45,069 bases of DNA, from NCBI GenBank assembly GCA_964466145.1, contig CAYXMW010000001.1:1-45069 (forward strand), in the 5' to 3' direction. How positions within the stretch are numbered: position 1 is the stretch's first letter; the number at the start of each line of letters is the position of its first letter. Position numbers and translations under genes: made by a program. This DNA comes from an uncultured Pseudomonadales bacterium (GTDB lineage: Bacteria > Patescibacteriota > Microgenomatia > UBA1400 > PJMF01). Below are positions 1 to 45,069 of this stretch, one piece after another. Below the pieces are notes generated by a model. The model was not told the DNA's origin. It ran no database searches and saw nothing but the letters and a program-made list of their open reading frames with translations.

Positions 1-81
1 TATGCATTTAATAAACAAAAGAATCCCGAGTATATGTTTATTTTCTTAAGGAAACCGAGTGATTATATCAATAATAATAAA

Positions 82-1059
82 TCACCGCAAGTATCGTTGT
101 ACGTTTGTGCTATGTTCTTCTAAATTCTTACCATAGTGTATATCACTATTTCTGCCATGTAAATAGAAAAAGTCTGCCGTTTTTAAAGGCTCCAGAGAAG
201 CCTTAATTGCGTCTAGACCAGGATTGCAGATTGGCTGGGGTGGCAAACCATAATTAAGATATGTATTAAAAGATGAATCTAGTTTCTTATCAATACTAGT
301 GGGTGGTTCCCACCAAGACTGAGTTTGCTCATCATAGCCCTTAATATACTGCAATGTAGCATCAGCCTGTAAGGCCATATTAATATCGTATCGATTCCAT
401 AAGATACCAGCCACATGACGCATCTCTTCGTATCCACGAGCTTCTCTTTCTACTATTGAAGCCATTACCAGAACATCATCGAAGCTTCGATTTGATTGTT
501 CAATCTCATTCTCTAAACCAAAGATAACTTTTTTCTCAAAATTACTCTGAATAACTCGATGAATTGTGGTGGCAGTAGACTCTTTGGAAAATAAATAAGT
601 ATCTGGAAAAATCCGGCCCTCTTGACCAACGGTCAAATCAAGAAATTCTTGAAGATCAAAACTATTAAAACCATACTCAACTAAACTAGTTGCTATTTGC
701 TCCCTGCGCCAACCCTCTAAAATTGTTACCCAAGTATCATTAGTTCCTTGAGTTAGCTTTAGAGCAATTTCGACCGGAGTCATGGATGGAGAAATTTGGA
801 ACGAGCCCGATTGGAGTTTTCCCTCAAGCCCTTTCTGCTTAACTGCCAATCGAAACATGATCGAGCTTCTAATCAAACCCTCATCTTTTAACCTAGAGGC
901 AATGATGCTCACCGCTTGTCCTCGAGGAATAACAAATTGAGTCTTAGCGACAGCACCTGAATTCATGGGTTGAGAGAAAAGGTAAAAATATCCTCCCAAA
1001 CCAACCACCAAAACCAACGACATCATTAAAATTGAGATGAGGGATTTTTTGAAAGACAT
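82..1059 (-). CDS. mltG: Endolytic murein transglycosylase, YceG/MltG family
   Basis: 325-aa ORF with an N-terminal TM anchor and YceG-type motifs (LQSGSFQI, ILEGW, ASIVEREA, YNTYLNYGLPPQPICNPG). It follows ruvX as in the conserved alaS-ruvX-mltG neighbourhood. Confidence 0.85.
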   Translation of the reverse strand: MSFKKSLISILMMSLVLVVGLGGYFYLFSQPMNSGAVAKTQFVIPRGQAVSIIASRLKDEGLIRSSIMFRLAVKQKGLEGKLQSGSFQISPSMTPVEIALKLTQGTNDTWVTILEGWRREQIATSLVEYGFNSFDLQEFLDLTVGQEGRIFPDTYLFSKESTATTIHRVIQSNFEKKVIFGLENEIEQSNRSFDDVLVMASIVEREARGYEEMRHVAGILWNRYDINMALQADATLQYIKGYDEQTQSWWEPPTSIDKKLDSSFNTYLNYGLPPQPICNPGLDAIKASLEPLKTADFFYLHGRNSDIHYGKNLEEHSTNVQRYLR

Positions 1060-1074
1060 GAAAAAAGTATATCA

Positions 1075-1458
1075 CTAATAATTAATATCCAGCCATTCTT
1101 GGAGAAAGTCGGCGGCGGCGTAATGATCAATCGGACCCTGGCGTTTTTTTAGCTTCATTGCTGAGGTGGCTAGTTTTTGGTGAACATTTTTAGAACTCAG
1201 AGTTTCATCTACAAACTCCAGTGGAATAGTGGTATTTTTTTCAAGCTCTTGCGCAAATATTTTAGTTCTTTGAGCCATCTTGTTTTCAGATAAACCCAAT
1301 AGGATTAGATTTATCTTCTCACTATCAATAATTTTCCCAATTTTTTTAAAAATTAAATCATCATTGTTTAAAATTGATAAAGGCTCAGCTAAAACATGCT
1401 TATTAACTGCCAACCCGATTCGTTGCGTTCCAAAATCTATGGCTAATATTTTTTTCAT
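1075..1458 (-). CDS. ruvX: Holliday junction resolvase-like protein RuvX/YqgF
   Basis: 127-aa ORF with the N-terminal ILAIDFGTQRIGLAV motif typical of the YqgF family. Starts 4 nt after the sortase stop. Confidence 0.85.
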   Translation of the reverse strand: MKKILAIDFGTQRIGLAVNKHVLAEPLSILNNDDLIFKKIGKIIDSEKINLILLGLSENKMAQRTKIFAQELEKNTTIPLEFVDETLSSKNVHQKLATSAMKLKKRQGPIDHYAAADFLQEWLDINY

Positions 1459-1462
1459 ATAA

Positions 1463-2413
1463 TTAAATGCTAACTAGCTCTGCTGTAACCACACCTCGTC
1501 GGAGATAAGTTCCCTCAGGAACACAAGTCACCAGCTTAAGTGTTCTCTTATCATATTGTTGAGCCAAAATATAAGTATCTTCAGGTTTGACATCGGTTTT
1601 GTCTGTGACCACATATTTATACCTAGCTCCGTCTTGAGTTAAGTAGATTACATCTCCTTTTTCCAGTGTCATAATGTAACTGAAGATTGAGTTATAGCGG
1701 CGAGGATTTTTTTCGCTGGGGTTATAAAACTGGCGTAAAACTGAATGACCAAAAATAACTGGTGATCCTAGCTCACCAGGAAAAGCTGTGCCAGGATAAG
1801 CGATTAAGCTTTCATCTAGGTTTGTACCGCCAATTTGAACTTGAGCAGCTTCTATCTCTAACTCAGGAATATCTAGAACATACATGGTATTATTCTGGAT
1901 TTTTTTCAAGATATCACTCCGACCATCATTAAACCAATTTGTTAAATTAGTGTAATCCAACTCAGTATCTAAAATTACTGGGCCAGACGTTGCTTTTGAA
2001 TCAGAACCCAATATATTTGAATCATACTTAACCTGAGCCACCACCAACGGCGTCACATCTAAAACATCTTCTTTGGGGATGGGTGTTTTTAATTGCTGTT
2101 GACTTAAATCTGGTAAAGACGAAATATAGTATTGAGCCAAAGGTGTAATTGCATTTCCCAGTAAAAATAATCCTACTCCAATGAAAACTATCGGTAGAAC
2201 TAAAGCGCCATATCTAATTGTTTTTGGCAAACGACGTCTAATTTTAGTTACTCGTTCTTTTTCTTCTTTCTGCTCAACCTTATTGCTTACTTGTACTTTA
2301 TCTAATTTTTTAGATATTTTTTTTTCAAGCTTATCTAAAGACAAATTTTTTTTCAAAGCTTGACGGTATAAGTCTATTAGTTGTGTGGAGGAAATTTGGC
2401 TTACTTGCTTCAC
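1463..2413 (-). CDS. Sortase family transpeptidase (membrane anchored)
   Basis: 316 aa: K/E-rich cytoplasmic head, one TM (YGALVLPIVFIGVGLFLLG), then sortase catalytic contexts VIFGHS (His), TLKLVTCVP (TLxTC Cys) and YLRRGVV (Arg). The GTG start overlaps the upstream stop as GTGA. Confidence 0.8.
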   Translation of the reverse strand: MKQVSQISSTQLIDLYRQALKKNLSLDKLEKKISKKLDKVQVSNKVEQKEEKERVTKIRRRLPKTIRYGALVLPIVFIGVGLFLLGNAITPLAQYYISSLPDLSQQQLKTPIPKEDVLDVTPLVVAQVKYDSNILGSDSKATSGPVILDTELDYTNLTNWFNDGRSDILKKIQNNTMYVLDIPELEIEAAQVQIGGTNLDESLIAYPGTAFPGELGSPVIFGHSVLRQFYNPSEKNPRRYNSIFSYIMTLEKGDVIYLTQDGARYKYVVTDKTDVKPEDTYILAQQYDKRTLKLVTCVPEGTYLRRGVVTAELVSI

Positions 2414-4599
2414 TGTAATTCTACCTTGGAAATATCCTTGGGAATATGAGCATAAAGTTTGACAGCTATACTCGGAATTAAATCAATCTTGACTGAATCA
2501 ATCCCATCTTTAGCTGTTAAAAACTTTTTAGCCTCATCAATACTTTTACCCAAGATATCTTGTTTTAATTCGTCAAAATTTAAATCTGGCTTTGCTTCTA
2601 CAGAAATATTAACTAATAGATGTACCTCTCCGGAAACCGGTGAATCTTGATCTGGAGAAGACATAATTTGCGGATCACTATTATCCAGGGTATAGCCATC
2701 GGGCACATCATCTTCAAGCACTTTTTTAGCTAAGGGTTTTAAGTCTTCTATATTGTAGGCTAAAGCTTGTGCTGTTATTGACAGATCAAGAATCACCGCA
2801 CCAATCTCATCGCCGGCTTCTGCATCAAATTGTTGATTGTCAACTTTATCAATATTTACTGATGCTAAATACTCTCCCTCACTTAAATTTTCTTCAATAT
2901 CATTTCGAGCTTCTTCTAATAATTTCTTTCTTAGTTCTTCAACCAACTGATCTAGATCACTTGCAGACACAACTCTGACCTCGCGACTAGAACCACCAGT
3001 AAATGTTTCTGCTACGGCTGCAGAATATGTGCCTGGATCAAAACTAGCTACTTGCAGCTCTACTTCTTTTTCTAAATTTGAATCTGCGCCAATATCAAGC
3101 GCTGTGACAGCTACGTTTTTTTTGCCATACTCTGTTTCTTTTCCACTAGAAGTTTCTTTTGTGCTGGCTGAAGCTACTTCTACACCCTCATCTAAAGTAA
3201 AAACTAAGCCACCTTTAGAAACCCTTGTGCCTTGGTCAAAAGTTTTAACCGCTTCTGTTTTGTTATAAAGAATAATCTCACCAATAGCTTGATCACCCAC
3301 TACTTCAACACCAGTTGTTTCCTTAGTTTTCTTTGCCGAAACTTTCTTCTCAATCGCATGAGCTGTTAAAACTAATTTGCCCGCACTCGTACTATCCTTA
3401 TCTGGATTAAGAGTAATAGTGGTTTCTTTTGAAATTAATTCTGTTGCCAATGACAGCTCAACAACCGCCTTAACTCCAGTAGTTAACCATATCCCAACTA
3501 TCAATAACAAAGCCAACACCCCAGCTAAAAAGCCACCAATAGCAAACGAGCGATGTTTTTTAAACCAATTAATAAATTTCATTTTTATTTTCGAAGATGA
3601 CTTATTTTTTAAATCAACTGAGTTCGGTAAGTCTACCTTATCTTTAAATTTAATTTCAGGTTTAATTTTTTTCTTAAGATCATTTAAGTTAACTGGTATT
3701 CCATAACTAGTAGCTTTAACAGGCGGAGCTTTCTGAGGATCAACTTCAACAGCCAAATTTTTAGCTTTTTTAATCTCCTTAATTACTTCTGATTGTTTTT
3801 TTACTGGTGGAATTGGTGACTTTTCAGCTTGAGATTTAACAGTTGATTTATTAACACTGGGAGTAGAACCCCCTCCTTGCTTTATAACTGCCTCTAAAAT
3901 AATTTCTTGATCTAATAAATCTACTGTGGGTGAATGAGTAAATGGGTGAGAATTAACCCAATCGTGACCAAGTAATAGTTGTTTTTGATCATTCAATTCG
4001 GAATTATCTAAGTCTAAAGATGAGATCATTATCTTTGCTGGCAACTTAATCTCTTTTTCCTGATGAGCATTTAGTCTTGCTAGAGCTTCGGCCATATCAG
4101 CCATAGTTTCACCAGAACGCCCCACATATTGAGTGCTTACTAATTTACCCTGAGTAATTAAACTCAAAAATAGCTCATACTGACTAAACTCAACTAAAAG
4201 CATCGAAAGACGAGGGTTTTCAACTATTAAATGCTTAGCCAAAGCTTCGGAAATCATTACAAATCCGACTGCACTTAAACCCAATCCCTCAGTAATAGCC
4301 TTTAATAAAGGTTTCTTTATCGCTATAACTCCTTGCTCATCAACCCAAGTGCGTGGCAAGCCAAAAACTGCATCATTAACTTTTTCTGACTGCTTACCAA
4401 GATCCTGGAGAGCTTTATCTGCTTGAGTAACAGCTTGCTTATCGTCACCATACTCATAAATCGATGACTTGTTTAAAATAGTAGTGCCTTGATCATTTTG
4501 CTGCCACAGCGCAGCCTGAATATTAGAATCTGACAGTAAAAGAGTAATGTATAAAGAAATAGCTGGTCGTTTAGTTTTAAAAACTGGTGGCAGACCCAT
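2410..4599 (-). CDS. Large bitopic membrane protein of unknown function: cytoplasmic FtsA/PilM-like region, K/P-rich linker, one TM, beta-rich ectodomain
   Basis: Long ORF (735 aa from TTG 4617; I prefer ATG 4599, which has TATAGT 6 nt upstream). N-terminal region (AISLYITLLLSDSNIQAALW...) resembles an actin-fold ATPase segment. TM is FAIGGFLAGVLALLLIVGIWL. The C-terminal ~340 aa is rich in V/E/T/G beta-type repeats. The domain calls are from memory and weak. Confidence 0.5.
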   Translation of the reverse strand: MGLPPVFKTKRPAISLYITLLLSDSNIQAALWQQNDQGTTILNKSSIYEYGDDKQAVTQADKALQDLGKQSEKVNDAVFGLPRTWVDEQGVIAIKKPLLKAITEGLGLSAVGFVMISEALAKHLIVENPRLSMLLVEFSQYELFLSLITQGKLVSTQYVGRSGETMADMAEALARLNAHQEKEIKLPAKIMISSLDLDNSELNDQKQLLLGHDWVNSHPFTHSPTVDLLDQEIILEAVIKQGGGSTPSVNKSTVKSQAEKSPIPPVKKQSEVIKEIKKAKNLAVEVDPQKAPPVKATSYGIPVNLNDLKKKIKPEIKFKDKVDLPNSVDLKNKSSSKIKMKFINWFKKHRSFAIGGFLAGVLALLLIVGIWLTTGVKAVVELSLATELISKETTITLNPDKDSTSAGKLVLTAHAIEKKVSAKKTKETTGVEVVGDQAIGEIILYNKTEAVKTFDQGTRVSKGGLVFTLDEGVEVASASTKETSSGKETEYGKKNVAVTALDIGADSNLEKEVELQVASFDPGTYSAAVAETFTGGSSREVRVVSASDLDQLVEELRKKLLEEARNDIEENLSEGEYLASVNIDKVDNQQFDAEAGDEIGAVILDLSITAQALAYNIEDLKPLAKKVLEDDVPDGYTLDNSDPQIMSSPDQDSPVSGEVHLLVNISVEAKPDLNFDELKQDILGKSIDEAKKFLTAKDGIDSVKIDLIPSIAVKLYAHIPKDISKVELQ

Positions 4600-4650
4600 A
4601 TTATTACTATACCTCAACTTAAACCCGAAGAATACTATTTTTATTTATCT

Positions 4651-6468
4651 CTACTTAAATTTAGCATAAACTCGACGAACACCAGCACTACACGATTGTT
4701 CTTTAAATAATCTAATCTTACCTATCTCACCTATCCTATTCACATGAGGACCACCACAAAATTCCTTAGAGATCCCATTAATCGTATAAACACTGACTTC
4801 ATCCGGGTATTTTTCTATAAAAAAAGCAATTGCTCCCTCGTCAAGAGCAGCTTGTTTACTCATGACCTGCTTAGTAACTGAAAGATCAGCCTCAATCCAA
4901 GTATTTATCTGTGTTTCTACTTTACTTAGCTCTTCTTTTGCTAAAGCTTGAGGATGAGAAAAATCAAAGCGTAATCGTTCACCGTTTATATTAGAGCCCT
5001 TTTGCTCAACATGAGCTCCTAAAATTTTACGAAGGGCGGCATGAAGTAAATGAGTTGCGGTGTGATATTTAACAGTCGCTTCAGATTGATCACCCAAACC
5101 ACCTTTAAACTTGCCAGTTGCTGCTTGACGAGATTGATCGGCGTGAGACTGTTTGAGCTTGTTAAAGCTATCTTCAATATTGTCTTCAATCTGAAGATTT
5201 TTCTGTTTTGCTTCTTCAATAGACATCTCTAAAGGAAAACCGTAGCTTTCATAAAGATTAAAAGCTGTTGCGCTAGTCAAATGATCCATAGTCTCTTTTT
5301 CAAAAACTCGCAAACCTTTACTTAAAGCTTTACCAAACTTTTGCTCTTCTATTTCAAAAATCTGCTGAATATTTTTTACTTGATCAATAACTTTTGGGTA
5401 AGCGACTTGATACATCTCTGCCACTACTGGCACTAATCCGGATACAAACTCATTTTCAATCCCGATCATCTGCCCATAGCGAATTGACCTTCTGATTAAA
5501 CGACGAGAGAAATAACCTTGCTCTTTATTAGATGGATAAACACTATCAGCAGCCAACATTACCGCTGCCTTCATATGATCAGCAATTACACGAAATGCTT
5601 GAGTGGTTTTTTTATCTTGACCATACTTTTGCCCAGAATTTTTTTCTAAATAACTAATTATTGGCGTAAACAACTCAGTCTTAAACAGATCGGGGTCATT
5701 ATTCATCGCTGCTAAAATTCGCTCAAAACCACCTCCAAAATCAATATTTTTATTTTCTAACTCTTCATAGCCCAGCTTTGTTTTGACATAAGTCATGAAC
5801 ACATTGTTGCCTATTTCTAGATATCGGCCACAATCACAGTTTAAATGACAAGACTGGTCTGAAAATTGTGAATTCTGATGATCTTTAGAATCGCTGGCAA
5901 AATCATAGAAAACCTCACTACCTGGACCACCTGGCTCTCCGTCTGACATATTAGCTGGTTCGCCTACCCGCGACCACCAATTTTCATTCCCATAGTAAAA
6001 AACTCGCTCATCAGTAATACCTTTTTGAGCAAAAAGTCCCTGCCAAATCTGAGCTGCTTCTTCATCACGAGGAATACCTAGTTCTTGATTACCTTCATAC
6101 ACCGTTACATAAAGTCTTTGTGGATTTAATCCACAAATATCAATAAAAAATTCAAAAATCCATTCCAGCTGTTCTTTTTTAAAATAGTCTCCAAAAGACC
6201 AATTACCTAACATCTCAAAAAAAGTAGTATGACGATTATCACCCACTTTCTCAATGTCCTGAGATCTGAAACACTTCTGTGAATCAACTACTCGTGTGCC
6301 TTTGGGGTGTGGCTGACCTAAAAAATATGACAGTAATGGCTGCATGCCTGAACCAGTAAAAAGAGTGGTTGGATCATTTTCTGGAACTAAAGAGTCTGAG
6401 GGTAAAATAGCATGCTTTTTTTGTGCAAAAAAATCTAGATATGCTTGACGAAGTTCATCTGGAGTCAT
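4651..6468 (-). CDS. alaS: Alanine--tRNA ligase, short form (catalytic plus minimal editing domain, no C-Ala domain)
   Basis: N-terminus MTPDELRQAYLDFFAQKKH and FTGSGMQP match AlaRS. Editing-domain motifs HTATHLLH and CGGPHV are present. The protein ends right after GVRRVYAKFK. ATG 6468 is preferred over GTG 6474. Confidence 0.9.
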   Translation of the reverse strand: MTPDELRQAYLDFFAQKKHAILPSDSLVPENDPTTLFTGSGMQPLLSYFLGQPHPKGTRVVDSQKCFRSQDIEKVGDNRHTTFFEMLGNWSFGDYFKKEQLEWIFEFFIDICGLNPQRLYVTVYEGNQELGIPRDEEAAQIWQGLFAQKGITDERVFYYGNENWWSRVGEPANMSDGEPGGPGSEVFYDFASDSKDHQNSQFSDQSCHLNCDCGRYLEIGNNVFMTYVKTKLGYEELENKNIDFGGGFERILAAMNNDPDLFKTELFTPIISYLEKNSGQKYGQDKKTTQAFRVIADHMKAAVMLAADSVYPSNKEQGYFSRRLIRRSIRYGQMIGIENEFVSGLVPVVAEMYQVAYPKVIDQVKNIQQIFEIEEQKFGKALSKGLRVFEKETMDHLTSATAFNLYESYGFPLEMSIEEAKQKNLQIEDNIEDSFNKLKQSHADQSRQAATGKFKGGLGDQSEATVKYHTATHLLHAALRKILGAHVEQKGSNINGERLRFDFSHPQALAKEELSKVETQINTWIEADLSVTKQVMSKQAALDEGAIAFFIEKYPDEVSVYTINGISKEFCGGPHVNRIGEIGKIRLFKEQSCSAGVRRVYAKFK

Positions 6469-6477
6469 AGACACAAA

Positions 6478-6813
6478 TTATACACCTTTGAACTGCTTTT
6501 GTTTTGCTTGTCGTTTATAGGTTCTTTTTTTACGCGGAGCTTTAGCTTTTTTTAATTCAACTGGTTCAACTTCTAATCTTTTTAAAAGCTCATCTTTAGC
6601 TACCTGGACCAAATCGCCCAAATTCTTAAACTTAGTGTTTTCACTCAACACTCCCTGATCAGCCAAATGCTGTTGGGCTTTTTCCCACTCATTGGCTAAT
6701 TTTTTTCTAGTCTTTTCTCCTTGCTTAGTACCAAATAAATAATAACCAACTACACCTGAAAAAAGACCTATTACAAAGCCTGGAGTAAACGAACTATGAT
6801 TATTTTTTTCCAC
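6478..6813 (-). CDS. YtxH-like small membrane protein
   Basis: 111 aa. GFVIGLFSGVVGYYLFGTKQGEKTRKKL matches the YtxH-type N-terminal helix plus G-x-x-x-R motif. GTG start with AAGGAAG SD. Follows a DUF948-like gene in the ytxG-ytxH order of Bacillus. Confidence 0.6.
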   Translation of the reverse strand: MEKNNHSSFTPGFVIGLFSGVVGYYLFGTKQGEKTRKKLANEWEKAQQHLADQGVLSENTKFKNLGDLVQVAKDELLKRLEVEPVELKKAKAPRKKRTYKRQAKQKQFKGV

Positions 6814-7084
6814 TTGCTTTAACTTCCTTATCCTTATTTAACCAGCCCACAAAAGCTTCAAAGACCTTCATCCCCGCTCCCAATCCCGAAGCAACTCCAG
6901 AAATTTTTTGTAAAGGAGCAATAATAGCTGTTATTTTTTCGTCAGCTGTCTCTAAGGCATCATTGACTTTTTTAAGGGTCTTCTTTAGTTCTAATAAAAC
7001 TAACACCATCTGCACCCCAACCACACTCAGAACAATGGTTAAAGCTACTAGAGCAATGGCAAAAACTGTTGGAACTAACTCCAT
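6800..7084 (-). CDS. DUF948/YtxG-like membrane protein
   Basis: 94 aa with an N-terminal TM (VFAIALVALTIVLSVVGVQMVLVLL) followed by a coiled region. AAAGGA SD 5 nt upstream. 14-nt overlap with the YtxH-like gene. Confidence 0.5.
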   Translation of the reverse strand: MELVPTVFAIALVALTIVLSVVGVQMVLVLLELKKTLKKVNDALETADEKITAIIAPLQKISGVASGLGAGMKVFEAFVGWLNKDKEVKASGKK

Positions 7085-7130
7085 AATAATCCTTTCATAA
7101 ATACGTGAATTTAACTATAACAAATTTACG

Positions 7131-7775
7131 TTAAAACTTCACCCTGACTGAGCGTTGTATAAGTGTAATCTTACCTCGACGATCTTGAGATTCTATTGAG
7201 ATTGTGTTTACTCCCTCACGTGGTAAATAAACCTCTGCTTCAAATGAACCATCAGACTGCAGGGCTACTGGCTGAGAATTAACAGTCACAATTGCATCGG
7301 CATCCGTTTGACCACTCACACTTACTCTAGCTGCTACTAAAGAATCTTCCACCGGTGAAATTATTCTCAATTCTGGGGGTTGAGCTAATGTATACCATTG
7401 AAAACTAACGTAACTAATTAAAGTTATAAAGGTTAAAGCTAGTCCTAAAACTACAAAAGTAGCTGGACCCCAAGATTGACGTTTTTTTAAAATCGGCTTT
7501 ATAAATTCGCGCGGAACCAATCTACCTCTAACACTTTCTTTGAAATCTCTTCGCAAGAGCGCTATTAAAGGTTGATGATCAAAACCAAATAGTTGTGCAT
7601 AAATTTTAATATAACCTTTAACAAAAGTGGCTGCGGGTAATTGATCAAATTGATTATTCTCTAAAGCTCGCAGGTACTTCTCTTTAACGCGAGTCTTCTG
7701 AGCCAACTTTTCAATTGGAAGTCGATGTCGCTCTCTTTCCTCTCTAAGAATTTCACCAATACTTTTGGTTTTCAT
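7131..7775 (-). CDS. RodZ-like HTH-domain membrane protein
   Basis: N-terminal XRE-type HTH (IGEILREERERHRLPIEKLAQKTRVKEKYLRALENNQFDQLP...FVKGYIKIYAQ), central TM, C-terminal beta-rich domain. Confidence 0.6.
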   Translation of the reverse strand: MKTKSIGEILREERERHRLPIEKLAQKTRVKEKYLRALENNQFDQLPAATFVKGYIKIYAQLFGFDHQPLIALLRRDFKESVRGRLVPREFIKPILKKRQSWGPATFVVLGLALTFITLISYVSFQWYTLAQPPELRIISPVEDSLVAARVSVSGQTDADAIVTVNSQPVALQSDGSFEAEVYLPREGVNTISIESQDRRGKITLIQRSVRVKF

Positions 7776-7779
7776 AAAT

Positions 7780-8214
7780 TTACGACGCTAAAGCCTGGCG
7801 TACTAATGCTGAAACTTTACTACCATCAGCTTTACCTTGCACCTTTCCCATCACTTGTCCAATAGCGGGTCCTATTTCAGGATTATCCATCGTACTCAAT
7901 ACTTCATCGATAACTACTTGAAGTTCTTCATCTGACATCTGCTCTGGCAAATATTCTTCTAATATTTTTAACTTAGGTTCTTCCTCAGAAACCAAATCAT
8001 CTCGACCGGCTTTTTTGTATTCGGTAATAGATTCTTTGACTTGCTTGACTTGCTTGGCTACAATTTTTTCTATGCCAGCATCATCTTGCTCACCATGATC
8101 AATCTCATAATTCTTAATTTCCGATCTTAAAAAACGAATCACAGACAACTTAACTTTATCACCAGCTTTCATAGCTTGCTTCATCTCATCGATTAATTGT
8201 TGACTCAAAGACAT
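7780..8214 (-). CDS. yqeY: GatB/YqeY domain protein
   Basis: MSLSQQLIDEMKQAMKAGDKVKLSVIRFLRSEIKN is the typical YqeY N-terminus. ATG 8214 with AGGTGAAAGGG SD is preferred over GTG 8226. Confidence 0.8.
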   Translation of the reverse strand: MSLSQQLIDEMKQAMKAGDKVKLSVIRFLRSEIKNYEIDHGEQDDAGIEKIVAKQVKQVKESITEYKKAGRDDLVSEEEPKLKILEEYLPEQMSDEELQVVIDEVLSTMDNPEIGPAIGQVMGKVQGKADGSKVSALVRQALAS

Positions 8215-8250
8215 ATTCCCTTTCACCTAAATACTGACTAAGTAGTCTCG

Positions 8251-8256
8251 ATTGTA
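8251..8256 (-). promoter_or_regulatory. Putative -10 box (TACAAT) for the yqeY-to-mltG minus-strand gene string
   Basis: The minus strand reads gcTACAATcgagactacttagtcagtatttAGGTGAAAGGGaatATG, i.e. a leadered, SD-containing mRNA. Confidence 0.4.
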
Positions 8257-8266
8257 GCATGGGTAA

Positions 8267-8275
8267 TGCTATACT
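8267..8275 (+). promoter_or_regulatory. Putative extended -10 promoter (TGcTATACT) for mini-ORF A and lemA
   Basis: TGCTATACT lies about 35 nt upstream of the mini-ORF A ATG and is followed by a GAGGA SD at 8301-8305. Confidence 0.4.
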
Positions 8276-8309
8276 CAAATTTGAGTAAAAAAATAAAATT
8301 GAGGACAAT

Positions 8310-8375
8310 ATGTGCGGAGCACCTTTTATACCAGCTAAATTTTATTATAAATCTAAAATTAAGGGTCTAAAATGA
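8310..8375 (+). CDS. Mini-ORF A (21 codons, MCGAPFIPAKFYYKSKIKGLK), translationally coupled to lemA
   Basis: ATG 8310 is preceded by a GAGGA SD with 4-nt spacing. Stop TGA 8373-8375 overlaps the lemA ATG 8372-8374 (ATGA). It shares 22-nt and 23-nt identical blocks with mini-ORF B. Confidence 0.4.
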   Translation: MCGAPFIPAKFYYKSKIKGLK

Positions 8376-8938
8376 AAAAACCTTTCTTAACACTAGGAGC
8401 AGTAGTAGTAGTTTTAGGAATGTGGCTAATGGGTACCTATAATGGACTAGTGGGACTCGGTCAGCGAGTTGATAGTCAATGGGCTCAAGTAGAAACACAA
8501 TACCAACGTCGTTTTGACTTAATACCAAATTTAGTTGAGTCAACCAAAGGTTTCTTAACCCAAGAACAGGAAGTTTTTTCTAATATCGCTGAGGCTAGAC
8601 AAGGATATGCTGGTGCTGGCACTGCCAATGAAAAGGTCGCTGCAACTAACGAAATGGAATCAGCCTTAAGCAGACTATTAGTTATCGTAGAAAATTATCC
8701 TGAATTAAAATCTAACGAAACAGTTCAAGATCTAATGGTTGAGTTAGCTGGCTCTGAAAACCGAGTTAGCGTTGAACGAAAACGCTATAACGACACCGTC
8801 AAAGGATACAACGTTAAAGTTAAAACTTTCCCTACCATGATGGTGGCAAGTATGTTTGGTTATACTGAAAAACCATATTTTGAAGCAGTTGAGGAAGCAG
8901 AAGCTGCTCCAGCAGTAAATCTAGATTTAAATGATTAA
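8372..8938 (+). CDS. lemA: LemA family protein
   Basis: 188 aa with an N-terminal TM and LemA motifs (VDSQWAQVETQYQRRFDLIPNLVE, ENYPELKSNE). Confidence 0.85.
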   Translation: MKKPFLTLGAVVVVLGMWLMGTYNGLVGLGQRVDSQWAQVETQYQRRFDLIPNLVESTKGFLTQEQEVFSNIAEARQGYAGAGTANEKVAATNEMESALSRLLVIVENYPELKSNETVQDLMVELAGSENRVSVERKRYNDTVKGYNVKVKTFPTMMVASMFGYTEKPYFEAVEEAEAAPAVNLDLND

Positions 8939-9836
8939 AAAAATAATCTTTGGATTCCTGCTATTTTTTATTAGTGGTTTAATTTTAGTATCTCCAGTAA
9001 AAGCATTTAATGTGCCCAATTATGAAGGTTTTGTTAATGATTATGCTGAAATTTTATCCCCTGAACTAGAAGACCAATTGGAGACTGAGCTTGGAACTGT
9101 GGCTGAGGCCTCTGATGGGGCTGAAATTGCAATAGTGACAATTACTAATCTCGATGGCGATGTGGTTGAAAACGTGGCTCAAGAATTTTTCGATACTTGG
9201 AAAATTGGTAAAAAACATTTAGACAATGGAGTGTTATTACTAATTTCTGTGGAAGACAGAAAATTACGAATTCATACTGGCTATGGAGCTGAGCCGATTA
9301 TCACTGATGCAGAAGCTGGCAGAATCATTAGAAATGTGATTACTCCAGAATTTAAAAATGGAGATTATGAAGCTGGAGTCAGACAAGGAGTCGCTGCTAT
9401 TGAACAACAGTTTATTGATAGTCCTGGATTTGCTCCTGGTATAGACCCAATTAATAAAAACTCAGGCCTACTCAATTCTTTTGCCAAAGCAATTGGAACC
9501 ATAGTCGTCTCTGTTTTCTTTATGACACTTGTTACTTATCTAGGGGCGTGGCTGGGGCGCAGTAAATCTTGGTGGCCAGGAGGATTGATGGGGCTTGGAG
9601 TCGGAGCATTAATAGGAAGTGTCCTTGCTGGAGTTTTATTTGGACTATTTGGTTTAGTCTTAGATTACATTTTATCTTCAAACTATAAAACTCTAAAAAG
9701 GGGTAAAAAGTCTACTGGCTGGAAAAATACCTGGGGAGGATTTAGTACTGGATCTTCATCTAGTAATTCTTCTAGCTCTAGTTCTAGTTTTGGCGGTGGC
9801 TCTAGTGGTGGTGGTGGCTCCAGTGGAAGCTGGTAA
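8931..9836 (+). CDS. TPM-domain (YgcG-like) membrane protein with Gly/Ser-rich tail
   Basis: Signal/TM, then a TPM-type core (VNDYAEILSPELEDQLETEL, EIAIVTI, LLLISVEDRKLRIHTGYG), C-terminal TMs and an S/G low-complexity tail. 8-nt overlap with lemA; LemA-TPM is a typical pair. Confidence 0.8.
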   Translation: MIKKIIFGFLLFFISGLILVSPVKAFNVPNYEGFVNDYAEILSPELEDQLETELGTVAEASDGAEIAIVTITNLDGDVVENVAQEFFDTWKIGKKHLDNGVLLLISVEDRKLRIHTGYGAEPIITDAEAGRIIRNVITPEFKNGDYEAGVRQGVAAIEQQFIDSPGFAPGIDPINKNSGLLNSFAKAIGTIVVSVFFMTLVTYLGAWLGRSKSWWPGGLMGLGVGALIGSVLAGVLFGLFGLVLDYILSSNYKTLKRGKKSTGWKNTWGGFSTGSSSSNSSSSSSSFGGGSSGGGGSSGSW

Positions 9837-9838
9837 AT

Positions 9839-10585
9839 ATGATCAGACAACTCTCTCCCTACGAGAAAACTCATCTCCGAAGATTTGGTAAAAGTGACAT
9901 CGATATCGCTGATTATGGTGGAATGCCAGTGGAATACATTACTGGAAAAGTGGAGTTTGGGGGTCAAATATTTGAAGTAAATAAAGATGTTTTAATCCCC
10001 AGAGTAGAAACTGAAGAATTTGTGAATTTAGCTTTAAAAAAAATTGCAGAGATTAAAAAAGAAGCTGTAGTAATTGCTGATATAGGTTGTGGCAGCGGGG
10101 CAATTGGAATTAGTCTATGGTTAAAACTACAGCCAAAAAATATGGAGCTGTATTTAAGCGATATTTCAGATCAAGTTTTGGAAACAACTAAAAGAAATGT
10201 GAAAAAAATAATTGGAAAAAATAAAAATATTAAAATACTTAAATCTGATTTACTAATTAATTACCCTGAAAATATTAAATTCGATTTAATCATGGCTAAC
10301 CTACCCTATATTCCTTCTACAAGGGTGGCTGTTCTAGATGAGTCAGTACGAGAATATGAGCCACACCTAGCGCTTGATGGTGGTAATGAAGGTCTAAAAT
10401 ATATTAAAAAACTGGTTAAACAAGCTCGCAATAAATTAAATCCTGAAGGAATAATTATATTGGAAGTTGACTACACTCATGATGAAAAGTTTTTAAAAGA
10501 AAAATTAGAACTAGATGACTTAAAACTAGAAACCAAACAAGATCAATTTCAGCGCATGCGGTTTGTAATTTTATCCAAAAATTGA
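9839..10585 (+). CDS. prmC: Release-factor glutamine methyltransferase (PrmC/HemK-like), short N-terminus
   Basis: SAM motif IADIGCGSGAIGISL. VEYITGKVEFGGQIFEVNKDVLIPRVETE matches the HemK core. The catalytic tetrapeptide reads NLPY (MANLPYIP) instead of NPPY. Confidence 0.7.
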   Translation: MIRQLSPYEKTHLRRFGKSDIDIADYGGMPVEYITGKVEFGGQIFEVNKDVLIPRVETEEFVNLALKKIAEIKKEAVVIADIGCGSGAIGISLWLKLQPKNMELYLSDISDQVLETTKRNVKKIIGKNKNIKILKSDLLINYPENIKFDLIMANLPYIPSTRVAVLDESVREYEPHLALDGGNEGLKYIKKLVKQARNKLNPEGIIILEVDYTHDEKFLKEKLELDDLKLETKQDQFQRMRFVILSKN

Positions 10586-11541
10586 TTTATCATTTCTTTC
10601 ATTTCAGCTGATACTGAAAGTTTCTCAATCTGCTGCCGAACTTTAATTTCTAATTCTTTTAAATCACTATTAACCAACTTTTCAATTTGATGTTTTTTCA
10701 TCAAAATCAGTATTTCTTCTACCCCATTTTCTTCAAAAACATTCTGTATTTCTTGATCAAGATAGTAGTAATAGAGAGTTTTTTTACCTTCGCGAACATC
10801 AGCGCCAACTGGTTTACCAGTTTTCTGCTCATCACCAAACAACCCTAGTTCATCATCTTTAATTTGAAAAATTAACCCCAAAGTTTTACCTAATTCATTT
10901 AATTGAACTACTAATTCTTCAGACTGTTCTGCCAAAACTGCACCAGCCATGAGTGGCAAACTCACTGTATAACTAGCTGTTTTGTCCATATACATCTGTA
11001 GGATGCTATCTTTAGTTACATCTCCACCACTCATCAACGCTAACTCTACATCATGCATCTCACCTAAAATTGTTCTACTTAACTGCTGAGAAAAAAGCTT
11101 TAATAATTTTCCAGATAACAACTCATAAGCTAAGAAGAAAATTAGGTCACCAGCGCAGATTGCGAAACTCTCTCCAAACCGCTGAGATTGCTGATATTTT
11201 TTCTGCTGTGCCAGTTGCTGATATTGAGAATGCAGAGTTTCTTGACCCCTGCGTAAATTATCTTGATCAATAACATCATCGTGAATCAAAAGACTAGTTC
11301 CGATCAATTCTAAAGCCGCAGCAACTTGTAAAACCTCTTGGTTGTATTTTTCACCAGACAATTTTTGATAAGTATTTATGAGCAAACTTCCCCGCAACAT
11401 TTTTCCACTTATGGCTAAAGGCATTAATCGCTCAAAAATATCTTTAGAAAAATAAGAATCATTCAACTCCTGTTGTTTACTGGGTAAAAAATTAATTAAA
11501 AAATTTGAAATTTCTTTTTTATATGAAATGAAATACTGCAT
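10549..11541 (-). CDS. Polyprenyl diphosphate synthase (trans-isoprenyl diphosphate synthase family)
   Basis: First aspartate-rich motif LIHDDVIDQD followed by RRG. Second motif region FQIKDDELGLFGDEQKTGKP. Confidence 0.8.
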   Translation of the reverse strand: MQYFISYKKEISNFLINFLPSKQQELNDSYFSKDIFERLMPLAISGKMLRGSLLINTYQKLSGEKYNQEVLQVAAALELIGTSLLIHDDVIDQDNLRRGQETLHSQYQQLAQQKKYQQSQRFGESFAICAGDLIFFLAYELLSGKLLKLFSQQLSRTILGEMHDVELALMSGGDVTKDSILQMYMDKTASYTVSLPLMAGAVLAEQSEELVVQLNELGKTLGLIFQIKDDELGLFGDEQKTGKPVGADVREGKKTLYYYYLDQEIQNVFEENGVEEILILMKKHQIEKLVNSDLKELEIKVRQQIEKLSVSAEMKEMINQFLDKITNRMR

Positions 11542-11578
11542 AAGCTATATCTTACACCACCTGACTTCTCAATAAAAA

Positions 11579-12814
11579 ATGGTTTACAATACAACCCATA
11601 TGACAGATTACCAACCATCTCAAAAAATCTTAAATAAATATGCCCAAGTATTGATTAACTGCGCCCTTAATTCCGGTGAGGGTATTAAAAAAGGAGATGT
11701 AGTTAAGATAGTAGTCCCAGATATTGCCAAGCCACTAGCTCTAGAACTCCAAAATGTAACTCTCAAAGCAGGTGGTCATCCCATGTTACAACTCATCCCG
11801 ACTGAGTTTAGTAAAGACTTCTACTCATTAGCCAATGATGACCAACTAACTTTTTTTCCTAAAAAATATCTCCAGGAACGAGTCAAGTTAATCGATCACC
11901 AAGTTATTATTATTGCCGACCTCGATCCTTTTGAACTTAAAAATATTGACCCAAAAAAAATTATCAAATCTCGAGATGCTAAAAAATCCTATCGTGACTG
12001 GCTAGATAATAAAGAAAATCAAAATAAATTTACTTGGACAGTTGGTTTGTGGGGTGTGCCAGCCAAAGCAGAAATCGTAGAGTTATCATTGAAAGAATAC
12101 TGGCAACAAATTATTAAAGCTTGTTTTCTAGATAAAGATGACCCAATTGCAGAATGGAAAAGAATTTTTAAAATGCAAAAGTCAATTAAAAAAACACTTA
12201 ATGAGATGAGCATTGAATGGCTGGACGTTAAAGGTCCTGATATTGATCTTAAGATTAAACTGGACGCTAACCGCATTTGGAATGGCGGTAGCGGCCGCAA
12301 CATTCCTAGCTTCGAATTTTTTACTTCTCCAGATTGGCGAGAAGTTGATGGTTGGGTGCAATTTAATCAGCCTCTCTACCGTTACGGCAATGTTATTGAA
12401 GATATTTATCTAGAACTTAAAGATGGTTTAGTAGTCAAAGCTAAAGCAAAAACTGGCAATAAATTCTTACAAGAAATGCTTAAAAGCCCTAACGCTAATA
12501 AAATTGGTGAGTATTCTTTAACTGATAAGCGCATGTCACGCATCACTCATCCCATGGCAGAAACTCTATTTGATGAAAATGTAGGTGGCCCATTTGGCAA
12601 TACTCACTTAGCTGTTGGCAAAGCATATAAAGATTGCTACCGAGGCAACCCAGCTGATATTAGTAAAAAAGAATGGGAAGAAATGGGTTTTAATGACTCA
12701 GCTGAACACACTGATATTGTCTCTACCACTGATCGCACTGTCACCGCTCACATGATTGATGGTAGTCAAAAAGTGATCTATAAAAAAGGAATGTTTACTT
12801 TTTATAAGGAATAA
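11579..12814 (+). CDS. Aminopeptidase, M29 (AmpS/PepS) family
   Basis: 411 aa. KYAQVLINCALN at the N-terminus and C-terminal NTHLAVG...NDSAEHTDIV are typical of thermophilic-metalloprotease M29 enzymes. Alternative start ATG 11600 has TACAAT 9 nt upstream. Confidence 0.75.
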   Translation: MVYNTTHMTDYQPSQKILNKYAQVLINCALNSGEGIKKGDVVKIVVPDIAKPLALELQNVTLKAGGHPMLQLIPTEFSKDFYSLANDDQLTFFPKKYLQERVKLIDHQVIIIADLDPFELKNIDPKKIIKSRDAKKSYRDWLDNKENQNKFTWTVGLWGVPAKAEIVELSLKEYWQQIIKACFLDKDDPIAEWKRIFKMQKSIKKTLNEMSIEWLDVKGPDIDLKIKLDANRIWNGGSGRNIPSFEFFTSPDWREVDGWVQFNQPLYRYGNVIEDIYLELKDGLVVKAKAKTGNKFLQEMLKSPNANKIGEYSLTDKRMSRITHPMAETLFDENVGGPFGNTHLAVGKAYKDCYRGNPADISKKEWEEMGFNDSAEHTDIVSTTDRTVTAHMIDGSQKVIYKKGMFTFYKE

Positions 12815-13591
12815 ATGATTATCAAATCTCAAACCGAACTAGCTACCTATAAAAAAGCTACCCAACTTTCCAAGCAGATATTATCCCAACTTAGAGATGC
12901 AATTAAGCCAGGAGTTTACCCAATTGAACTAGATAAACTAGCTGGTGATTTATGTGAAAAACATGGTGTCAGATCCTCTTTTAAAGGCGTAGTAAATGGA
13001 AACCTAATCTACAACTTCAACAGCTGTATCTCTGTTAATGATGAAATTCTTCATGGAATTCCCAATGATAAAAGAAAAATTCAAGAAGGCGACTTAGTTA
13101 AGATTGATTTTGGAATTATTTATCAAGGATTTTACACCGATCATTGTTTTACTGTTGGAGTGAGTCAGGTTTCAAATGAAGATCAAAAGTTATTAGAAAT
13201 CGGTCGCAAGGCAGTTCTCAATGCTGTTAAATTGGCCAAAACAGGAAATAAAACTGGAGACTTGGGATATGCCATGCACAGCACTGCCTATAAAGCCGGC
13301 TTTGATACCCTAAAACAATACGTGGGACATGGAATTGGAAGAGGTCTCCATGAATACCCTGAAATTCCAGCTTTTGGCAAACCAGGATCAGGAAAAAAGC
13401 TAGAGAAAAATATGATTATTTGTGTTGAGTGCCAAATTGTTCCTAGAAGCGATCAGGTTTATGTTGAAGACAATGGCTGGACAGTTAAAACTACTGATGG
13501 CGGCAAAGGTGTTATGTTTGAATACATGGTCAGAGTCGATAAAAAGCCAGAAATTTTAACTCAAACTCAAGATTGGTCACTAACAGTTTAA
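12815..13591 (+). CDS. map: Methionine aminopeptidase type I
   Basis: M24A metal-ligand contexts are present (KIDFG...YTDHCFT, VGHGIG, ICVECQI, VMFEYMV). The ATG directly follows the upstream TAA. Confidence 0.9.
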   Translation: MIIKSQTELATYKKATQLSKQILSQLRDAIKPGVYPIELDKLAGDLCEKHGVRSSFKGVVNGNLIYNFNSCISVNDEILHGIPNDKRKIQEGDLVKIDFGIIYQGFYTDHCFTVGVSQVSNEDQKLLEIGRKAVLNAVKLAKTGNKTGDLGYAMHSTAYKAGFDTLKQYVGHGIGRGLHEYPEIPAFGKPGSGKKLEKNMIICVECQIVPRSDQVYVEDNGWTVKTTDGGKGVMFEYMVRVDKKPEILTQTQDWSLTV

Positions 13592-13594
13592 AAA

Positions 13595-15298
13595 ATGAAA
13601 AAAAAACTTACTCAACTAGTATTGCCCCTACTACTAGTTGTTTTTACTTTTCTGATCCTTAAACCCCTCTTCTCAAATCAACTTCTATATAGTGATGATG
13701 GTGAGCTTCACGCAGCCCGCATTGCCAACTACTACCTAGCCATAAAACAAGATCAGATTCCACCTCGCTGGGCACCAAATTTAAATAGTGGTTATGGCTA
13801 TCCAGTCTTAAATTTTACCTATCCTTTACCTTATGCGATCAGTACATTTATCTACATGGCATTCCCAATAACCATCGTCATGTCCTTGAATCTAACCATT
13901 ATTTTATTAACTATGACCGGGGTGTTAGGAATTTATTACTTAGCTCGTCAATTTTCTTTATCCCATCAGAAATCCATTTTAGCTGCTGGAATATATTTAA
14001 CTGCCCCCTACACCCTGATTAATATCTACTCACGAGTTGCCTTGGGCGAAATAGCATTTTTTGGAATATTACCTTGGGTAATGTGGGGCGTGGAAAATTT
14101 TATTAAAAATAAAAAGATAAAACCAACTATCTCTTTAGCTCTACTTGCAAGCCTATCTTTACTTATACTAAGTCATCAAACCTCATTGATTATCACCCTC
14201 CCAATACTGACAATTTATTACTTGCTTAGAATGGAAAATAAAAAAGAAATTATTGCTTTAATTAAACGAATCGCACCAATAGGAATAATTTCCCTACTTA
14301 TCACAGCCTGGTATTGGCTACCAGCACTATGGGAAAAACAGTTTGTCATCATTGATAGAGCAGGTACGGTCACTAATTACTTAGATCAATTTCCAGCTTA
14401 TTGGTCATTGTTTTTTCATCAGATAACCAATTTAGAAAAACTAGATGTTCTTAAAATTGTTTCTATTGGCTATAGCAACTTAATTATTATTTTAATCAGC
14501 TTGTATTTAATTACAAAAAATAAAATTAAAGATCAAAAAGAGATTCGCTACTTATTAACAATTTATTTTCTAATCATCATCTTAATGATGCCTTTTACAA
14601 AACCACTTTGGTTAATTTCAGGACTGGGCCACTATATTCAATATCCCTGGCGACTATTATCTATAGTAACTTTAGTCTCAACGCTGTTATTTATTCATCT
14701 TTTTAAAAACCAACTGGTTAACAATTTTTTTATTGGAATATTATTTGTAACTAGCTTGCTCTCAGTATTTGTTTATGCTCAACCGCGAGGATTTCAAAGC
14801 TGGAGTGATTATGAATTATTTGAGTACTTTAAAACCACCACCACCTTCAATGAATTTCAACCTATTTGGGCAGCAGAACATACTCGTCATTTTCCAGAAG
14901 AGAAAATTTCCTTAAGAGTTTCGCAGCAAAAACTATACGATGATGAAATTTTACAACCAGCAGATTATACCAACTTAGAAATTCAAAATTGGAATGGATC
15001 ACAAATGAACTACACTATTGAAACAAATGAGCTGGTAGATATAATTCAAAAAACTTATTTTTTTCCCGGCTGGGAGTTAACAGTTGATGACCAAAAACAA
15101 CAAATTAAATATCAAGATGAAGAATTTCCGGGCCATATTACTTATTCTTTAAAACCAGGTCGACATCAAATCCAACTTCAATTTACTCAAAATACACCTA
15201 CTAGAAAAATTGGAGCTAATGCTTTCTTTATTGGCTTAATTTCCTTAGTTCTATACTTAAATTTAAGTAAGATAACTAAATTATTACACTTGTGGTAG
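13595..15298 (+). CDS. Polytopic membrane protein, GT-C-like glycosyltransferase candidate
   Basis: 567 aa with more than 10 predicted TM helices. First loop has YSDDGELHAARIANYY...PPRWAPNLNSGYGYP. C-terminal soluble domain. The family assignment is tentative. Confidence 0.45.
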   Translation: MKKKLTQLVLPLLLVVFTFLILKPLFSNQLLYSDDGELHAARIANYYLAIKQDQIPPRWAPNLNSGYGYPVLNFTYPLPYAISTFIYMAFPITIVMSLNLTIILLTMTGVLGIYYLARQFSLSHQKSILAAGIYLTAPYTLINIYSRVALGEIAFFGILPWVMWGVENFIKNKKIKPTISLALLASLSLLILSHQTSLIITLPILTIYYLLRMENKKEIIALIKRIAPIGIISLLITAWYWLPALWEKQFVIIDRAGTVTNYLDQFPAYWSLFFHQITNLEKLDVLKIVSIGYSNLIIILISLYLITKNKIKDQKEIRYLLTIYFLIIILMMPFTKPLWLISGLGHYIQYPWRLLSIVTLVSTLLFIHLFKNQLVNNFFIGILFVTSLLSVFVYAQPRGFQSWSDYELFEYFKTTTTFNEFQPIWAAEHTRHFPEEKISLRVSQQKLYDDEILQPADYTNLEIQNWNGSQMNYTIETNELVDIIQKTYFFPGWELTVDDQKQQIKYQDEEFPGHITYSLKPGRHQIQLQFTQNTPTRKIGANAFFIGLISLVLYLNLSKITKLLHLW

Positions 15299-15355
15299 GA
15301 ATTCATCACTCTGCCCCTTGGCACTAGTTTTTTCACAGAGTAGTATGTGATCAAG

Positions 15356-15568
15356 ATGCTAAGCACCTCAGACAAATCCTATATTGAAGACAAACTAACT
15401 AAATTTAGAAGTGATATTCTAAACCATATCGATACTGTCTTGGGAGAAGTCAAAGCCATGAGGGAAGACTTTGCTATTCTCAACCATCGCAGTGCCAACA
15501 ACAAAAACTCAATTGAAAACCATGAAAACCGAATTAATACCCTAGAAGACAAACTTACAATTAATTAG
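15356..15568 (+). CDS. Small coiled-coil protein of unknown function (70 aa)
   Basis: ORF with heptad-like K/E/L pattern. TAGTAT (15341-15346) lies 9 nt upstream of ATG 15356, the same geometry as many genes here. Confidence 0.4.
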   Translation: MLSTSDKSYIEDKLTKFRSDILNHIDTVLGEVKAMREDFAILNHRSANNKNSIENHENRINTLEDKLTIN

Positions 15569-15616
15569 AATTTAGCTAAAGAAGGAATTAAAATAAAAAA
15601 TGGAGAAATTCAAAAT

Positions 15617-16030
15617 TTAACGAAGATATTTTTTAACTTCTCTTAAAACTTTTTTACTTCCTGCAAAAGTAATTTTCTGCATCGCCTCTTTATACTCAAA
15701 CCAGCCATAGTCAGATACTTCTGACTCTTGAATCACAACCTTCTTATCGCTCACCCAAGCTGGATAATAACTGACCGTTTTATGAAAAATCTGACCATCT
15801 TTTTGCGGATAATATTCTTCTTGAAAGATTATTGAATTGTCAACTTGATACTGCATAATGCCAGTTTCTTCTTCAAACTCGCGCTGAGCGGTTTCTAAAA
15901 ATGATTCCTCTCTCTCAGCATGACCTTTAGGAAAAGCCCAGTGGCCCTCAGTGTGTTGAATTAATAAAAACTCAATAACGTCGCCGTCTTTGTGCATTGG
16001 TACCAAACCAAAAGAAACATCTTTTTTCAT
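15617..16030 (-). CDS. Nudix hydrolase (Ap4A-hydrolase-like)
   Basis: Nudix box GHAEREESFLETAQREFEEETGI, with HWAFPKG upstream of it. Confidence 0.85.
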   Translation of the reverse strand: MKKDVSFGLVPMHKDGDVIEFLLIQHTEGHWAFPKGHAEREESFLETAQREFEEETGIMQYQVDNSIIFQEEYYPQKDGQIFHKTVSYYPAWVSDKKVVIQESEVSDYGWFEYKEAMQKITFAGSKKVLREVKKYLR

Positions 16031-16140
16031 TTTAGACCCTTAATATTCTTTCGAACCCTACTTTTTGTAAAAAAGTAGTTGGTGTAAAATATGCTGTGCA
16101 TAGTATAAAATTTAGCTGGTATAAAAAGTACCATGTGCAT
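16027..16140 (-). CDS. Mini-ORF B (37 codons, MHMVLFIPAKFYTMHSIFYTNYFFTKSRVRKNIKGLK), translationally coupled to the Nudix gene
   Basis: The open frame ends in TGA 16029-16027, overlapping the Nudix ATG 16030-16028 (ATGA). TGcTATAAT lies 9 nt upstream of its ATG. It shares FIPAKFY and IKGLK-stop with mini-ORF A. Confidence 0.4.
   Translation of the reverse strand: MHMVLFIPAKFYTMHSIFYTNYFFTKSRVRKNIKGLK
16058..16078 (-). promoter_or_regulatory. 9-bp hairpin inside mini-ORF B
   Basis: Plus strand CTACTTTTT-GTA-AAAAAGTAG, a perfect 9-bp stem with a 3-nt loop, about 28 nt upstream of the Nudix ATG. Absent from the otherwise homologous locus A. Confidence 0.4.
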
Positions 16141-16149
16141 AACAGTGAA

Positions 16150-16158
16150 ATTATAGCA
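16150..16158 (-). promoter_or_regulatory. Putative extended -10 promoter (TGcTATAAT) 9 nt upstream of the mini-ORF B ATG
   Basis: The minus strand reads tttGCTATAATttcactgttATG. Confidence 0.45.
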
Positions 16159-16167
16159 AACTAAAAA

Positions 16168-16731
16168 TTAGTCTTTACTGGGAGTTTCTTTACTACTACG
16201 AAGCTTGAGCTGTCTATTCCAACCAGTATCAAGAGCAGACTCTACTTTTTTCTCAGCCTCTTCTAACTCTAATCCCAAAACATGAGCTACTTCTTGCTGA
16301 AAACGCATCATCACCATCCCAAAAGTATTACGTTTACTAATAGTAAAGTTTTTATCCTCATCTCTTTTTTCTTCCCAAAGAGTTTTAAGCACTTGAGCAA
16401 TGTCATGAAGCTCATTGGTGCTAATAATTCTCTTCACTTTTAATTGATTAAACTTAATACGCTCGTAATCACCTTGGCGTAAAAACTTCAGCTCATCATT
16501 TAAAATAGTTTTAGAAACTGGCAGTCTAATTGTAGTCTTATCGATATTACTTAGAGAGATAGAAAGCTTCAAAGTCTCATTGCTGCGAGTCTTATAAACA
16601 GGCTCAAAGTAAATTAATTTATCTTTTTCGCCATCGTTGTTTTCAATTTTTTCAAGCTTGGTAATTTTATTAACTATCCCAAATCTAATAATTAGATCAT
16701 TCTTTTTTAGCTCATTTAATTCATCGGTCAT
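16168..16731 (-). CDS. CarD/CdnL-like transcription factor (tentative)
   Basis: 187 aa. N-terminal beta-rich segment (LKKNDLIIRFGIVNKITKLEKIE) and C-terminal helical segment (FTISKRNTFGMVMMRFQQEVAHVLGLELEEAEKKVESAL) resemble the CarD_CdnL_TRCF architecture. Confidence 0.5.
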   Translation of the reverse strand: MTDELNELKKNDLIIRFGIVNKITKLEKIENNDGEKDKLIYFEPVYKTRSNETLKLSISLSNIDKTTIRLPVSKTILNDELKFLRQGDYERIKFNQLKVKRIISTNELHDIAQVLKTLWEEKRDEDKNFTISKRNTFGMVMMRFQQEVAHVLGLELEEAEKKVESALDTGWNRQLKLRSSKETPSKD

Positions 16732-16740
16732 AAGATGGTC

Positions 16741-16749
16741 ATTCTAACA
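16741..16749 (-). promoter_or_regulatory. Putative extended -10 (TGtTAGAAT) 9 nt upstream of the CarD-like ATG
   Basis: The minus strand reads ggctaTGTTAGAATgaccatcttATG, with no SD. Confidence 0.4.
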
Positions 16750-16786
16750 TAGCCTGGATATAGAGTTAAGTATCTTCTTGTAAGTC

Positions 16787-16815
16787 TTGCGCTGTTTTTG
16801 CAATCAGACTACAAT
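16787..16815 (+). promoter_or_regulatory. Putative sigma-70 promoter of the BlaI-like gene (TTGCGC-17-TACAAT)
   Basis: -35 TTGCGC 16787-16792, 17-nt spacer, -10 TACAAT 16810-16815. The ATG follows 7 nt after the -10, which predicts a leaderless mRNA. Confidence 0.5.
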
Positions 16816-16822
16816 CTGTAGT
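16808..16822. promoter_or_regulatory. Operator-like dyad ACTACAATCTGTAGT (TACA-N3-TGTA)
   Basis: Perfect 6+6 inverted repeat that overlaps the -10 box and abuts the BlaI-like ATG. It matches the TACA/TGTA type of box bound by BlaI/MecI/CopY repressors. Confidence 0.55.
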
Positions 16823-17161
16823 ATGTCGACTGATACAAGTTGTTGCTTAGGACCTTTGGAAAAAAAAGTTTTAGAAATCGTTTGGATTAAAGACTGTCCA
16901 AGCGTGAGATGTGTTTTGTTAGAAATCAATAAATCTCGAAAAAAATCAGAAAAACTTGCTTACACTACAGTAATGACAATCATGAAGCGTCTAGTAAAGA
17001 AAAAAATCTTAACTAGAAAAAAAGATGGTCGTAGTTACCGCTATGAGCCTAAAGAACCAAAAGAGCAATTTATAAAAAAAGCTGCACATTGTACCGTCCA
17101 AAATTTAATCAATAAATTTGGCGATCTAGCTATTAAAGCACTAAAAGAAGAATTGCAATAA
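16823..17161 (+). CDS. BlaI/MecI/CopY family winged-helix transcriptional repressor
   Basis: LGPLEKKVLEIVW...AYTTVMTIMKRLVKKKILTRKKDGRSYRYEP is the family wHTH. ATG 16823 is preferred over the TTG 16787 given in the track. Five Cys in 112 aa; no C-terminal CxCxxxxCxC hook. Confidence 0.8.
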   Translation: MSTDTSCCLGPLEKKVLEIVWIKDCPSVRCVLLEINKSRKKSEKLAYTTVMTIMKRLVKKKILTRKKDGRSYRYEPKEPKEQFIKKAAHCTVQNLINKFGDLAIKALKEELQ

Positions 17162-17179
17162 ACTCACTATTTCCAATGG

Positions 17180-17209
17180 TTGACAATCATTATCCATAAA
17201 CACTACACT
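17180..17209 (+). promoter_or_regulatory. Putative promoter of the DsbA-like/ccdA operon (TTGACA-18-TACACT)
   Basis: Consensus -35 TTGACA 17180-17185, 18-nt spacer, -10 TACACT 17204-17209. Downstream leader carries an AAAGGAA SD. Confidence 0.5.
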
Positions 17210-17216
17210 TCGTAGT
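17202..17216. promoter_or_regulatory. Second operator-like dyad ACTACACTTCGTAGT
   Basis: Same ACTAC-N5-GTAGT arms as the dyad at 16808-16822, again overlapping the -10 hexamer. Confidence 0.5.
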
Positions 17217-17240
17217 ATTCTTAATAAGAAAGGAATTTCA

Positions 17241-17999
17241 ATGTCGTCTAGTAACACTCAATTTTTAACTAATAATATCGGAGTTATTTTCCTAGCAATA
17301 GTTTTTTTTGCTGGTGGATTTTTTACTGGTACACTCTGGACAGAAAATAAAATGCTAAAACTTGGTGGAACTCCAACTCAAAAACAAGTTGGACAACCAA
17401 CAGATGTGGCAGATGCAGCTGATGCAGCTGGAGAAAAGGCTAATACCCTGAGTGAGATGCCAGAAATATCAGATAGCGACCATATTTTAGGAGCAGAAAA
17501 CCCCAAAATTTACCTAGTAGAATACTCTGATTATGAATGTCCTTTCTGTGAAAGATTCCACCCTACTACAAAACAAGTCTTAGAAAAATATGGCGATGAT
17601 GTCGCTTTAGTATTCCGTCACTACCCACTTAACTTTCACCCCAATGCTCAAGCTGCTGCAGAGGCTGCAGAATGTGTTGCTAGCAAAAACGGTGATGATG
17701 CTTTCTGGAAATACACCGATGAAATATTTGTACAAAATAAACAGCTCGGTGGAAAAATCAGTCCTGAAGCTATCGATGCTGCTATCACAGCCAGTGGAGC
17801 TGACCTAGCTGCTGTTAAAGAATGCGTGGAAAGTGGAGAAATGACAGAAGTAGTCACCGCTCAACAAAGTGGTGGAGCTGCTGCTGGAATCTCTGGTACT
17901 CCTGGTACTATCATAATGACAGCTGATGGCGAATATGAGCTAATTAGCGGAGCACTACCATTAGTTCAAGTAGAACAAGCAATCGACAAGTATCTTTAG
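17241..17999 (+). CDS. Membrane-anchored DsbA-like thioredoxin-fold oxidoreductase
   Basis: N-terminal TM. YSDYECPFCERFHP CxxC active site, as in DsbA/BdbD-type (Thioredoxin_4) proteins. Confidence 0.8.
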   Translation: MSSSNTQFLTNNIGVIFLAIVFFAGGFFTGTLWTENKMLKLGGTPTQKQVGQPTDVADAADAAGEKANTLSEMPEISDSDHILGAENPKIYLVEYSDYECPFCERFHPTTKQVLEKYGDDVALVFRHYPLNFHPNAQAAAEAAECVASKNGDDAFWKYTDEIFVQNKQLGGKISPEAIDAAITASGADLAAVKECVESGEMTEVVTAQQSGGAAAGISGTPGTIIMTADGEYELISGALPLVQVEQAIDKYL

Positions 18000-18005
18000 T
18001 ACCTA

Positions 18006-18755
18006 ATGGGACACAGTATTTTTGATGGTTCTCAAGTTAATATTTTAATTGCCTTCATTGCTGGAGGAGTGACATTCTTTGCCAGCTGTCTCCTTCCATT
18101 AGTGCCAACCTATTTAGCTTACTTATCTGGAGTAGCTCTCAACGATAATCAAGCAAGTCAAAAAAAATGGCAAGTATTCAAAACTGGTTTAATGTTTGTA
18201 GCTGGTTTTATCATTACCTTTATAATGCTGGGATTGCTCGCGAATAAATTTGCTAGTGTCGTTGCTCCATACAGACAAGTTATTGAAAAAATAGCTGGTG
18301 TACTATTTGTTGCACTAGGTCTCTTTATGATGGGGATCTTCAAAAGTGCTTTTTTATCACAAGAAAAAAAGTTTAATCTCCAGGGTAAATTTCAACAACA
18401 CCGCTCTTTACATGCTGTCCTAACTGGGATCGCCTTTGGTTTTGGCTGGACACCCTGCATCGGACCAGTTCTAGCCGTAATCTTATTCTGGGCAGCTCAA
18501 GCAGACTCTGCTTTAAAAGGCATAATGCTGCTGACTGCTTATGGAGTTGGATTGGGAATTCCATTCTTAGTCATTGCTTTGGGATTTGAAAAAATCATCC
18601 CTTGGATTAAAAAACACACTAAAATCTCACAAATCATGAGCTTCGTCTCTGGATTATTTATCCTGGGCGCTGGAATTCTACTCCTAATGGATCAGTTGCA
18701 AAATTTATCCTTGTATTTACTTGATTTACTTAGTCTGAATAGACTTTCAGTCTGA
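18006..18755 (+). CDS. ccdA: CcdA/DsbD-family thiol-disulfide transmembrane electron transporter
   Basis: Six-TM protein carrying the two signature Cys contexts FFASCLLPLVP and GWTPCIGPV. Confidence 0.85.
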   Translation: MGHSIFDGSQVNILIAFIAGGVTFFASCLLPLVPTYLAYLSGVALNDNQASQKKWQVFKTGLMFVAGFIITFIMLGLLANKFASVVAPYRQVIEKIAGVLFVALGLFMMGIFKSAFLSQEKKFNLQGKFQQHRSLHAVLTGIAFGFGWTPCIGPVLAVILFWAAQADSALKGIMLLTAYGVGLGIPFLVIALGFEKIIPWIKKHTKISQIMSFVSGLFILGAGILLLMDQLQNLSLYLLDLLSLNRLSV

Positions 18756-18815
18756 TCCATTTACATATATTGATTTGATATATAATTTTGCAGTGATTAA
18801 AACAATTATTAGACA

Positions 18816-18824
18816 TGCTAGAAT
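18816..18824 (+). promoter_or_regulatory. Putative extended -10 (TGcTAGAAT) 9 nt upstream of the MFS ATG
   Basis: gacaTGCTAGAATagatattttATG, with no SD. Confidence 0.45.
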
Positions 18825-18833
18825 AGATATTTT

Positions 18834-20012
18834 ATGACCTGGCGTCGAGAACACACTATTATTTCAATGATCAAAATTACTGAAGTCTTAGGATTTTCAT
18901 TGATTTTACCTTTCTTACCTTTTTATGCTCAAAACTTAGGTGCTTCACCATCTCAAGTTGGGCTAGTATTAGCAAGTTTCTCCTTGTTTCAGTTTATCTC
19001 TGCCCCAATCATGGGCAAACTCAGTGACACCTATGGTCGAAGGCCACTCCTAATGCTTTCCCAACTATCTACTTTAGTTAGTTTTATTGTCCTAGGATTT
19101 GCTAATAGCTTATGGATGCTATTCTTATCAAGAATAATTGATGGCTTACTAGGTAGTAATTTTACTATCGCCCAAGCTTATCTAAGTGATATTACTCCCA
19201 AAAAAGATCGAACTAAGATTTACAGTCTAAGTGGAATTGCTTTTAGCATTGGATTTTTTATCGGCCCAGCTCTGGGTGGATATCTTTCTCAATTTAGTTA
19301 TGCTCTGCCTTCTTTTTTGGCTGCTGGCATGGCTGGTATAACTATTATCACTACCTATCTCTACCTACCAGAAACAATAACTAAATCTAGTAGATTTACT
19401 TGGTCGTGGGATATCTTTAAACTCAAACAATTTGAGCTACTTAAAACAAAATCTAAGATCACCCTCCCCCTTTGGGAATTTTTCTTTTACGTTATCACTC
19501 ATGGGCTCTGGGCTAGTACTTTTGCTCTTTACGCTGAACGACAATTTAACTTTACTGCTAAAGACATTGGGTTTATTTTTGCCATCATTGGTGGAGTAAG
19601 TATTTTTATAAAAATCTTAGTCTTACCTAAATTACTTGATCTTATTGATGAGGATAAACTCAGAATTATCGGTGCTTTGTCTATAATTATCGCCCTAGCT
19701 TTCACCCCTTGGATGAAATATAGATATTTAATAACTATGGCTACAGTCATGTTTTCTTTTGGGGCTAGTTTACTTAGACCTAGCCTAACTTCTCATATCT
19801 CTCGACAAGCTTCAGCTGAAAAACAGGGGGAGATCATGGGCATCACTAACTCACTTGGAAGCATCGCTCAAATTATTGGCCCACTAGCTGGTGGCTTCTT
19901 AATTCAAAACTTCTTTCCAGGAAGTCTGGGTTTAACAGCAGCTGCCACAATGACGATTGGATTAATCTTACTGATTATCGATAGAAAAATTAACTACAAA
20001 ACCACACTCTGA
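18834..20012 (+). CDS. MFS transporter
   Basis: About 12 TM helices. MFS motif A is GKLSDTYGRRPLL. Confidence 0.8.
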   Translation: MTWRREHTIISMIKITEVLGFSLILPFLPFYAQNLGASPSQVGLVLASFSLFQFISAPIMGKLSDTYGRRPLLMLSQLSTLVSFIVLGFANSLWMLFLSRIIDGLLGSNFTIAQAYLSDITPKKDRTKIYSLSGIAFSIGFFIGPALGGYLSQFSYALPSFLAAGMAGITIITTYLYLPETITKSSRFTWSWDIFKLKQFELLKTKSKITLPLWEFFFYVITHGLWASTFALYAERQFNFTAKDIGFIFAIIGGVSIFIKILVLPKLLDLIDEDKLRIIGALSIIIALAFTPWMKYRYLITMATVMFSFGASLLRPSLTSHISRQASAEKQGEIMGITNSLGSIAQIIGPLAGGFLIQNFFPGSLGLTAAATMTIGLILLIIDRKINYKTTL

Positions 20013-20863
20013 TCTGCTGGTTTTTTTTCATCTTCAATTAACACATAAACATCTTGATTATATTTACTCACACCAACTTTTTTAGCTTCACCAGCTAAAA
20101 CTTTTTCCAAAGGCTTGCAGTGACGACAGCCATCAGCTCCATGAGGACATTTAAAACGCTCTAATTTACGAGCTAGTTTAATTTTTTTAGCAATTGCTAA
20201 AATTTCTTCATGAGCTTCAATTAAATCTGGTAGTTTTTGTTCTACTGGCTGATCATGAAGATCAAGATACCAATAACTAGCTTTAACAACTTTCCTCTGT
20301 TGGGTATTGTGAACTAACAAATGATAGATAGGCAACTGTAATGATCCACCTTGGTCTTCTCTCTTACTAGTTTTAAAATCAATAATATGAACCGCATCTT
20401 CATCTTCTAAATACTCTAGCCAATCAACCTTACCGCATAAAATAATATTATCTTCCTCTGATAACCAGTAGTGGGGTAAGTCTTCTTTTATTTTGATTGC
20501 CAAATTATTTAAAAGACCTGGGTTGTTCATTGCTTTTCGGAGCATCTTCTCACCCCGCTCTTTGTACTCTCGTTCTTGCTCATCACTACTAAACCCACCC
20601 TTTTCTCCATGATACTTTTTCCAAACCTGGTCAAACTTCTCAATTAATGATTTTTTAAATCGATCCTTAGTGGGAATAATTGACAAAGATTCAAGTACCT
20701 CATGAACTGCACCGCCAAGAGCTAATGGGGCACTCATGAGCTGTATTTTACGTCCCGTTTCTGGACTTTTATAAACATTGTTTAAATAATAAGCTCGAGG
20801 ACATTTAATAAAATCTCCAATAGAACTATGAGAAACCCAGGTGGCGGTAAATTTGTCAGGCAT
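19994..20863 (-). CDS. PD-(D/E)XK nuclease with Cas4/AddB-like four-Cys cluster
   Basis: N-terminal Cys (IKCPRAYY), nuclease core contexts GKVDWLE and IIDFKTSK, C-terminal CPHGADGCRHC. No cas genes or repeats nearby. Confidence 0.65.
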   Translation of the reverse strand: MPDKFTATWVSHSSIGDFIKCPRAYYLNNVYKSPETGRKIQLMSAPLALGGAVHEVLESLSIIPTKDRFKKSLIEKFDQVWKKYHGEKGGFSSDEQEREYKERGEKMLRKAMNNPGLLNNLAIKIKEDLPHYWLSEEDNIILCGKVDWLEYLEDEDAVHIIDFKTSKREDQGGSLQLPIYHLLVHNTQQRKVVKASYWYLDLHDQPVEQKLPDLIEAHEEILAIAKKIKLARKLERFKCPHGADGCRHCKPLEKVLAGEAKKVGVSKYNQDVYVLIEDEKKPADQSVVL

Positions 20864-20872
20864 AGGAGTATT

Positions 20873-22705
20873 CTAAAGCAAAGATCTTACTTTCTCCACA
20901 ATAGCTGCTGCATCTATTTTTTCAGATGCTAAAAGCTCATCTGGCTGACCACTGCGAGGCTGCTGACCAACAAACAATGAATAAATTGGAGTACTTTGAT
21001 TGACTAAAGCAGCTTTAACTGCCTCTCCAATTCCTCCAAATTGATAGTGGTCTTCCACAGTAACGAGAGCTTTTGTTTCCTCAGCTGCTTGTTTTAAAGT
21101 TTTAATATCTAAGGGCTTAACACTATAGAGATCAATCACTCTAATATTAATCTTATTTTTTCTGAGTTGTCGATAAGCCTTCATTGACTCATGCAATGTT
21201 ATGCCTGCGGCAATTACTGTAACCATATCTTTCTCTGATTTATAAATAGTTTTACTACCACCAATCTCAAACCCTTCATCTTGTTTATAAATAATTGGCG
21301 TATCCATTCTAGTAGTTCTTAGATATGAAATACCTTGATGGATAGCCATTTGTTGGACTAACTTCTCTGTGGATATGGCATCACTGGGATATAGAACTAT
21401 GCTTTCACGAATTGACCTAAACATGGCAATATCTTCTAGCCCCATCTGAGATGGACCATCTTGACCAATTGAAACTCCCACATGAGAACCTACAAATTTA
21501 ATGTTTGCTTTTGAGTACTGAGCCATTCTAATTTGATCAAAAGCTCTAGTTAAAAAAGAACCAAAAGTGGAAACAAAAGGAATCTTACCCATTCTAGCTA
21601 AACCAACTGCCGCACTAACCATATTTTGCTCAGCAATAAACATCTCAAAATAACGCTTGGGAAAAGCAGCTGCAAAAATATTAGCAAAAGTGGAATTATT
21701 CATTTCAGCATCTAAAACTATAATTTTTTGATTTTGAGCTCCTAGCTTAGTAATAGCATTGCCATAAGCTTTGCGAGTAGCTAATTTTTTTTTATCCGAC
21801 TTAATCAAAAAATTATTTAAATCAACATTTTTTTCTTTAACAACTTTTGCCCTCAAATCTTCTGGTTGAGTAATCTCGCCCCTAACACTGACATCAACAT
21901 CACCTAATTCAAGTAAAGCTTCTTGCAATTGATCTTCTCTTAAAGCTTTGCCATGCCAATTGTCTTGATCTGCTAAAAAAGAGATTCCTTTACCCTTAAT
22001 AGTTTTGGCAATAATCATCACTGGAGAATTTTTAATTTGCTCAGCCTTTCGATAAGCCTTAGTGATCTCAGTTAAATTATGACCATCAATCACGATTGTC
22101 TCCCACCCAAAAGCCCTTGCTTTATAAGCGTAATCACTCACATCATGACCCAGCATAGTTTCACCTCTTTGGCCCAAACGATTAACATCTATAATGCCAA
22201 TTAGATTATCTAGTTTGTAGTAACTAGCCAACTGCATTGCTTCCCAAACTTGCCCTTCAGCCATCTCACTATCTCCCAATAAAACATATGTTTTATAAGG
22301 TAGTTTATCCAAATACTTAGCATTTAGAGCTAGCCCAACCCCCACAGATAAACCTTGCCCCAAAGAACCAGTGGTTACTTCTGTATATGGAAAGCGAACT
22401 CCAGGGTGACCTTCTAAAGGACTATCTATTTGACGCAACGTTTTGAGATCTTTCTCAGTTAATTTGCCTGCCACCGCATAAAGTGCATAAAAAAGTGGTG
22501 AAGCATGACCTTTGGAAAAAATAACTCGATCATTGTTGAGGAAATCTGGATTTTCCAGATCATATTTTAAAAATCCAGCAAAATATAAAGCTGTCATTAA
22601 CTCCACTGCAGACAAAGATGAAGTCAGATGACCAGAACCAGCAGCTGAAGTAGAAACTAAACAATAGTAACGCAGTAACTTAGCAATCTGAGGCAGATGA
22701 TCCAT
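20873..22705 (-). CDS. tkt: Transketolase
   Basis: TPP-binding contexts SGHLTSSLS and GDSEMAEGQVWEA, with full N-terminal, middle and C-terminal domains. Start moved to ATG 22705 (MDHLPQIAKLLRYY), which removes the overlap with metK and has TACAAT 7 nt upstream. Confidence 0.9.
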   Translation of the reverse strand: MDHLPQIAKLLRYYCLVSTSAAGSGHLTSSLSAVELMTALYFAGFLKYDLENPDFLNNDRVIFSKGHASPLFYALYAVAGKLTEKDLKTLRQIDSPLEGHPGVRFPYTEVTTGSLGQGLSVGVGLALNAKYLDKLPYKTYVLLGDSEMAEGQVWEAMQLASYYKLDNLIGIIDVNRLGQRGETMLGHDVSDYAYKARAFGWETIVIDGHNLTEITKAYRKAEQIKNSPVMIIAKTIKGKGISFLADQDNWHGKALREDQLQEALLELGDVDVSVRGEITQPEDLRAKVVKEKNVDLNNFLIKSDKKKLATRKAYGNAITKLGAQNQKIIVLDAEMNNSTFANIFAAAFPKRYFEMFIAEQNMVSAAVGLARMGKIPFVSTFGSFLTRAFDQIRMAQYSKANIKFVGSHVGVSIGQDGPSQMGLEDIAMFRSIRESIVLYPSDAISTEKLVQQMAIHQGISYLRTTRMDTPIIYKQDEGFEIGGSKTIYKSEKDMVTVIAAGITLHESMKAYRQLRKNKINIRVIDLYSVKPLDIKTLKQAAEETKALVTVEDHYQFGGIGEAVKAALVNQSTPIYSLFVGQQPRSGQPDELLASEKIDAAAIVEKVRSLL

Positions 22706-22718
22706 ATTCTTAATTGTA

Positions 22719-23825
22719 CTAAACCAGCTGCTCCCAAGGAAACTCTGCTTTTCCAAAGTGTCCATAAGCAGCAGTGGGTAGATAAATTGATCGACGCAAA
22801 TCAAAAGCTTTGATAATTCCCTTAACAGAAGTATCTAAAAGATCATCTACAAAAACTTCCATTGCCTTGTCATCGACTTTAGCCGTCCCAAAAGTATCAA
22901 TTGTTTTCATCACTGGATGAGATTGACCAATACAATAAGCCAGTCCTACCTCAACTTGATCAACTAGACCTTTATCAACTAAATTTTTAGCAATGTATCG
23001 AGCAGCATAAGCTCCAGAGCGGTCAACCTTAGTAGGATCTTTACCAGAAAAAGATCCTCCACCAACCCTAGCATAGCCACCATAGCCATCAACAATAATC
23101 TTGCGTCCAGTCATACCAGTATCACTGGCTGGACCACCAATATGCCAAACTCCAGTTCCATTAACTGTTAGCTGATCAATTTTAAGATCGAATTTATATT
23201 CAGCCAAAACTGGTAAAACCACTTCTTTATACAAATCTTTTTTTACCTGTTCTAAAGAAACATCCTCATCATGAGGTACTGCTAAAACAACAGTTTCTAC
23301 TTCAACAGGCTTACCATCCTCATATCTAACCGTCACTTGGGTTTTGCCATCAGGACGTAAGTATTCTAGTATTTTATCTTCACGAACTTGATCAATTTTT
23401 TGAGCCAACCTATGAGACAAAATAATAGGCAGGGGCATTAACTCTGGCGTTTCTGTGTTTGCGTAGCCAAACATCATTCCCTGATCACCAGCACCATCAC
23501 TATCTACGCCCGTAGAAATTTCTGGAGATTGCTGATGAATATATAAAGAAACAGGTGACTGATTACTGAAACCAAACTTATTATTGGTATAACCCAATCT
23601 TTTTATTTGATCTCTAGCTATCTGCTCATAATCTATTTTGGCTGAAGTAGTTACTTCACCTGCTAGAACCACTCTATCTACAGTCACTAAAGTTTCTACC
23701 GCAACTCTGCCAAGCTTGTCTTGATCTAAAACTGCATCTAAAATTGCATCTGAAATTTGATCAGCAACTTTATCAGGATGACCTGCACAAACTGACTCTG
23801 AAGTGAAATGGGTCGTAGAAAACAT
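22719..23825 (-). CDS. metK: S-adenosylmethionine synthetase
   Basis: Near full-length match to MetK signatures (SESVCAGHPDKVADQISDAILD, GAGDQGMMFGYA, GGGSFSGKDPTKVDRSGAY). Confidence 0.95.
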   Translation of the reverse strand: MFSTTHFTSESVCAGHPDKVADQISDAILDAVLDQDKLGRVAVETLVTVDRVVLAGEVTTSAKIDYEQIARDQIKRLGYTNNKFGFSNQSPVSLYIHQQSPEISTGVDSDGAGDQGMMFGYANTETPELMPLPIILSHRLAQKIDQVREDKILEYLRPDGKTQVTVRYEDGKPVEVETVVLAVPHDEDVSLEQVKKDLYKEVVLPVLAEYKFDLKIDQLTVNGTGVWHIGGPASDTGMTGRKIIVDGYGGYARVGGGSFSGKDPTKVDRSGAYAARYIAKNLVDKGLVDQVEVGLAYCIGQSHPVMKTIDTFGTAKVDDKAMEVFVDDLLDTSVKGIIKAFDLRRSIYLPTAAYGHFGKAEFPWEQLV

Positions 23826-23966
23826 AAAACCTCTCTAATAATTAATATTGAGAGGCTTATTAAGACATCTTTCCTCTCATGGTCGGAATTAGCACCTGCC
23901 AATCATAAACTAGCGGTTGCTGGATGAGTCATAAAGCCGAATCTCTACTCATCTCTCTTGATGTAA
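23826..23966 (-). promoter_or_regulatory. SAM-I (S-box) riboswitch with SD-sequestering expression platform
   Basis: Minus strand: ACAUCAAGAGAGAUGAGUAGAGAUUCGGCUUUAUGACUCAUCCAGCAACCGCUAG...UGGCAGGUGCUAAUUCCGACCAUGAGAGGAAAGAUGU (aptamer about 23865-23964). It carries the SAM-I hallmarks AUCAAGAGAG, GCAACC, GGUGCUAAUUCC and AAAGAUG, closed by P1 ACAUC/GAUGU. It is followed by the hairpin CCUCUC-N14-GAGAGG, then UUUUAUG. Confidence 0.85.
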
Positions 23967-23971
23967 AAAAC

Positions 23972-24000
23972 ATTAAAGCACTTTAAAATGAAAAAAGCAA
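23972..24000 (-). promoter_or_regulatory. Putative promoter of the riboswitch-metK transcript (TTGCTT-17-TTTAAT)
   Basis: The minus strand reads TTGCTTttttcattttaaagtgcTTTAATgttttttACATC. The predicted TSS is at the start of P1. Confidence 0.4.
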
Positions 24001-24007
24001 GAAAGCT

Positions 24008-25207
24008 TTAATTTGAAGCAGCACTACGAATTTTTAATATAAATTTATCCAGAGTAAACGGTGATAAAACTGCTATTAACTCAAAAGTAAAAATAGATAG
24101 CTCAAAAGCAGATGGGATAAGATTAGTGATAAAAAATGCTCCCAAGCCAATTAAGATGCCATTGAATAAATTGGTTTTAAACATCTCATTTTGAGTTATA
24201 TCTATAATGTTTCGAGCAATGCCTTTTTCCTGTGCCAACTTACCCTGCCTTAAAATATCCTGCAAACCAAACCAAACCACCATCGAAAAAGTAGTTATTG
24301 CTGTCACTGTATTTAAAGTACGGTTGGGTATGCTCACGTCTCCAGAAAAAATTCTTATTTCCCAAGCTAAAGGAAATTTTCTAACTAAAATATAAGCAAG
24401 AATAAATAAAATTATGGTAGAACTACCTAAAAATCCGATAGTTTGTTTGGATTTTTGCTGAGACTCAAGCTGTGGCTTAGACTGAGTAACTATTTTTTCA
24501 TCGCTATCTTCACTCTTCTCAGCTTCTGCTTGAGCTTTTTTCTCAGATACCACTTCAAACTTGCGCTTCATTCTCTTGGCAAGATAAATAAAGACGTGGG
24601 AAAGTAAAATTAAAATCCAAGCTGAAAATACCATCCACAACCCAAAATCTTTAGACCTAGTTACTATTGGATAAGGAATCTTAAACCATAAACCTTGTAA
24701 TGGGTAAACTGGGTAAGGAATAAATTTTAATAAAATACTAGGATCAATTTTATTGGCATAGAAATCTGTTAAGAACAATCTCCCAATCGAGATAAATAAA
24801 GTTATCTGAACCATAAAATCAACTACATAAAACAAGAAAGTCATGTTACCTTGCCTAAAAGTCTTTTTGACCCTAGCTATCTGTTGCTCATCAACTTTAA
24901 GCTCATTAATTTTTTCTTGAAATTTTCTTGTATTATGTGACTGCATTACTCTAATTGTTCGAAAGGGAATCATGAGTAGAGTTTGAGTTACTCCTAACAA
25001 CACTACTGACACCCAAACTTGTTTGGTTAAAGCATAAAAACCAAATAAAATATTCAAATAAAAATTAAGTGTCCAACCTTTAAAAAAGGCATAAACTAAA
25101 AAAATCACAATCGCAGCTACTAAACCACTTAAAACTGGTAATAGTATTCCAGAGGAAGAGACCTTAGTATCTCTAACTAGAGACGGAGAAACTTTATTAT
25201 CAACCAT
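24008..25207 (-). CDS. Polytopic membrane protein, possible divergent YidC/Oxa1-like insertase
   Basis: 399 aa. A TM followed by the amphipathic basic segment LLMIPFRTIRVMQSHNTRKFQEKINELK resembles the YidC TM1-C1 region. An acidic linker and extra C-terminal TMs follow. Weak call. Confidence 0.35.
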   Translation of the reverse strand: MVDNKVSPSLVRDTKVSSSGILLPVLSGLVAAIVIFLVYAFFKGWTLNFYLNILFGFYALTKQVWVSVVLLGVTQTLLMIPFRTIRVMQSHNTRKFQEKINELKVDEQQIARVKKTFRQGNMTFLFYVVDFMVQITLFISIGRLFLTDFYANKIDPSILLKFIPYPVYPLQGLWFKIPYPIVTRSKDFGLWMVFSAWILILLSHVFIYLAKRMKRKFEVVSEKKAQAEAEKSEDSDEKIVTQSKPQLESQQKSKQTIGFLGSSTIILFILAYILVRKFPLAWEIRIFSGDVSIPNRTLNTVTAITTFSMVVWFGLQDILRQGKLAQEKGIARNIIDITQNEMFKTNLFNGILIGLGAFFITNLIPSAFELSIFTFELIAVLSPFTLDKFILKIRSAASN

Positions 25208-25215
25208 AACTACTG

Positions 25216-25221
25216 ATTATA
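25216..25221 (-). promoter_or_regulatory. Putative -10 box (TATAAT) 8 nt upstream of the membrane-protein ATG at 25207
   Basis: The minus strand reads catgTATAATcagtagttATG, with no SD. Confidence 0.4.
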
Positions 25222-25261
25222 CATGTCAAACAACTTTATTTTAAGATCGCTAAATCCAGGT

Positions 25262-25267
25262 TATAAT
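25262..25267 (+). promoter_or_regulatory. Putative -10 box (TATAAT) 7 nt upstream of the dus ATG
   Basis: ccAGGTTATAATTAActtcATG closely resembles the malQ upstream region atAGGGTATAATTAAgcttATG. Confidence 0.45.
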
Positions 25268-25274
25268 TAACTTC

Positions 25275-26363
25275 ATGAAAATAGATCAGGCAAATAATTC
25301 TAGCTTTTGGTCAAAACTAAAAAAACCTTTTATTGGCCTCGCCCCAATGGATGGAGTTACAGATCATCCCTATCGATATATTCAAAAAAAATATGGCCAA
25401 CCTGACATCATTTACACTGAGTTTGCCACAGTAGAGGGTTTCTGCAGAGGAGTAACTGTACCATTAAAAGATTTGATTTTTGATGAAACTCAGCGACCAA
25501 TCATTGCACAAATATATGGTAAAACTCCTCAATTTTTTAGAGAAACTGCAACCGCAGTATGCCAATTAGGTTTTGATGGAATTGACATCAACATGGGTTG
25601 CCCTGCTAAAAGTGTGGCTAATGGTGGCGCCGGAGCAGCCTTAATCACCACTCCTAAATTAGCCCAAGAAATTATTAAAGCTACTCAAATTGGAATTCAA
25701 GACTGGGCTAATGGAAAAACAACCGCAGATTGCAAAAACATCACTCCTGAAATAACTAAGGAGATAGAAAAACGGCATGCAAACTTACCTAAAAAATATC
25801 AACAAAAACAAGTTATCCCAGTAAGTATTAAAACTAGAATTGGTTTTGATAGTCCAATTATTGATCAGTGGTTGCCAACACTACTAAAAACAAATCCAGC
25901 TGCAATAGCTATTCATGGTAGAACTCTTCGCCAAGGTTATAAAGGAAAAGCTGATTGGGAAGAAATTGGTAAAGCAGTGGAAATGGCTAAAGACACTTCA
26001 ATTTTAATTATTGGCAACGGTGATGTCTCATCTAGGGCAGATGCAATTGAAAAAGTGACTCAATATAGTGTCGATGGCGTATTAATCGGCAGAGCTAGTT
26101 TTGGCAATCCTTGGATTTTTTCCGACAAATATTCTAAAGAAAACATCACTGCTAAACAAAAGACCAAAGTCACCGTTGAGCATGCTCAATTATATGAAAA
26201 AACTTTTAATAAAAATGAAAAATACTCTTTTTTACCGATGCGTAAACATCTCGGGTGGTATATCAAAGGCTTTGATAAAGCTAAAGAAATTCGGCAAGAA
26301 TTAATGCAGACTGATAGCAGTCAAGATGTGATAAAAATTTTAACTCAATATAAATTAATTTAA
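25275..26363 (+). CDS. dus: tRNA-dihydrouridine synthase
   Basis: LAPMDGVTDHPYR, GIDINMGCPA and IHGRT motifs of the Dus family. Confidence 0.85.
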   Translation: MKIDQANNSSFWSKLKKPFIGLAPMDGVTDHPYRYIQKKYGQPDIIYTEFATVEGFCRGVTVPLKDLIFDETQRPIIAQIYGKTPQFFRETATAVCQLGFDGIDINMGCPAKSVANGGAGAALITTPKLAQEIIKATQIGIQDWANGKTTADCKNITPEITKEIEKRHANLPKKYQQKQVIPVSIKTRIGFDSPIIDQWLPTLLKTNPAAIAIHGRTLRQGYKGKADWEEIGKAVEMAKDTSILIIGNGDVSSRADAIEKVTQYSVDGVLIGRASFGNPWIFSDKYSKENITAKQKTKVTVEHAQLYEKTFNKNEKYSFLPMRKHLGWYIKGFDKAKEIRQELMQTDSSQDVIKILTQYKLI

Positions 26364-26379
26364 AAAAAGCTACATTAAC

Positions 26380-27624
26380 CTAATCTATTCTCATACTCAT
26401 ACTTAAACTTTGTCTGGCAATTTTTTCTGCTAGCCACGATGCAGCATTATGGACTTTAATTTTATTCCCCGATAGCTCAGTATCAAATACCTCAGGTCCT
26501 TGCCTGATTGTATTAGTAATCCAGAGTTCTTTAATAAGCGAGTCTCTTATTTTTTCAACTGCGTTATTTACCAACAAACCATGAGTGGCGATAAAAAATA
26601 TATTGGGTTGTCCTGATTCATCCCTACTAACCCCCTCTTTTGCAACAATGTTAGCTAAACCTATTACTGTTCCACCTCCAGCAACCATATCATCTACTGA
26701 AACCACAATCTTTCCATCCAAGCTTGGACCCTCATATGAATATGCCTTAGATTCTGCAGTCACACTGCTCCTGGATTTACTTATAAAACCCACTGACGGA
26801 TGACCTAAAAGCCTACTCGAATAAGCTCTATTTCTTTTAACCGCACTTTCATCAGCAGCTACAAAAACTATTTTATCTAAATCTATATTGTTCTCCACAA
26901 TTGGCATAAGAAACTCACTAGAAAAAAGAGTTGGAAATGGATTATTAGTAAAGCCAGCTATTTGCTCCTGATGAACATCAACTCCCATATATGCATTTGC
27001 TCCTAATGCATCTAGTGTGGTAAGTAAAGCTTTGGTTGCAATGGCAATTTTTGGAGCATCTTTTTTTTCTTGTCTAGCATAAGCCAAGTACGGAAATACT
27101 ACTGTAATTTTCTTAGCACCGCCTCTTTTGGCTGCATCAATAGCTAATTGAAGCTCTACAATTTGATTGTCTATCCCAAAATCTCCTTCTTCGCGAGGCG
27201 GGGAAAATGATTGAACTATTATTACGTGCTGCTCTCCAAGCTCATGCCTATATTGTGGAGATGCTTCCCCATCAGGAAAACGTCTCAGCCTTTCACTATC
27301 GTGATGACGCTCCATAACGGGATCTAACTTAGACATTAATTCAGTAGCAATTAATCTAGCTAGTTCTGGATTTCCGGAACAGGTTGTTAACAACACTTTT
27401 TTAGATTTAAGAATTTTGTGTAAAAATATCTCTGGCTTATCAATCCAAGTTCTAAGAAGATTGATAATTGAAGAATCAGTGGCAATATCAACAGGTGTTG
27501 AGGGAATCTCTGGAGAAGGAACCGGGCTATATTCTTTAATAATACTTGGAGTTAAACCCATCCAAAAAAACTTTCTAGGCAGGAAAAGTATTTGATTGAA
27601 GATGATCATAGCATAATTAAGCAT
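26380..27624 (-). CDS. prs: Ribose-phosphate pyrophosphokinase with N-terminal extension
   Basis: Core begins at KVLLTTCSGNPELARLIATEL. VVFPYLAYARQEKK and VDDMVAGGGTV are PRPP synthetase motifs. About 75-95 extra N-terminal residues, depending on the true start. Confidence 0.85.
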   Translation of the reverse strand: MLNYAMIIFNQILFLPRKFFWMGLTPSIIKEYSPVPSPEIPSTPVDIATDSSIINLLRTWIDKPEIFLHKILKSKKVLLTTCSGNPELARLIATELMSKLDPVMERHHDSERLRRFPDGEASPQYRHELGEQHVIIVQSFSPPREEGDFGIDNQIVELQLAIDAAKRGGAKKITVVFPYLAYARQEKKDAPKIAIATKALLTTLDALGANAYMGVDVHQEQIAGFTNNPFPTLFSSEFLMPIVENNIDLDKIVFVAADESAVKRNRAYSSRLLGHPSVGFISKSRSSVTAESKAYSYEGPSLDGKIVVSVDDMVAGGGTVIGLANIVAKEGVSRDESGQPNIFFIATHGLLVNNAVEKIRDSLIKELWITNTIRQGPEVFDTELSGNKIKVHNAASWLAEKIARQSLSMSMRID

Positions 27625-27652
27625 CTCTTTCTTGATTATTTAAAACTTAAGC

Positions 27653-27658
27653 TACAAT
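27653..27658 (+). promoter_or_regulatory. Putative -10 box (TACAAT) 9 nt upstream of the LCP ATG
   Basis: gcTACAATataaattgtATG, with no SD. Confidence 0.4.
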
Positions 27659-27667
27659 ATAAATTGT

Positions 27668-28768
27668 ATGAAAATGCTTTTTAATAATTTTTTAAACAAA
27701 ATTAAAACAAATAAAAAAAACTCTCTAATTGTCGCTGGACTATTAATTCTTACTATCTCCGCCACAACTACTTATTTTATTTCCAAGCCTAAACCTAGTG
27801 TTGAAGCTGAAAATTTCCCGACTGTTTTATCAGCCCAAACAGAGCTTGATATCTCTCAAACAGCCCCTGAAGATCTTACAACCCTAACAGTACTGTTATT
27901 AGGTTATGGTGGTGCCGGTCACCAAGGTGGATTTTTAACTGATGTCATCCAGCTTGCCCAGATTGATTTTGAAAAATCTCAAATTAACTTAATCTCCGTA
28001 CCTCGTGATCTCTGGGTCAAACTCCCCAACGACAAACAAGCCAAAATAAATACTGCTTTTACTTTAGGAGAAGACCCAAACAAACCCATTGCCAGTGGTG
28101 GTGAAGTTGCTAAGCAAATGGCTGCCGCCGTCACGGGATTACAAATTGATTATTTTATCGCTGTAGATTTTGTTGGTTTTAAACGACTCATTGGTGAAGA
28201 ACTAGACGGACTTGAAGTTAACGTACCTGAAACTCTAGATGATTTTTGGTATCCCATTAAAGGAGAAGAGCTCAATCCCTGCGGAATGACTCCTCAGGAG
28301 ATAGCTGGGGCAACTGCAAATTACTCTGGGTTTGAGCTAGAAAAACAGTTCGAGTGTCGTTATGAACACCTTTACTTTCCACAAGGATTAGTGAAAATGG
28401 AAGGTGGTGATGCTTTAGCATACGTCCGCTCACGTCATGGTTCTGCTGGAGGAGATTTCTCTCGTAGTCAACGCCAGCATGCATTACTCAAAGCCATTGG
28501 TAATAAACTTTGGTCAATTAAAGCACTCGAAAATGCGCCAGATTTTTTCAAAAAAACTGCTAAACATTTTACGACCGACATTGATTTGGAAATTGTTAAA
28601 TATTTAGTGCCAACATTAAAAACCACTAAAGACTTTGAAATCAAAAGTCTAGTCTTAAGCACGGAAAATGTTTTTACTACTTCTAAATCCTCAGCTGGAG
28701 CTTTTATCGTTATCCCAAAAACTAACTGGCAAAATGTACACAGCTATATACAACAACAATTAAATTAA
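27668..28768 (+). CDS. LytR-CpsA-Psr (LCP) family protein
   Basis: N-terminal TM, then LLLGYGGAGH...DVIQLAQID...LISVPRDLWV...AYVRSRH, typical of LCP phosphotransferases. Confidence 0.8.
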   Translation: MKMLFNNFLNKIKTNKKNSLIVAGLLILTISATTTYFISKPKPSVEAENFPTVLSAQTELDISQTAPEDLTTLTVLLLGYGGAGHQGGFLTDVIQLAQIDFEKSQINLISVPRDLWVKLPNDKQAKINTAFTLGEDPNKPIASGGEVAKQMAAAVTGLQIDYFIAVDFVGFKRLIGEELDGLEVNVPETLDDFWYPIKGEELNPCGMTPQEIAGATANYSGFELEKQFECRYEHLYFPQGLVKMEGGDALAYVRSRHGSAGGDFSRSQRQHALLKAIGNKLWSIKALENAPDFFKKTAKHFTTDIDLEIVKYLVPTLKTTKDFEIKSLVLSTENVFTTSKSSAGAFIVIPKTNWQNVHSYIQQQLN

Positions 28769-28769
28769 C

Positions 28770-29765
28770 TTACTTATTCAGTAGTTTTTCCACCAGCTTC
28801 ACATCAGGCTCATTGCCGATAAAAAGAGGAATCCGTTGATGTAGTTTTGTAGGCATTATTTCTAAAATATCTTGCTTGCCATCGCTAGCATAACCACCGG
28901 CTGCTTTAATTAAAAAAGCAAAAGGAATACCTTCGTATAACAATCTGAGTTTCCCATTGGGATATTTTTTATCTGCTGGATAAAGAAAGATACCACCTTT
29001 AAGTAAATTACGATGAAAATCTGCTACTAGTGACCCAATGTAACGAGCCGTTTTAGGTTTACCAGAGATATCTTGGTCTGTTTTCATTTGCTTAATATGG
29101 TCAACAAATTCTTGATCCCACTTAGGCTGATAACTCTCATTAACACTATAAATATTACTTTTTTCTGGCAAAGTCATATTCTCATGTGAAAGTAAAAATT
29201 CTCCAATATTGGGATCAAGAGTAAAGCCATGTATCCCTTGCCCAGTAGAATATACCAGCATCGTGCTAGAACCATAGAGTACATATCCTGCACAAACTGC
29301 ATTTTTCCCTGGTTGCAGGTAATCGCTCTCTTCTAGATTTTGCCCAAGGCTTTGCTTGCGATAGATGAGAAAAATAGTCCCCACACTCACATTAACATCA
29401 ATGTTAGATGAACCATCAAGCGGATCCATATGAACAATATATTCTGCTTGATCATGGTGATCTTCGTTGAATACGATTAAGTCCGGTTCTTCTTCAGAAC
29501 CAACTGCTTTCACATATGGTGATTGCTTGAGCAATCTCATAAAAATATCATGAGCATACTCATCTAACTTTTGAACTTCCTCATCTTGAACATTGGTTTT
29601 TCCAGCAGCACCTAAAATATCAGTCAAGCCAGCTCGGTTAGTTTTATGTGAAACTAACTTGGCCGAAATCATAATCTGATTAAGAATTTCAGCTAACTCG
29701 CGACTGCGCTGATTAAAAACATGAGACTTTAAAAGATGATCGATAAGATTAGTAATTGGTGGCAT
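28770..29765 (-). CDS. fbp: Fructose-1,6-bisphosphatase class I
   Basis: DPLDGSSNID and GKLRLLYE motifs; length is typical of class I FBPase. Confidence 0.9.
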   Translation of the reverse strand: MPPITNLIDHLLKSHVFNQRSRELAEILNQIMISAKLVSHKTNRAGLTDILGAAGKTNVQDEEVQKLDEYAHDIFMRLLKQSPYVKAVGSEEEPDLIVFNEDHHDQAEYIVHMDPLDGSSNIDVNVSVGTIFLIYRKQSLGQNLEESDYLQPGKNAVCAGYVLYGSSTMLVYSTGQGIHGFTLDPNIGEFLLSHENMTLPEKSNIYSVNESYQPKWDQEFVDHIKQMKTDQDISGKPKTARYIGSLVADFHRNLLKGGIFLYPADKKYPNGKLRLLYEGIPFAFLIKAAGGYASDGKQDILEIMPTKLHQRIPLFIGNEPDVKLVEKLLNK

Positions 29766-29789
29766 AGTATTTCCTTTCCCAATAATTTA

Positions 29790-31130
29790 CTAATCTGCTA
29801 AACCTCTCACATCGTCGTCATTACTCTGAGTAGCGCCAAAGTCAGCTGCAGTTTTAACTGGAACAACAGGCTTAACCAACTCATTTACTAGCTCAACTGT
29901 ATTGACCACGTTAAGTTGCTCATAGAAAAAGGAGAAGCGCTCGCTTAATGATTGGCGAATTTGAGCTTTGTTTTCTGCCGGGATATCCCAAACTGCTTGC
30001 TTAAACTCTCCCCAAGCTTTCTTACGAAACTTATAATGAAATTGCTCATCAGTTTGATCTGGTTTGTGCTCATCACTCATCGTCTCATCTAGCCAAGCAT
30101 AAATTTTATCTCGCAAATCCTTAGGGAAAGCCTCATGCTCGAACTGAATATTTTGAAAACCAGTTGCTAGATGAACTTCAACTGCTTCAGACTTAGTAAA
30201 TTGATTAAAATATTCATCTGGAAGAGTCGATGCGCCATGTTGAACAGCACCACCCATCTGATATTCATCTCTACTTACCTGAGAGACATCTTTTAAAACT
30301 GAGAAGTCAACGCTTATATCAGCTAAAGAGCCATCTGCTAAAACTACTCCACCGTGATGAGTGCCTGTTTGGATGCTGATTTTACTCATCCCCACCATAT
30401 CTTCCTTTAAACCCGCATTAAAACCGGACATGTAGGCTCTTAGATCTTCTAAAGTGCTGTTTTTACCACCGATGTGACCAATTTCACCACCTAGAGAAAC
30501 AGTCACTCCAGCTGGCTCTAAATCTCGCACAAAGTTGGCTATTTCTAAAGAACAATCAATATTTGCTCGTTGCTGTTCATCTTCAGTGGGTTTATCTAAG
30601 TCAACTAGAGTAGACATATCGATATCAATGTTATAAAAACCAGCCTTAATTGATTCTGCAATTAAATTTTTAATTGTCTCGATCTCACCCTCTTTAGGTA
30701 CTCCAGGTGTAACTGCTTTAGATTGAAAATGATCGCCCTGAACAAATAACGGCCCTGACCAACCTTCTCTAAGAGCTGCTGCCATCATTACAATCACATA
30801 TTCTTCAGGTCGTTGATCGGTGTAACCAATCTCAGAACGAGCAATCTCAAAAATTAAAGCCCCGACATGATGTTTTTTTGCAACTTCAAAGGCAGCTCGA
30901 GCGGTATCATAAGCCATACCACGAATATTCATCGCTGGTACAGTTAAGTTTTTGGGTACTCGCCCATCACCTTTAGCTATATAAAAATCATGAATAGAAG
31001 CAGGAATAATTCCTGCAGCAATAGCTTGTTGCCAAATTGAAAACCGAGCGGATTGCCTCTGAGCATCATCGCCAAAGACTGCTTGGTAAACCAACTCATC
31101 CATGGGGTGACTCAAATCTGGGGAGTTCAT
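29790..31130 (-). CDS. fba: Class II fructose/ketose-bisphosphate aldolase (long form)
   Basis: PAMNIRG, VQGDHF, GGEIGHIGG and TGTHHGG contexts of class II aldolase metal and substrate sites. Confidence 0.8.
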   Translation of the reverse strand: MNSPDLSHPMDELVYQAVFGDDAQRQSARFSIWQQAIAAGIIPASIHDFYIAKGDGRVPKNLTVPAMNIRGMAYDTARAAFEVAKKHHVGALIFEIARSEIGYTDQRPEEYVIVMMAAALREGWSGPLFVQGDHFQSKAVTPGVPKEGEIETIKNLIAESIKAGFYNIDIDMSTLVDLDKPTEDEQQRANIDCSLEIANFVRDLEPAGVTVSLGGEIGHIGGKNSTLEDLRAYMSGFNAGLKEDMVGMSKISIQTGTHHGGVVLADGSLADISVDFSVLKDVSQVSRDEYQMGGAVQHGASTLPDEYFNQFTKSEAVEVHLATGFQNIQFEHEAFPKDLRDKIYAWLDETMSDEHKPDQTDEQFHYKFRKKAWGEFKQAVWDIPAENKAQIRQSLSERFSFFYEQLNVVNTVELVNELVKPVVPVKTAADFGATQSNDDDVRGLAD

Positions 31131-31211
31131 AAATAAAATCCTTTTTATTTATTACTAAGAAATTCATTATACACAAACCATATGAATTAACAGCAATTCC
31201 TACATTGAGAT

Positions 31212-32315
31212 TCAAATCCAGCCACCAATAATTACGACTCCCATGATTAGCATAATTATGCCAGCAACTAAGTGAAGTGTTTTTAATCTTTTTTGACGAA
31301 TTTCCTCTGCCTTAGCTGGATCAAATCCTTTGTAAACTGCCACTGATATTAAAATCATCGGCAACACAAAAATTAAGTTATATATTATTAAATAAATCAC
31401 TGCTTTAGTTTGTGAAACTGCATTTGCCAACATTCCTAAAATCACGATATAAGGACCACTCGTACAAGGTAATAAAAACAAACTAATAATAAAGCCAATT
31501 CCAAATGCTCCAACTGGATTTGTGACTGAGTGCATCAATTTTTTAAGATTTGGACGCCAACTCATTGGTACTTCCATCAATACACCCTTGCCATACCACA
31601 ACCAGTCTTTAAGATTTAACAATCCTAAAACTATTGCCATCCAACCAACTACTTTAAAAAATGCATTAGACAAACCACCTAGCTCCAAAGCCTTATATAA
31701 ACCTAAACCCATTAAAAAATAAGAAATAAAAATTGAGCTAGCAAAAGCCAAACCAGATTTGAGAGCTTTCTTACCATTTCCAGCCGCTAAAATAGTACTC
31801 ATTAAAATTATTAAAACTGCAAAAGCACAAGGATTAACAGCGTCAACAATACTAGCACCAATCACTGCTGTTAAAGTCAGATCTAAAGTAATAGGAGCAT
31901 CAAAACTATCTCGATCTAATTCCTCTTGCTGATCAGCATCATCAATAACATCTGTTAGTAAAAACTTATCTGCTTCAGTAACAAAATTATCAATTATAGA
32001 TTTATCTCCTAAAATAACTTGGTCACCAATTATCACTAAAGGCACACCCCGCTTATTTTCTGGTACACCCAACTTTGTTAAGAGAGAACTAAATAAGAGG
32101 GCATTATCTCGATTAGAATAAATTTCTTTTTTTTCAACTGGATATTTAGCATACAAATCTTGAGTTTCAAAATATTCTTCAACAATAGAACAGTGAGGAC
32201 AACCCTGACCATAAAATAAATAAATTTTTGAGTTCTCTTGTGCTTGAGCTACTTGAACTGCAATTACAAATATAAAAATAAATAATAAACTTAATTTAAC
32301 TAATCTTTTAATCAT
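31212..32315 (-). CDS. Fusion of secreted thioredoxin/glutaredoxin-like domain (CPHC) with a CcdA/DsbD-type membrane domain
   Basis: Signal peptide, YLFYGQGCPHCSIVEEYF, then TM core with NPCAFAVL and LLPCTSGPY signature Cys contexts. Confidence 0.75.
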   Translation of the reverse strand: MIKRLVKLSLLFIFIFVIAVQVAQAQENSKIYLFYGQGCPHCSIVEEYFETQDLYAKYPVEKKEIYSNRDNALLFSSLLTKLGVPENKRGVPLVIIGDQVILGDKSIIDNFVTEADKFLLTDVIDDADQQEELDRDSFDAPITLDLTLTAVIGASIVDAVNPCAFAVLIILMSTILAAGNGKKALKSGLAFASSIFISYFLMGLGLYKALELGGLSNAFFKVVGWMAIVLGLLNLKDWLWYGKGVLMEVPMSWRPNLKKLMHSVTNPVGAFGIGFIISLFLLPCTSGPYIVILGMLANAVSQTKAVIYLIIYNLIFVLPMILISVAVYKGFDPAKAEEIRQKRLKTLHLVAGIIMLIMGVVIIGGWI

Positions 32316-33433
32316 TGTTTTTCCTGTTTACTAAAAATATAAGCTGCCATTATTGTAGCTAATGGCGCAGCTAAAACCAAGCCAATACTACCAACTAACA
32401 TCCGCACAATCTCTTCGGCAATTAGTTCATACTCTAAAATATCTAAAAAAGTTTTTTGACTATCAAAAAAAAGTAATAATAATGGTAAAGATGAACCTGA
32501 ATAAACTAATACTAAAGTATTAACCATTGAAGAAACGTGATCTTGTCCAACCCTCATCCCATCTTTAAATAACTCTAAAAAATTTATCTCAGGCTTTGCT
32601 TTTTTAAGTTGCTTGACTACAGATGCCTGACCGATAGTCACATCATCTAGAATTCCTAAAGTTCCGATAATAATACCTGCTAAAAGCAAACCTCTGATAT
32701 CGATCGCACCCTGTTTCTCTACTTGTAAAAATCCTGCTTCTTCAGAGGCAAAACCAGTCAAATAAGTAGCGTCTGCAAAATAAGTAGCCAACAAACCAGT
32801 GATAATCAAACCAATAAAAGTTGCTGCTATTCCAACGTGGGTTTTTTTATTAAACCCATGAGAAATATAAAAAGTGGTCGGAATAATAATTACCGAACCT
32901 AAAATTGCAGCTAAAATAGGGTTAATACCTTGGATAATTAATGGAATAATAAGTTTAAAAATAACCACAAATGAAGTTAACAACCCCAATAAAGATAGGA
33001 CACCCCAAATTCTCCCCACTAGTAACACCACTATTATAAATAGGAGCACTAGTATTAGTAAGCCACCACGCTTAACCATGCCATCAAGAGAATAAATCGT
33101 TTCTCCATTCATATCTTGCTGTGTAAAAATTTTAACTTTATCTCCTATTTGGTACTGTTGATACTTAGCACCAACTACTTCTAAGCCTGCGGCTGAGTTT
33201 TCAACTTTAATTAACTCATCCGTTTTCTCTCCTTTAGTAACTCTAATCTCTAACTCTTGAAACTCAACTAATTCATCTAAAAAACTTTTCTTACCACTAT
33301 CTATAATTTTAGTGATCACACCTTCCTTAGCCTCAATAGCAACTTCTTGAGCAAATACATCTGGAGAAATATTTATAAAAAAAACTATAAAAATAATTAA
33401 TGATAAAAAAATACGAATCAAAAGTCGTTGCAT
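32312..33433 (-). CDS. YibE/F-like polytopic membrane protein
   Basis: Signal/TM, about 110-aa extracytoplasmic domain, then multiple TMs (IIPTTFYISHGFNKKTH...). Its stop overlaps the start of the downstream fusion gene (ATGA). Confidence 0.55.
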   Translation of the reverse strand: MQRLLIRIFLSLIIFIVFFINISPDVFAQEVAIEAKEGVITKIIDSGKKSFLDELVEFQELEIRVTKGEKTDELIKVENSAAGLEVVGAKYQQYQIGDKVKIFTQQDMNGETIYSLDGMVKRGGLLILVLLFIIVVLLVGRIWGVLSLLGLLTSFVVIFKLIIPLIIQGINPILAAILGSVIIIPTTFYISHGFNKKTHVGIAATFIGLIITGLLATYFADATYLTGFASEEAGFLQVEKQGAIDIRGLLLAGIIIGTLGILDDVTIGQASVVKQLKKAKPEINFLELFKDGMRVGQDHVSSMVNTLVLVYSGSSLPLLLLFFDSQKTFLDILEYELIAEEIVRMLVGSIGLVLAAPLATIMAAYIFSKQEKQ

Positions 33434-33441
33434 AAAGTGTA

Positions 33442-33447
33442 ATTATA
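33442..33447 (-). promoter_or_regulatory. Putative -10 box (TATAAT) 8 nt upstream of the YibE/F-like ATG
   Basis: The minus strand reads gtcgTATAATtacactttATG, with no SD. Confidence 0.4.
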
Positions 33448-33501
33448 CGACTATTTTTTTAAATAAAAAGAGAAAAATAACTAGATCTAAAAGCCTATAA
33501 C

Positions 33502-33530
33502 TTGCATACATATAAACAGTGTGTTACAAT
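33502..33530 (+). promoter_or_regulatory. Putative promoter of the DEAD-box helicase gene (TTGCAT-17-TACAAT)
   Basis: -35 TTGCAT 33502-33507, 17-nt spacer, -10 TACAAT 33525-33530. Predicts a U/C-rich 5' UTR of about 130 nt. Confidence 0.5.
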
Positions 33531-33664
33531 CACTTTTGTTAAAATAAAAATACCCAATGGGTTTAAGCTCGCAGATAGATTTTTGAATCTTCGTTTTTTT
33601 CAATTTTCCAAGTTTTTTGCTTCTTGTCTTTTGCCTCTCGTATTTATAAAGAAAGAAGTATTGT

Positions 33665-34876
33665 ATGTATCGTTCAAGACGATCTTTTTCTAATTCTAGA
33701 AGCAATCATCGTGGTGGCAATAATCGTCGCCCCGGTAGATTTTCTAGAGGTAGAGGAAGAAGAGGAAAAAATGGATCTTTTGATCCCTCAATGTTAATTA
33801 AAAAAGCTGTCAGAGATGTCGCTCCTAAACCAACATGTGTGGTAGAAAATAAATTTGTTGATTTTGCTATTAGCGATCAACTTAAACACAACATTGTTGC
33901 TAGAGGTTATGAAGACCCTACTCCGATTCAGGATCAAATTATCCCTCATGTTTTAGAGGGCAGAGATGTGGTTGGCTTAGCTAACACCGGCACTGGTAAA
34001 ACAGCTGCCTTCCTCGTTCCTTTGATTGATAATATTTATCAGCGAAAATCTAAAAAAGTACTTATCATGGCACCAACTAGAGAATTGGCGGTTCAAATAG
34101 AATCAGAACTAAGACTCTTTACCAGAGGCATGAGAATAAATTCTAGCTTATGCATCGGTGGGGCATCGATCAATCGTCAAATTGATTCTTTGCGAAGAAA
34201 TCCAGAATTTGTCATTGGTACTCCAGGTAGATTAATTGACTTGGAAAAACGTAGATTTTTAGATTTCAATTCTTTCTCAACCATTGTTCTAGACGAAGTC
34301 GATCGAATGTTTGATATGGGCTTTATCCATGATATGAAATATGTGATTGCTCGCCTCCCACAAGATCGACATTCTCTATTTTTCTCCGCTACACTACCTC
34401 GTAAACTAGATGAGGTTGTCAATAGTTTCTCGACTAACCCTATTAAAATAGAAGTAGAAACTCAAAAAGCTTCTACCAACGTTGATCAAGACGTCATTAA
34501 AATTAATGGTCAATCAAAAGTAGACTTACTAGATGATTTATTAAATCAAGAAGGCTTCAATAAAGTTTTGGTTTTTGGTAGAACCAAACGTGGCTTAGAC
34601 AAGCTAGATAGAACTTTATATAAAAGAGGTTTTAGTGTCGCTGCTATCCACGGTAATAAATCTCAGAGTCAACGCCAACGAGTTCTTAAACAATTCAAGA
34701 AAAGTAATATTCAAGTACTTCTAGCAACTGACATCGCTTCTAGAGGCTTAGATATTGATGATGTAACTCACGTCATTAACTACGACCTTCCCCAAACAAA
34801 GGATGATTATATCCATCGTATCGGTAGAACCGGTAGAGCTAATAAAACTGGGATTGCTTTAAGTTTTGTGGATTAA
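33665..34876 (+). CDS. DEAD-box ATP-dependent RNA helicase with Arg/Gly/Ser-rich N-terminal tail
   Basis: Q-motif region (FAISDQL...PTPIQ), motif I ANTGTGKTAAF, motif II VLDEVD (DEVD variant), SAT, HRIGRTGRA. The first ~40 aa are R/G/S/N-rich. Confidence 0.9.
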   Translation: MYRSRRSFSNSRSNHRGGNNRRPGRFSRGRGRRGKNGSFDPSMLIKKAVRDVAPKPTCVVENKFVDFAISDQLKHNIVARGYEDPTPIQDQIIPHVLEGRDVVGLANTGTGKTAAFLVPLIDNIYQRKSKKVLIMAPTRELAVQIESELRLFTRGMRINSSLCIGGASINRQIDSLRRNPEFVIGTPGRLIDLEKRRFLDFNSFSTIVLDEVDRMFDMGFIHDMKYVIARLPQDRHSLFFSATLPRKLDEVVNSFSTNPIKIEVETQKASTNVDQDVIKINGQSKVDLLDDLLNQEGFNKVLVFGRTKRGLDKLDRTLYKRGFSVAAIHGNKSQSQRQRVLKQFKKSNIQVLLATDIASRGLDIDDVTHVINYDLPQTKDDYIHRIGRTGRANKTGIALSFVD

Positions 34877-35062
34877 TCCTCCATAAGGTTAATCTCCCAA
34901 AAAAACTGCCCTAACCAATCAAGCATCCTATTCTTCTTAAAAGTATTTTTTGAGATAAGATTATTCTTTTCTTTACTATCTTTGTTAAGGTCATATGGTT
35001 ATTCAAAAAACAGCAATATCTCTGCATGGAGTCTTAAAAGAAAATATTTTTTCTAAATAGGG

Positions 35063-35068
35063 TATAAT
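35063..35068 (+). promoter_or_regulatory. Putative -10 box (TATAAT) 7 nt upstream of the malQ ATG
   Basis: atAGGGTATAATTAAgcttATG, with no SD. Confidence 0.45.
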
Positions 35069-35075
35069 TAAGCTT

Positions 35076-36452
35076 ATGTCTCTCAGGGGGAAAAGAATTG
35101 GCACAGTCTTATCGATGACGTCTTTAGTGAGTAAAAATGCTCAACCGGGCACCTTTGCAGCTGGAGAAAAATTTATTGATTGGTTAGCTAAATCTAAACA
35201 AAATGCGTGGCAGGTTTTACCACTTCATCAAACTCAACTAGAAAAAGGATCTGCTATTAAACATATCCCCTCACCCTATAAAGGCTATGGCATTGGATTA
35301 AACCCCCGCTTTTTAAGCAATGATGCACCTCAACCATCACCTGAACAACTAGCTGAATTTATTAAAAATAATAATTATTGGCTAGAAGATTATGTTTTAT
35401 TTTGCGCTCTACGAGATCAATTTGGAACCGACAGCTGGAATCAGTGGCCAGCTGATATTAGAAAAAGAAATAAAAATAGCATTAAAAAATGGCAAAAAAA
35501 ACTAGCTTCTCAAATCAATGCCCACATCAAAACTCAAGCACAACTACATCTTTCTTATAAGCAGCTTCAAAAAAAAGCTGCTAGCAAAGAGGTGATGCTG
35601 ATTGGAGATCTACCTCTTTATTTAAGCCTAAATAGTTCTCTGGTGTGGCAATTTCAAAATCTATTTGATATTAGCAAAGATGGAAAGATGCAACGAACAA
35701 GTGGCGTACCAATAGGTCCAAAATCCCATTTTGGAAGACAAATCTGGGGTCATCCTCTATATAAGTGGCAAGAGAGAAATTTAATCCCAAAAATAGAAAA
35801 ATTATTTGAAATTAGACTCAAGTACCTAGCTCAGCTTTTTGATTGGGTGAGAATCGATCATGCTAAAGGCCTCTTTACTTACGCTGCCATGGATTTAACT
35901 ACAAGAAATGCTGATCAGTATTTGCCAGGTCCTGGAAAAAAATTCTTAGAAAAAATAATTAATTTTGCCCATCAACAAAACTTAAACATTTATGCAGAAG
36001 ATACTGGGGATAAACTTAAAGACCTGAGGGAGTGTTTACAGTCTCACCAAATACCAGGCATTAAAATTTTCATATATGCTTACAATGAAAAGAAAAAGAG
36101 ATTCGTAGATCAATATCTAGAGGTTGATCAATATCAACCCAATAATTTTGCCTATACCACTACTCATGATACAGAAACCTTAATGGGTTACTTGCAACAA
36201 CTTTCAGCAACTGAAATCAATACTTTAATTAAAAAACTAAATATCAATAAGACTGATAATTTGAAACTTCTAGCTAAGCAAATCAAAGATAAAATAATTA
36301 ATTCCCCAGCAAAAATAGCACTCATTACTCTTCAAGATTGGCTGTATACTACCGAACGCATCAATATCCCTGGCACTGAAAAAGAAATCGATGATCCAAA
36401 CTGGAGATATCAAATGATCACGCCAATAGAAGACCTACCGACAAACCTATGA
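35076..36452 (+). CDS. malQ: 4-alpha-glucanotransferase (amylomaltase, GH77)
   Basis: GH77 catalytic contexts VRIDHAKG, YAEDTGD and TTTHDT. N-terminal RIGTVLSMTSL. Confidence 0.85.
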   Translation: MSLRGKRIGTVLSMTSLVSKNAQPGTFAAGEKFIDWLAKSKQNAWQVLPLHQTQLEKGSAIKHIPSPYKGYGIGLNPRFLSNDAPQPSPEQLAEFIKNNNYWLEDYVLFCALRDQFGTDSWNQWPADIRKRNKNSIKKWQKKLASQINAHIKTQAQLHLSYKQLQKKAASKEVMLIGDLPLYLSLNSSLVWQFQNLFDISKDGKMQRTSGVPIGPKSHFGRQIWGHPLYKWQERNLIPKIEKLFEIRLKYLAQLFDWVRIDHAKGLFTYAAMDLTTRNADQYLPGPGKKFLEKIINFAHQQNLNIYAEDTGDKLKDLRECLQSHQIPGIKIFIYAYNEKKKRFVDQYLEVDQYQPNNFAYTTTHDTETLMGYLQQLSATEINTLIKKLNINKTDNLKLLAKQIKDKIINSPAKIALITLQDWLYTTERINIPGTEKEIDDPNWRYQMITPIEDLPTNL

Positions 36453-36526
36453 AAAAATGCAGATCATCTTGCATACCAGCTAATTTTTCTGCACTCTGTT
36501 TGAAAAAGTCAGGGTCCGTAATATGA
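36449..36526 (+). CDS. Mini-ORF C (25 codons, MKKCRSSCIPANFSALCLKKSGSVI) bridging malQ and glgA
   Basis: ATG 36449 overlaps the malQ stop TGA 36450-36452. Its own TGA 36524-36526 overlaps the glgA ATG 36523-36525. It contains ATACCAGCTAATTTT (36473-36487), the core shared with mini-ORFs A and B. Confidence 0.35.
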   Translation: MKKCRSSCIPANFSALCLKKSGSVI

Positions 36527-38049
36527 AAATATTAATGGTCACCGCTGAAGCCGCTCCCTTTGTGAGGATAGGTGGACTCTCACAAGTTATCTACTTTTTA
36601 TCTAAAGAACTAATTAAACAAGGTCATGATGTGCGTGTTTTTATGCCAAAGTATGGGGTAATTAAAAAAACATTTGAAACAAAGCAAGTGGCAACAGATT
36701 TAGAAATACCATTCGGTAAACTTAATAAGAATAAAGTTTTGTGCAATGTGAAAGTTAACCATTCTCAGAAAAATTCTCCATCAACTTACTTCTTAGAAAA
36801 CAGGGAGTATTACGAGTTGCGAGCTAATGTTTTTGCTTATAAAGATGATCATCTTCGTTTTTTACTCCTATCAAGAGGTTGTTTAGAGTGGTTATCACTT
36901 GAACAACAAAAAAAAGATGGTTGGAAGCCAGATATTATCCATTGTCATGACTGGCATACTGGGTACCTGATTGATGAAATTCGCCGCAACCCTCGCTACT
37001 CAAAAAAATTCTCTAAGACACCAACTCTATACACTGTTCATAACTTTAAATACCAAGGTAATACAATCTTTAAATATAAATCTCCTCAAAAGCAAGACAA
37101 TGGCGTTAGACTATTAAATACTACTGATGAAAAGAAGCTTCTTAACCAAAACCCCCTATTACGAGGCATGCTCTATGCAGATTGGGTAAATACAGTTTCT
37201 AAATCTCATGCTCTAGAAGCAATGACCGCCGAGTATGGCGAAGGCCTCGAAAAAATTATTACCAAAATGAAGGGAAAGTTCTCAGGAATCTTAAATGGAT
37301 TAGACAATAAAGAGTTTAATCCTAGCACTGATCCGTTTTTAGAAAAAAACTACTCAGTTAATTCAATTGAAAAAAGAGCCTCTAACAAAACAGAGCTCCA
37401 AAAAGATTTTAATTTGCCTGAAGATGAAAATGCTTTTTTACTTGGATTTGTGGGTCGTCTTTCTAAACAAAAAGGCCTAGACATCTTAATCCCTGTCGTC
37501 AAAAGATTTTTGGAAGAATTTTCAGCTCAATTTATTTTTCTAGGCAGTGGAAATGGCGAATATAAAAATCAGCTAAATAAACTCCAAAAAAAATTCCCCA
37601 ATAATGTTAGCGTTCATCTTTATCCTGATTTTAAACTGCCTCGGAAAATATTTTCTGGAGCTGATGCAGTTCTAATACCTAGTATTTTTGAGCCAGGTGG
37701 AATTGTAGCTCTGGAAGCAATGAGGTATGGGGCAATCCCAATTGTTAGAAAAACTGGTGGCTTAGCTGACAGTGTCATTGACTTTGATCCGCAAACAAAA
37801 GCCGGAAATGGTTTTATTTTCGAACAATTTTCTCAGTGGTCATTGTTTGCTACTTTAGTCAGAGCCATGACCATCAACCAACAACCATCATTATGGAAAA
37901 AACTTGTTAGAAACGCCATGAAATCTGACTTTTCTTGGAGAGTAACTGCTGGTGAATATCAAAGTTTATATCAGCGAATCATCAAACAAAGAAAAAGATT
38001 TATCAGCATTAATCCACACTTAGCCTATGATCCTCTTCACAAAGACTAA
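36523..38049 (+). CDS. glgA: Glycogen/starch synthase (GT5)
   Basis: MKILMVTAEAAPFVRIGGLSQV (a KxGGL-type motif that reads RIGGL here), NGLDNKEFNP, and SIFEPGGIVALEAMRYG. Confidence 0.9.
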   Translation: MKILMVTAEAAPFVRIGGLSQVIYFLSKELIKQGHDVRVFMPKYGVIKKTFETKQVATDLEIPFGKLNKNKVLCNVKVNHSQKNSPSTYFLENREYYELRANVFAYKDDHLRFLLLSRGCLEWLSLEQQKKDGWKPDIIHCHDWHTGYLIDEIRRNPRYSKKFSKTPTLYTVHNFKYQGNTIFKYKSPQKQDNGVRLLNTTDEKKLLNQNPLLRGMLYADWVNTVSKSHALEAMTAEYGEGLEKIITKMKGKFSGILNGLDNKEFNPSTDPFLEKNYSVNSIEKRASNKTELQKDFNLPEDENAFLLGFVGRLSKQKGLDILIPVVKRFLEEFSAQFIFLGSGNGEYKNQLNKLQKKFPNNVSVHLYPDFKLPRKIFSGADAVLIPSIFEPGGIVALEAMRYGAIPIVRKTGGLADSVIDFDPQTKAGNGFIFEQFSQWSLFATLVRAMTINQQPSLWKKLVRNAMKSDFSWRVTAGEYQSLYQRIIKQRKRFISINPHLAYDPLHKD

Positions 38050-38086
38050 TTAAAATTTGCTAGGATGAAATACATATCGCATAAAT

Positions 38087-39793
38087 ATGATTAATCCTGC
38101 CTCAAAAATCAGTAAATCTAATCAACACCTCGATCTATCTAAATCTCTTTCGGTAGCTTATTTCTGCATGGAATTTGCTTTAGATGATGACTACGGCATC
38201 TATTCCGGAGGTCTGGGAATACTGGCAGGCGACATACTTCATCAAGCAAACGACAGTAAAGCCAGACTAGCTGGAATAGGCTTGGCTTATGACCTAACTT
38301 ACAAACAAAAATTAGCTAAAGATGGTCGGCAGATTGAAGAAGATATTCTGATTGACCCAGAAGTAAATGGATTAACTAAAATAACCGACAGTAGTTCCAA
38401 GCCGATTGAGATCACTATTCCCATCCAAGACAGACAAGTTAAGATTCAAGCCTGGATAAAAAAAATAGGTCAAACCAGCATTATTCTACTTGATACTAAC
38501 GTTCCAGAAAACTCAACTGCAGACCAAAATATTACTAATCAACTCTATACTGGTGATCGAGAACATCGTCTTCTTCAGGAAATGGTGCTGGGAATTGGTG
38601 GGGTGCGAATACTACATGCCATGGGACTAGAACCAGACGTTTACCATATGAATGAAGGTCACAGTGCCTTTTTATCTCTGGAAGTAGCCCATCATTTCAA
38701 ACATCACACTGAAGGCATGAGCCTTGATTTAGCCATTAAAAAATGTAGCCAAAAAATTGTTTTTACCAATCACACTTTAGTAGCTGCTGGCAAAGACGTT
38801 TTCTCATTTGATTTAGTTTCTACTTATTTACTTGAATATGCCAAAGAAATTGAGATACCGATTGATCAAATTATTAAGATGGGAAAGATTAAAGATACTT
38901 CATTGTTTTCGGTGGACATGATGGCATTACGCAATGCTTGCCGGACTAATGCTGTTAGTGAGTATCATGCCGAGAAAGCGAAAGAGATTTGGACAAATCA
39001 TCCTTTAATTCCAATTACCAATGGTATTTATATTCCCCGCTGGATATCACCTCATAAAGCAGCACTTATTGAAAATGGACTCACGGAGCAATCTGGAAAA
39101 GATTTTTGGCTAGCTCACCAGCAAGATAAGATAGAATTAATTAAATACGTTCAAGAACATACAGAGAAAACTATTCCTCAGGATGCTTTAATTATCTCTT
39201 GGGCCCGGAGGTTTGTTTCTTACAAGCGCCCCCTAGCTTTGTTTTGGCAATTAGATTGGCTGGAGCAAATTATTAAAGATAGCCCCGTCCCGATTCACTT
39301 TCTGTTTGGCGGCAAACTACATCCTAATAATGATGAAGGTAAAGAGCTCATGTCTCAGGTGGTTAACTTATCAAAAGGAGATCGCTTTAAAAACCACTTA
39401 ACTTTTGTACCTAATTACAATCTTGAGGTAGCTAAGTATTTGGTGCGAGGCAGCGATGTTTGGCTTAATACTCCAATTGAAGGTTATGAAGCTTGTGGCA
39501 CTAGTGGGATGAAGGCAGCTCTCAATGGCGTCCTCCAGTGCAGCACTAATGATGGCTGGGTCAGAGAAGTGGATTGGAGTAAGATTGGCTGGATCCTCGA
39601 TAGCGAGCACATTTCCGAATCACTCTACGAAACTATCGAAAAACAGATTATTCCTTTATTTACTGATCGTCAAAAAGACTATCCGAAACAATGGGTGAAG
39701 CAAATGATTAAATCTAGCAATATTAGTAAAAATGGTTACTCAGCTGAAAGAATGCTCAACGATTACTACATTCAGCTGTATGGGGTGGAGTAA
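38087..39793 (+). CDS. glgP: Alpha-glucan phosphorylase (GT35, short maltodextrin-phosphorylase-like type)
   Basis: AYFCMEFAL...GGLGILAGD near the N-terminus and the PLP-lysine context EACGTSGMKAALNG. Confidence 0.85.
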   Translation: MINPASKISKSNQHLDLSKSLSVAYFCMEFALDDDYGIYSGGLGILAGDILHQANDSKARLAGIGLAYDLTYKQKLAKDGRQIEEDILIDPEVNGLTKITDSSSKPIEITIPIQDRQVKIQAWIKKIGQTSIILLDTNVPENSTADQNITNQLYTGDREHRLLQEMVLGIGGVRILHAMGLEPDVYHMNEGHSAFLSLEVAHHFKHHTEGMSLDLAIKKCSQKIVFTNHTLVAAGKDVFSFDLVSTYLLEYAKEIEIPIDQIIKMGKIKDTSLFSVDMMALRNACRTNAVSEYHAEKAKEIWTNHPLIPITNGIYIPRWISPHKAALIENGLTEQSGKDFWLAHQQDKIELIKYVQEHTEKTIPQDALIISWARRFVSYKRPLALFWQLDWLEQIIKDSPVPIHFLFGGKLHPNNDEGKELMSQVVNLSKGDRFKNHLTFVPNYNLEVAKYLVRGSDVWLNTPIEGYEACGTSGMKAALNGVLQCSTNDGWVREVDWSKIGWILDSEHISESLYETIEKQIIPLFTDRQKDYPKQWVKQMIKSSNISKNGYSAERMLNDYYIQLYGVE

Positions 39794-39803
39794 GAAAATA
39801 ACT

Positions 39804-40292
39804 CTAGTTCAATCTTCGATGAGGTCTCACAGATTCATCTTTAAGCTCTAGTCTCTGGTAAATTTGTTTCATTTGACCTCTTCTACTCCAATGATCATTT
39901 AACCCTAGCCTATCAATCATAAAACCAGCCGCTAAAATAGCTAATACAAAAGATACTACAATTAACTTAAAATTCTTTTGATAAGAAAAGTCATATTTTC
40001 TAAGAAGATTTATTCCCAAAACAACTCCAACAACTGCCAATACTGGTATCCACCAAGGAAAATTCTTTAGCATCATCTGTAATTTCCAAGAAACCATTGG
40101 TCCACGCCCTCTTAAAGTAAAAACAGTCAAATTAACTAAAAACATTGCTCCCATACCAAGAGTAATAATTCCACTTAAAAGAGATATTGAACCCACCACG
40201 AAATACCACTTAGGCTTCATCTTAATCTGCCCAGTTTTAACCTGGGACATGATTTTTTCTGCTAGTTTTAATTGACTTTTTTTATTTGACAT
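39804..40292 (-). CDS. Four-TM membrane protein, candidate anti-sigma partner
   Basis: 162 aa. Overlaps the 3' end of the ECF sigma gene by 25 nt. No recognisable zinc anti-sigma motif; the role is inferred from position only. Confidence 0.35.
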   Translation of the reverse strand: MSNKKSQLKLAEKIMSQVKTGQIKMKPKWYFVVGSISLLSGIITLGMGAMFLVNLTVFTLRGRGPMVSWKLQMMLKNFPWWIPVLAVVGVVLGINLLRKYDFSYQKNFKLIVVSFVLAILAAGFMIDRLGLNDHWSRRGQMKQIYQRLELKDESVRPHRRLN

Positions 40293-40819
40293 TTTTTTTT
40301 CATTATTAATTTAGCTCTATTTATTCTAGTTCCCACAGTTCCAGTAGGAATTCGTAAAATATCACTAATTTCACTATATGATTTATCTTCTAAAAAATAC
40401 AAACTCAAAGGCTCTCTGTATAAGAGTGGTATTTCTTCAAGACAATCATTCACCATTTTTTCAATTTCTTTTTTAGTATATTCTTCCTCAATATTGATGC
40501 CACTATCAAAATTGACATCTTCAAAAAGAGGTTTCTCTTTTTTATATTTATTAATTAAATTAATCGCTTCATTATGAACAATCCGATAAATCCAGCTTGA
40601 AAATTGACGCTTACTATCAAAGCTGTTGAGCTTAACATACGCCTTAATAAATGCATCTTGAACCACATCTGCAGCTCTATCGTCATCATTTACTAAGTAT
40701 TTCGCATATCTCATCAATTTTTTTTGATAGCGCTTCACTACTTCAGCATAAACTTCTTTATCTTTGTTTCTAGTAATTTCAATAACTTCCTCATCGGAAA
40801 GTTTTGATAAATCAAGCAT
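40268..40819 (-). CDS. ECF-type RNA polymerase sigma-70 family factor
   Basis: Region 2 (AADVVQDAFIKAYVKL...WIYRIVHNEAIN) and region 4 HTH (SYSEISDILRIPTGTVGTRINRAK). Confidence 0.85.
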   Translation of the reverse strand: MLDLSKLSDEEVIEITRNKDKEVYAEVVKRYQKKLMRYAKYLVNDDDRAADVVQDAFIKAYVKLNSFDSKRQFSSWIYRIVHNEAINLINKYKKEKPLFEDVNFDSGINIEEEYTKKEIEKMVNDCLEEIPLLYREPLSLYFLEDKSYSEISDILRIPTGTVGTRINRAKLIMKKKCQIKKVN

Positions 40820-40828
40820 TATTTTCTA

Positions 40829-40834
40829 ATTATA
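40829..40834 (-). promoter_or_regulatory. Putative -10 box (TATAAT) 9 nt upstream of the ECF sigma ATG
   Basis: The minus strand reads aaaaataTATAATtagaaaataATG, with no SD. Confidence 0.4.
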
Positions 40835-40848
40835 TATTTTTATATCTA

Positions 40849-40884
40849 CGCTTAAACCCCCACTTAAAAGTGAGGGAGTAAGCG
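40849..40884 (-). terminator. Imperfect GC-containing hairpin downstream of the 125-aa secreted-protein gene
   Basis: Minus strand CGCUUACUCCCUCACUUUUAAGUGGGGGUUUAAGCG. No U-tract follows, so terminator function is uncertain. Confidence 0.3.
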
Positions 40885-40897
40885 TGTAACTGATCAA

Positions 40898-41275
40898 TTA
40901 TTTACTATATCGACCTCTACCGTTACCTTTCTGACCTGGGCCAGAACCATTGCGCAAACCTAAACCGAGCTCTTCTCTAATTTGCTTGGCTTCATCTAAT
41001 TTCCCTGCTTGAGCTAATTGATGAGCTTCTGCAAAACGAGCAAAATTATCTTGGTTGACAACTTGCGTGACTCTGCCTTTATCCTGCATCTGCTCTCTCC
41101 AAGCATTGTAGTCATTACTATCAAATGCCTGAGTCATAGCTTGATGTCGCTCTGCGGAATAATCTGGACCTTGAGCGCCAGGGTCACCCCTGTAAGCTTC
41201 TACTTGACCAGAAAGAGTAGAAAGTCCTGCTAAAGATAGTGCTAAAGCACCTAAAACTAATCCTGTCTTTTTCAT
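40898..41275 (-). CDS. Small secreted protein of unknown function
   Basis: Signal peptide (MKKTGLVLGALALSLAGLSTLSGQVEA), helical core, Gly/Arg-rich tail. Strong SD (AAGGAGG). Confidence 0.5.
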   Translation of the reverse strand: MKKTGLVLGALALSLAGLSTLSGQVEAYRGDPGAQGPDYSAERHQAMTQAFDSNDYNAWREQMQDKGRVTQVVNQDNFARFAEAHQLAQAGKLDEAKQIREELGLGLRNGSGPGQKGNGRGRYSK

Positions 41276-41374
41276 ATTTACCTCCTTTCCCTCTGCTTAT
41301 TTGTTACTTACTCTTAATACAAAGTAAGTCCCAAATTTATTTCATGGAAAAGAGGCAGTTATTCTAAATAACTC

Positions 41375-41986
41375 TTAGTTAGCAAGTAGCTTAGCTAGCC
41401 AGCCAAAAAGACTGAATCCCGAGAGCTGCTCTGTGAGTTGAGCTTCAAGTCCATCTGCTTCAGTTTGTAGCTCATTAATAGAGACCTGAACATCTTCAGC
41501 GTCAGCGGATAAAGAATCTTCTTTAATTTGTTCTAGTTTTTTAATATCATTTCTTAAACCAACCACATCACTTCTCACTTGACCAGCATTTTTATAATCA
41601 GGACCAATCATAAATTTTAAGGCCTGATTTCTTTGATCCATTTGGTGAAGAGCTGTCTTGGTTCTGACTTGCACCTGCTCATGATTTTGAACCATAGATC
41701 TAACTTGCTCACCAACTTCTGGGTTATTATTACGCTCAGCAACTCGTTTTAGACTCCCAATCGCTTTCCCAAAGCCCTCATTGACTGTTCCAACTTCTCC
41801 TTGCTGTCCACCCTGACCCAATTGATCACCTTGGGGAGGAACCACTCCTGTTTCAACAACAGTAATAGGATCTTGAATTCCTCGCTGAGTTCCGGTCATG
41901 CTTGGTTTGTTGCCTTGAGCTAATACAAAGGATGGTGCCGTAAGCACTGCTAGTGAGATAGCTGAGACGGTAATTACTTTTTTCAC
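41375..41986 (-). CDS. Secreted coiled-coil protein of unknown function
   Basis: Signal peptide (…LTAPSFVLAQG), Q/G-rich region, long helical C-terminal part. GTG start with AGGGAGAA SD. Confidence 0.5.
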   Translation of the reverse strand: MKKVITVSAISLAVLTAPSFVLAQGNKPSMTGTQRGIQDPITVVETGVVPPQGDQLGQGGQQGEVGTVNEGFGKAIGSLKRVAERNNNPEVGEQVRSMVQNHEQVQVRTKTALHQMDQRNQALKFMIGPDYKNAGQVRSDVVGLRNDIKKLEQIKEDSLSADAEDVQVSINELQTEADGLEAQLTEQLSGFSLFGWLAKLLAN

Positions 41987-42128
41987 AATTTTCTCCCTTT
42001 AATTAATTATTATTTTTAGAATCAATCTGTGATATCGCGCTATATCAACATACTAGTTCAAGCCTACTAGAATAGCAACTTTTTTTTCTAAAAAATTTAT
42101 TGCGAACCTTACCTATATAACATTTGCC

Positions 42129-42137
42129 TGATATAAT
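42129..42137 (+). promoter_or_regulatory. Putative extended -10 promoter (TGaTATAAT) of the zinc-ribbon gene
   Basis: ccTGATATAATgg lies about 31 nt upstream of ATG 42169. Confidence 0.45.
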
Positions 42138-42168
42138 GGTGATTACATAAATTTAAGAAAATTTGATT

Positions 42169-42792
42169 ATGAGAAATTTTAACGATAACAATAGATCTAG
42201 AAGACCTCGTGGCGGAAGAGATTTTGACCGAAGAGGAAGAAGAGATAGTGGTCGGCGCCGAATGCATGACGCCATTTGCGCGGACTGTGGTGACAACTGC
42301 AAAGTTCCTTTTATACCTAGCTCTGGAAAACCTGTTTACTGTAGCAACTGTTTTGAAAAAAGAGGAAATGGAAATCGTAACTCTAGACAAGACTCCAGAA
42401 GACCTAGTTTTTCCAACAGAGATAATAGATCATCTAGAGATAGTCGCCCAGCTAGAAATAGTCGTCCTCAAAAAGATTACGATCAACAGTTTGAGACCAT
42501 TGATGCCAAACTCAACAAAATTCTAGGAATATTAATCCCAAAAAAAGAAGCGGCCGAAATTAAACCAGCTGCCGTTATCGAAGAAGCAATGGTTAAAGAA
42601 CCAATCGTTGAAGTTGAGACTCAAGAAGAGCCAGTTGTAGAAAAAGCAGCTGTTGAAGAAAAGGTTGTCCCAGCCGAAACAGAAGCAGAAATAGCTGCTA
42701 AAGAAATTATTGAAACAGAAGTAGAAGCAGCTGTTGAAGAAAAAACTGTCGCAGCCGAAACAGAAGCAGCTGTTGAAGAAAAAACTGTTTAA
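42169..42792 (+). CDS. CxxC-x17-CxxC zinc-ribbon protein with Arg-rich flanks and acidic repeat tail
   Basis: CADC-(17 residues)-CSNC counted directly. R/G/S/N/D-rich segments lie on both sides. The C-terminal tail consists of AAVEEKTVAAETE-type repeats. ATG 42169 is preferred over TTG 42163. Confidence 0.7.
   Translation: MRNFNDNNRSRRPRGGRDFDRRGRRDSGRRRMHDAICADCGDNCKVPFIPSSGKPVYCSNCFEKRGNGNRNSRQDSRRPSFSNRDNRSSRDSRPARNSRPQKDYDQQFETIDAKLNKILGILIPKKEAAEIKPAAVIEEAMVKEPIVEVETQEEPVVEKAAVEEKVVPAETEAEIAAKEIIETEVEAAVEEKTVAAETEAAVEEKTV
42646..42789 (+). repeat. In-frame 39-nt coding repeats (GCAGCTGTTGAAGAAAAxxxTGTCxCAGCCGAAACAGAA)
   Basis: Copies at 42646-42684 and 42727-42765, plus a partial copy at 42766-42789, encoding A-A-V-E-E-K-(V/T)-V-(P/A)-A-E-T-E. 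Confidence 0.6.
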
Positions 42793-43107
42793 TTAAGACT
42801 TTTCTTTTTTAATTGTTTTCCAGTGATACAGATAAACTGGTGTTCCAACTATAATCATGGCTAAAGAGTTACTCATCTGGCGTTTTCGCTGGTTAGTCTC
42901 TTCTGCCTCATTCCTCTCATCCATTTCTTCTACAGATAGCTGAGGTTTTCCTTCCAATGTTGGCTCAGGATAATAAACTCGATTACTGACTTTAAACACA
43001 TAAACTTTCAATCCCAAGTCAACTAACTGCACGCTGCCGATAATCGTAGTAAAAAGACCCACGAAAGCAAAAAGATATAAATAGAGCAAGCGGATATTAA
43101 ATTTCAT
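42793..43107 (-). CDS. Small two-TM membrane protein
   Basis: 104 aa with TM helices at both ends flanking an acidic loop. AAGGAGGA SD. Its stop abuts the zinc-ribbon gene stop (TAATTA). Confidence 0.5.
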   Translation of the reverse strand: MKFNIRLLYLYLFAFVGLFTTIIGSVQLVDLGLKVYVFKVSNRVYYPEPTLEGKPQLSVEEMDERNEAEETNQRKRQMSNSLAMIIVGTPVYLYHWKTIKKEKS

Positions 43108-43162
43108 AAATCCTCCTTTGAACTAAGTCTATCATTAAAAATTTACCTGGCGTGAAGAATTT

Positions 43163-43224
43163 AAAAAAAAACGGACGACACTTGTTTTAAACTCCAAAAA
43201 ATCTGGAGACAGTAATTCGTCCGT
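43163..43224 (-). terminator. Rho-independent terminator with nested hairpin
   Basis: The minus strand reads ACGGACGA-(38 nt containing CUCCAGAUUUUUUGGAG)-UCGUCCGU followed by eight U. Lies about 74 nt downstream of the 347-aa gene. Confidence 0.6.
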
Positions 43225-43297
43225 AGTAGTAAACAAAAAAGTCGTCAAATAATCTGGCACTAGCTCTTTAAAGTTGAATAGAATTAAGATGCTTCCG

Positions 43298-44341
43298 CTA
43301 CTCCGTAATAGATTCTGCTAAATTTTGTGAGGTTTCCACAATTGAACCCAAATCAACTTTATGCAAAACTGTCTCCTTAGTTTCTTCACCAACTTTCATC
43401 TCAACTTTGACATCACCGTTCTCTAATGTCTCTCCACTAAGAGCTATCTGCCTAGCCCACTTATCACTCATTTCAGCTGGCATCCACTCACCATTATCAC
43501 CCAGTTGCATTTTTATCCAATCAGAATCACCCTCAATATGAGTGGCACCCTCAGACCAGGTTGGCTGAGAACTATGAACTAATAGTCTAACTTCATGAAT
43601 GGGACCATGAGGGCTGGCCACTACTTGCTTATCTGGAAAATGTTTATTATCTACTTTTGTACCAGCTGTATACCAAACTGAGGCTTTAGTCCTATCACTA
43701 AAACTTAATCTTTCATCAAACTGATTAACATGAGTTTCCAGCCCATCAGAGCTTAATTTAACTCCCTCAATATTTTGCTCTCTTAAGGTTTCAGGTAATA
43801 ATTGACCGCCACTTAAAGTTACTTCCACCATTCTTCTTTCACTATCAGGGCCAACTAATGGTTTTTGAACATCAAAACCAAAATATGCTCCTGAAGAATA
43901 ATGCTGCCCATCTACTTCTCCAGAGCCAATGTAACCATCAACTCTATTAAGATTGCCCCAATAATCTCTAGAATCTATTATTCCATTCCAAGCAGAAAAC
44001 TTAGCCTGAGCATCTGTGTCTTTATATCTAATATCACGAGTTTGATAGTTACCACTGTGACTTCTTTGAGCCCAATTATAGTCATCTCTTTCCATTCTAT
44101 CTTGCTGTTGAGGATCATTCCATAAATTATCAAATCTCTGAGCTAAATTTTCTAACTTATCTATGACCTCATCTTGTTTCATTTCTTCTGGAGTAGCTAT
44201 TTTTTCAGCCACCCACCTGGAAGCAGCATTTTTATCTGAATGCTCTTGCCCATATATACTCTCTTTTATTTTTTTTCTAAGACCAGACAACATTCCTTTA
44301 TGTTTTAATTCAACATCCTGACCACCCATTGTTTCAACCAT
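43298..44341 (-). CDS. Orphan 347-aa acidic, Trp/Asp/Gly-rich protein with no recognisable domain
   Basis: Long ORF with AGGGAG SD. No signal peptide or TM. I recognise no family motif. Confidence 0.55.
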   Translation of the reverse strand: MVETMGGQDVELKHKGMLSGLRKKIKESIYGQEHSDKNAASRWVAEKIATPEEMKQDEVIDKLENLAQRFDNLWNDPQQQDRMERDDYNWAQRSHSGNYQTRDIRYKDTDAQAKFSAWNGIIDSRDYWGNLNRVDGYIGSGEVDGQHYSSGAYFGFDVQKPLVGPDSERRMVEVTLSGGQLLPETLREQNIEGVKLSSDGLETHVNQFDERLSFSDRTKASVWYTAGTKVDNKHFPDKQVVASPHGPIHEVRLLVHSSQPTWSEGATHIEGDSDWIKMQLGDNGEWMPAEMSDKWARQIALSGETLENGDVKVEMKVGEETKETVLHKVDLGSIVETSQNLAESITE

Positions 44342-44488
44342 AATAACTCCCTAAAGATATACTATTACTACCATAGTACTAAAAATTAAATTTTTTATAA
44401 ACAAGTGACTGGATTTTGTTTTTGACTTGGTCAGACATTGGTTTCATTATAATCTGAAATGAATTGGATTTATTTACCCAAACCAATC

Positions 44489-45069
44489 CTAGTTTTGCAA
44501 AGTTCTAGTACTAGATGATAGCTTTGCGTGACTATTTCTACTGTTGATAAACACCCACTTAATCATCTCCACTAGCATCAATTGGCCAAGCCCTAAAGCC
44601 AGTAGGCTGATCATAGTTTTAGCGCTCAGGCTAGTGGTATCAAGCAATGCCTGCAGTGGAGCCCAATAAACACTAGCTATAATGGCCAAAAAGCTAACAA
44701 ATACCGACACCAACATAAACTTATTATTTAACAAATTCTCATGCCAGATATTTTTTCTTAAGCTCTTTACAGAGAACAGATAGAGCAATGAATCGGTTGC
44801 TAGTAATACAAAAATGATTGTTCTGATCTCAATCATGGGGGTGCCAATATTTCTTAACCAACCATACAAAACTAACATCAAGATATCCACCAAGCTCACA
44901 ATCACAATTATAGTTACCATCTCACTATCAATAATTGACTTTTCTTTACCTTTCGGAGCATCCTCCATCACTTGATCATCACTCGTTTCGAAGGCTAGGG
45001 ATAGACCTGGTAAACTATCTTCCACAAGATTAACCCACAGAATTTGAACAGCAGTAATCGGTAGTGGCC
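44489..45069 (-). CDS. P-type cation-transporting ATPase, C-terminal part (5' end outside the window)
   Basis: The frame stays open to the window edge and reads PLPITAVQILWVNLVEDSLPGLSLAFE, the TM6-type motif of P2-type ATPases. It is followed by the Cation_ATPase_C-like TM bundle. Confidence 0.85.
   Translation of the reverse strand, partial: PLPITAVQILWVNLVEDSLPGLSLAFETSDDQVMEDAPKGKEKSIIDSEMVTIIVIVSLVDILMLVLYGWLRNIGTPMIEIRTIIFVLLATDSLLYLFSVKSLRKNIWHENLLNNKFMLVSVFVSFLAIIASVYWAPLQALLDTTSLSAKTMISLLALGLGQLMLVEMIKWVFINSRNSHAKLSSSTRTLQN

Follow-up and report, generated by a model that had tools for sequence, protein, structure and literature searches.

Most of the TANNNT hexamers that lie 6 to 9 nt before 18 start codons in the window (the whole stretch of 45,069 nt analyzed here) are likely -10 elements of sigma-70-type promoters giving leaderless or near-leaderless mRNAs, beside a separate class of genes led by a Shine-Dalgarno (SD) sequence. 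An earlier note had read the hexamers as -10 boxes of leaderless mRNAs, and this reading is supported by their positional peak, promoter geometry, conservation and near exclusivity with SD sites. The fraction of genes with a -10 box 6 to 9 nt before the ATG is about a third (29 to 40% in the window). With the box only 6 to 9 bases away, the mRNAs probably begin at the start codon. The source organism is Patescibacteria/CPR-like and AT-rich (36% GC), with a tiny genome.

Hexamers upstream of 18 start codons

The hexamers, strands, spacings and ATGs reported earlier are exact at 18 of 18 sites on rechecking of the coordinates. The start codon is ATG at all of them; the spacing is 8 to 9 nt at 11 sites and 9 nt at 7.

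1057..1071, minus strand: TGaTATACT, 6 nt before the ATG of mltG/YceG (Pfam YceG); TGn present, -35 poor
4597..4611, minus strand: TATAGT, 6 nt before the ATG of a 729-aa protein
6466..6482, minus strand: TATAAT, 8 nt before the ATG of alaS; includes the TAA stop codon of the upstream YtxH-like gene
11539..11554, minus strand: TAAGAT, 7 nt before the ATG of a polyprenyl synthase
11585..11602, plus strand: TACAAT, 9 nt before the alternative ATG (11600) of an M29 aminopeptidase; -35 CTGACT, 18-nt spacer
15341..15358, plus strand: TAGTAT, 9 nt before the ATG of a 70-aa ORF; -35 TTGGCA, 17-nt spacer
16138..16158, minus strand: TGcTATAAT, 9 nt before the ATG of mini-ORF B
16729..16746, minus strand: TGtTAGAAT, 9 nt before the ATG of a CarD-like gene
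16810..16825, plus strand: TACAAT, 7 nt before the ATG of a BlaI-like repressor
18819..18836, plus strand: TGcTAGAAT, 9 nt before the ATG of an MFS transporter
20861..20875, minus strand: TAGAAT, 6 nt before the ATG of a PD-(D/E)XK nuclease; its first 3 bases (TAG) are the tkt stop codon
22703..22718, minus strand: TACAAT, 7 nt before the ATG of tkt; abuts the metK TAG stop codon
25205..25221, minus strand: TATAAT, 8 nt before the ATG of a 399-aa membrane protein; conserved in L081 and L082
25262..25277, plus strand: TATAAT, 7 nt before the ATG of dus; conserved in L082
27653..27670, plus strand: TACAAT, 9 nt before the ATG of an LCP (LytR-CpsA-Psr) gene
33431..33447, minus strand: TATAAT, 8 nt before the ATG of a YibE/F-like gene; no SD
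35063..35078, plus strand: TATAAT, 7 nt before the ATG of malQ; no SD; public gene call with the same start, 458 aa
40817..40834, minus strand: TATAAT, 9 nt before the ATG of an ECF sigma factor; no SD; public gene call with the same start, 183 aa

The CarD-like hexamer is a strongly supported candidate for a leaderless promoter, with TGtTAGAAT at 9 nt identical in the related loci L082 and L083 and a varying spacer. Candidate promoters of the BlaI-like, MFS, membrane protein and dus genes are supported as well. The BlaI-like hexamer is conserved in L082 and lies in a divergent intergenic region of 91 nt; the MFS gene of L082 has TAAAAT at 8 nt, the rest of its upstream region having diverged; and the 67-nt divergent region between the membrane protein gene and dus contains as its sole hexamers one per gene. 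The polyprenyl synthase hexamer, in a divergent-gene intergenic region of just 37 to 58 nt, is moderately supported as a leaderless promoter, with TATACT at 8 nt before a distant orthologue in locus L122. Leaderless promoters are plausible for the YibE/F-like, malQ and ECF sigma genes, and also for the M29 aminopeptidase, whose first ATG (11579) has neither hexamer nor SD upstream and whose Pfam match begins at residue 15 of the longer form. The same holds for LCP in a context-dependent manner: its divergent intergenic region is 43 nt, and the L082 orthologue lacks a hexamer and overlaps, through ATGA, with the different gene that precedes it there.

The 70-aa ORF, a putative gene only, has no Pfam match and no homologue in related loci; its hexamer is promoter-like, with the best -35 element among the 18 sites. 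Mini-ORF B, likewise a putative gene, has 37 codons and a TGA overlapping the NUDIX ATG. Its strong extended -10 may simply drive transcription of the NUDIX mRNA; a paralogous leader is found upstream of LemA, and the site is not conserved in relatives. The mltG hexamer is a weakly supported candidate, present in only 4 of 17 orthologous loci, several of which have GGAGG instead. The site of the 729-aa gene is ambiguous as a leaderless promoter: a GAGGT overlaps the hexamer as a possible SD at 11 nt from the ATG, and none of 7 orthologues has the hexamer.

Positional enrichment, promoter geometry and SD-led genes

An unbiased set of starts, the first ATG of each long ORF (45 genes), uses none of the start choices of the earlier note. 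TANNNT occurs at 6 to 9 nt in 18 of the 45 against 4.5 expected (binomial p=1.2e-7), the expected rate of 0.10 being that of all 1391 ATGs in the window. Strong hexamers, which match TATAAT at at least five of six positions, are found there in 13 genes versus 1.1 expected (p=5.5e-11). Compared with spacings of 10 to 60 in the same upstream regions, the counts are 19 versus 6.2 for TANNNT and 13 versus 1.2 for strong hexamers. The spacings of strong hexamers fall into two classes, 6 to 9 nt and 29 to 38 nt, with hardly any between. Shadow ORFs, a control for TAA/TAG hexamers creating "first ATGs", give a flat distribution without a peak. Clostridium acetobutylicum pSOL1 (GC 31%, 154 genes, same pipeline) shows TANNNT at 5%, strong hexamers at 2.6% and SD at 57% of its genes (Fisher p=5e-8 against the window), and TANNNT is depleted there 5 to 9 nt before the ATG. 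The TAnnnT distance distribution, named earlier as a check at genome scale, is peaked at 6 to 9 nt in the window and in 73 CPR-like loci, whereas the AT-richer control has no peak. Neither AT content nor bias from stop codons or from start choice explains the sharp positional peak; chance alone would give about 4 to 5 of the 18 sites.

Hexamer-aligned, 309 hexamer-bearing genes from the 73 CPR-like loci show TGn in 30% versus 11% and an enrichment of T/T/G at -23/-22/-21, that is, TTG with a 17-nt spacer. The hexamers of this lineage-wide set have sigma-70 geometry. In the window, four of the 18 sites have TGn, namely those of mltG, mini-ORF B, CarD and MFS, where about one would be expected; -35 matches are above the null (p=0.003), yet the elements are weak. 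A generic scan for two-hexamer promoters gives fewer hits than it does in shuffled sequence, and the signal thus resides solely in the position relative to the ATG. The last 2 to 5 nt before the ATG of the window's hexamer genes are pyrimidine-rich (p=0.005-0.014), so that the first purine at which transcription could start is the A of the ATG; a pyrimidine at -1 is not significant CPR-wide. Spacers of some genes, such as LCP, ECF sigma and M29, have purines at positions 7 to 8 after the hexamer.

Hexamer and SD hardly ever occur together (1/16 versus 16/29, p=0.0012). The hexamer starts lack an SD, as had been claimed, with one possible exception, the GAGGT before the 729-aa gene. The earlier figure of about 15 other genes with SD sites compares with a count of about 16 to 17 with an SD core at 3 to 11 nt. 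SD-led genes have their -10 box 29 to 38 nt upstream. The metK gene is a contrasting case of leadered, SD-led architecture, with an AGAGG SD before its ATG (23825), conserved in L081 and L082, and a riboswitch in its 5' leader:

23862..23967, minus strand: metK SAM riboswitch (Rfam RF00162, 46 bits, above the gathering score)

Of the two initiation architectures proposed earlier, both the hexamer and the SD class are found, but there are more than two classes: tightly coupled genes have neither signal, and a few leadered genes have no SD. The tightly coupled TPM, MTase, 567-aa and 162-aa genes are without a hexamer. Three weak hexamers absent from the earlier list (ruvX, HTH25, DsbD_TM) are background-like.

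Conservation and operon-internal sites

In the three close relatives L081-L083, the hexamers of tkt, nuclease, CarD, BlaI, membrane protein, dus and MFS are identical at 77 of 78 positions, versus 58% for the spacers and 63% for the upstream sequence. The hexamers are footprinted while the spacers drift. Among 1090 genes of the 73 CPR-like loci, TANNNT has frequencies of 0.11/0.066/0.066/0.056 at spacings 6 to 9 against a background of ∼0.023, and the CPR-wide excess of hexamer genes is ∼20%. The peak is present in loci labelled Saccharibacteria, Parcubacteria-type and Microgenomates-type. In loci L001-L003, which have the closest AlaRS, the overall signal is low, at 11% of 46 genes.

The alaS hexamer is strongly supported as a putative leaderless promoter. 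TANNNT occurs 5 to 9 nt before the ATG of alaS in 48 of 70 CPR-like loci, in every gene context; 38 of these 48 are strong and 27 have TGn, whereas non-CPR loci use an SD. The tkt and nuclease hexamers are supported as candidate operon-internal leaderless promoters. The tkt TACAAT is conserved in L081-L083 at 7 to 9 nt, with different sequence upstream of it in L081 and L083, and the start proposed earlier at 22705 agrees with a Pfam Transketolase_N match from residue 7 and orthologues that align from residue 1. L081, L082 and L083 all keep the nuclease TAGAAT, with spacers of 6 to 7 nt. Contact with the preceding stop codon, claimed for four genes, is an overlap at alaS and the nuclease and an abutment at tkt; at mltG the ruvX TAG lies 3 nt upstream, and the TGA between it and the hexamer is the TGn element. 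Such promoters lie on or beside the upstream stop codon because intergenic space is minimal, and could allow alaS, tkt and the nuclease independent transcription besides read-through. CPR-wide, hexamers before tightly linked genes are ∼3-fold enriched but on average without the TGn/-35 signature: for genes at most 25 nt from the upstream gene, TGn and -35 are at background, and 8 of 27 strong hexamers overlap a stop codon. In the window, the claim of operon-internal sites thus stands firmly at just three genes, alaS, tkt and the nuclease; CPR-wide, promoter features are weaker at operon-internal sites.

Competing readings and known systems

The promoters may be real and their mRNAs not strictly leaderless, starting 1 to 3 nt upstream of the ATG or having the true start codon further downstream behind a normal leader. 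Judged by start-site selection in E. coli, a 9-nt spacing is close to the maximum, so that a leader of 1 to 3 nt may be present on some transcripts, and the 8- to 9-nt spacings and the spacer purines point in the same direction. Against this reading, orthologue alignments and Pfam domains of tkt and alaS reach residue 1 to 7 of the proposed N termini; an SD just upstream of the hexamer ATGs was not found; and the spacers are pyrimidine-rich directly before the ATG. Messengers with leaders of a few nucleotides are usually counted as leaderless. This variant is unlikely. Chance in an AT-rich genome, inflated by TAA/TAG stops and by the choice of hexamer-bearing starts, would account for the ∼4.5 matches expected in 45 genes, and it fits the stop codon inside two hexamers, the four or five starts picked in the earlier note, the weak ruvX, HTH25 and DsbD_TM hexamers and the nonconserved mltG and 729-aa sites. 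As a full explanation it is largely refuted by the enrichment at unbiased starts, the shadow-ORF and AT-richer controls and the footprinting, and has a very slim probability.

Instead of marking a promoter, TAnnnT could also act in translation, as a signal other than Shine-Dalgarno on mRNAs that are leadered or polycistronic; the A/T-rich group B motif of Bacteroidota would be the parallel. It precedes some tightly linked genes (alaS, tkt, nuclease, mltG), CPR-wide hexamers in such positions lack the promoter signature, and the anti-SD is reported to be absent in some Parcubacteria (PMC9297842). However, the motif follows the TATAAT consensus and is accompanied by TGn and, across a 17-nt spacer, by TTG, the identical consensus stands 29 to 38 nt upstream of SD-led genes, divergent intergenic regions of 43 to 91 nt hold no other -10 candidate, the four tightly coupled genes named above lack it, and LCP is without it where operon-internal (L082). 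This makes a translation signal quite improbable.

Under the preferred reading, most of the hexamers would be -10 elements of housekeeping promoters, several of the extended TGn type and most with a weak -35. RNA polymerase would start at the A of the ATG or 1 to 3 nt before it, giving mRNAs without an SD leader, and a ribosome with initiator tRNA would bind the 5'-terminal AUG in the leaderless pathway. The remaining genes would have an SD in a short leader (-10 at 29 to 38 nt), be tightly coupled to the gene before them or, rarely, have a leader without SD.

A TANNNT with its first T ∼12 bp before the start is an established mark of leaderless genes (PMC3160421; PMC6028130). Bacterial leaderless ("TA-led") genes are described for Actinobacteria and Deinococcus-Thermus as GeneMarkS-2 group C (PMC6028130) and by Zheng et al. 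2011 (PMC3160421), and were mapped experimentally in M. tuberculosis (PMC3898074) and D. deserti (PMC4007540). As in those phyla, TANNNT/TATAAT lies here 6 to 9 nt before starts without SD and other genes keep an SD; the gene fraction in the window and the CPR-wide excess are comparable to the table averages of 19% for Actinobacteria and 39% for Deinococcus-Thermus (PMC3160421). Unlike there, the lineage is CPR-like, of low GC and tiny genome, several putative promoters overlap the preceding stop codon, and the hexamer is a full TATAAT-like one, often with TGn, instead of the degenerate TAnnnT of high-GC phyla. The full form was described for low-GC genomes by Zheng et al. (PMC3160421). The TGnTATAAT with weak -35 resembles extended -10 promoters of low-GC Gram-positive bacteria, of which pSOL1, depleted close to the ATG, is the control. 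In these bacteria such promoters normally lie tens of nucleotides upstream of an SD-led start. Many genes without SD are a likeness to Bacteroidota, but there the group B motif stands before every gene, operon-internal ones among them, and does not act as a promoter (PMC6028130), while the motif here has promoter geometry and is missing from tightly coupled genes.

No report of leaderless genes in Patescibacteria was found in the literature. Leaderless initiation itself is of an already known kind, seen here, probably, in a Patescibacteria/CPR-like lineage. As judged by comparison of the loci, the architecture is found across the CPR radiation, with alaS as a conserved example.

Enrichment of a -10-like hexamer before start codons

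The -10-like hexamer TANNNT stands before start codons of the window far more often than chance would place it there, and the enrichment is real. At spacings of 6 to 9 nt between hexamer and ATG it precedes 18 of 45 genes, against 4.5 expected (p=1.2e-7); starts were taken as the first ATG of each long ORF, to keep earlier start choices out, and the expectation is the 10% rate over all 1391 ATGs in the window. Strong hexamers, which match TATAAT in at least five positions, precede 13 of the 45 genes with 1.1 expected (p=5.5e-11). In the genes' own upstream regions these 13 fall at spacings 6 to 9, with nearly none at 0 to 5 or 10 to 28 nt and more at 29 to 38 nt. The 18 hexamers, spacings and ATGs reported in the earlier note are all exact, and each of these 18 starts is an ATG. 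Since about four to five TANNNT matches are expected by chance, not every listed site need be functional.

Stop-codon bias, in which the TAA or TAG of a hexamer creates a "first ATG", yields no peak at the first ATGs of 2461 shadow ORFs. The AT-rich control pSOL1 from Clostridium acetobutylicum (31% GC, 154 genes), run with the same script, shows TANNNT at 6 to 9 nt before 5% of genes, strong hexamers before 2.6% and a Shine-Dalgarno (SD) core before 57%, and differs from the window at p=5e-8 (Fisher test). As negative control, pSOL1 took the place of the SD-rich loci among the transketolase matches, a set too small to serve (63 genes).

The window has a GC content of 36% and about 45 tightly packed genes, and Pfam confirms the gene names given earlier: YceG/MltG, RuvX, sortase, AlaRS, YqeY, LemA, polyprenyl synthase, M29 and M24 peptidases, NUDIX, CarD-like, BlaI, DsbA/DsbD, MFS transporter, PD-(D/E)XK nuclease, transketolase, MetK, Dus, PRPP synthetase, LCP, FBPase, class II aldolase, YibE/F, DEAD helicase, MalQ, GlgA, phosphorylase and ECF sigma factor. 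No tRNA genes are found in the window. The nearest AlaRS matches come from bins labelled Saccharibacteria, Parcubacteria, Uhrbacteria, Woesebacteria and similar, at 45 to 62% identity, the distance to many CPR classes being about equal. Because of these matches, the organism is treated as Patescibacteria/CPR-like. The three best-matching bins, labelled "Pseudomonadales/Gammaproteobacteria", are evidently mislabelled. A metagenome scan with transketolase gave the close relatives L081 to L083 at 80 to 83% identity, L082 being largely syntenic with the window. For mltG, a search for the exact protein gave no record, and contigs matching the 347-aa gene overlap the window with less than 1 kb of extra sequence. 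Near-identical contigs occur in the JGI samples 3300031645 and 3300031601.

The AlaRS gene, 4651-6468 (-), encodes only 605 aa, with the catalytic domain and tRNA_SAD. This short form is common to 80 of 80 related loci, including a few from non-CPR genomes labelled Spirochaetales, Sphaerochaetaceae, Pleomorphochaeta and Desulfuromonas. The CPR-type short AlaRS also occurs in L001 to L003, L006, L009, L013 and others, from bins labelled "uncultured Pseudomonadales/Gammaproteobacteria"; these include the nearest relatives of the window, and their labels look wrong.

The earlier note had proposed plotting hexamer distances genome-wide to see whether they are flat; on the window and the CPR-like loci the distribution peaks at 6 to 9 nt, and the controls are flat. 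Across 73 CPR-like loci with 1090 genes, TANNNT occurs at frequencies of 0.11, 0.066, 0.066 and 0.056 at spacings 6, 7, 8 and 9, against about 0.023 elsewhere, and the distribution is flat in seven non-CPR loci put through the same pipeline. Sorted by label, the peak comprises 29% of genes versus a 10% background in Saccharibacteria, 23% versus 7% in Parcubacteria-type loci and 43% versus 13% in Microgenomates-type loci.

The loci with the closest AlaRS, L001 to L003, have a low leaderless signal on the whole (11% of 46 genes); the expected architectures are nonetheless kept by their alaS (L001 and L002) and yqeY. The extent of the signal may vary between neighbouring lineages, or start calls may be poor in these loci.

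Promoter geometry and conservation

When 309 CPR-wide upstream regions are aligned on the hexamer, 30% carry the extended -10 element TGn (T and G at -3/-2), against 11% of control hexamers further upstream. T is enriched at -5 from the hexamer, and T, T and G at -23, -22 and -21 form a TTG-type -35 element with a 17-nt spacer. Such a layout is that of a sigma-70 promoter and not of a translation signal. The -35 elements of the window are weak, yet above those of random TANNNT (mean of 3.17 versus 2.53 matches, p=0.003), and TGn, which had been reported at several sites, is present at 4 of 18 against about 1 expected. A generic two-hexamer promoter scan stayed below shuffles (48 versus 62 and 50 versus 65) and is uninformative. 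The divergent pairs polyprenyl synthase/M29, CarD/BlaI, membrane protein/dus and prs/LCP leave no room for other promoters, because only 43 to 91 nt lie between the genes. In the hexamer genes of the window the final 2 to 5 nt before the ATG are pyrimidine-rich (p=0.005-0.014), which leaves the A of the ATG as the first purine to fall within the initiation window. As a mark of the start site, a pyrimidine at -1 reaches significance in the window (p=0.03) and not CPR-wide (p=0.26), and the pyrimidine signal is therefore kept as weak support.

Two initiation architectures had been described for the window, and the division is near-disjoint: an SD core stands before 1 of 16 hexamer genes versus 16 of 29 others (p=0.0012). 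SD-led genes such as yqeY, DUF948 and fba have a -10 box of their own 29 to 38 nt upstream, as do their orthologues. In the window, such boxes precede the following genes:

DUF948 (7084)
yqeY (8214)
fba (31130)
prs (27624)
zf207 (42169)

At this distance the 5' UTRs would be about 22 to 30 nt long, with room for an SD and little more. The distance from promoter to ATG thus takes one of two discrete ranges. The SD-led metK lies behind a SAM riboswitch at 23862-23967 (-) (RF00162, 46 bits), the sole Rfam match in the window.

Conservation separates the hexamer from its surroundings. At 6 to 9 nt from the ATG, L081 to L083 keep TACAAT of tkt, TAGAAT of the nuclease, TGtTAGAAT of CarD, the BlaI hexamer, and TATAAT of both the membrane protein and dus; in MFS the position is kept and the hexamer changed from TAGAAT to TAAAAT. 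The spacers between hexamer and ATG differ in sequence and length. Over 13 pairwise comparisons covering seven genes, 77 of 78 hexamer positions are identical, against 58% of the first six spacer positions and 63% of 21 nt lying farther upstream (p=3e-13). Conservation is likewise seen at positions -3 to -1. In 48 of 70 CPR-like loci, TANNNT lies 5 to 9 nt ahead of the alaS ATG (38 strong, 27 with TGn, modal spacing 7 nt), irrespective of whether the neighbouring gene upstream is divergent, distant or just 9 to 24 nt away. The non-CPR loci of the same search have SD sites at alaS instead. In orthologues of mltG (4/17), ruvX (1/10), the 729-aa protein (0/7) and the HTH_25 protein (3/10) the hexamer is at background, and GGAGG precedes several Saccharibacteria mltG genes. 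The leaderless-type architecture is inherited in related genomes, except at mltG and the 729-aa gene. At LCP the architecture follows gene context: in the window the gene is first of its unit with TACAAT at 9 nt, and in L082 it overlaps a different upstream gene (ATGA) with no hexamer.

Operon-internal and single sites

The alaS, tkt, nuclease and mltG genes each begin 9 to 15 nt after a co-directional gene. Of CPR-wide genes separated from the preceding one by 25 nt or less, 8.5% carry strong hexamers, against a background of 2.6%. Part of this excess is a stop-codon effect, because 8 of 27 such hexamers overlap the upstream stop codon and TGn and -35 elements are near background. The earlier claim of operon-internal leaderless starts therefore stands in part: conservation argues for function at alaS, tkt and the nuclease, whereas mltG has none. 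Intrinsic terminators in window 1-40000 are at chance level relative to shuffled sequence (12 versus 12.3 and 14 versus 13.1), so read-through from upstream genes is likely besides internal initiation. Such a level points to widespread read-through or to termination by other means, although the terminator scan, like the promoter scan, is uninformative in itself.

By estimate, 12 to 14 of the 18 are real sites. The strongest support is for those of alaS, tkt, the nuclease, CarD, BlaI, MFS, the membrane protein and dus, and the N-termini of the alaS and tkt products agree with their orthologues. The sites of LCP, YibE/F, malQ, ECF sigma, M29 and polyprenyl synthase are plausible, the conservation support lying with other sites. 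Those of mltG and the 729-aa gene are doubtful, and GAGGT at the latter may be an SD. The 70-aa ORF and mini-ORF B, the 37-codon ORF before the NUDIX gene, are unverified, putative genes only; neither the 70-aa ORF nor the mini-ORFs have credible matches in relatives. The TGcTATAAT upstream of mini-ORF B may be nothing more than the promoter of NUDIX.

Two paralogous leader mini-ORFs were observed:

8311-8376 (+), mini-ORF before LemA, MCGAPFIPAKFYYKSKIKGLK and stop
16027-16140 (-), mini-ORF before NUDIX, MHMVLFIPAKFYTMHSIFYTNYFFTKSRVRKNIKGLK and stop

The TGA of each shares bases with the ATG that starts the gene behind it (ATGA). Both contain the DNA stretches CTTTTATACCAGCTAAATTTTAT and TTAAGGGTCTAAAATGAAAAAA, and the NUDIX leader holds two tandem copies of the unit of about 38 nt. 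The pair was not found in relatives; it may represent a regulatory leader of the uORF type or else a small element that is repeated.

Two close relatives have some 1.6 kb of sequence separating tkt from the nuclease (L081, 7476-9125; L082, 11831-13462). Directly upstream of the nuclease in both, a sequence ending in IIEK(T/I)STLF and a stop resembles the tkt C-terminus, and the TAGAAT that includes this stop is still conserved. For glycogen synthase, 36523-36537 (+), the public call gives 504 aa (ATG 36535) and the first ATG, 36523, gives 508 aa; neither ATG has a hexamer or SD.

Probable leaderless initiation in Patescibacteria

The position and enrichment of the hexamers, their promoter geometry and conservation, and their mutual exclusivity with SD sites bear out the earlier reading of -10 elements at leaderless-type genes that coexist with SD genes. 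RNA polymerase with the housekeeping sigma factor would recognize the -10 or extended -10 element and start transcription at the A of the ATG, or perhaps 1 to 3 nt earlier at spacings of 8 to 9 nt; the 5'-terminal AUG would then be decoded without an SD-anti-SD interaction. For both start point and translation mode, the model is the established behaviour of leaderless genes in Actinobacteria and Deinococcus (PMC3160421, PMC6028130, PMC4007540, PMC3898074). The window shows the same peak, promoter features, SD-free starts and dual model as the "TA-led" or GeneMarkS-2 group C architecture. Hexamer genes make up 29 to 40% in the window, with an excess of about 20% CPR-wide, compared with averages of 19% for Actinobacteria and 39% for Deinococcus-Thermus in the work of Zheng et al. 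(PMC3160421). A non-SD ribosome-binding motif (GeneMarkS-2 group B) would occur equally at first genes and at operon-internal ones, with leadered mRNAs and no promoter features (PMC6028130). Here promoter features are present, and the motif is absent at tightly coupled genes and lost at the operon-internal LCP gene of L082.

No report of leaderless genes in Patescibacteria, CPR, Saccharibacteria, Parcubacteria or TM7x was found in a literature search that was not exhaustive. The one CPR set of transcription start sites that is cited comprises 188 TM7x sites (PMID 35975994, used in PMC12641261), and the TM7x transcriptome preprint makes no mention of start sites, promoters or UTRs. By the literature found, the mechanism is already known and the lineage is new; GeneMarkS-2-based annotation pipelines may already model such starts.

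Patescibacteria represent a very large, mostly uncultured share of bacterial diversity and have reduced ribosomes, and to our knowledge their transcription and translation initiation is almost unstudied. We consider it somewhat probable that leaderless initiation is radiation-wide, and probably ancestral, in Patescibacteria/CPR: it would serve about 20 to 40% of genes, as in Actinobacteria and Deinococcus, with essential genes like alaS fixed as leaderless across classes and promoters routinely set into the region around the preceding gene's stop codon to compact the genome. If so, it would tie in with the reduced ribosomes and with the reported loss of the anti-SD motif in some Parcubacteria (PMC9297842), and gene-start calling in metagenome-assembled CPR genomes should adopt a leaderless model. 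A leaderless class of a third of genes would improve the annotation of start codons and operons in such assemblies and predict promoter positions, useful for new Saccharibacteria genetic systems, with alaS, tkt and CarD as concrete conserved test cases. A deep-branching, AT-rich lineage would thereby join the phyla that make heavy use of leaderless mRNAs, with a bearing on proposals that initiation of this kind is old.

Follow-up and report, generated by a model that had tools for sequence, protein, structure and literature searches.

A probable small mobile hairpin repeat at the start codons of unrelated genes in Paceibacteria-like bacteria

Introduction

Arrangements in which the translation of a short upstream frame is coupled to that of the following gene, or attenuates it, are inherited vertically and are specific to the gene concerned. 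Huber et al. 2019, Shell et al. 2015 and Canestrari et al. 2020 are said to have described termination-reinitiation coupling at ATGA/TGATG overlaps and attenuators formed by leaderless upstream open reading frames (uORFs) in mycobacteria.

Small repeats that move or have moved in bacterial genomes are another group of relevant systems. Bacterial MITEs and small palindromic repeats include the Correia/NEMIS, ERIC and RUP/BOX/SPRITE sequences (PMC10969869, PMC3049150). The Rickettsia palindromic elements (RPE), about 150 bp long, become an in-frame portion of the translated host protein (PMC10969869), and repeats of this type survive within genes because translation is not broken. Single-strand HUH transposition is known for PATEs of the IS200/IS605 family and for REP/RAYT elements (PMC3201880, PMC5934647, PMC3333891), and guide/target pairing is known for IS608 (PMC3201880, PMC5934647). 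The terms 'start codon', 'ribosome binding' and 'IS200' do not occur in the text of the 2024 review on MITEs (PMC10969869), and a literature search on MITEs in the Candidate Phyla Radiation (CPR) gave nothing relevant and no report of small repeats for Paceibacteria.

The window considered in this work, i.e., the whole analysed stretch of 45,069 nucleotides, has a G+C content of 36%, and its nearest named relatives are MAGs of Paceibacterota and "Pacebacteria". In the initial annotation, three mini-ORFs of this window were regarded as translated leader peptides that gate downstream genes by coupling, by stalling on an IPAxF segment, or both, or alternatively as a family of small basic peptides. 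In our opinion, they are best explained, with a probability of about 80%, as copies of a small non-autonomous mobile hairpin repeat that landed on the start codons of unrelated genes. The repeat looks like a novel version of MITE/REP-like repeats.

Three copies in the window

The three mini-ORFs pointed out in the initial annotation are all present: A at 8310-8375 on the plus strand, B at 16140-16027 on the minus strand and C at 36449-36526 on the plus strand. In each of them the stop codon TGA shares TG with the ATG of the next gene, which begins at 8372 (lemA), at 16030 on the minus strand (the Nudix gene) or at 36523 (glgA), so that the ATGA junctions occupy positions 8372-8375 (+), 16027-16030 (-) and 36523-36526 (+). 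The assignment of these genes to LemA, NUDIX hydrolase and glycogen synthase was upheld by Pfam. The two nucleotide blocks noticed as identical in A and B do coincide, 8324-8345 with 16126-16105 and 8358-8380 with 16044-16022. Chance as the origin of the shared sequence was ruled out: the 15-nt core ATACCAGCTAAWTTT occurs three times exactly in the window, 0.44 matches being expected at up to 2 mismatches (100 shuffles), and the core with AGGGTC downstream gave three matches versus 0.00 expected. AGGGTC alone is not enriched in the window (9 seen, 10.6 expected).

Copy A is a 62-nt insertion (8313-8374, +), which represents the A-type of the element with 6 nt added in the loop and scores 79.6 bits with R1, a covariance model built from the aligned copies. 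It follows the native lemA start codon (8310-8312, +), recognised from the identical flanks at an empty site in the related locus L040 and now used as the start of mini-ORF A (peptide MCGAPFIPAKFYYKSKIKGLK), and it ends in a regenerated lemA ATG (8372-8374). Upstream of the native start, as in relatives, are lemA's own Shine–Dalgarno (SD) sequence GAGGA (8302-8306, +) and its own promoter TGCTATACT (about 8268-8276, +). The minimum-free-energy fold of copy A is an imperfect hairpin (8324-8372, +; -8.3 kcal/mol, no better than shuffles) with the outer stem UUUUA.ACC / GGU.UAAAA, an AG bulge and the inner stem CU.AAUUUUA / UAAAAUU.AG. It contains SD-like AAGGG (8361-8365) and adjoins the AUG.

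The native start codon of the Nudix gene (16138-16140, -), now the start of mini-ORF B, was recognised from empty sites in three relatives, and an extended -10 box TGCTATAAT lies 9 nt upstream of it, which is a context of the leaderless type. Copy B is a 110-nt insertion (16028-16137, -) that ends in a regenerated Nudix ATG (16030-16028) and scores 55.5 bits over 16025-16140 with R1 when filters are off. The 37-aa frame of mini-ORF B and its ATGA are there as described, but the idea of a single unit did not hold: the insertion is an A-type copy, B1, whose outer arms are 16126-16118 and 16038-16030, and a second copy, which has diverged, occupies its loop. The nested copy, B2 (16044-16103, -), was not among the sequences from which R1 was built and scores 44.5 bits (E 3.5e-6). 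It has a hairpin of its own, UUUUACACC-AA-CUACUUUUU / AAAAAGUAG-GGUUCGAAA, and, with respect to the core, B2 is in another phase than B1.

Copy C (36457-36525, +; 66.8 bits with R1) belongs to the C-type and consists of a left-flanking ATG (36457-36459) and a 66-nt insertion (36460-36525), which includes a hairpin (36469-36521), SD-like CAGGG (36510-36514) and the regenerated glgA ATG (36523-36525). The 25-aa frame of mini-ORF C and its ATGA were found as reported, but the left-flanking ATG at 36457 is out of frame with this ORF and meets TAA within the core. The start of mini-ORF C (36449) falls within 8 nt, ATGAAAAA (36449-36456, +), that hold the ancestral ATGA overlap of the malQ stop with the glgA start and that are extra in comparison with a related copy in locus L030. 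In the public record glgA begins at an internal Met (P0121), giving 504 aa rather than 508. R1 with filters off revealed nothing in the window beyond copies A, B (with nested B2) and C.

Empty orthologous sites

Homologues of LemA and GlgA were taken at graded identity together with their contigs, and synteny was conserved throughout. L040, with 98.6-99% nucleotide identity to the window over 3.3 kb, has a precisely empty lemA site with identical flanks, …GAGGACAAT-ATG-AAAAAA (in a longer reading, …AAAATTGAGGACAAT ATG AAAAAA…), in comparison with which the window holds 62 extra nt (8313-8374) with ATG on either side. The lemA site is also empty in L027, where it reads AAGGACAAATATG, and in L028, L029, L038 and L039 (LemA 89-77% identical), that is, in six relatives altogether, L040 and five more distant ones. 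The Nudix site is empty in L028, L029 and L038 (…ATGAAAAAA), and the 61.7 kb of syntenic sequence of L027, L028 and L029 contains no copy. The glgA site is empty in L031 and L032, where the malQ stop overlaps the glgA start (…CTT ATGA AAAT…), and this overlap is read as the ancestral state. The same site is occupied in L030 by a clean C-type insertion, CCT ATG-CACAGC…CCGTAAT-ATG AAAAT. Two histories are possible at glgA, where the copies may descend from one insertion or from two separate insertions at a hot spot, because the L030 copy is closer to the recF copy of another genome (about 93%) than to the same-site copy of the window (about 86%, both by eye).

Since orthologous sites are empty, the element is an insertion, recent enough for polymorphism within a species. 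It is polymorphic even between strains that are about 99% identical.

Copies in other genomes

Species-representative genomes and JGI metagenomes were scanned with the core…AGGGTC pattern, and this search for the core outside the window did yield further copies, all of them in a Paceibacterota MAG (SI034_bin135, GTDB) and in similar metagenome contigs. Pattern matches in Spirochaetia, Chlamydiae, Nostoc and several metagenome contigs lie within coding sequence, share nothing beyond the pattern and were treated as chance; phage, plasmid and viral collections gave chance matches only. The range of the family so far covers Paceibacteria-like (CPR) contigs and one fragment in a contig of non-CPR appearance, with at least 11 independent insertions, about a dozen, in several genomes. 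The sequence is near-identical between genomes from different sites.

A-type copies were found on the starts of genes that, as read from their N-termini, encode a pth-like peptidyl-tRNA hydrolase (L005), a ugd-like UDP-glucose dehydrogenase (L009), a YjeF-like protein (L015), a glycosyltransferase (L021) and an unknown product (L017). A second C-type copy, found by blastn of the window against the loci, lies upstream of recF (L015, 3350-3421, -). The genes downstream of the copies (lemA, Nudix, glgA, pth-like, ugd-like, YjeF-like, recF, glycosyltransferase) are unrelated in function. Two copies from one other genome, L013 and L023, have the core and the hairpin and are without a downstream ATG. 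The first occupies an intergenic spacer between histidine-kinase and response-regulator genes, with no gene after the copy, and the second adjoins the start codon of a rubrerythrin-like ORF in opposite orientation. The nested copy, L013 without a following gene, L023 facing away and the syntenic 61.7 kb free of copies together indicate the behaviour of a repeat.

The contig that is non-CPR by gene content (L016/L033) carries 24 + 15 nt identical to copy A, located 37 nt downstream of an IS200-like tnpA pseudogene and beside an integrase fragment. The origin of the element as a relic of IS200 tnpA coding sequence was considered and rejected: real TnpA homologues read LKGKTAIKIF at the "IPAKFYY" stretch aligned by Pfam, DNA homology to an intact copy (L036) stops 37 nt short of the element-like stretch, and the pseudogene has no DNA in common with the element.

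Structure of the element

The basic unit of 56 nt (A-type) or 66 nt (C-type) is composed of a 5' tail of 11-12 nt and one long imperfect hairpin. When the copies are aligned, the order is an AT(G/A) triplet, the tail (consensus CACA..GCAYC), the hairpin (UUUUAUACC-AG-CUAAAUUUUA / loop / UAAAAUUAAG-GGUCUAAAA) and a second AT(G/A) triplet. SD-like AAGGG, replaced by CAGGG in the C-type, is situated in the 3' arm of the hairpin, 6-8 nt ahead of the regenerated ATG, and the start codon adjoins the foot of the stem. On the right, the palindrome extends to the very end of the element, whereas on the left the tail of 11-12 nt, CACATAGCACC, is unpaired, so that classical terminal inverted repeats are lacking.

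The flanking triplets are ATG/ATG in eight independent insertions (nine sequenced copies), ATA/ATA in L013 and L023 and ATA/ATG in L015c. Empty sites hold one copy of the triplet and filled sites the same 3-nt triplet on both sides, with the exception of L015c; this could be due to target-site duplication or to a specific target combined with an end borne by the element. A duplication longer than 3 nt was rejected: the left ATG is in no case followed by 6 nt that match host codons 2-3, and an apparent repeat of 7-8 nt in C is the window-specific addition of 8 nt. The insertion site is an AT(G/A) triplet followed by A-rich sequence, almost always a gene start codon (ATGAAA…). Every copy follows AT(G/A), and such an orientation is consistent with a target rule of the IS200/IS605-REP type without being diagnostic of it.

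The hairpin was the minimum-free-energy fold in 5 of the 8 sequences folded with ViennaRNA, although it has little thermodynamic stability (-5 to -8 kcal/mol, z-scores near 0, no better than shuffles). Across ten copies, 95.3% of the cells are paired and 5 of the 17 pairs changed on both sides (for example, UUUU/AAAA, UUGC/GUAA and UUUC/GAAA); none of the slid registers comes near the pairing of the true one. The conserved unit is, consequently, a hairpin with compensatory changes, which bears out the caveat, given in the initial annotation, of a possible constraint on RNA or DNA rather than on the peptide. G·U and A·C cells are present in both senses, so that wobble pairs distinguish neither the strand nor RNA from DNA. 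An alternative fold of C (ACUCUG/CAGGGU) was discarded, as it is not conserved in L015c.

Such a hairpin might be a cis-regulatory RNA that masks the SD sequence, acting as a thermosensor or as an operator for an RNA-binding repressor, with the ORF being incidental. This is compatible with a mobile origin, and the hairpin would have been spread and kept because many genes come under common control. It covaries, encloses the SD sequence and adjoins the AUG, its unpaired AG bulge and U·C mismatch are conserved, and its sequence is nearly the same in genomes from different sites. However, its stability is low and does not exceed that of shuffles. No gene follows L013, L023 points away from the neighbouring start codon, one copy is nested within another, and presence or absence at the level of strains does not suggest an essential regulon. 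No Rfam match was obtained either: at gathering thresholds the window contained only a SAM riboswitch, elsewhere in the sequence, and E-value searches of the loci gave only chance-level eukaryotic and viral RNA families, none near the gathering score. Taken as a whole, we consider this regulatory explanation unlikely.

Origin and frame of the mini-ORFs

The start of the mini-ORF is the original start codon of the host gene. A -10 box was found 6-9 nt upstream of the left triplet in 6 of 8 cases; within the window, 4.8% of all ATGs and 27% of the starts annotated have such a box, which suggests that leaderless genes are common here. Since the insertion takes place at a start-codon triplet and leaves the same triplet on both sides, the mini-ORF is a composite of the old host start, with its own SD or a leaderless -10 box, the stop-free frame of the element and TGA. 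This stop is made from the TG of the regenerated ATG and the next base of the host, A. Adenine at +4 (ATGA) is found in all nine independent ATG-flanked sites versus 47% of gene starts. The sequence downstream of every copy is A-rich, and for this reason the universal A may just as well be due to ATGAAA being the preferred target as to selection for TGA.

The A-type inserts of 56, 62 and 110 nt are all 2 mod 3, stop-free and end on ATGA. The length changes of +6 and +54 nt are independent and both in phase; the joint chance of two in-phase stop-free indels is p ~0.03, a rough estimate based on few independent events. The C-type insert of 66 nt is 0 mod 3, and therefore its open frame is the one in which the upstream gene arrives at the ATGA overlap. 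In L030, MalQ reads through the element, acquires 22 extra codons and stops on the new ATGA. In the window, the 8-nt ATGAAAAA restores the native malQ stop and simultaneously gives an in-frame ATG for mini-ORF C. A translatable frame ending on an ATGA restart seems to have been kept by evolution.

It is this architecture that stands from the proposal of leader peptides gating downstream genes. Host-encoded regulatory leader peptides would form a conserved uORF family, in which translation or stalling on IPAxF controls the gene that follows. An in-frame ATG, an open frame and the ATGA junction are indeed found in all seven A-type copies, and a translating ribosome would open the SD-containing hairpin. 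Nevertheless, a family of this kind is largely refuted by orthologous sites that lack the sequence, even in a strain about 99% identical, and the downstream genes have unrelated functions. The peptide itself is not constrained. Substitutions are mostly non-synonymous: between C and the L030 copy about 5 codons of the ORF frame differ in the amino acid encoded and about 3 changes are silent (by eye). The A-type and the C-type use different phases relative to the left ATG, and the phase in which B2 reads the core is also different. L015c has ATA in place of the left ATG and no start codon in frame; the conservation of frame and junction does not extend to L013 and L023, where stops interrupt the IPA frame and no ATG follows. 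Nothing was found in favour of stalling on IPAxF, and leader peptides of the host are, in our opinion, very improbable.

A portable promoter or transcription-factor site, with TTTATA-17 nt-TAAAAT or a palindromic operator acting in DNA, is given an equally low probability. The two hexamers with a 17-nt spacer can be recognised by eye in the A-type, and divergent promoter regions hold the palindrome at L023 and L013, but extra nucleotides disrupt the spacing in A (+6 nt) and B (+54 nt), and C-type copies lack the hexamers. In addition, the left ATG is already preceded by a host -10 box or SD sequence, and neither the constant distance to the ATG nor the kept frame would be explained. A Sigma-70 or SigB-type promoter in the core was rejected because the spacings differ among A, B and C (by eye). 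A family of genuine small basic peptides, also proposed initially, would comprise products of 19-37 aa encoded ahead of various genes; it is hardly credible in spite of open frames with a start codon and Lys-rich tails (SKIKGLK), since the copies are near-identical in nucleotides and, where they differ, the peptide is altered, its length and phase vary, it is fused to MalQ in L030, and L015c lacks a start codon.

Proposed mechanism

According to the reading of the three copies as a mobile hairpin repeat, the element lands at AT(G/A), usually a start codon, with the triplet duplicated or regenerated and the SD sequence carried along. Ribosomes would begin at the old AUG or come from the upstream gene of an operon, and in the course of translation they would pass through the hairpin and melt it, exposing the SD sequence. 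Termination at UGA would be followed by a restart on the overlapping AUG, that is, by termination-reinitiation helped by the exposed SD. The host gene would remain expressed, and the peptide itself would be functionless. The chances are about even that the layout allows the element to persist at start codons by means of such a bypass, being tolerated there because translation terminates and restarts at ATGA.

More doubtful is the suggestion that the hairpin, together with the 5' tail, is mainly a recognition structure for mobilisation, possibly by an enzyme of the HUH/Y1 kind (IS200/IS605 or RAYT type) that acts on single-stranded DNA and inserts beside a short specific target. The lack of terminal inverted repeats and the short, strict target speak in favour of it. 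The sequence of the tail is CAT in ATG-flanked C-type copies and TAT in the ATA-flanked L013 and L023, and this match of tail and flank may be a weak hint, as it recalls the guide/target pairing of IS608. A-type tails, CAC or TAC, do not fit simple guide pairing. Neither a transposase nor an autonomous parent was found in about 0.4 Mb of sequence examined, which is a small part of each genome. Particularly, a Pfam scan of 38 of the 45 window ORFs detected no transposase, and tblastn with IS200-type TnpA detected no Y1 transposase in the CPR loci.

It is also conceivable, although we would put the odds at somewhat less than even, that the element is specialised for start codons. It would insert at ATG(A), regenerate the ATG and bring its own frame, SD sequence and overlapping stop, and the host gene would survive because translation traverses the element by termination-reinitiation. 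Its two subfamilies would be phased for the ATG belonging to a gene itself (2 mod 3) or for the ATGA of an operon (0 mod 3), and an HUH enzyme with a retargetable 3-nt guide might be involved. If this is true, a start-codon element would be the translational counterpart of the introns and inteins that spare host genes, and it would fit CPR genomes especially well, these being compact, rich in leaderless genes and nearly devoid of neutral intergenic DNA.

Significance

Identical "leader peptides" before unrelated genes are explained here as selfish DNA and not as regulation, and this is a warning for the discovery of uORFs and small proteins in metagenomic genomes. Annotation is affected as well: gene callers lengthened MalQ by 22 aa through the element in L030, and the start of GlgA is misplaced in the public record (P0121). 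The insertion polymorphism at the level of strains is a marker of recent mobile-element activity in Paceibacteria.

If the bypass by termination-reinitiation holds, a transposable element would here have a novel means of making its own insertion harmless, and the copies would represent a natural portable cassette consisting of a uORF, an SD-masking hairpin and an ATGA restart. Such a cassette would make termination-reinitiation and leaderless initiation in uncultivated CPR bacteria testable with reporters.

Comparison with known systems

Similarly to MITEs and small palindromic repeats, the element is short, of non-coding size, hairpin-forming, multi-copy and strain-polymorphic. Multiple dispersed copies together with presence/absence polymorphism, by which MITEs are recognised, were both found. 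It is located in transcribed regions beside genes and may, like these repeats, create small ORFs or change expression. Unlike MITEs, it regenerates the ATG of the very start codon at which it inserts, contains an SD sequence and forms an ATGA overlap of stop and start, and it has neither classical terminal inverted repeats nor a known parent insertion sequence.

With RPE it shares a palindromic repeat with an open frame, the peptide being a by-product of the DNA element. Unlike RPE, it comprises only 56-66 nt and sits before the protein, set apart from it by a stop and restart with a -1 overlap; the likeness rests on layout, with no sequence relationship seen.

The imperfect hairpin, preceded at its foot by an unpaired 5' tail, and the lack of terminal inverted repeats relate the element to PATE and REP sequences, and the strict short target beside the insertion and the fixed orientation to the target strand are consistent with them without being diagnostic. 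These sequences have distinct left and right ends, whereas the element has one hairpin, and its A-type tails do not fit simple pairing.

The overlap of stop and start, with an SD sequence upstream of the restart codon, corresponds to ATGA coupling, the upstream translation being predicted, and an ORF that starts at a leaderless 5' AUG corresponds to the leaderless uORFs of mycobacteria. Conservation at orthologous loci and constraint on the peptide or key codons, which characterise leader-peptide and uORF attenuators, were not observed. In contrast to these coupling and attenuator arrangements, one and the same cassette has been placed by insertion ahead of unrelated genes.

Mobile Repeats at Gene Starts

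At the malQ/glgA site, the relative L030 carries a copy of the mobile hairpin repeat of the same type as the window copy. Its MalQ (L030 457-1899) was called at 480 aa instead of 458, and the additional 22 aa (CTASCVPADFSALRLKKSGSVI) come from an open reading frame that runs through the inserted repeat and ends on the new ATGA, in which the stop codon overlaps the regenerated start of the downstream gene. In the window, the MKILMV start of GlgA (36523-38049) is common to relatives; the public protein P0121 from the window's contig (504 aa) was not begun there and starts with an internal Met (MVTAEAAPF…). By-eye counts gave about 93% identity between the L030 glgA copy (1828-1899) and a copy upstream of recF in another genome (L015 3350-3421, minus strand), versus about 86% between the same L030 copy and the window copy at the glgA site (36455-36526); the flanks are about 79% identical. 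Since the L030 copy is nearer to the recF copy than to its same-site counterpart, these sequence comparisons suggest either that one hot spot was hit repeatedly or that the window copy decayed faster.

Two independent JGI contigs reaching the lemA region both stop at window position 8277, 33 nt 5' of the lemA insertion. These ends fit an assembly break caused by the coexistence of filled and empty alleles, because the closely related strain L040, which has the empty allele, belongs to a related sample series.

An element-like sequence, 5'-truncated and with a 49-nt insertion in its loop, was found in a contig (L016 1-330, equal to L033 5960-6300), 37 nt 3' of an IS200-like tnpA, itself frameshifted and truncated, and near a tyrosine integrase fragment. 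Judging by the sialidase, DHDPS and peptidase C69 neighbours, this contig, which carries a CPR-type repeat, looks non-CPR.

Other Features of the Window

In the window organism, leaderless mRNAs seem to be frequent: a TATAAT-like hexamer lies 5–10 nt 5' of the ATG at 12 of 44 ORF starts, versus 4.8% of all ATGs in the window (for example, 24008-25207 and 32312-33433, both minus strand, and 25275 and 35076, both plus strand).

An ECF-type sigma factor (40268-40819, minus strand), with a Metal_resist-domain ORF upstream (40898-41275), overlaps the downstream ORF 39804-40292 (minus strand), which had no Pfam match and is possibly its anti-sigma factor. ORF 42163-42792, whose product has an N-terminal treble-clef zinc finger, contains what looks like a low-complexity coding repeat: four direct repeat units, each imperfect and roughly 50 nt long (42579-42769, plus strand; 60–88% identity to the reference copy).

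Immediately 5' of the SAM synthetase gene (22719-23825, minus strand), a SAM riboswitch (RF00162; 23862-23967, minus strand) scored 46 bits, barely exceeding the gathering score of 44.4; this layout is ordinary, yet notable for a CPR genome.

Follow-up and report, generated by a model that had tools for sequence, protein, structure and literature searches.

A 37-codon open reading frame that contains a perfect hairpin ends on the start codon of a Nudix hydrolase gene in the 45,069-nt stretch of DNA analysed here (the window). The question raised by this arrangement is whether it constitutes a leader dedicated to the Nudix gene, or one instance of an element that is found elsewhere. The initial annotation took the former position, and proposed that translation of the Nudix gene (Ap4A-hydrolase-like) is tied to translation of the mini-ORF through the hairpin.

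Anatomy of the Nudix locus

The features of the locus (locus B) are the following:
15617-16030, minus strand: Nudix hydrolase gene, host of the insertion (Pfam NUDIX, E = 4.9e-17)
16027-16140, minus strand: mini-ORF B, 37 codons, with a TGA that overlaps the Nudix ATG at 16030-16028 (ATGA)
16025-16133, minus strand: outer repeat unit, short-loop subfamily, with a loop that encloses the inner unit
16045-16104, minus strand: inner repeat unit (60 nt), located inside that loop
16037-16041, minus strand: AAGGG, an SD-like motif that the unit contributes 6 nt ahead of the Nudix ATG
16058-16078, minus strand: perfect 9-bp hairpin, equal to helix P2 of the inner unit
16150-16158, minus strand: putative extended -10-like box TGCTATAAT, candidate promoter of a leaderless-type transcript
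16168-16731, minus strand: CarD_C-like gene upstream of Nudix

By direct sequence reading, the TGCTATAAT box is located at 16158-16150 on the minus strand, and is separated by 9 nt (16149-16141) from the mini-ORF B ATG at 16140, exactly as first described. The box has no -35 match and is for this reason absent from the consensus promoter scan, which demands one; a consensus scan also returned no terminator between the CarD-like gene and Nudix. The spacing agrees with the 6-9 nt at which -10-like hexamers peak ahead of first ATGs across the genome, and the succession of box, 9 nt and ATG has the layout of a leaderless start (-10 box ~6-9 nt 5' of the ATG). Because Nudix lacks an upstream -10 box in five sister genomes, the putative promoter at 16150-16158 appears to be specific to the present genome (G000). 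In the sister genomes, the CarD_C-like gene stops roughly 13-35 nt before the Nudix ATG, and the positional counterpart of that ATG in the window is the start codon of mini-ORF B. The AAGGG motif before the Nudix ATG of the window has a spacing inside the genome's peak of SD-like 4-mers at 5-8 nt, and is predicted to be paired within the basal helices of the unit.

The hairpin has arms at 16078-16070 and 16066-16058 and a loop at 16069-16067, which confirms its original description, and it is homologous to a covarying helix in the family alignment. Folding of 16020-16145 gives -21 kcal/mol with z = -1.41, and 18 of 200 shuffled sequences are equal or better; since the fold of locus B on its own is not unusual, structural support has to come from comparison between copies. 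The encoded peptide contains the five Phe residues that had been counted, but three Tyr rather than the four claimed, and its richness in these residues follows from the AT-rich stem sequence, in line with the earlier suggestion of an AT-content effect.

Locus B consists of nested units

Two further loci in the window are relevant for the interpretation:
8310-8377, plus strand: locus A, a single short-loop unit inserted at the LemA ATG
36449-36526, plus strand: third copy, long-loop subfamily, a 25-codon mini-ORF between malQ-like and glgA-like genes

Locus A is a 21-codon mini-ORF (8310-8375) before LemA, with GAGGA 4 nt before its ATG. This GAGGA is the ancestral SD of LemA, and at the empty LemA sites of genomes G001, G004 and G002 an SD-like motif is followed, after 5-6 nt, by an ATG directly on LemA. 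The two sequence blocks common to loci A and B are also real (26 and 25 nt, each 96% identical), and a 17-mer that spans SD and ATG has exactly two occurrences in the window, where 0.44 are expected even with up to three mismatches. The view that the arrangement is confined to these two loci does not hold, however, as a third window copy is present at 36462-36526 and a covariance model finds 18 matches in the genome. The mini-ORF of the third copy shares one ATGA with the end of the malQ-like gene, where it starts, and another with the start of the glgA-like gene, where it stops; at the empty site in G004, malQ and glgA overlap by ATGA.

The ~58 nt described as extra at locus B are indeed present, but they represent a second copy of the unit and not unrelated filler, and the hairpin noticed initially is the stem of this second, inner unit. 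Model R1 spans 16025-16133 end to end with 48.6 bits, and model R2 scores 16044-16096, corresponding to the inner unit, at 42.3 bits; the inner unit can be aligned with locus A. A contig of a related strain (run X2, record 7) carries a single unit before Nudix, and in run X2 contigs 6 nt replace the 60 inner nucleotides of locus B. The DNA contigs over locus B mostly reflect cross-mapping from other copies, such that only record 7 of X2 is informative, and the joint 16044/16105 with 12 intervening letters corresponds to locus A itself. An equivalent nested composite exists in G001 before a non-orthologous gene, which encodes a lipoprotein.

We therefore favour, as the probable interpretation of 16027-16158, two nested copies of a ~55-65-nt start-codon-inserting repeat that resembles the MIRUs (mycobacterial interspersed repetitive units, reportedly described by Supply et al. 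in 1997), with a mini-ORF that would pass ribosomes on to the gene.

Copy number and distribution of the repeat

The genome that carries the 18 matches has a size of 636 kb (~0.64 Mb) and is 84% complete. Matches to the covariance model are present in 12 of 60 relatives and in 16 of 150 genomes of the order, and in 0 of 150 genomes of a class-wide sample. In total, 28 of the ~210 genomes of the order that were scanned carry the unit. Among the sister genomes, three have 16, 19 and 3 matches, and two others have none. Of the relatives, G001 has 16 matches, G005 has 19 and G015, a single contig rated 100% complete, has 10. The repeat thus has the many dispersed copies that are characteristic of a MIRU-like element. 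Tandem arrays of two to three units are also found. The family falls into short-loop and long-loop subfamilies, with copies that are near-identical within a genome and a distribution that is patchy within the genus. In G000, the unit precedes at least 11 unrelated genes, and the genes behind it include LemA, glgA, UDP-glucose dehydrogenase, glycosyltransferases, pth, a Mur ligase and a sortase. Five of the 18 matches in G000, and many in relatives, are located away from gene starts, either after or before tRNAs, in loci composed of promoter, unit and terminator, or in tandem arrays; such copies would play no part in translation, which counts against the favoured interpretation.

When the whole window was searched with Rfam 15 at the gathering score, only a SAM riboswitch elsewhere in the window was returned, and E-value scans of loci A and B and one stand-alone copy gave chance-level matches only. 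ARAGORN found no tRNA or tmRNA in the window. A riboswitch or other curated cis-regulatory RNA was rejected on account of the lack of a match to any described family, the variable presence of the unit between sister species, and sequence variation where the hairpin has its mismatch and bulge. The sequence did not seem to fit the motifs of integron attC sites, K-turns, hammerhead-like cores or CRISPR, which were set aside for this reason.

These observations bear directly on the idea that the leader is specific to Nudix, and that expression of the Ap4A-hydrolase-like enzyme is adjusted by translation of a functional, F/Y-rich mini-ORF together with a hairpin of its own. The local anatomy on which the idea was founded is real, including the leaderless-type box and the ATGA overlap. 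Nevertheless, the same unit precedes unrelated genes, Nudix is without a unit in 5 of 5 sister genomes, the related strain has a single unit only, and a matching composite is found before the lipoprotein gene of G001. The peptides of the two composites differ at 8 of 37 residues by reading of the alignment, and among five short-loop copies 5 of 6 substitutions, also read from an alignment, are amino-acid-changing. A specific tie of mini-ORF and hairpin to Nudix is hence highly improbable. Similarly, a regulatory leader peptide acting by attenuation or arrest was rejected, as the peptide is not conserved and the frame opened by the 5' ATG differs by subfamily (8 codons in many long-loop copies and 19-37 in short-loop copies, by reading of the alignments).

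Placement at start codons

Twelve of the 18 matches in G000 end on the ATG of a gene on the same strand. Empty and filled orthologous sites could be compared at eight genes (Nudix, pth, LemA, UDP-glucose dehydrogenase, glgA, Mur ligase, a 7TM protein and the lipoprotein, the last filled in G001 and empty in G000), and the insertion is at the start codon in all eight. Empty sites consist of a promoter or SD followed by ATG and gene, and filled sites of the identical upstream sequence followed by ATG, unit, ATG and gene. The unit is always placed between the original ATG of the gene and a second ATG, now the gene start. Every site has the ATG twice, possibly as ATGA with a few further bases. The original ATG retains its start signal, often a -10 box 6-8 nt upstream. 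At Nudix, the five sister genomes have a spacer, ATG and matching N-terminal codons without any unit. Among sisters, the unit is present at pth in 1 of the 3 where pth was found, and at UDP-glucose dehydrogenase in 1 of 4. At pth, G000 and G001 contain units of different subfamilies.

Locus B and the composite in G001 align through the -10 box, and a box that travels with the composite was considered for this reason. It was rejected since the box already exists at empty sites, as seen for the pth, UDP-glucose dehydrogenase, Mur ligase, 7TM and lipoprotein genes.

A covarying hairpin

On the sense strand, the unit is predicted to fold into a 5-bp basal helix, a mismatch, an ACC/GGU helix, a 2-nt bulge and a variable upper helix, and the hairpin would pair the SD region together with the bases that lead up to the new AUG. 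RNAalifold, applied to a MAFFT alignment that had not been fitted to the model, recovers 16 of the 17 pairs of the proposed structure. In an alignment of 31 copies from relatives (30 distinct rows), which had been fitted to the model, 96.3% of the cells pair, and double-sided changes occur at 14 of 17 pairs. None of 500 shuffles reached the pairing and double-sided changes of this set, and pairing falls to 54-59% when the 3' partners are slid. The basal helix contains 23 G.U and 4 A.C cells, an excess that identifies the sense strand as the folding strand. Over all helices the numbers are 48 and 40, i.e., without asymmetry, so that only the basal helix is informative; many of the A.C cells are at upper-helix columns where some copies carry a bulge. 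The short-loop hairpins are weak, about -5 kcal/mol, which counts against the interpretation that we favour.

A hairpin that covaries and pairs the SD could also be expected for an RNA motif regulated in trans, where a protein or ligand binds the hairpin and controls a regulon of ~12 genes, and where stand-alone loci and tandem arrays serve as decoys similar to CsrB/RsmY. Loci that stand alone, each with a TTGACA/TATACT promoter and a terminator, do recur across sister genomes, with two tandem units in G000 and one unit each in G001, G004 and G005. A locus with tRNA, unit and terminator recurs in G000 and G005; in G004 a unit is located behind the same tRNA, and the contig ends before any terminator position. 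Furthermore, many of the downstream genes are envelope- or sugar-related. It is difficult to reconcile such a motif with the presence or absence of the unit at orthologous genes among sister species, and with the two sister genomes devoid of copies. The units also nest inside one another, loops as well as stems are near-identical within subfamilies, the unpaired mismatch and bulge positions vary, and no Rfam family matches. We regard regulation in trans as improbable.

Reading frame and proposed translational coupling

Of 27 gene-adjacent copies, 25 have no stop codon across the unit in the frame that leads to the ATGA; for the other two frames, the numbers of open copies are 3 and 1. An in-frame ATG at or before the 5' end of the unit is present in 18 of the 27; in two of the nine copies that lack it, the unit is truncated by the end of the contig. 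Measured from the basal helix to the gene ATG, 16 of 19 distinct gene-adjacent cores have a length of 0 mod 3, whereas the core lengths of 54 other copies are distributed 22/18/14 over the three residues. ATGA is found at 24 of the 29 gene-adjacent starts that were scored, as against 230 of 445 long ORFs genome-wide. The unit also brings in an SD-like AGGG, located 6-8 nt 5' of the new ATG. An internal ORF that overlaps the gene start in ATGA (-4 nt) is present in the family, loci A and B included, and from this overlap translational coupling is predicted.

The leaderless-type arrangement noted at Nudix recurs: among gene-adjacent copies with an in-frame ATG near the 5' end, 13 of 16 have a -10-like hexamer 4-11 nt upstream. 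Genome-wide, a hexamer of this kind is found 6-9 nt 5' of the first ATG in 105 of 424 long ORFs. The proposal that a ribosome must melt the hairpin before the SD and ATG of the gene become available likewise extends from Nudix to the family, where the SD and start region are predicted to be paired in combination with the ATGA overlap.

From these features, we infer the following sequence of events. Ribosomes would start at the old ATG of the host gene, and at Nudix the -10 box 9 nt upstream would provide a leaderless-type start of transcription. They would then translate the mini-ORF (37 codons at Nudix), unwind both nested hairpins and terminate on AUGA, after which they may reinitiate on the gene, or free the SD for another ribosome. 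With such a transfer from mini-ORF to gene, the insertion is proposed to barely alter gene expression.

A simpler possibility is a selfish mobile palindromic repeat with a mini-ORF that has no role, where the gene is translated independently from the SD of the unit and the open frame is a property of the consensus. Copies in which the 5' ATG is changed to ATA (e.g., C7 and C16:9441 in G000) still precede genes, and for this reason the SD of the unit may be sufficient. In addition, 9 of the 27 gene-adjacent copies lack an ATG-initiated frame that spans the unit, many long-loop copies have a 5' ATG frame that stops after 8 codons inside the hairpin (by reading of the alignments), and the SD spacing of 6-8 nt is normal for the genome. 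Near-identical copies in each genome, subfamilies, a patchy distribution and weak short-loop hairpins agree with this simpler possibility as well, and since the copies share descent, the numbers of open frames may in large part mirror one open consensus frame. What it does not readily account for is that lengths of 42, 48, 51 and 54 nt all preserve the frame, in that 16 of 19 gene-adjacent cores are 0 mod 3 and other copies are unbiased. Nor does it explain that the two units from different subfamilies at pth both hold the frame from the old leaderless ATG to the ATGA, that ATGA is enriched at gene-adjacent starts relative to long ORFs, or that the SD is paired in a conserved structure. A repeat without any role for the mini-ORF is thus an unlikely alternative to the repeat with ribosome transfer.

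Possible mobility and comparison with known systems

Neither Y1 transposase nor reverse transcriptase tracks the repeat, and both were rejected as the mobilizing enzyme. No Y1 transposase (Pfam Y1_Tnp, PF01797) was found in the unit-bearing genomes G000, G001, G004, G005 and G015, in a search where the family is present in 26 of 61 genomes, and no reverse transcriptase was found in G000 or the complete genome G015. Tyrosine recombinases occur in all five genomes tested, the unit-free G003 included, and are therefore uninformative. The arms of the hairpin could act as the inverted repeats of a MITE; neither a parent element nor a transposase was found. In the basal helix, the surplus of G.U over A.C cells favours single-strand folding.

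Short multi-copy intergenic hairpin repeats, sometimes tandem and with strand-specific folding, are known as REP/BIME elements with RAYT, and as palindromes derived from IS200/IS605. Both groups depend on a Y1 (HUH) transposase, and to our knowledge REPs have no fixed distance from start codons. The Patescibacteria unit is also a hairpin repeat, but the five unit-bearing genomes checked are without a Y1_Tnp match. Correia, ERIC, RUP/BOX and Rickettsia palindromic elements are small non-autonomous palindromes that are co-transcribed with neighbouring genes and can supply expression signals, and those of Rickettsia can occur within reading frames. The unit resembles them as a small palindrome, and differs in its placement at start codons with an ATGA-coupled ORF; we know of no member of these groups that does so, or that originates from Patescibacteria.

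A closer likeness is offered by the MIRUs, whose tandem arrays are the loci used for VNTR typing. Tandem arrays are shared with the Patescibacteria unit. Unlike MIRUs, the unit is found in the phylum Patescibacteria, has a covarying hairpin that pairs its own SD, is often located at leaderless starts, and can nest; a sizeable share of its copies is placed by tRNA genes or in loci of promoter, unit and terminator. According to a review, MIRUs seem to be mobile, are inserted at start codons and contain an ORF with coupling at -4 nt (PMC12548453). The likeness consists of short dispersed repeats at start codons, a stop/start overlap at -4 and a presumably small effect on expression; it is a proposed likeness in the way the elements work, and implies no homology. 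The same review describes short ORFs that lie upstream of genes and bring ribosomes to them, either through translational coupling or by unfolding the RNA (PMC12548453). Similarly, the mini-ORF here probably only brings the ribosome to AUGA and melts structure at the downstream RBS; the upstream ORFs in that review are locus-specific, whereas the present device rides on a spreading repeat. Promoter reuse in prokaryotes, with near-identical upstream sequence before non-homologous genes, has also been reported (PMC3575422). In the present case, the promoter is outside the Patescibacteria repeat, and at the five genes named above the -10 box pre-exists at empty sites. In the open-access literature, we found no earlier description of such a repeat or of leaderless starts in Patescibacteria.

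A more far-reaching, and somewhat doubtful, possibility is that the unit represents an undescribed non-autonomous mobile element of Patescibacteria, which integrates precisely at start codons, duplicates the ATG, folds into a strand-specific hairpin and is mobilized by an enzyme other than a Y1 transposase or reverse transcriptase. Its frame and SD would then have evolved for invasion of leaderless, SD-led and ATGA-coupled genes without silencing, and the loci with promoter or tRNA, unit and terminator might be transcribed source copies or a domesticated small RNA.

Implications for genome annotation and evolution

The genomes of Patescibacteria are very small and compact, and are thought to be poor in mobile DNA. 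Here, ~18 copies in 0.64 Mb would have been reached by sitting exactly on start codons, and if the proposed ribosome transfer is true, the repeat is a second example, after the MIRUs, of a mobile sequence made harmless by translational coupling. Relative to what is known for MIRUs, it adds clean empty and filled sites, nested copies and three kinds of start (leaderless, SD-led and ATGA-coupled), and because of these properties it could serve as a natural test bed for RNA unfolding versus reinitiation. With respect to annotation, the mini-ORFs of the repeat should not be called genes or gene-specific leaders, and the second ATG should be taken as the true start of each host gene. The genome-wide leaderless signature would in turn be useful for gene calling in this lineage.

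Organization of the sequence preceding the Nudix gene

The stretch in front of the Nudix gene (locus B) is a nested copy of an interspersed, MIRU-like repeat associated with start codons, rather than the Nudix regulator proposed in the initial annotation. The elements on which that proposal was built, i.e., the box, the 9-nt gap, the mini-ORF B frame, the AAGGG, and the perfect 9-bp hairpin, are real on the minus strand. The peptide contains three tyrosines, not four, and the fold of 16020–16145 is no better than that of shuffled sequence (z = −1.41). Locus B and the similarly arranged locus A have common blocks of 25 nt and 26 nt with 96% identity.

Features of loci A and B, as read from the sequence (Nudix gene, Pfam NUDIX)
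16158–16150, minus: −10-like box TGCTATAAT, then 9 nt and the mini-ORF ATG
16140 (ATG) to 16029–16027 (TGA), minus: mini-ORF B, 37 codons; the TGA overlaps the Nudix ATG
16078–16058, minus: perfect 9-bp hairpin
6 nt 5′ of the Nudix ATG, minus: AAGGG
16030–15617, minus: Nudix gene
8310–8375, plus: locus A, 21-codon frame before LemA, arranged as locus B

Structure and distribution of the repeat

A 14-nt core of the A/B common block has six exact occurrences in the 636-kb assembly of the source genome (G000), from which nhmmer recovered more diverged copies. Folded singly, all copies share one architecture, in which a 5-bp basal helix is followed by a single mismatch, ACC paired with GGU, and a bulge of 2 nt, and is topped by an upper helix that varies in sequence and in loop length. 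An SD-like AGGG, together with the bases as far as the following ATG, lies on the 3′ side of the basal helices. From 10 copies aligned by plain MAFFT, RNAalifold recovered 16 of 17 proposed pairs, and a covariance model made from these copies gave 18 matches in G000, those at the end of contig C15 and the start of C28 being probably one copy split by assembly. No Rfam family matched the unit.

Matches were present in 12 of 60 relatives, in 16 of 150 genomes of an order sample, and in 0 of 150 of a class-wide sample, mostly from other orders. Sister genomes of the same genus differ: three carry 16, 19, and 3 matches, and the other two carry none. In the alignment of relatives' copies (31 copies, 30 distinct rows), which was fitted to the model and is thus biased towards structure, 96.3% of cells are paired and double-sided changes occur at 14 of 17 pairs, values attained by none of 500 shuffles; when the 3′ partners were slid along the alignment, pairing fell to 54–59%. 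The basal helix holds 23 G·U cells versus 4 A·C cells, so it is the sense strand that folds.

Two assembly artefacts lie at repeat copies, namely a contig break inside one unit (C15/C28) and an N-run with identical ~55 nt on each side (G000 C5:19291–19403).

Nested units at locus B

The covariance model R1 matched 16025–16133 as a single unit whose loop holds a long insertion, and the more diverse model R2 matched 16044–16096 as a separate unit. Locus B is thus a short-loop unit whose loop houses a second one. The annotated hairpin is the upper helix of this nested unit, and the 16 extra codons noted relative to locus A are the nested unit read in frame. Two observations fit the nested reading. 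In a related strain (run X2), 6 nt replace 16045–16104 to give a single unit before Nudix, a site represented by one low-depth contig (205 nt, depth 3.1, Nudix part ~89% identical). In the sister genome G001, an equivalent nested composite, ~87% identical to locus B, precedes a non-orthologous lipoprotein gene.

Empty and filled sites at start codons

Twelve of the 18 G000 matches terminate exactly at the ATG of a same-strand gene. These genes are unrelated (LemA, Nudix, glgA-like, pth, two family-2 glycosyltransferases, Mur ligase, sortase, a 7TM protein, UDP-glucose dehydrogenase, and one unknown); the twelfth continues past its contig end. The third copy in the window (36449–36526, plus) lies between malQ-like (GH77) and glgA-like genes. 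Orthologous sites were compared across five sister genomes, and the same empty/filled picture was found at 8/8 genes examined.

Empty and filled sites at the genes examined
Nudix: empty, spacer, ATG and gene without unit (5/5 sisters); filled, G000
pth: empty, TGnTAGAAT, 6 nt, ATG (G003, G005); filled, G000, G001
UDP-glucose dehydrogenase: empty, −10-like box, 7 nt, ATG (3 sisters); filled, G000, G001
LemA: empty, SD-like motif, 5–6 nt, ATG (3 sisters); filled, G000
glgA: empty, malQ/glgA ATGA overlap (G004); filled, G000, G001
Mur ligase: empty, TATAAT, 6–8 nt, ATG (5 sisters); filled, G000
7TM protein: empty, TATAAT, 6–8 nt, ATG (5 sisters); filled, G000
Lipoprotein: empty, G000, G002, G005; filled, G001

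Both filled pth sites consist of a TGnTAGAAT box, ATG, unit, and ATG, and the subfamily of the unit differs. At malQ/glgA, the G000 unit carries a 25-codon frame in a gene–ATGA–mini-ORF–ATGA–gene chain; in G001 the unit is instead read in the malQ frame, giving malQ a C-terminal extension. By position, then, the mini-ORF ATG is the original start codon of the host gene, with its original initiation signal kept, and the second ATG is supplied by the unit. The GAGGA upstream of mini-ORF A is the SD belonging to LemA. Insertion accounts for these unrooted events more parsimoniously than recurrent precise loss.

Leaderless context

In G000, a −10-like hexamer ends 6–9 nt 5′ of the first ATG in 105 of 424 ORFs (≥150 codons), the background being 2–13 per other position, and the putative box at 16158–16150 fits this leaderless-type spacing. 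Among the gene-adjacent copies, 16 have an in-frame ATG close to their 5′ end, and 13 of these have a −10-like hexamer 4–11 nt upstream. No −10 box was found before Nudix in the sister genomes. Upstream of Nudix, the CarD_C-like gene (16168–16731, minus) looks leaderless too, because a TG-extended TAGAAT box (16741–16769, minus) is found 9 nt before its ATG. The leaderless signature is relevant to gene-start calling in this lineage.

Reading frame and proposed mechanism

The ATGA-ending frame is open over the entire unit in 25 of 27 distinct gene-adjacent copies (other frames, 3/27 and 1/27), 18 of the 27 having an in-frame ATG at or before the 5′ end, and 16 of the 19 distinct cores next to genes, with four different lengths, have a distance from basal helix to gene ATG that is divisible by three (core length modulo 3 in 54 other copies, 22/18/14); the copies share descent, so that independence is overstated in these counts. 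TGA serves as stop codon in G000 (76 of 445 long ORFs), whose methionine aminopeptidase has named relatives that point to a Patescibacteria (CPR) bacterium. As we read the copies, the mini-ORF peptide is not conserved between them. The 5′ ATG takes part in a small hairpin of 4 bp, where the G of this ATG covaries; it is replaced by ATA in several copies, and in many long-loop copies starts a frame of just 8 codons. It is therefore very unlikely that the mini-ORF product matters; the act of translating it may.

Of the systems described so far, the MIRU comes closest and supplies the logic proposed here. According to a 2025 review (PMC12548453), it is inserted at start codons and apparently mobile, with an ORF coupled to the gene at −4 spacing, thought to minimise the effect of insertion; RNA-unfolding and reinitiation models of coupling are both described there. 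The repeat possesses the features needed for either model. Ribosomes would initiate at the old ATG, read through the unit(s) while unwinding the SD-holding hairpin, and terminate mini-ORF translation at AUGA, after which they would restart on the gene, or the SD would be exposed. Beyond the sequence anatomy, we infer all of these steps. The coupling logic of the initial annotation fits the proposal, separated from its Nudix-specific role.

Copies away from gene starts

In G000, five of the 18 matches lie away from gene starts, as do many of those in relatives. A stand-alone locus (G000 C16:8836–8963; L015 2837–2964) comprises a TTGACA-16 nt-TATACT promoter, two tandem units, and a terminator; in three sister genomes (L034, L036, L076) its counterpart has one unit. 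Candidate identities for the locus are a small RNA gene, a decoy, and a source copy of the repeat. A tRNA–unit–terminator locus recurs in G005 and is seen in G004 as far as the contig end. In a genome of another genus (G015), single or tandem triple units stand 15–17 nt before tRNA genes (C1:358317–358492, 806720–806777, 584120–584180; L024, L035, L105), and end in ...AAATATAAT, which may provide a −10 box for these genes. The stand-alone, tRNA-linked, and pre-tRNA tandem loci leave room for a decoy-RNA or source-copy reading. No mobilising enzyme for the unit was found, and full-text searching of open-access literature turned up no account of an element of this kind from Patescibacteria.

A conserved hairpin with CCCGGUGAGGGA adjoins the tRNA–unit–terminator locus (L020 ~1588–1636; G000 C50 ~2690). 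It is also located 3′ of units in L026 and L030 and is shared by three families of the order; Rfam gave no match to it with E values as high as 10 allowed.

Other features of the window

The sole Rfam family detected in the window is a SAM riboswitch (RF00162; 23862–23967, minus), scoring 46 bits versus a gathering score of 44.4. Tandem 36–81-nt direct repeats, GAA/GCA-rich (families D1 and D7), at 42579–42782 (plus) are probably a repetitive Glu/Ala/Lys-rich coding stretch.
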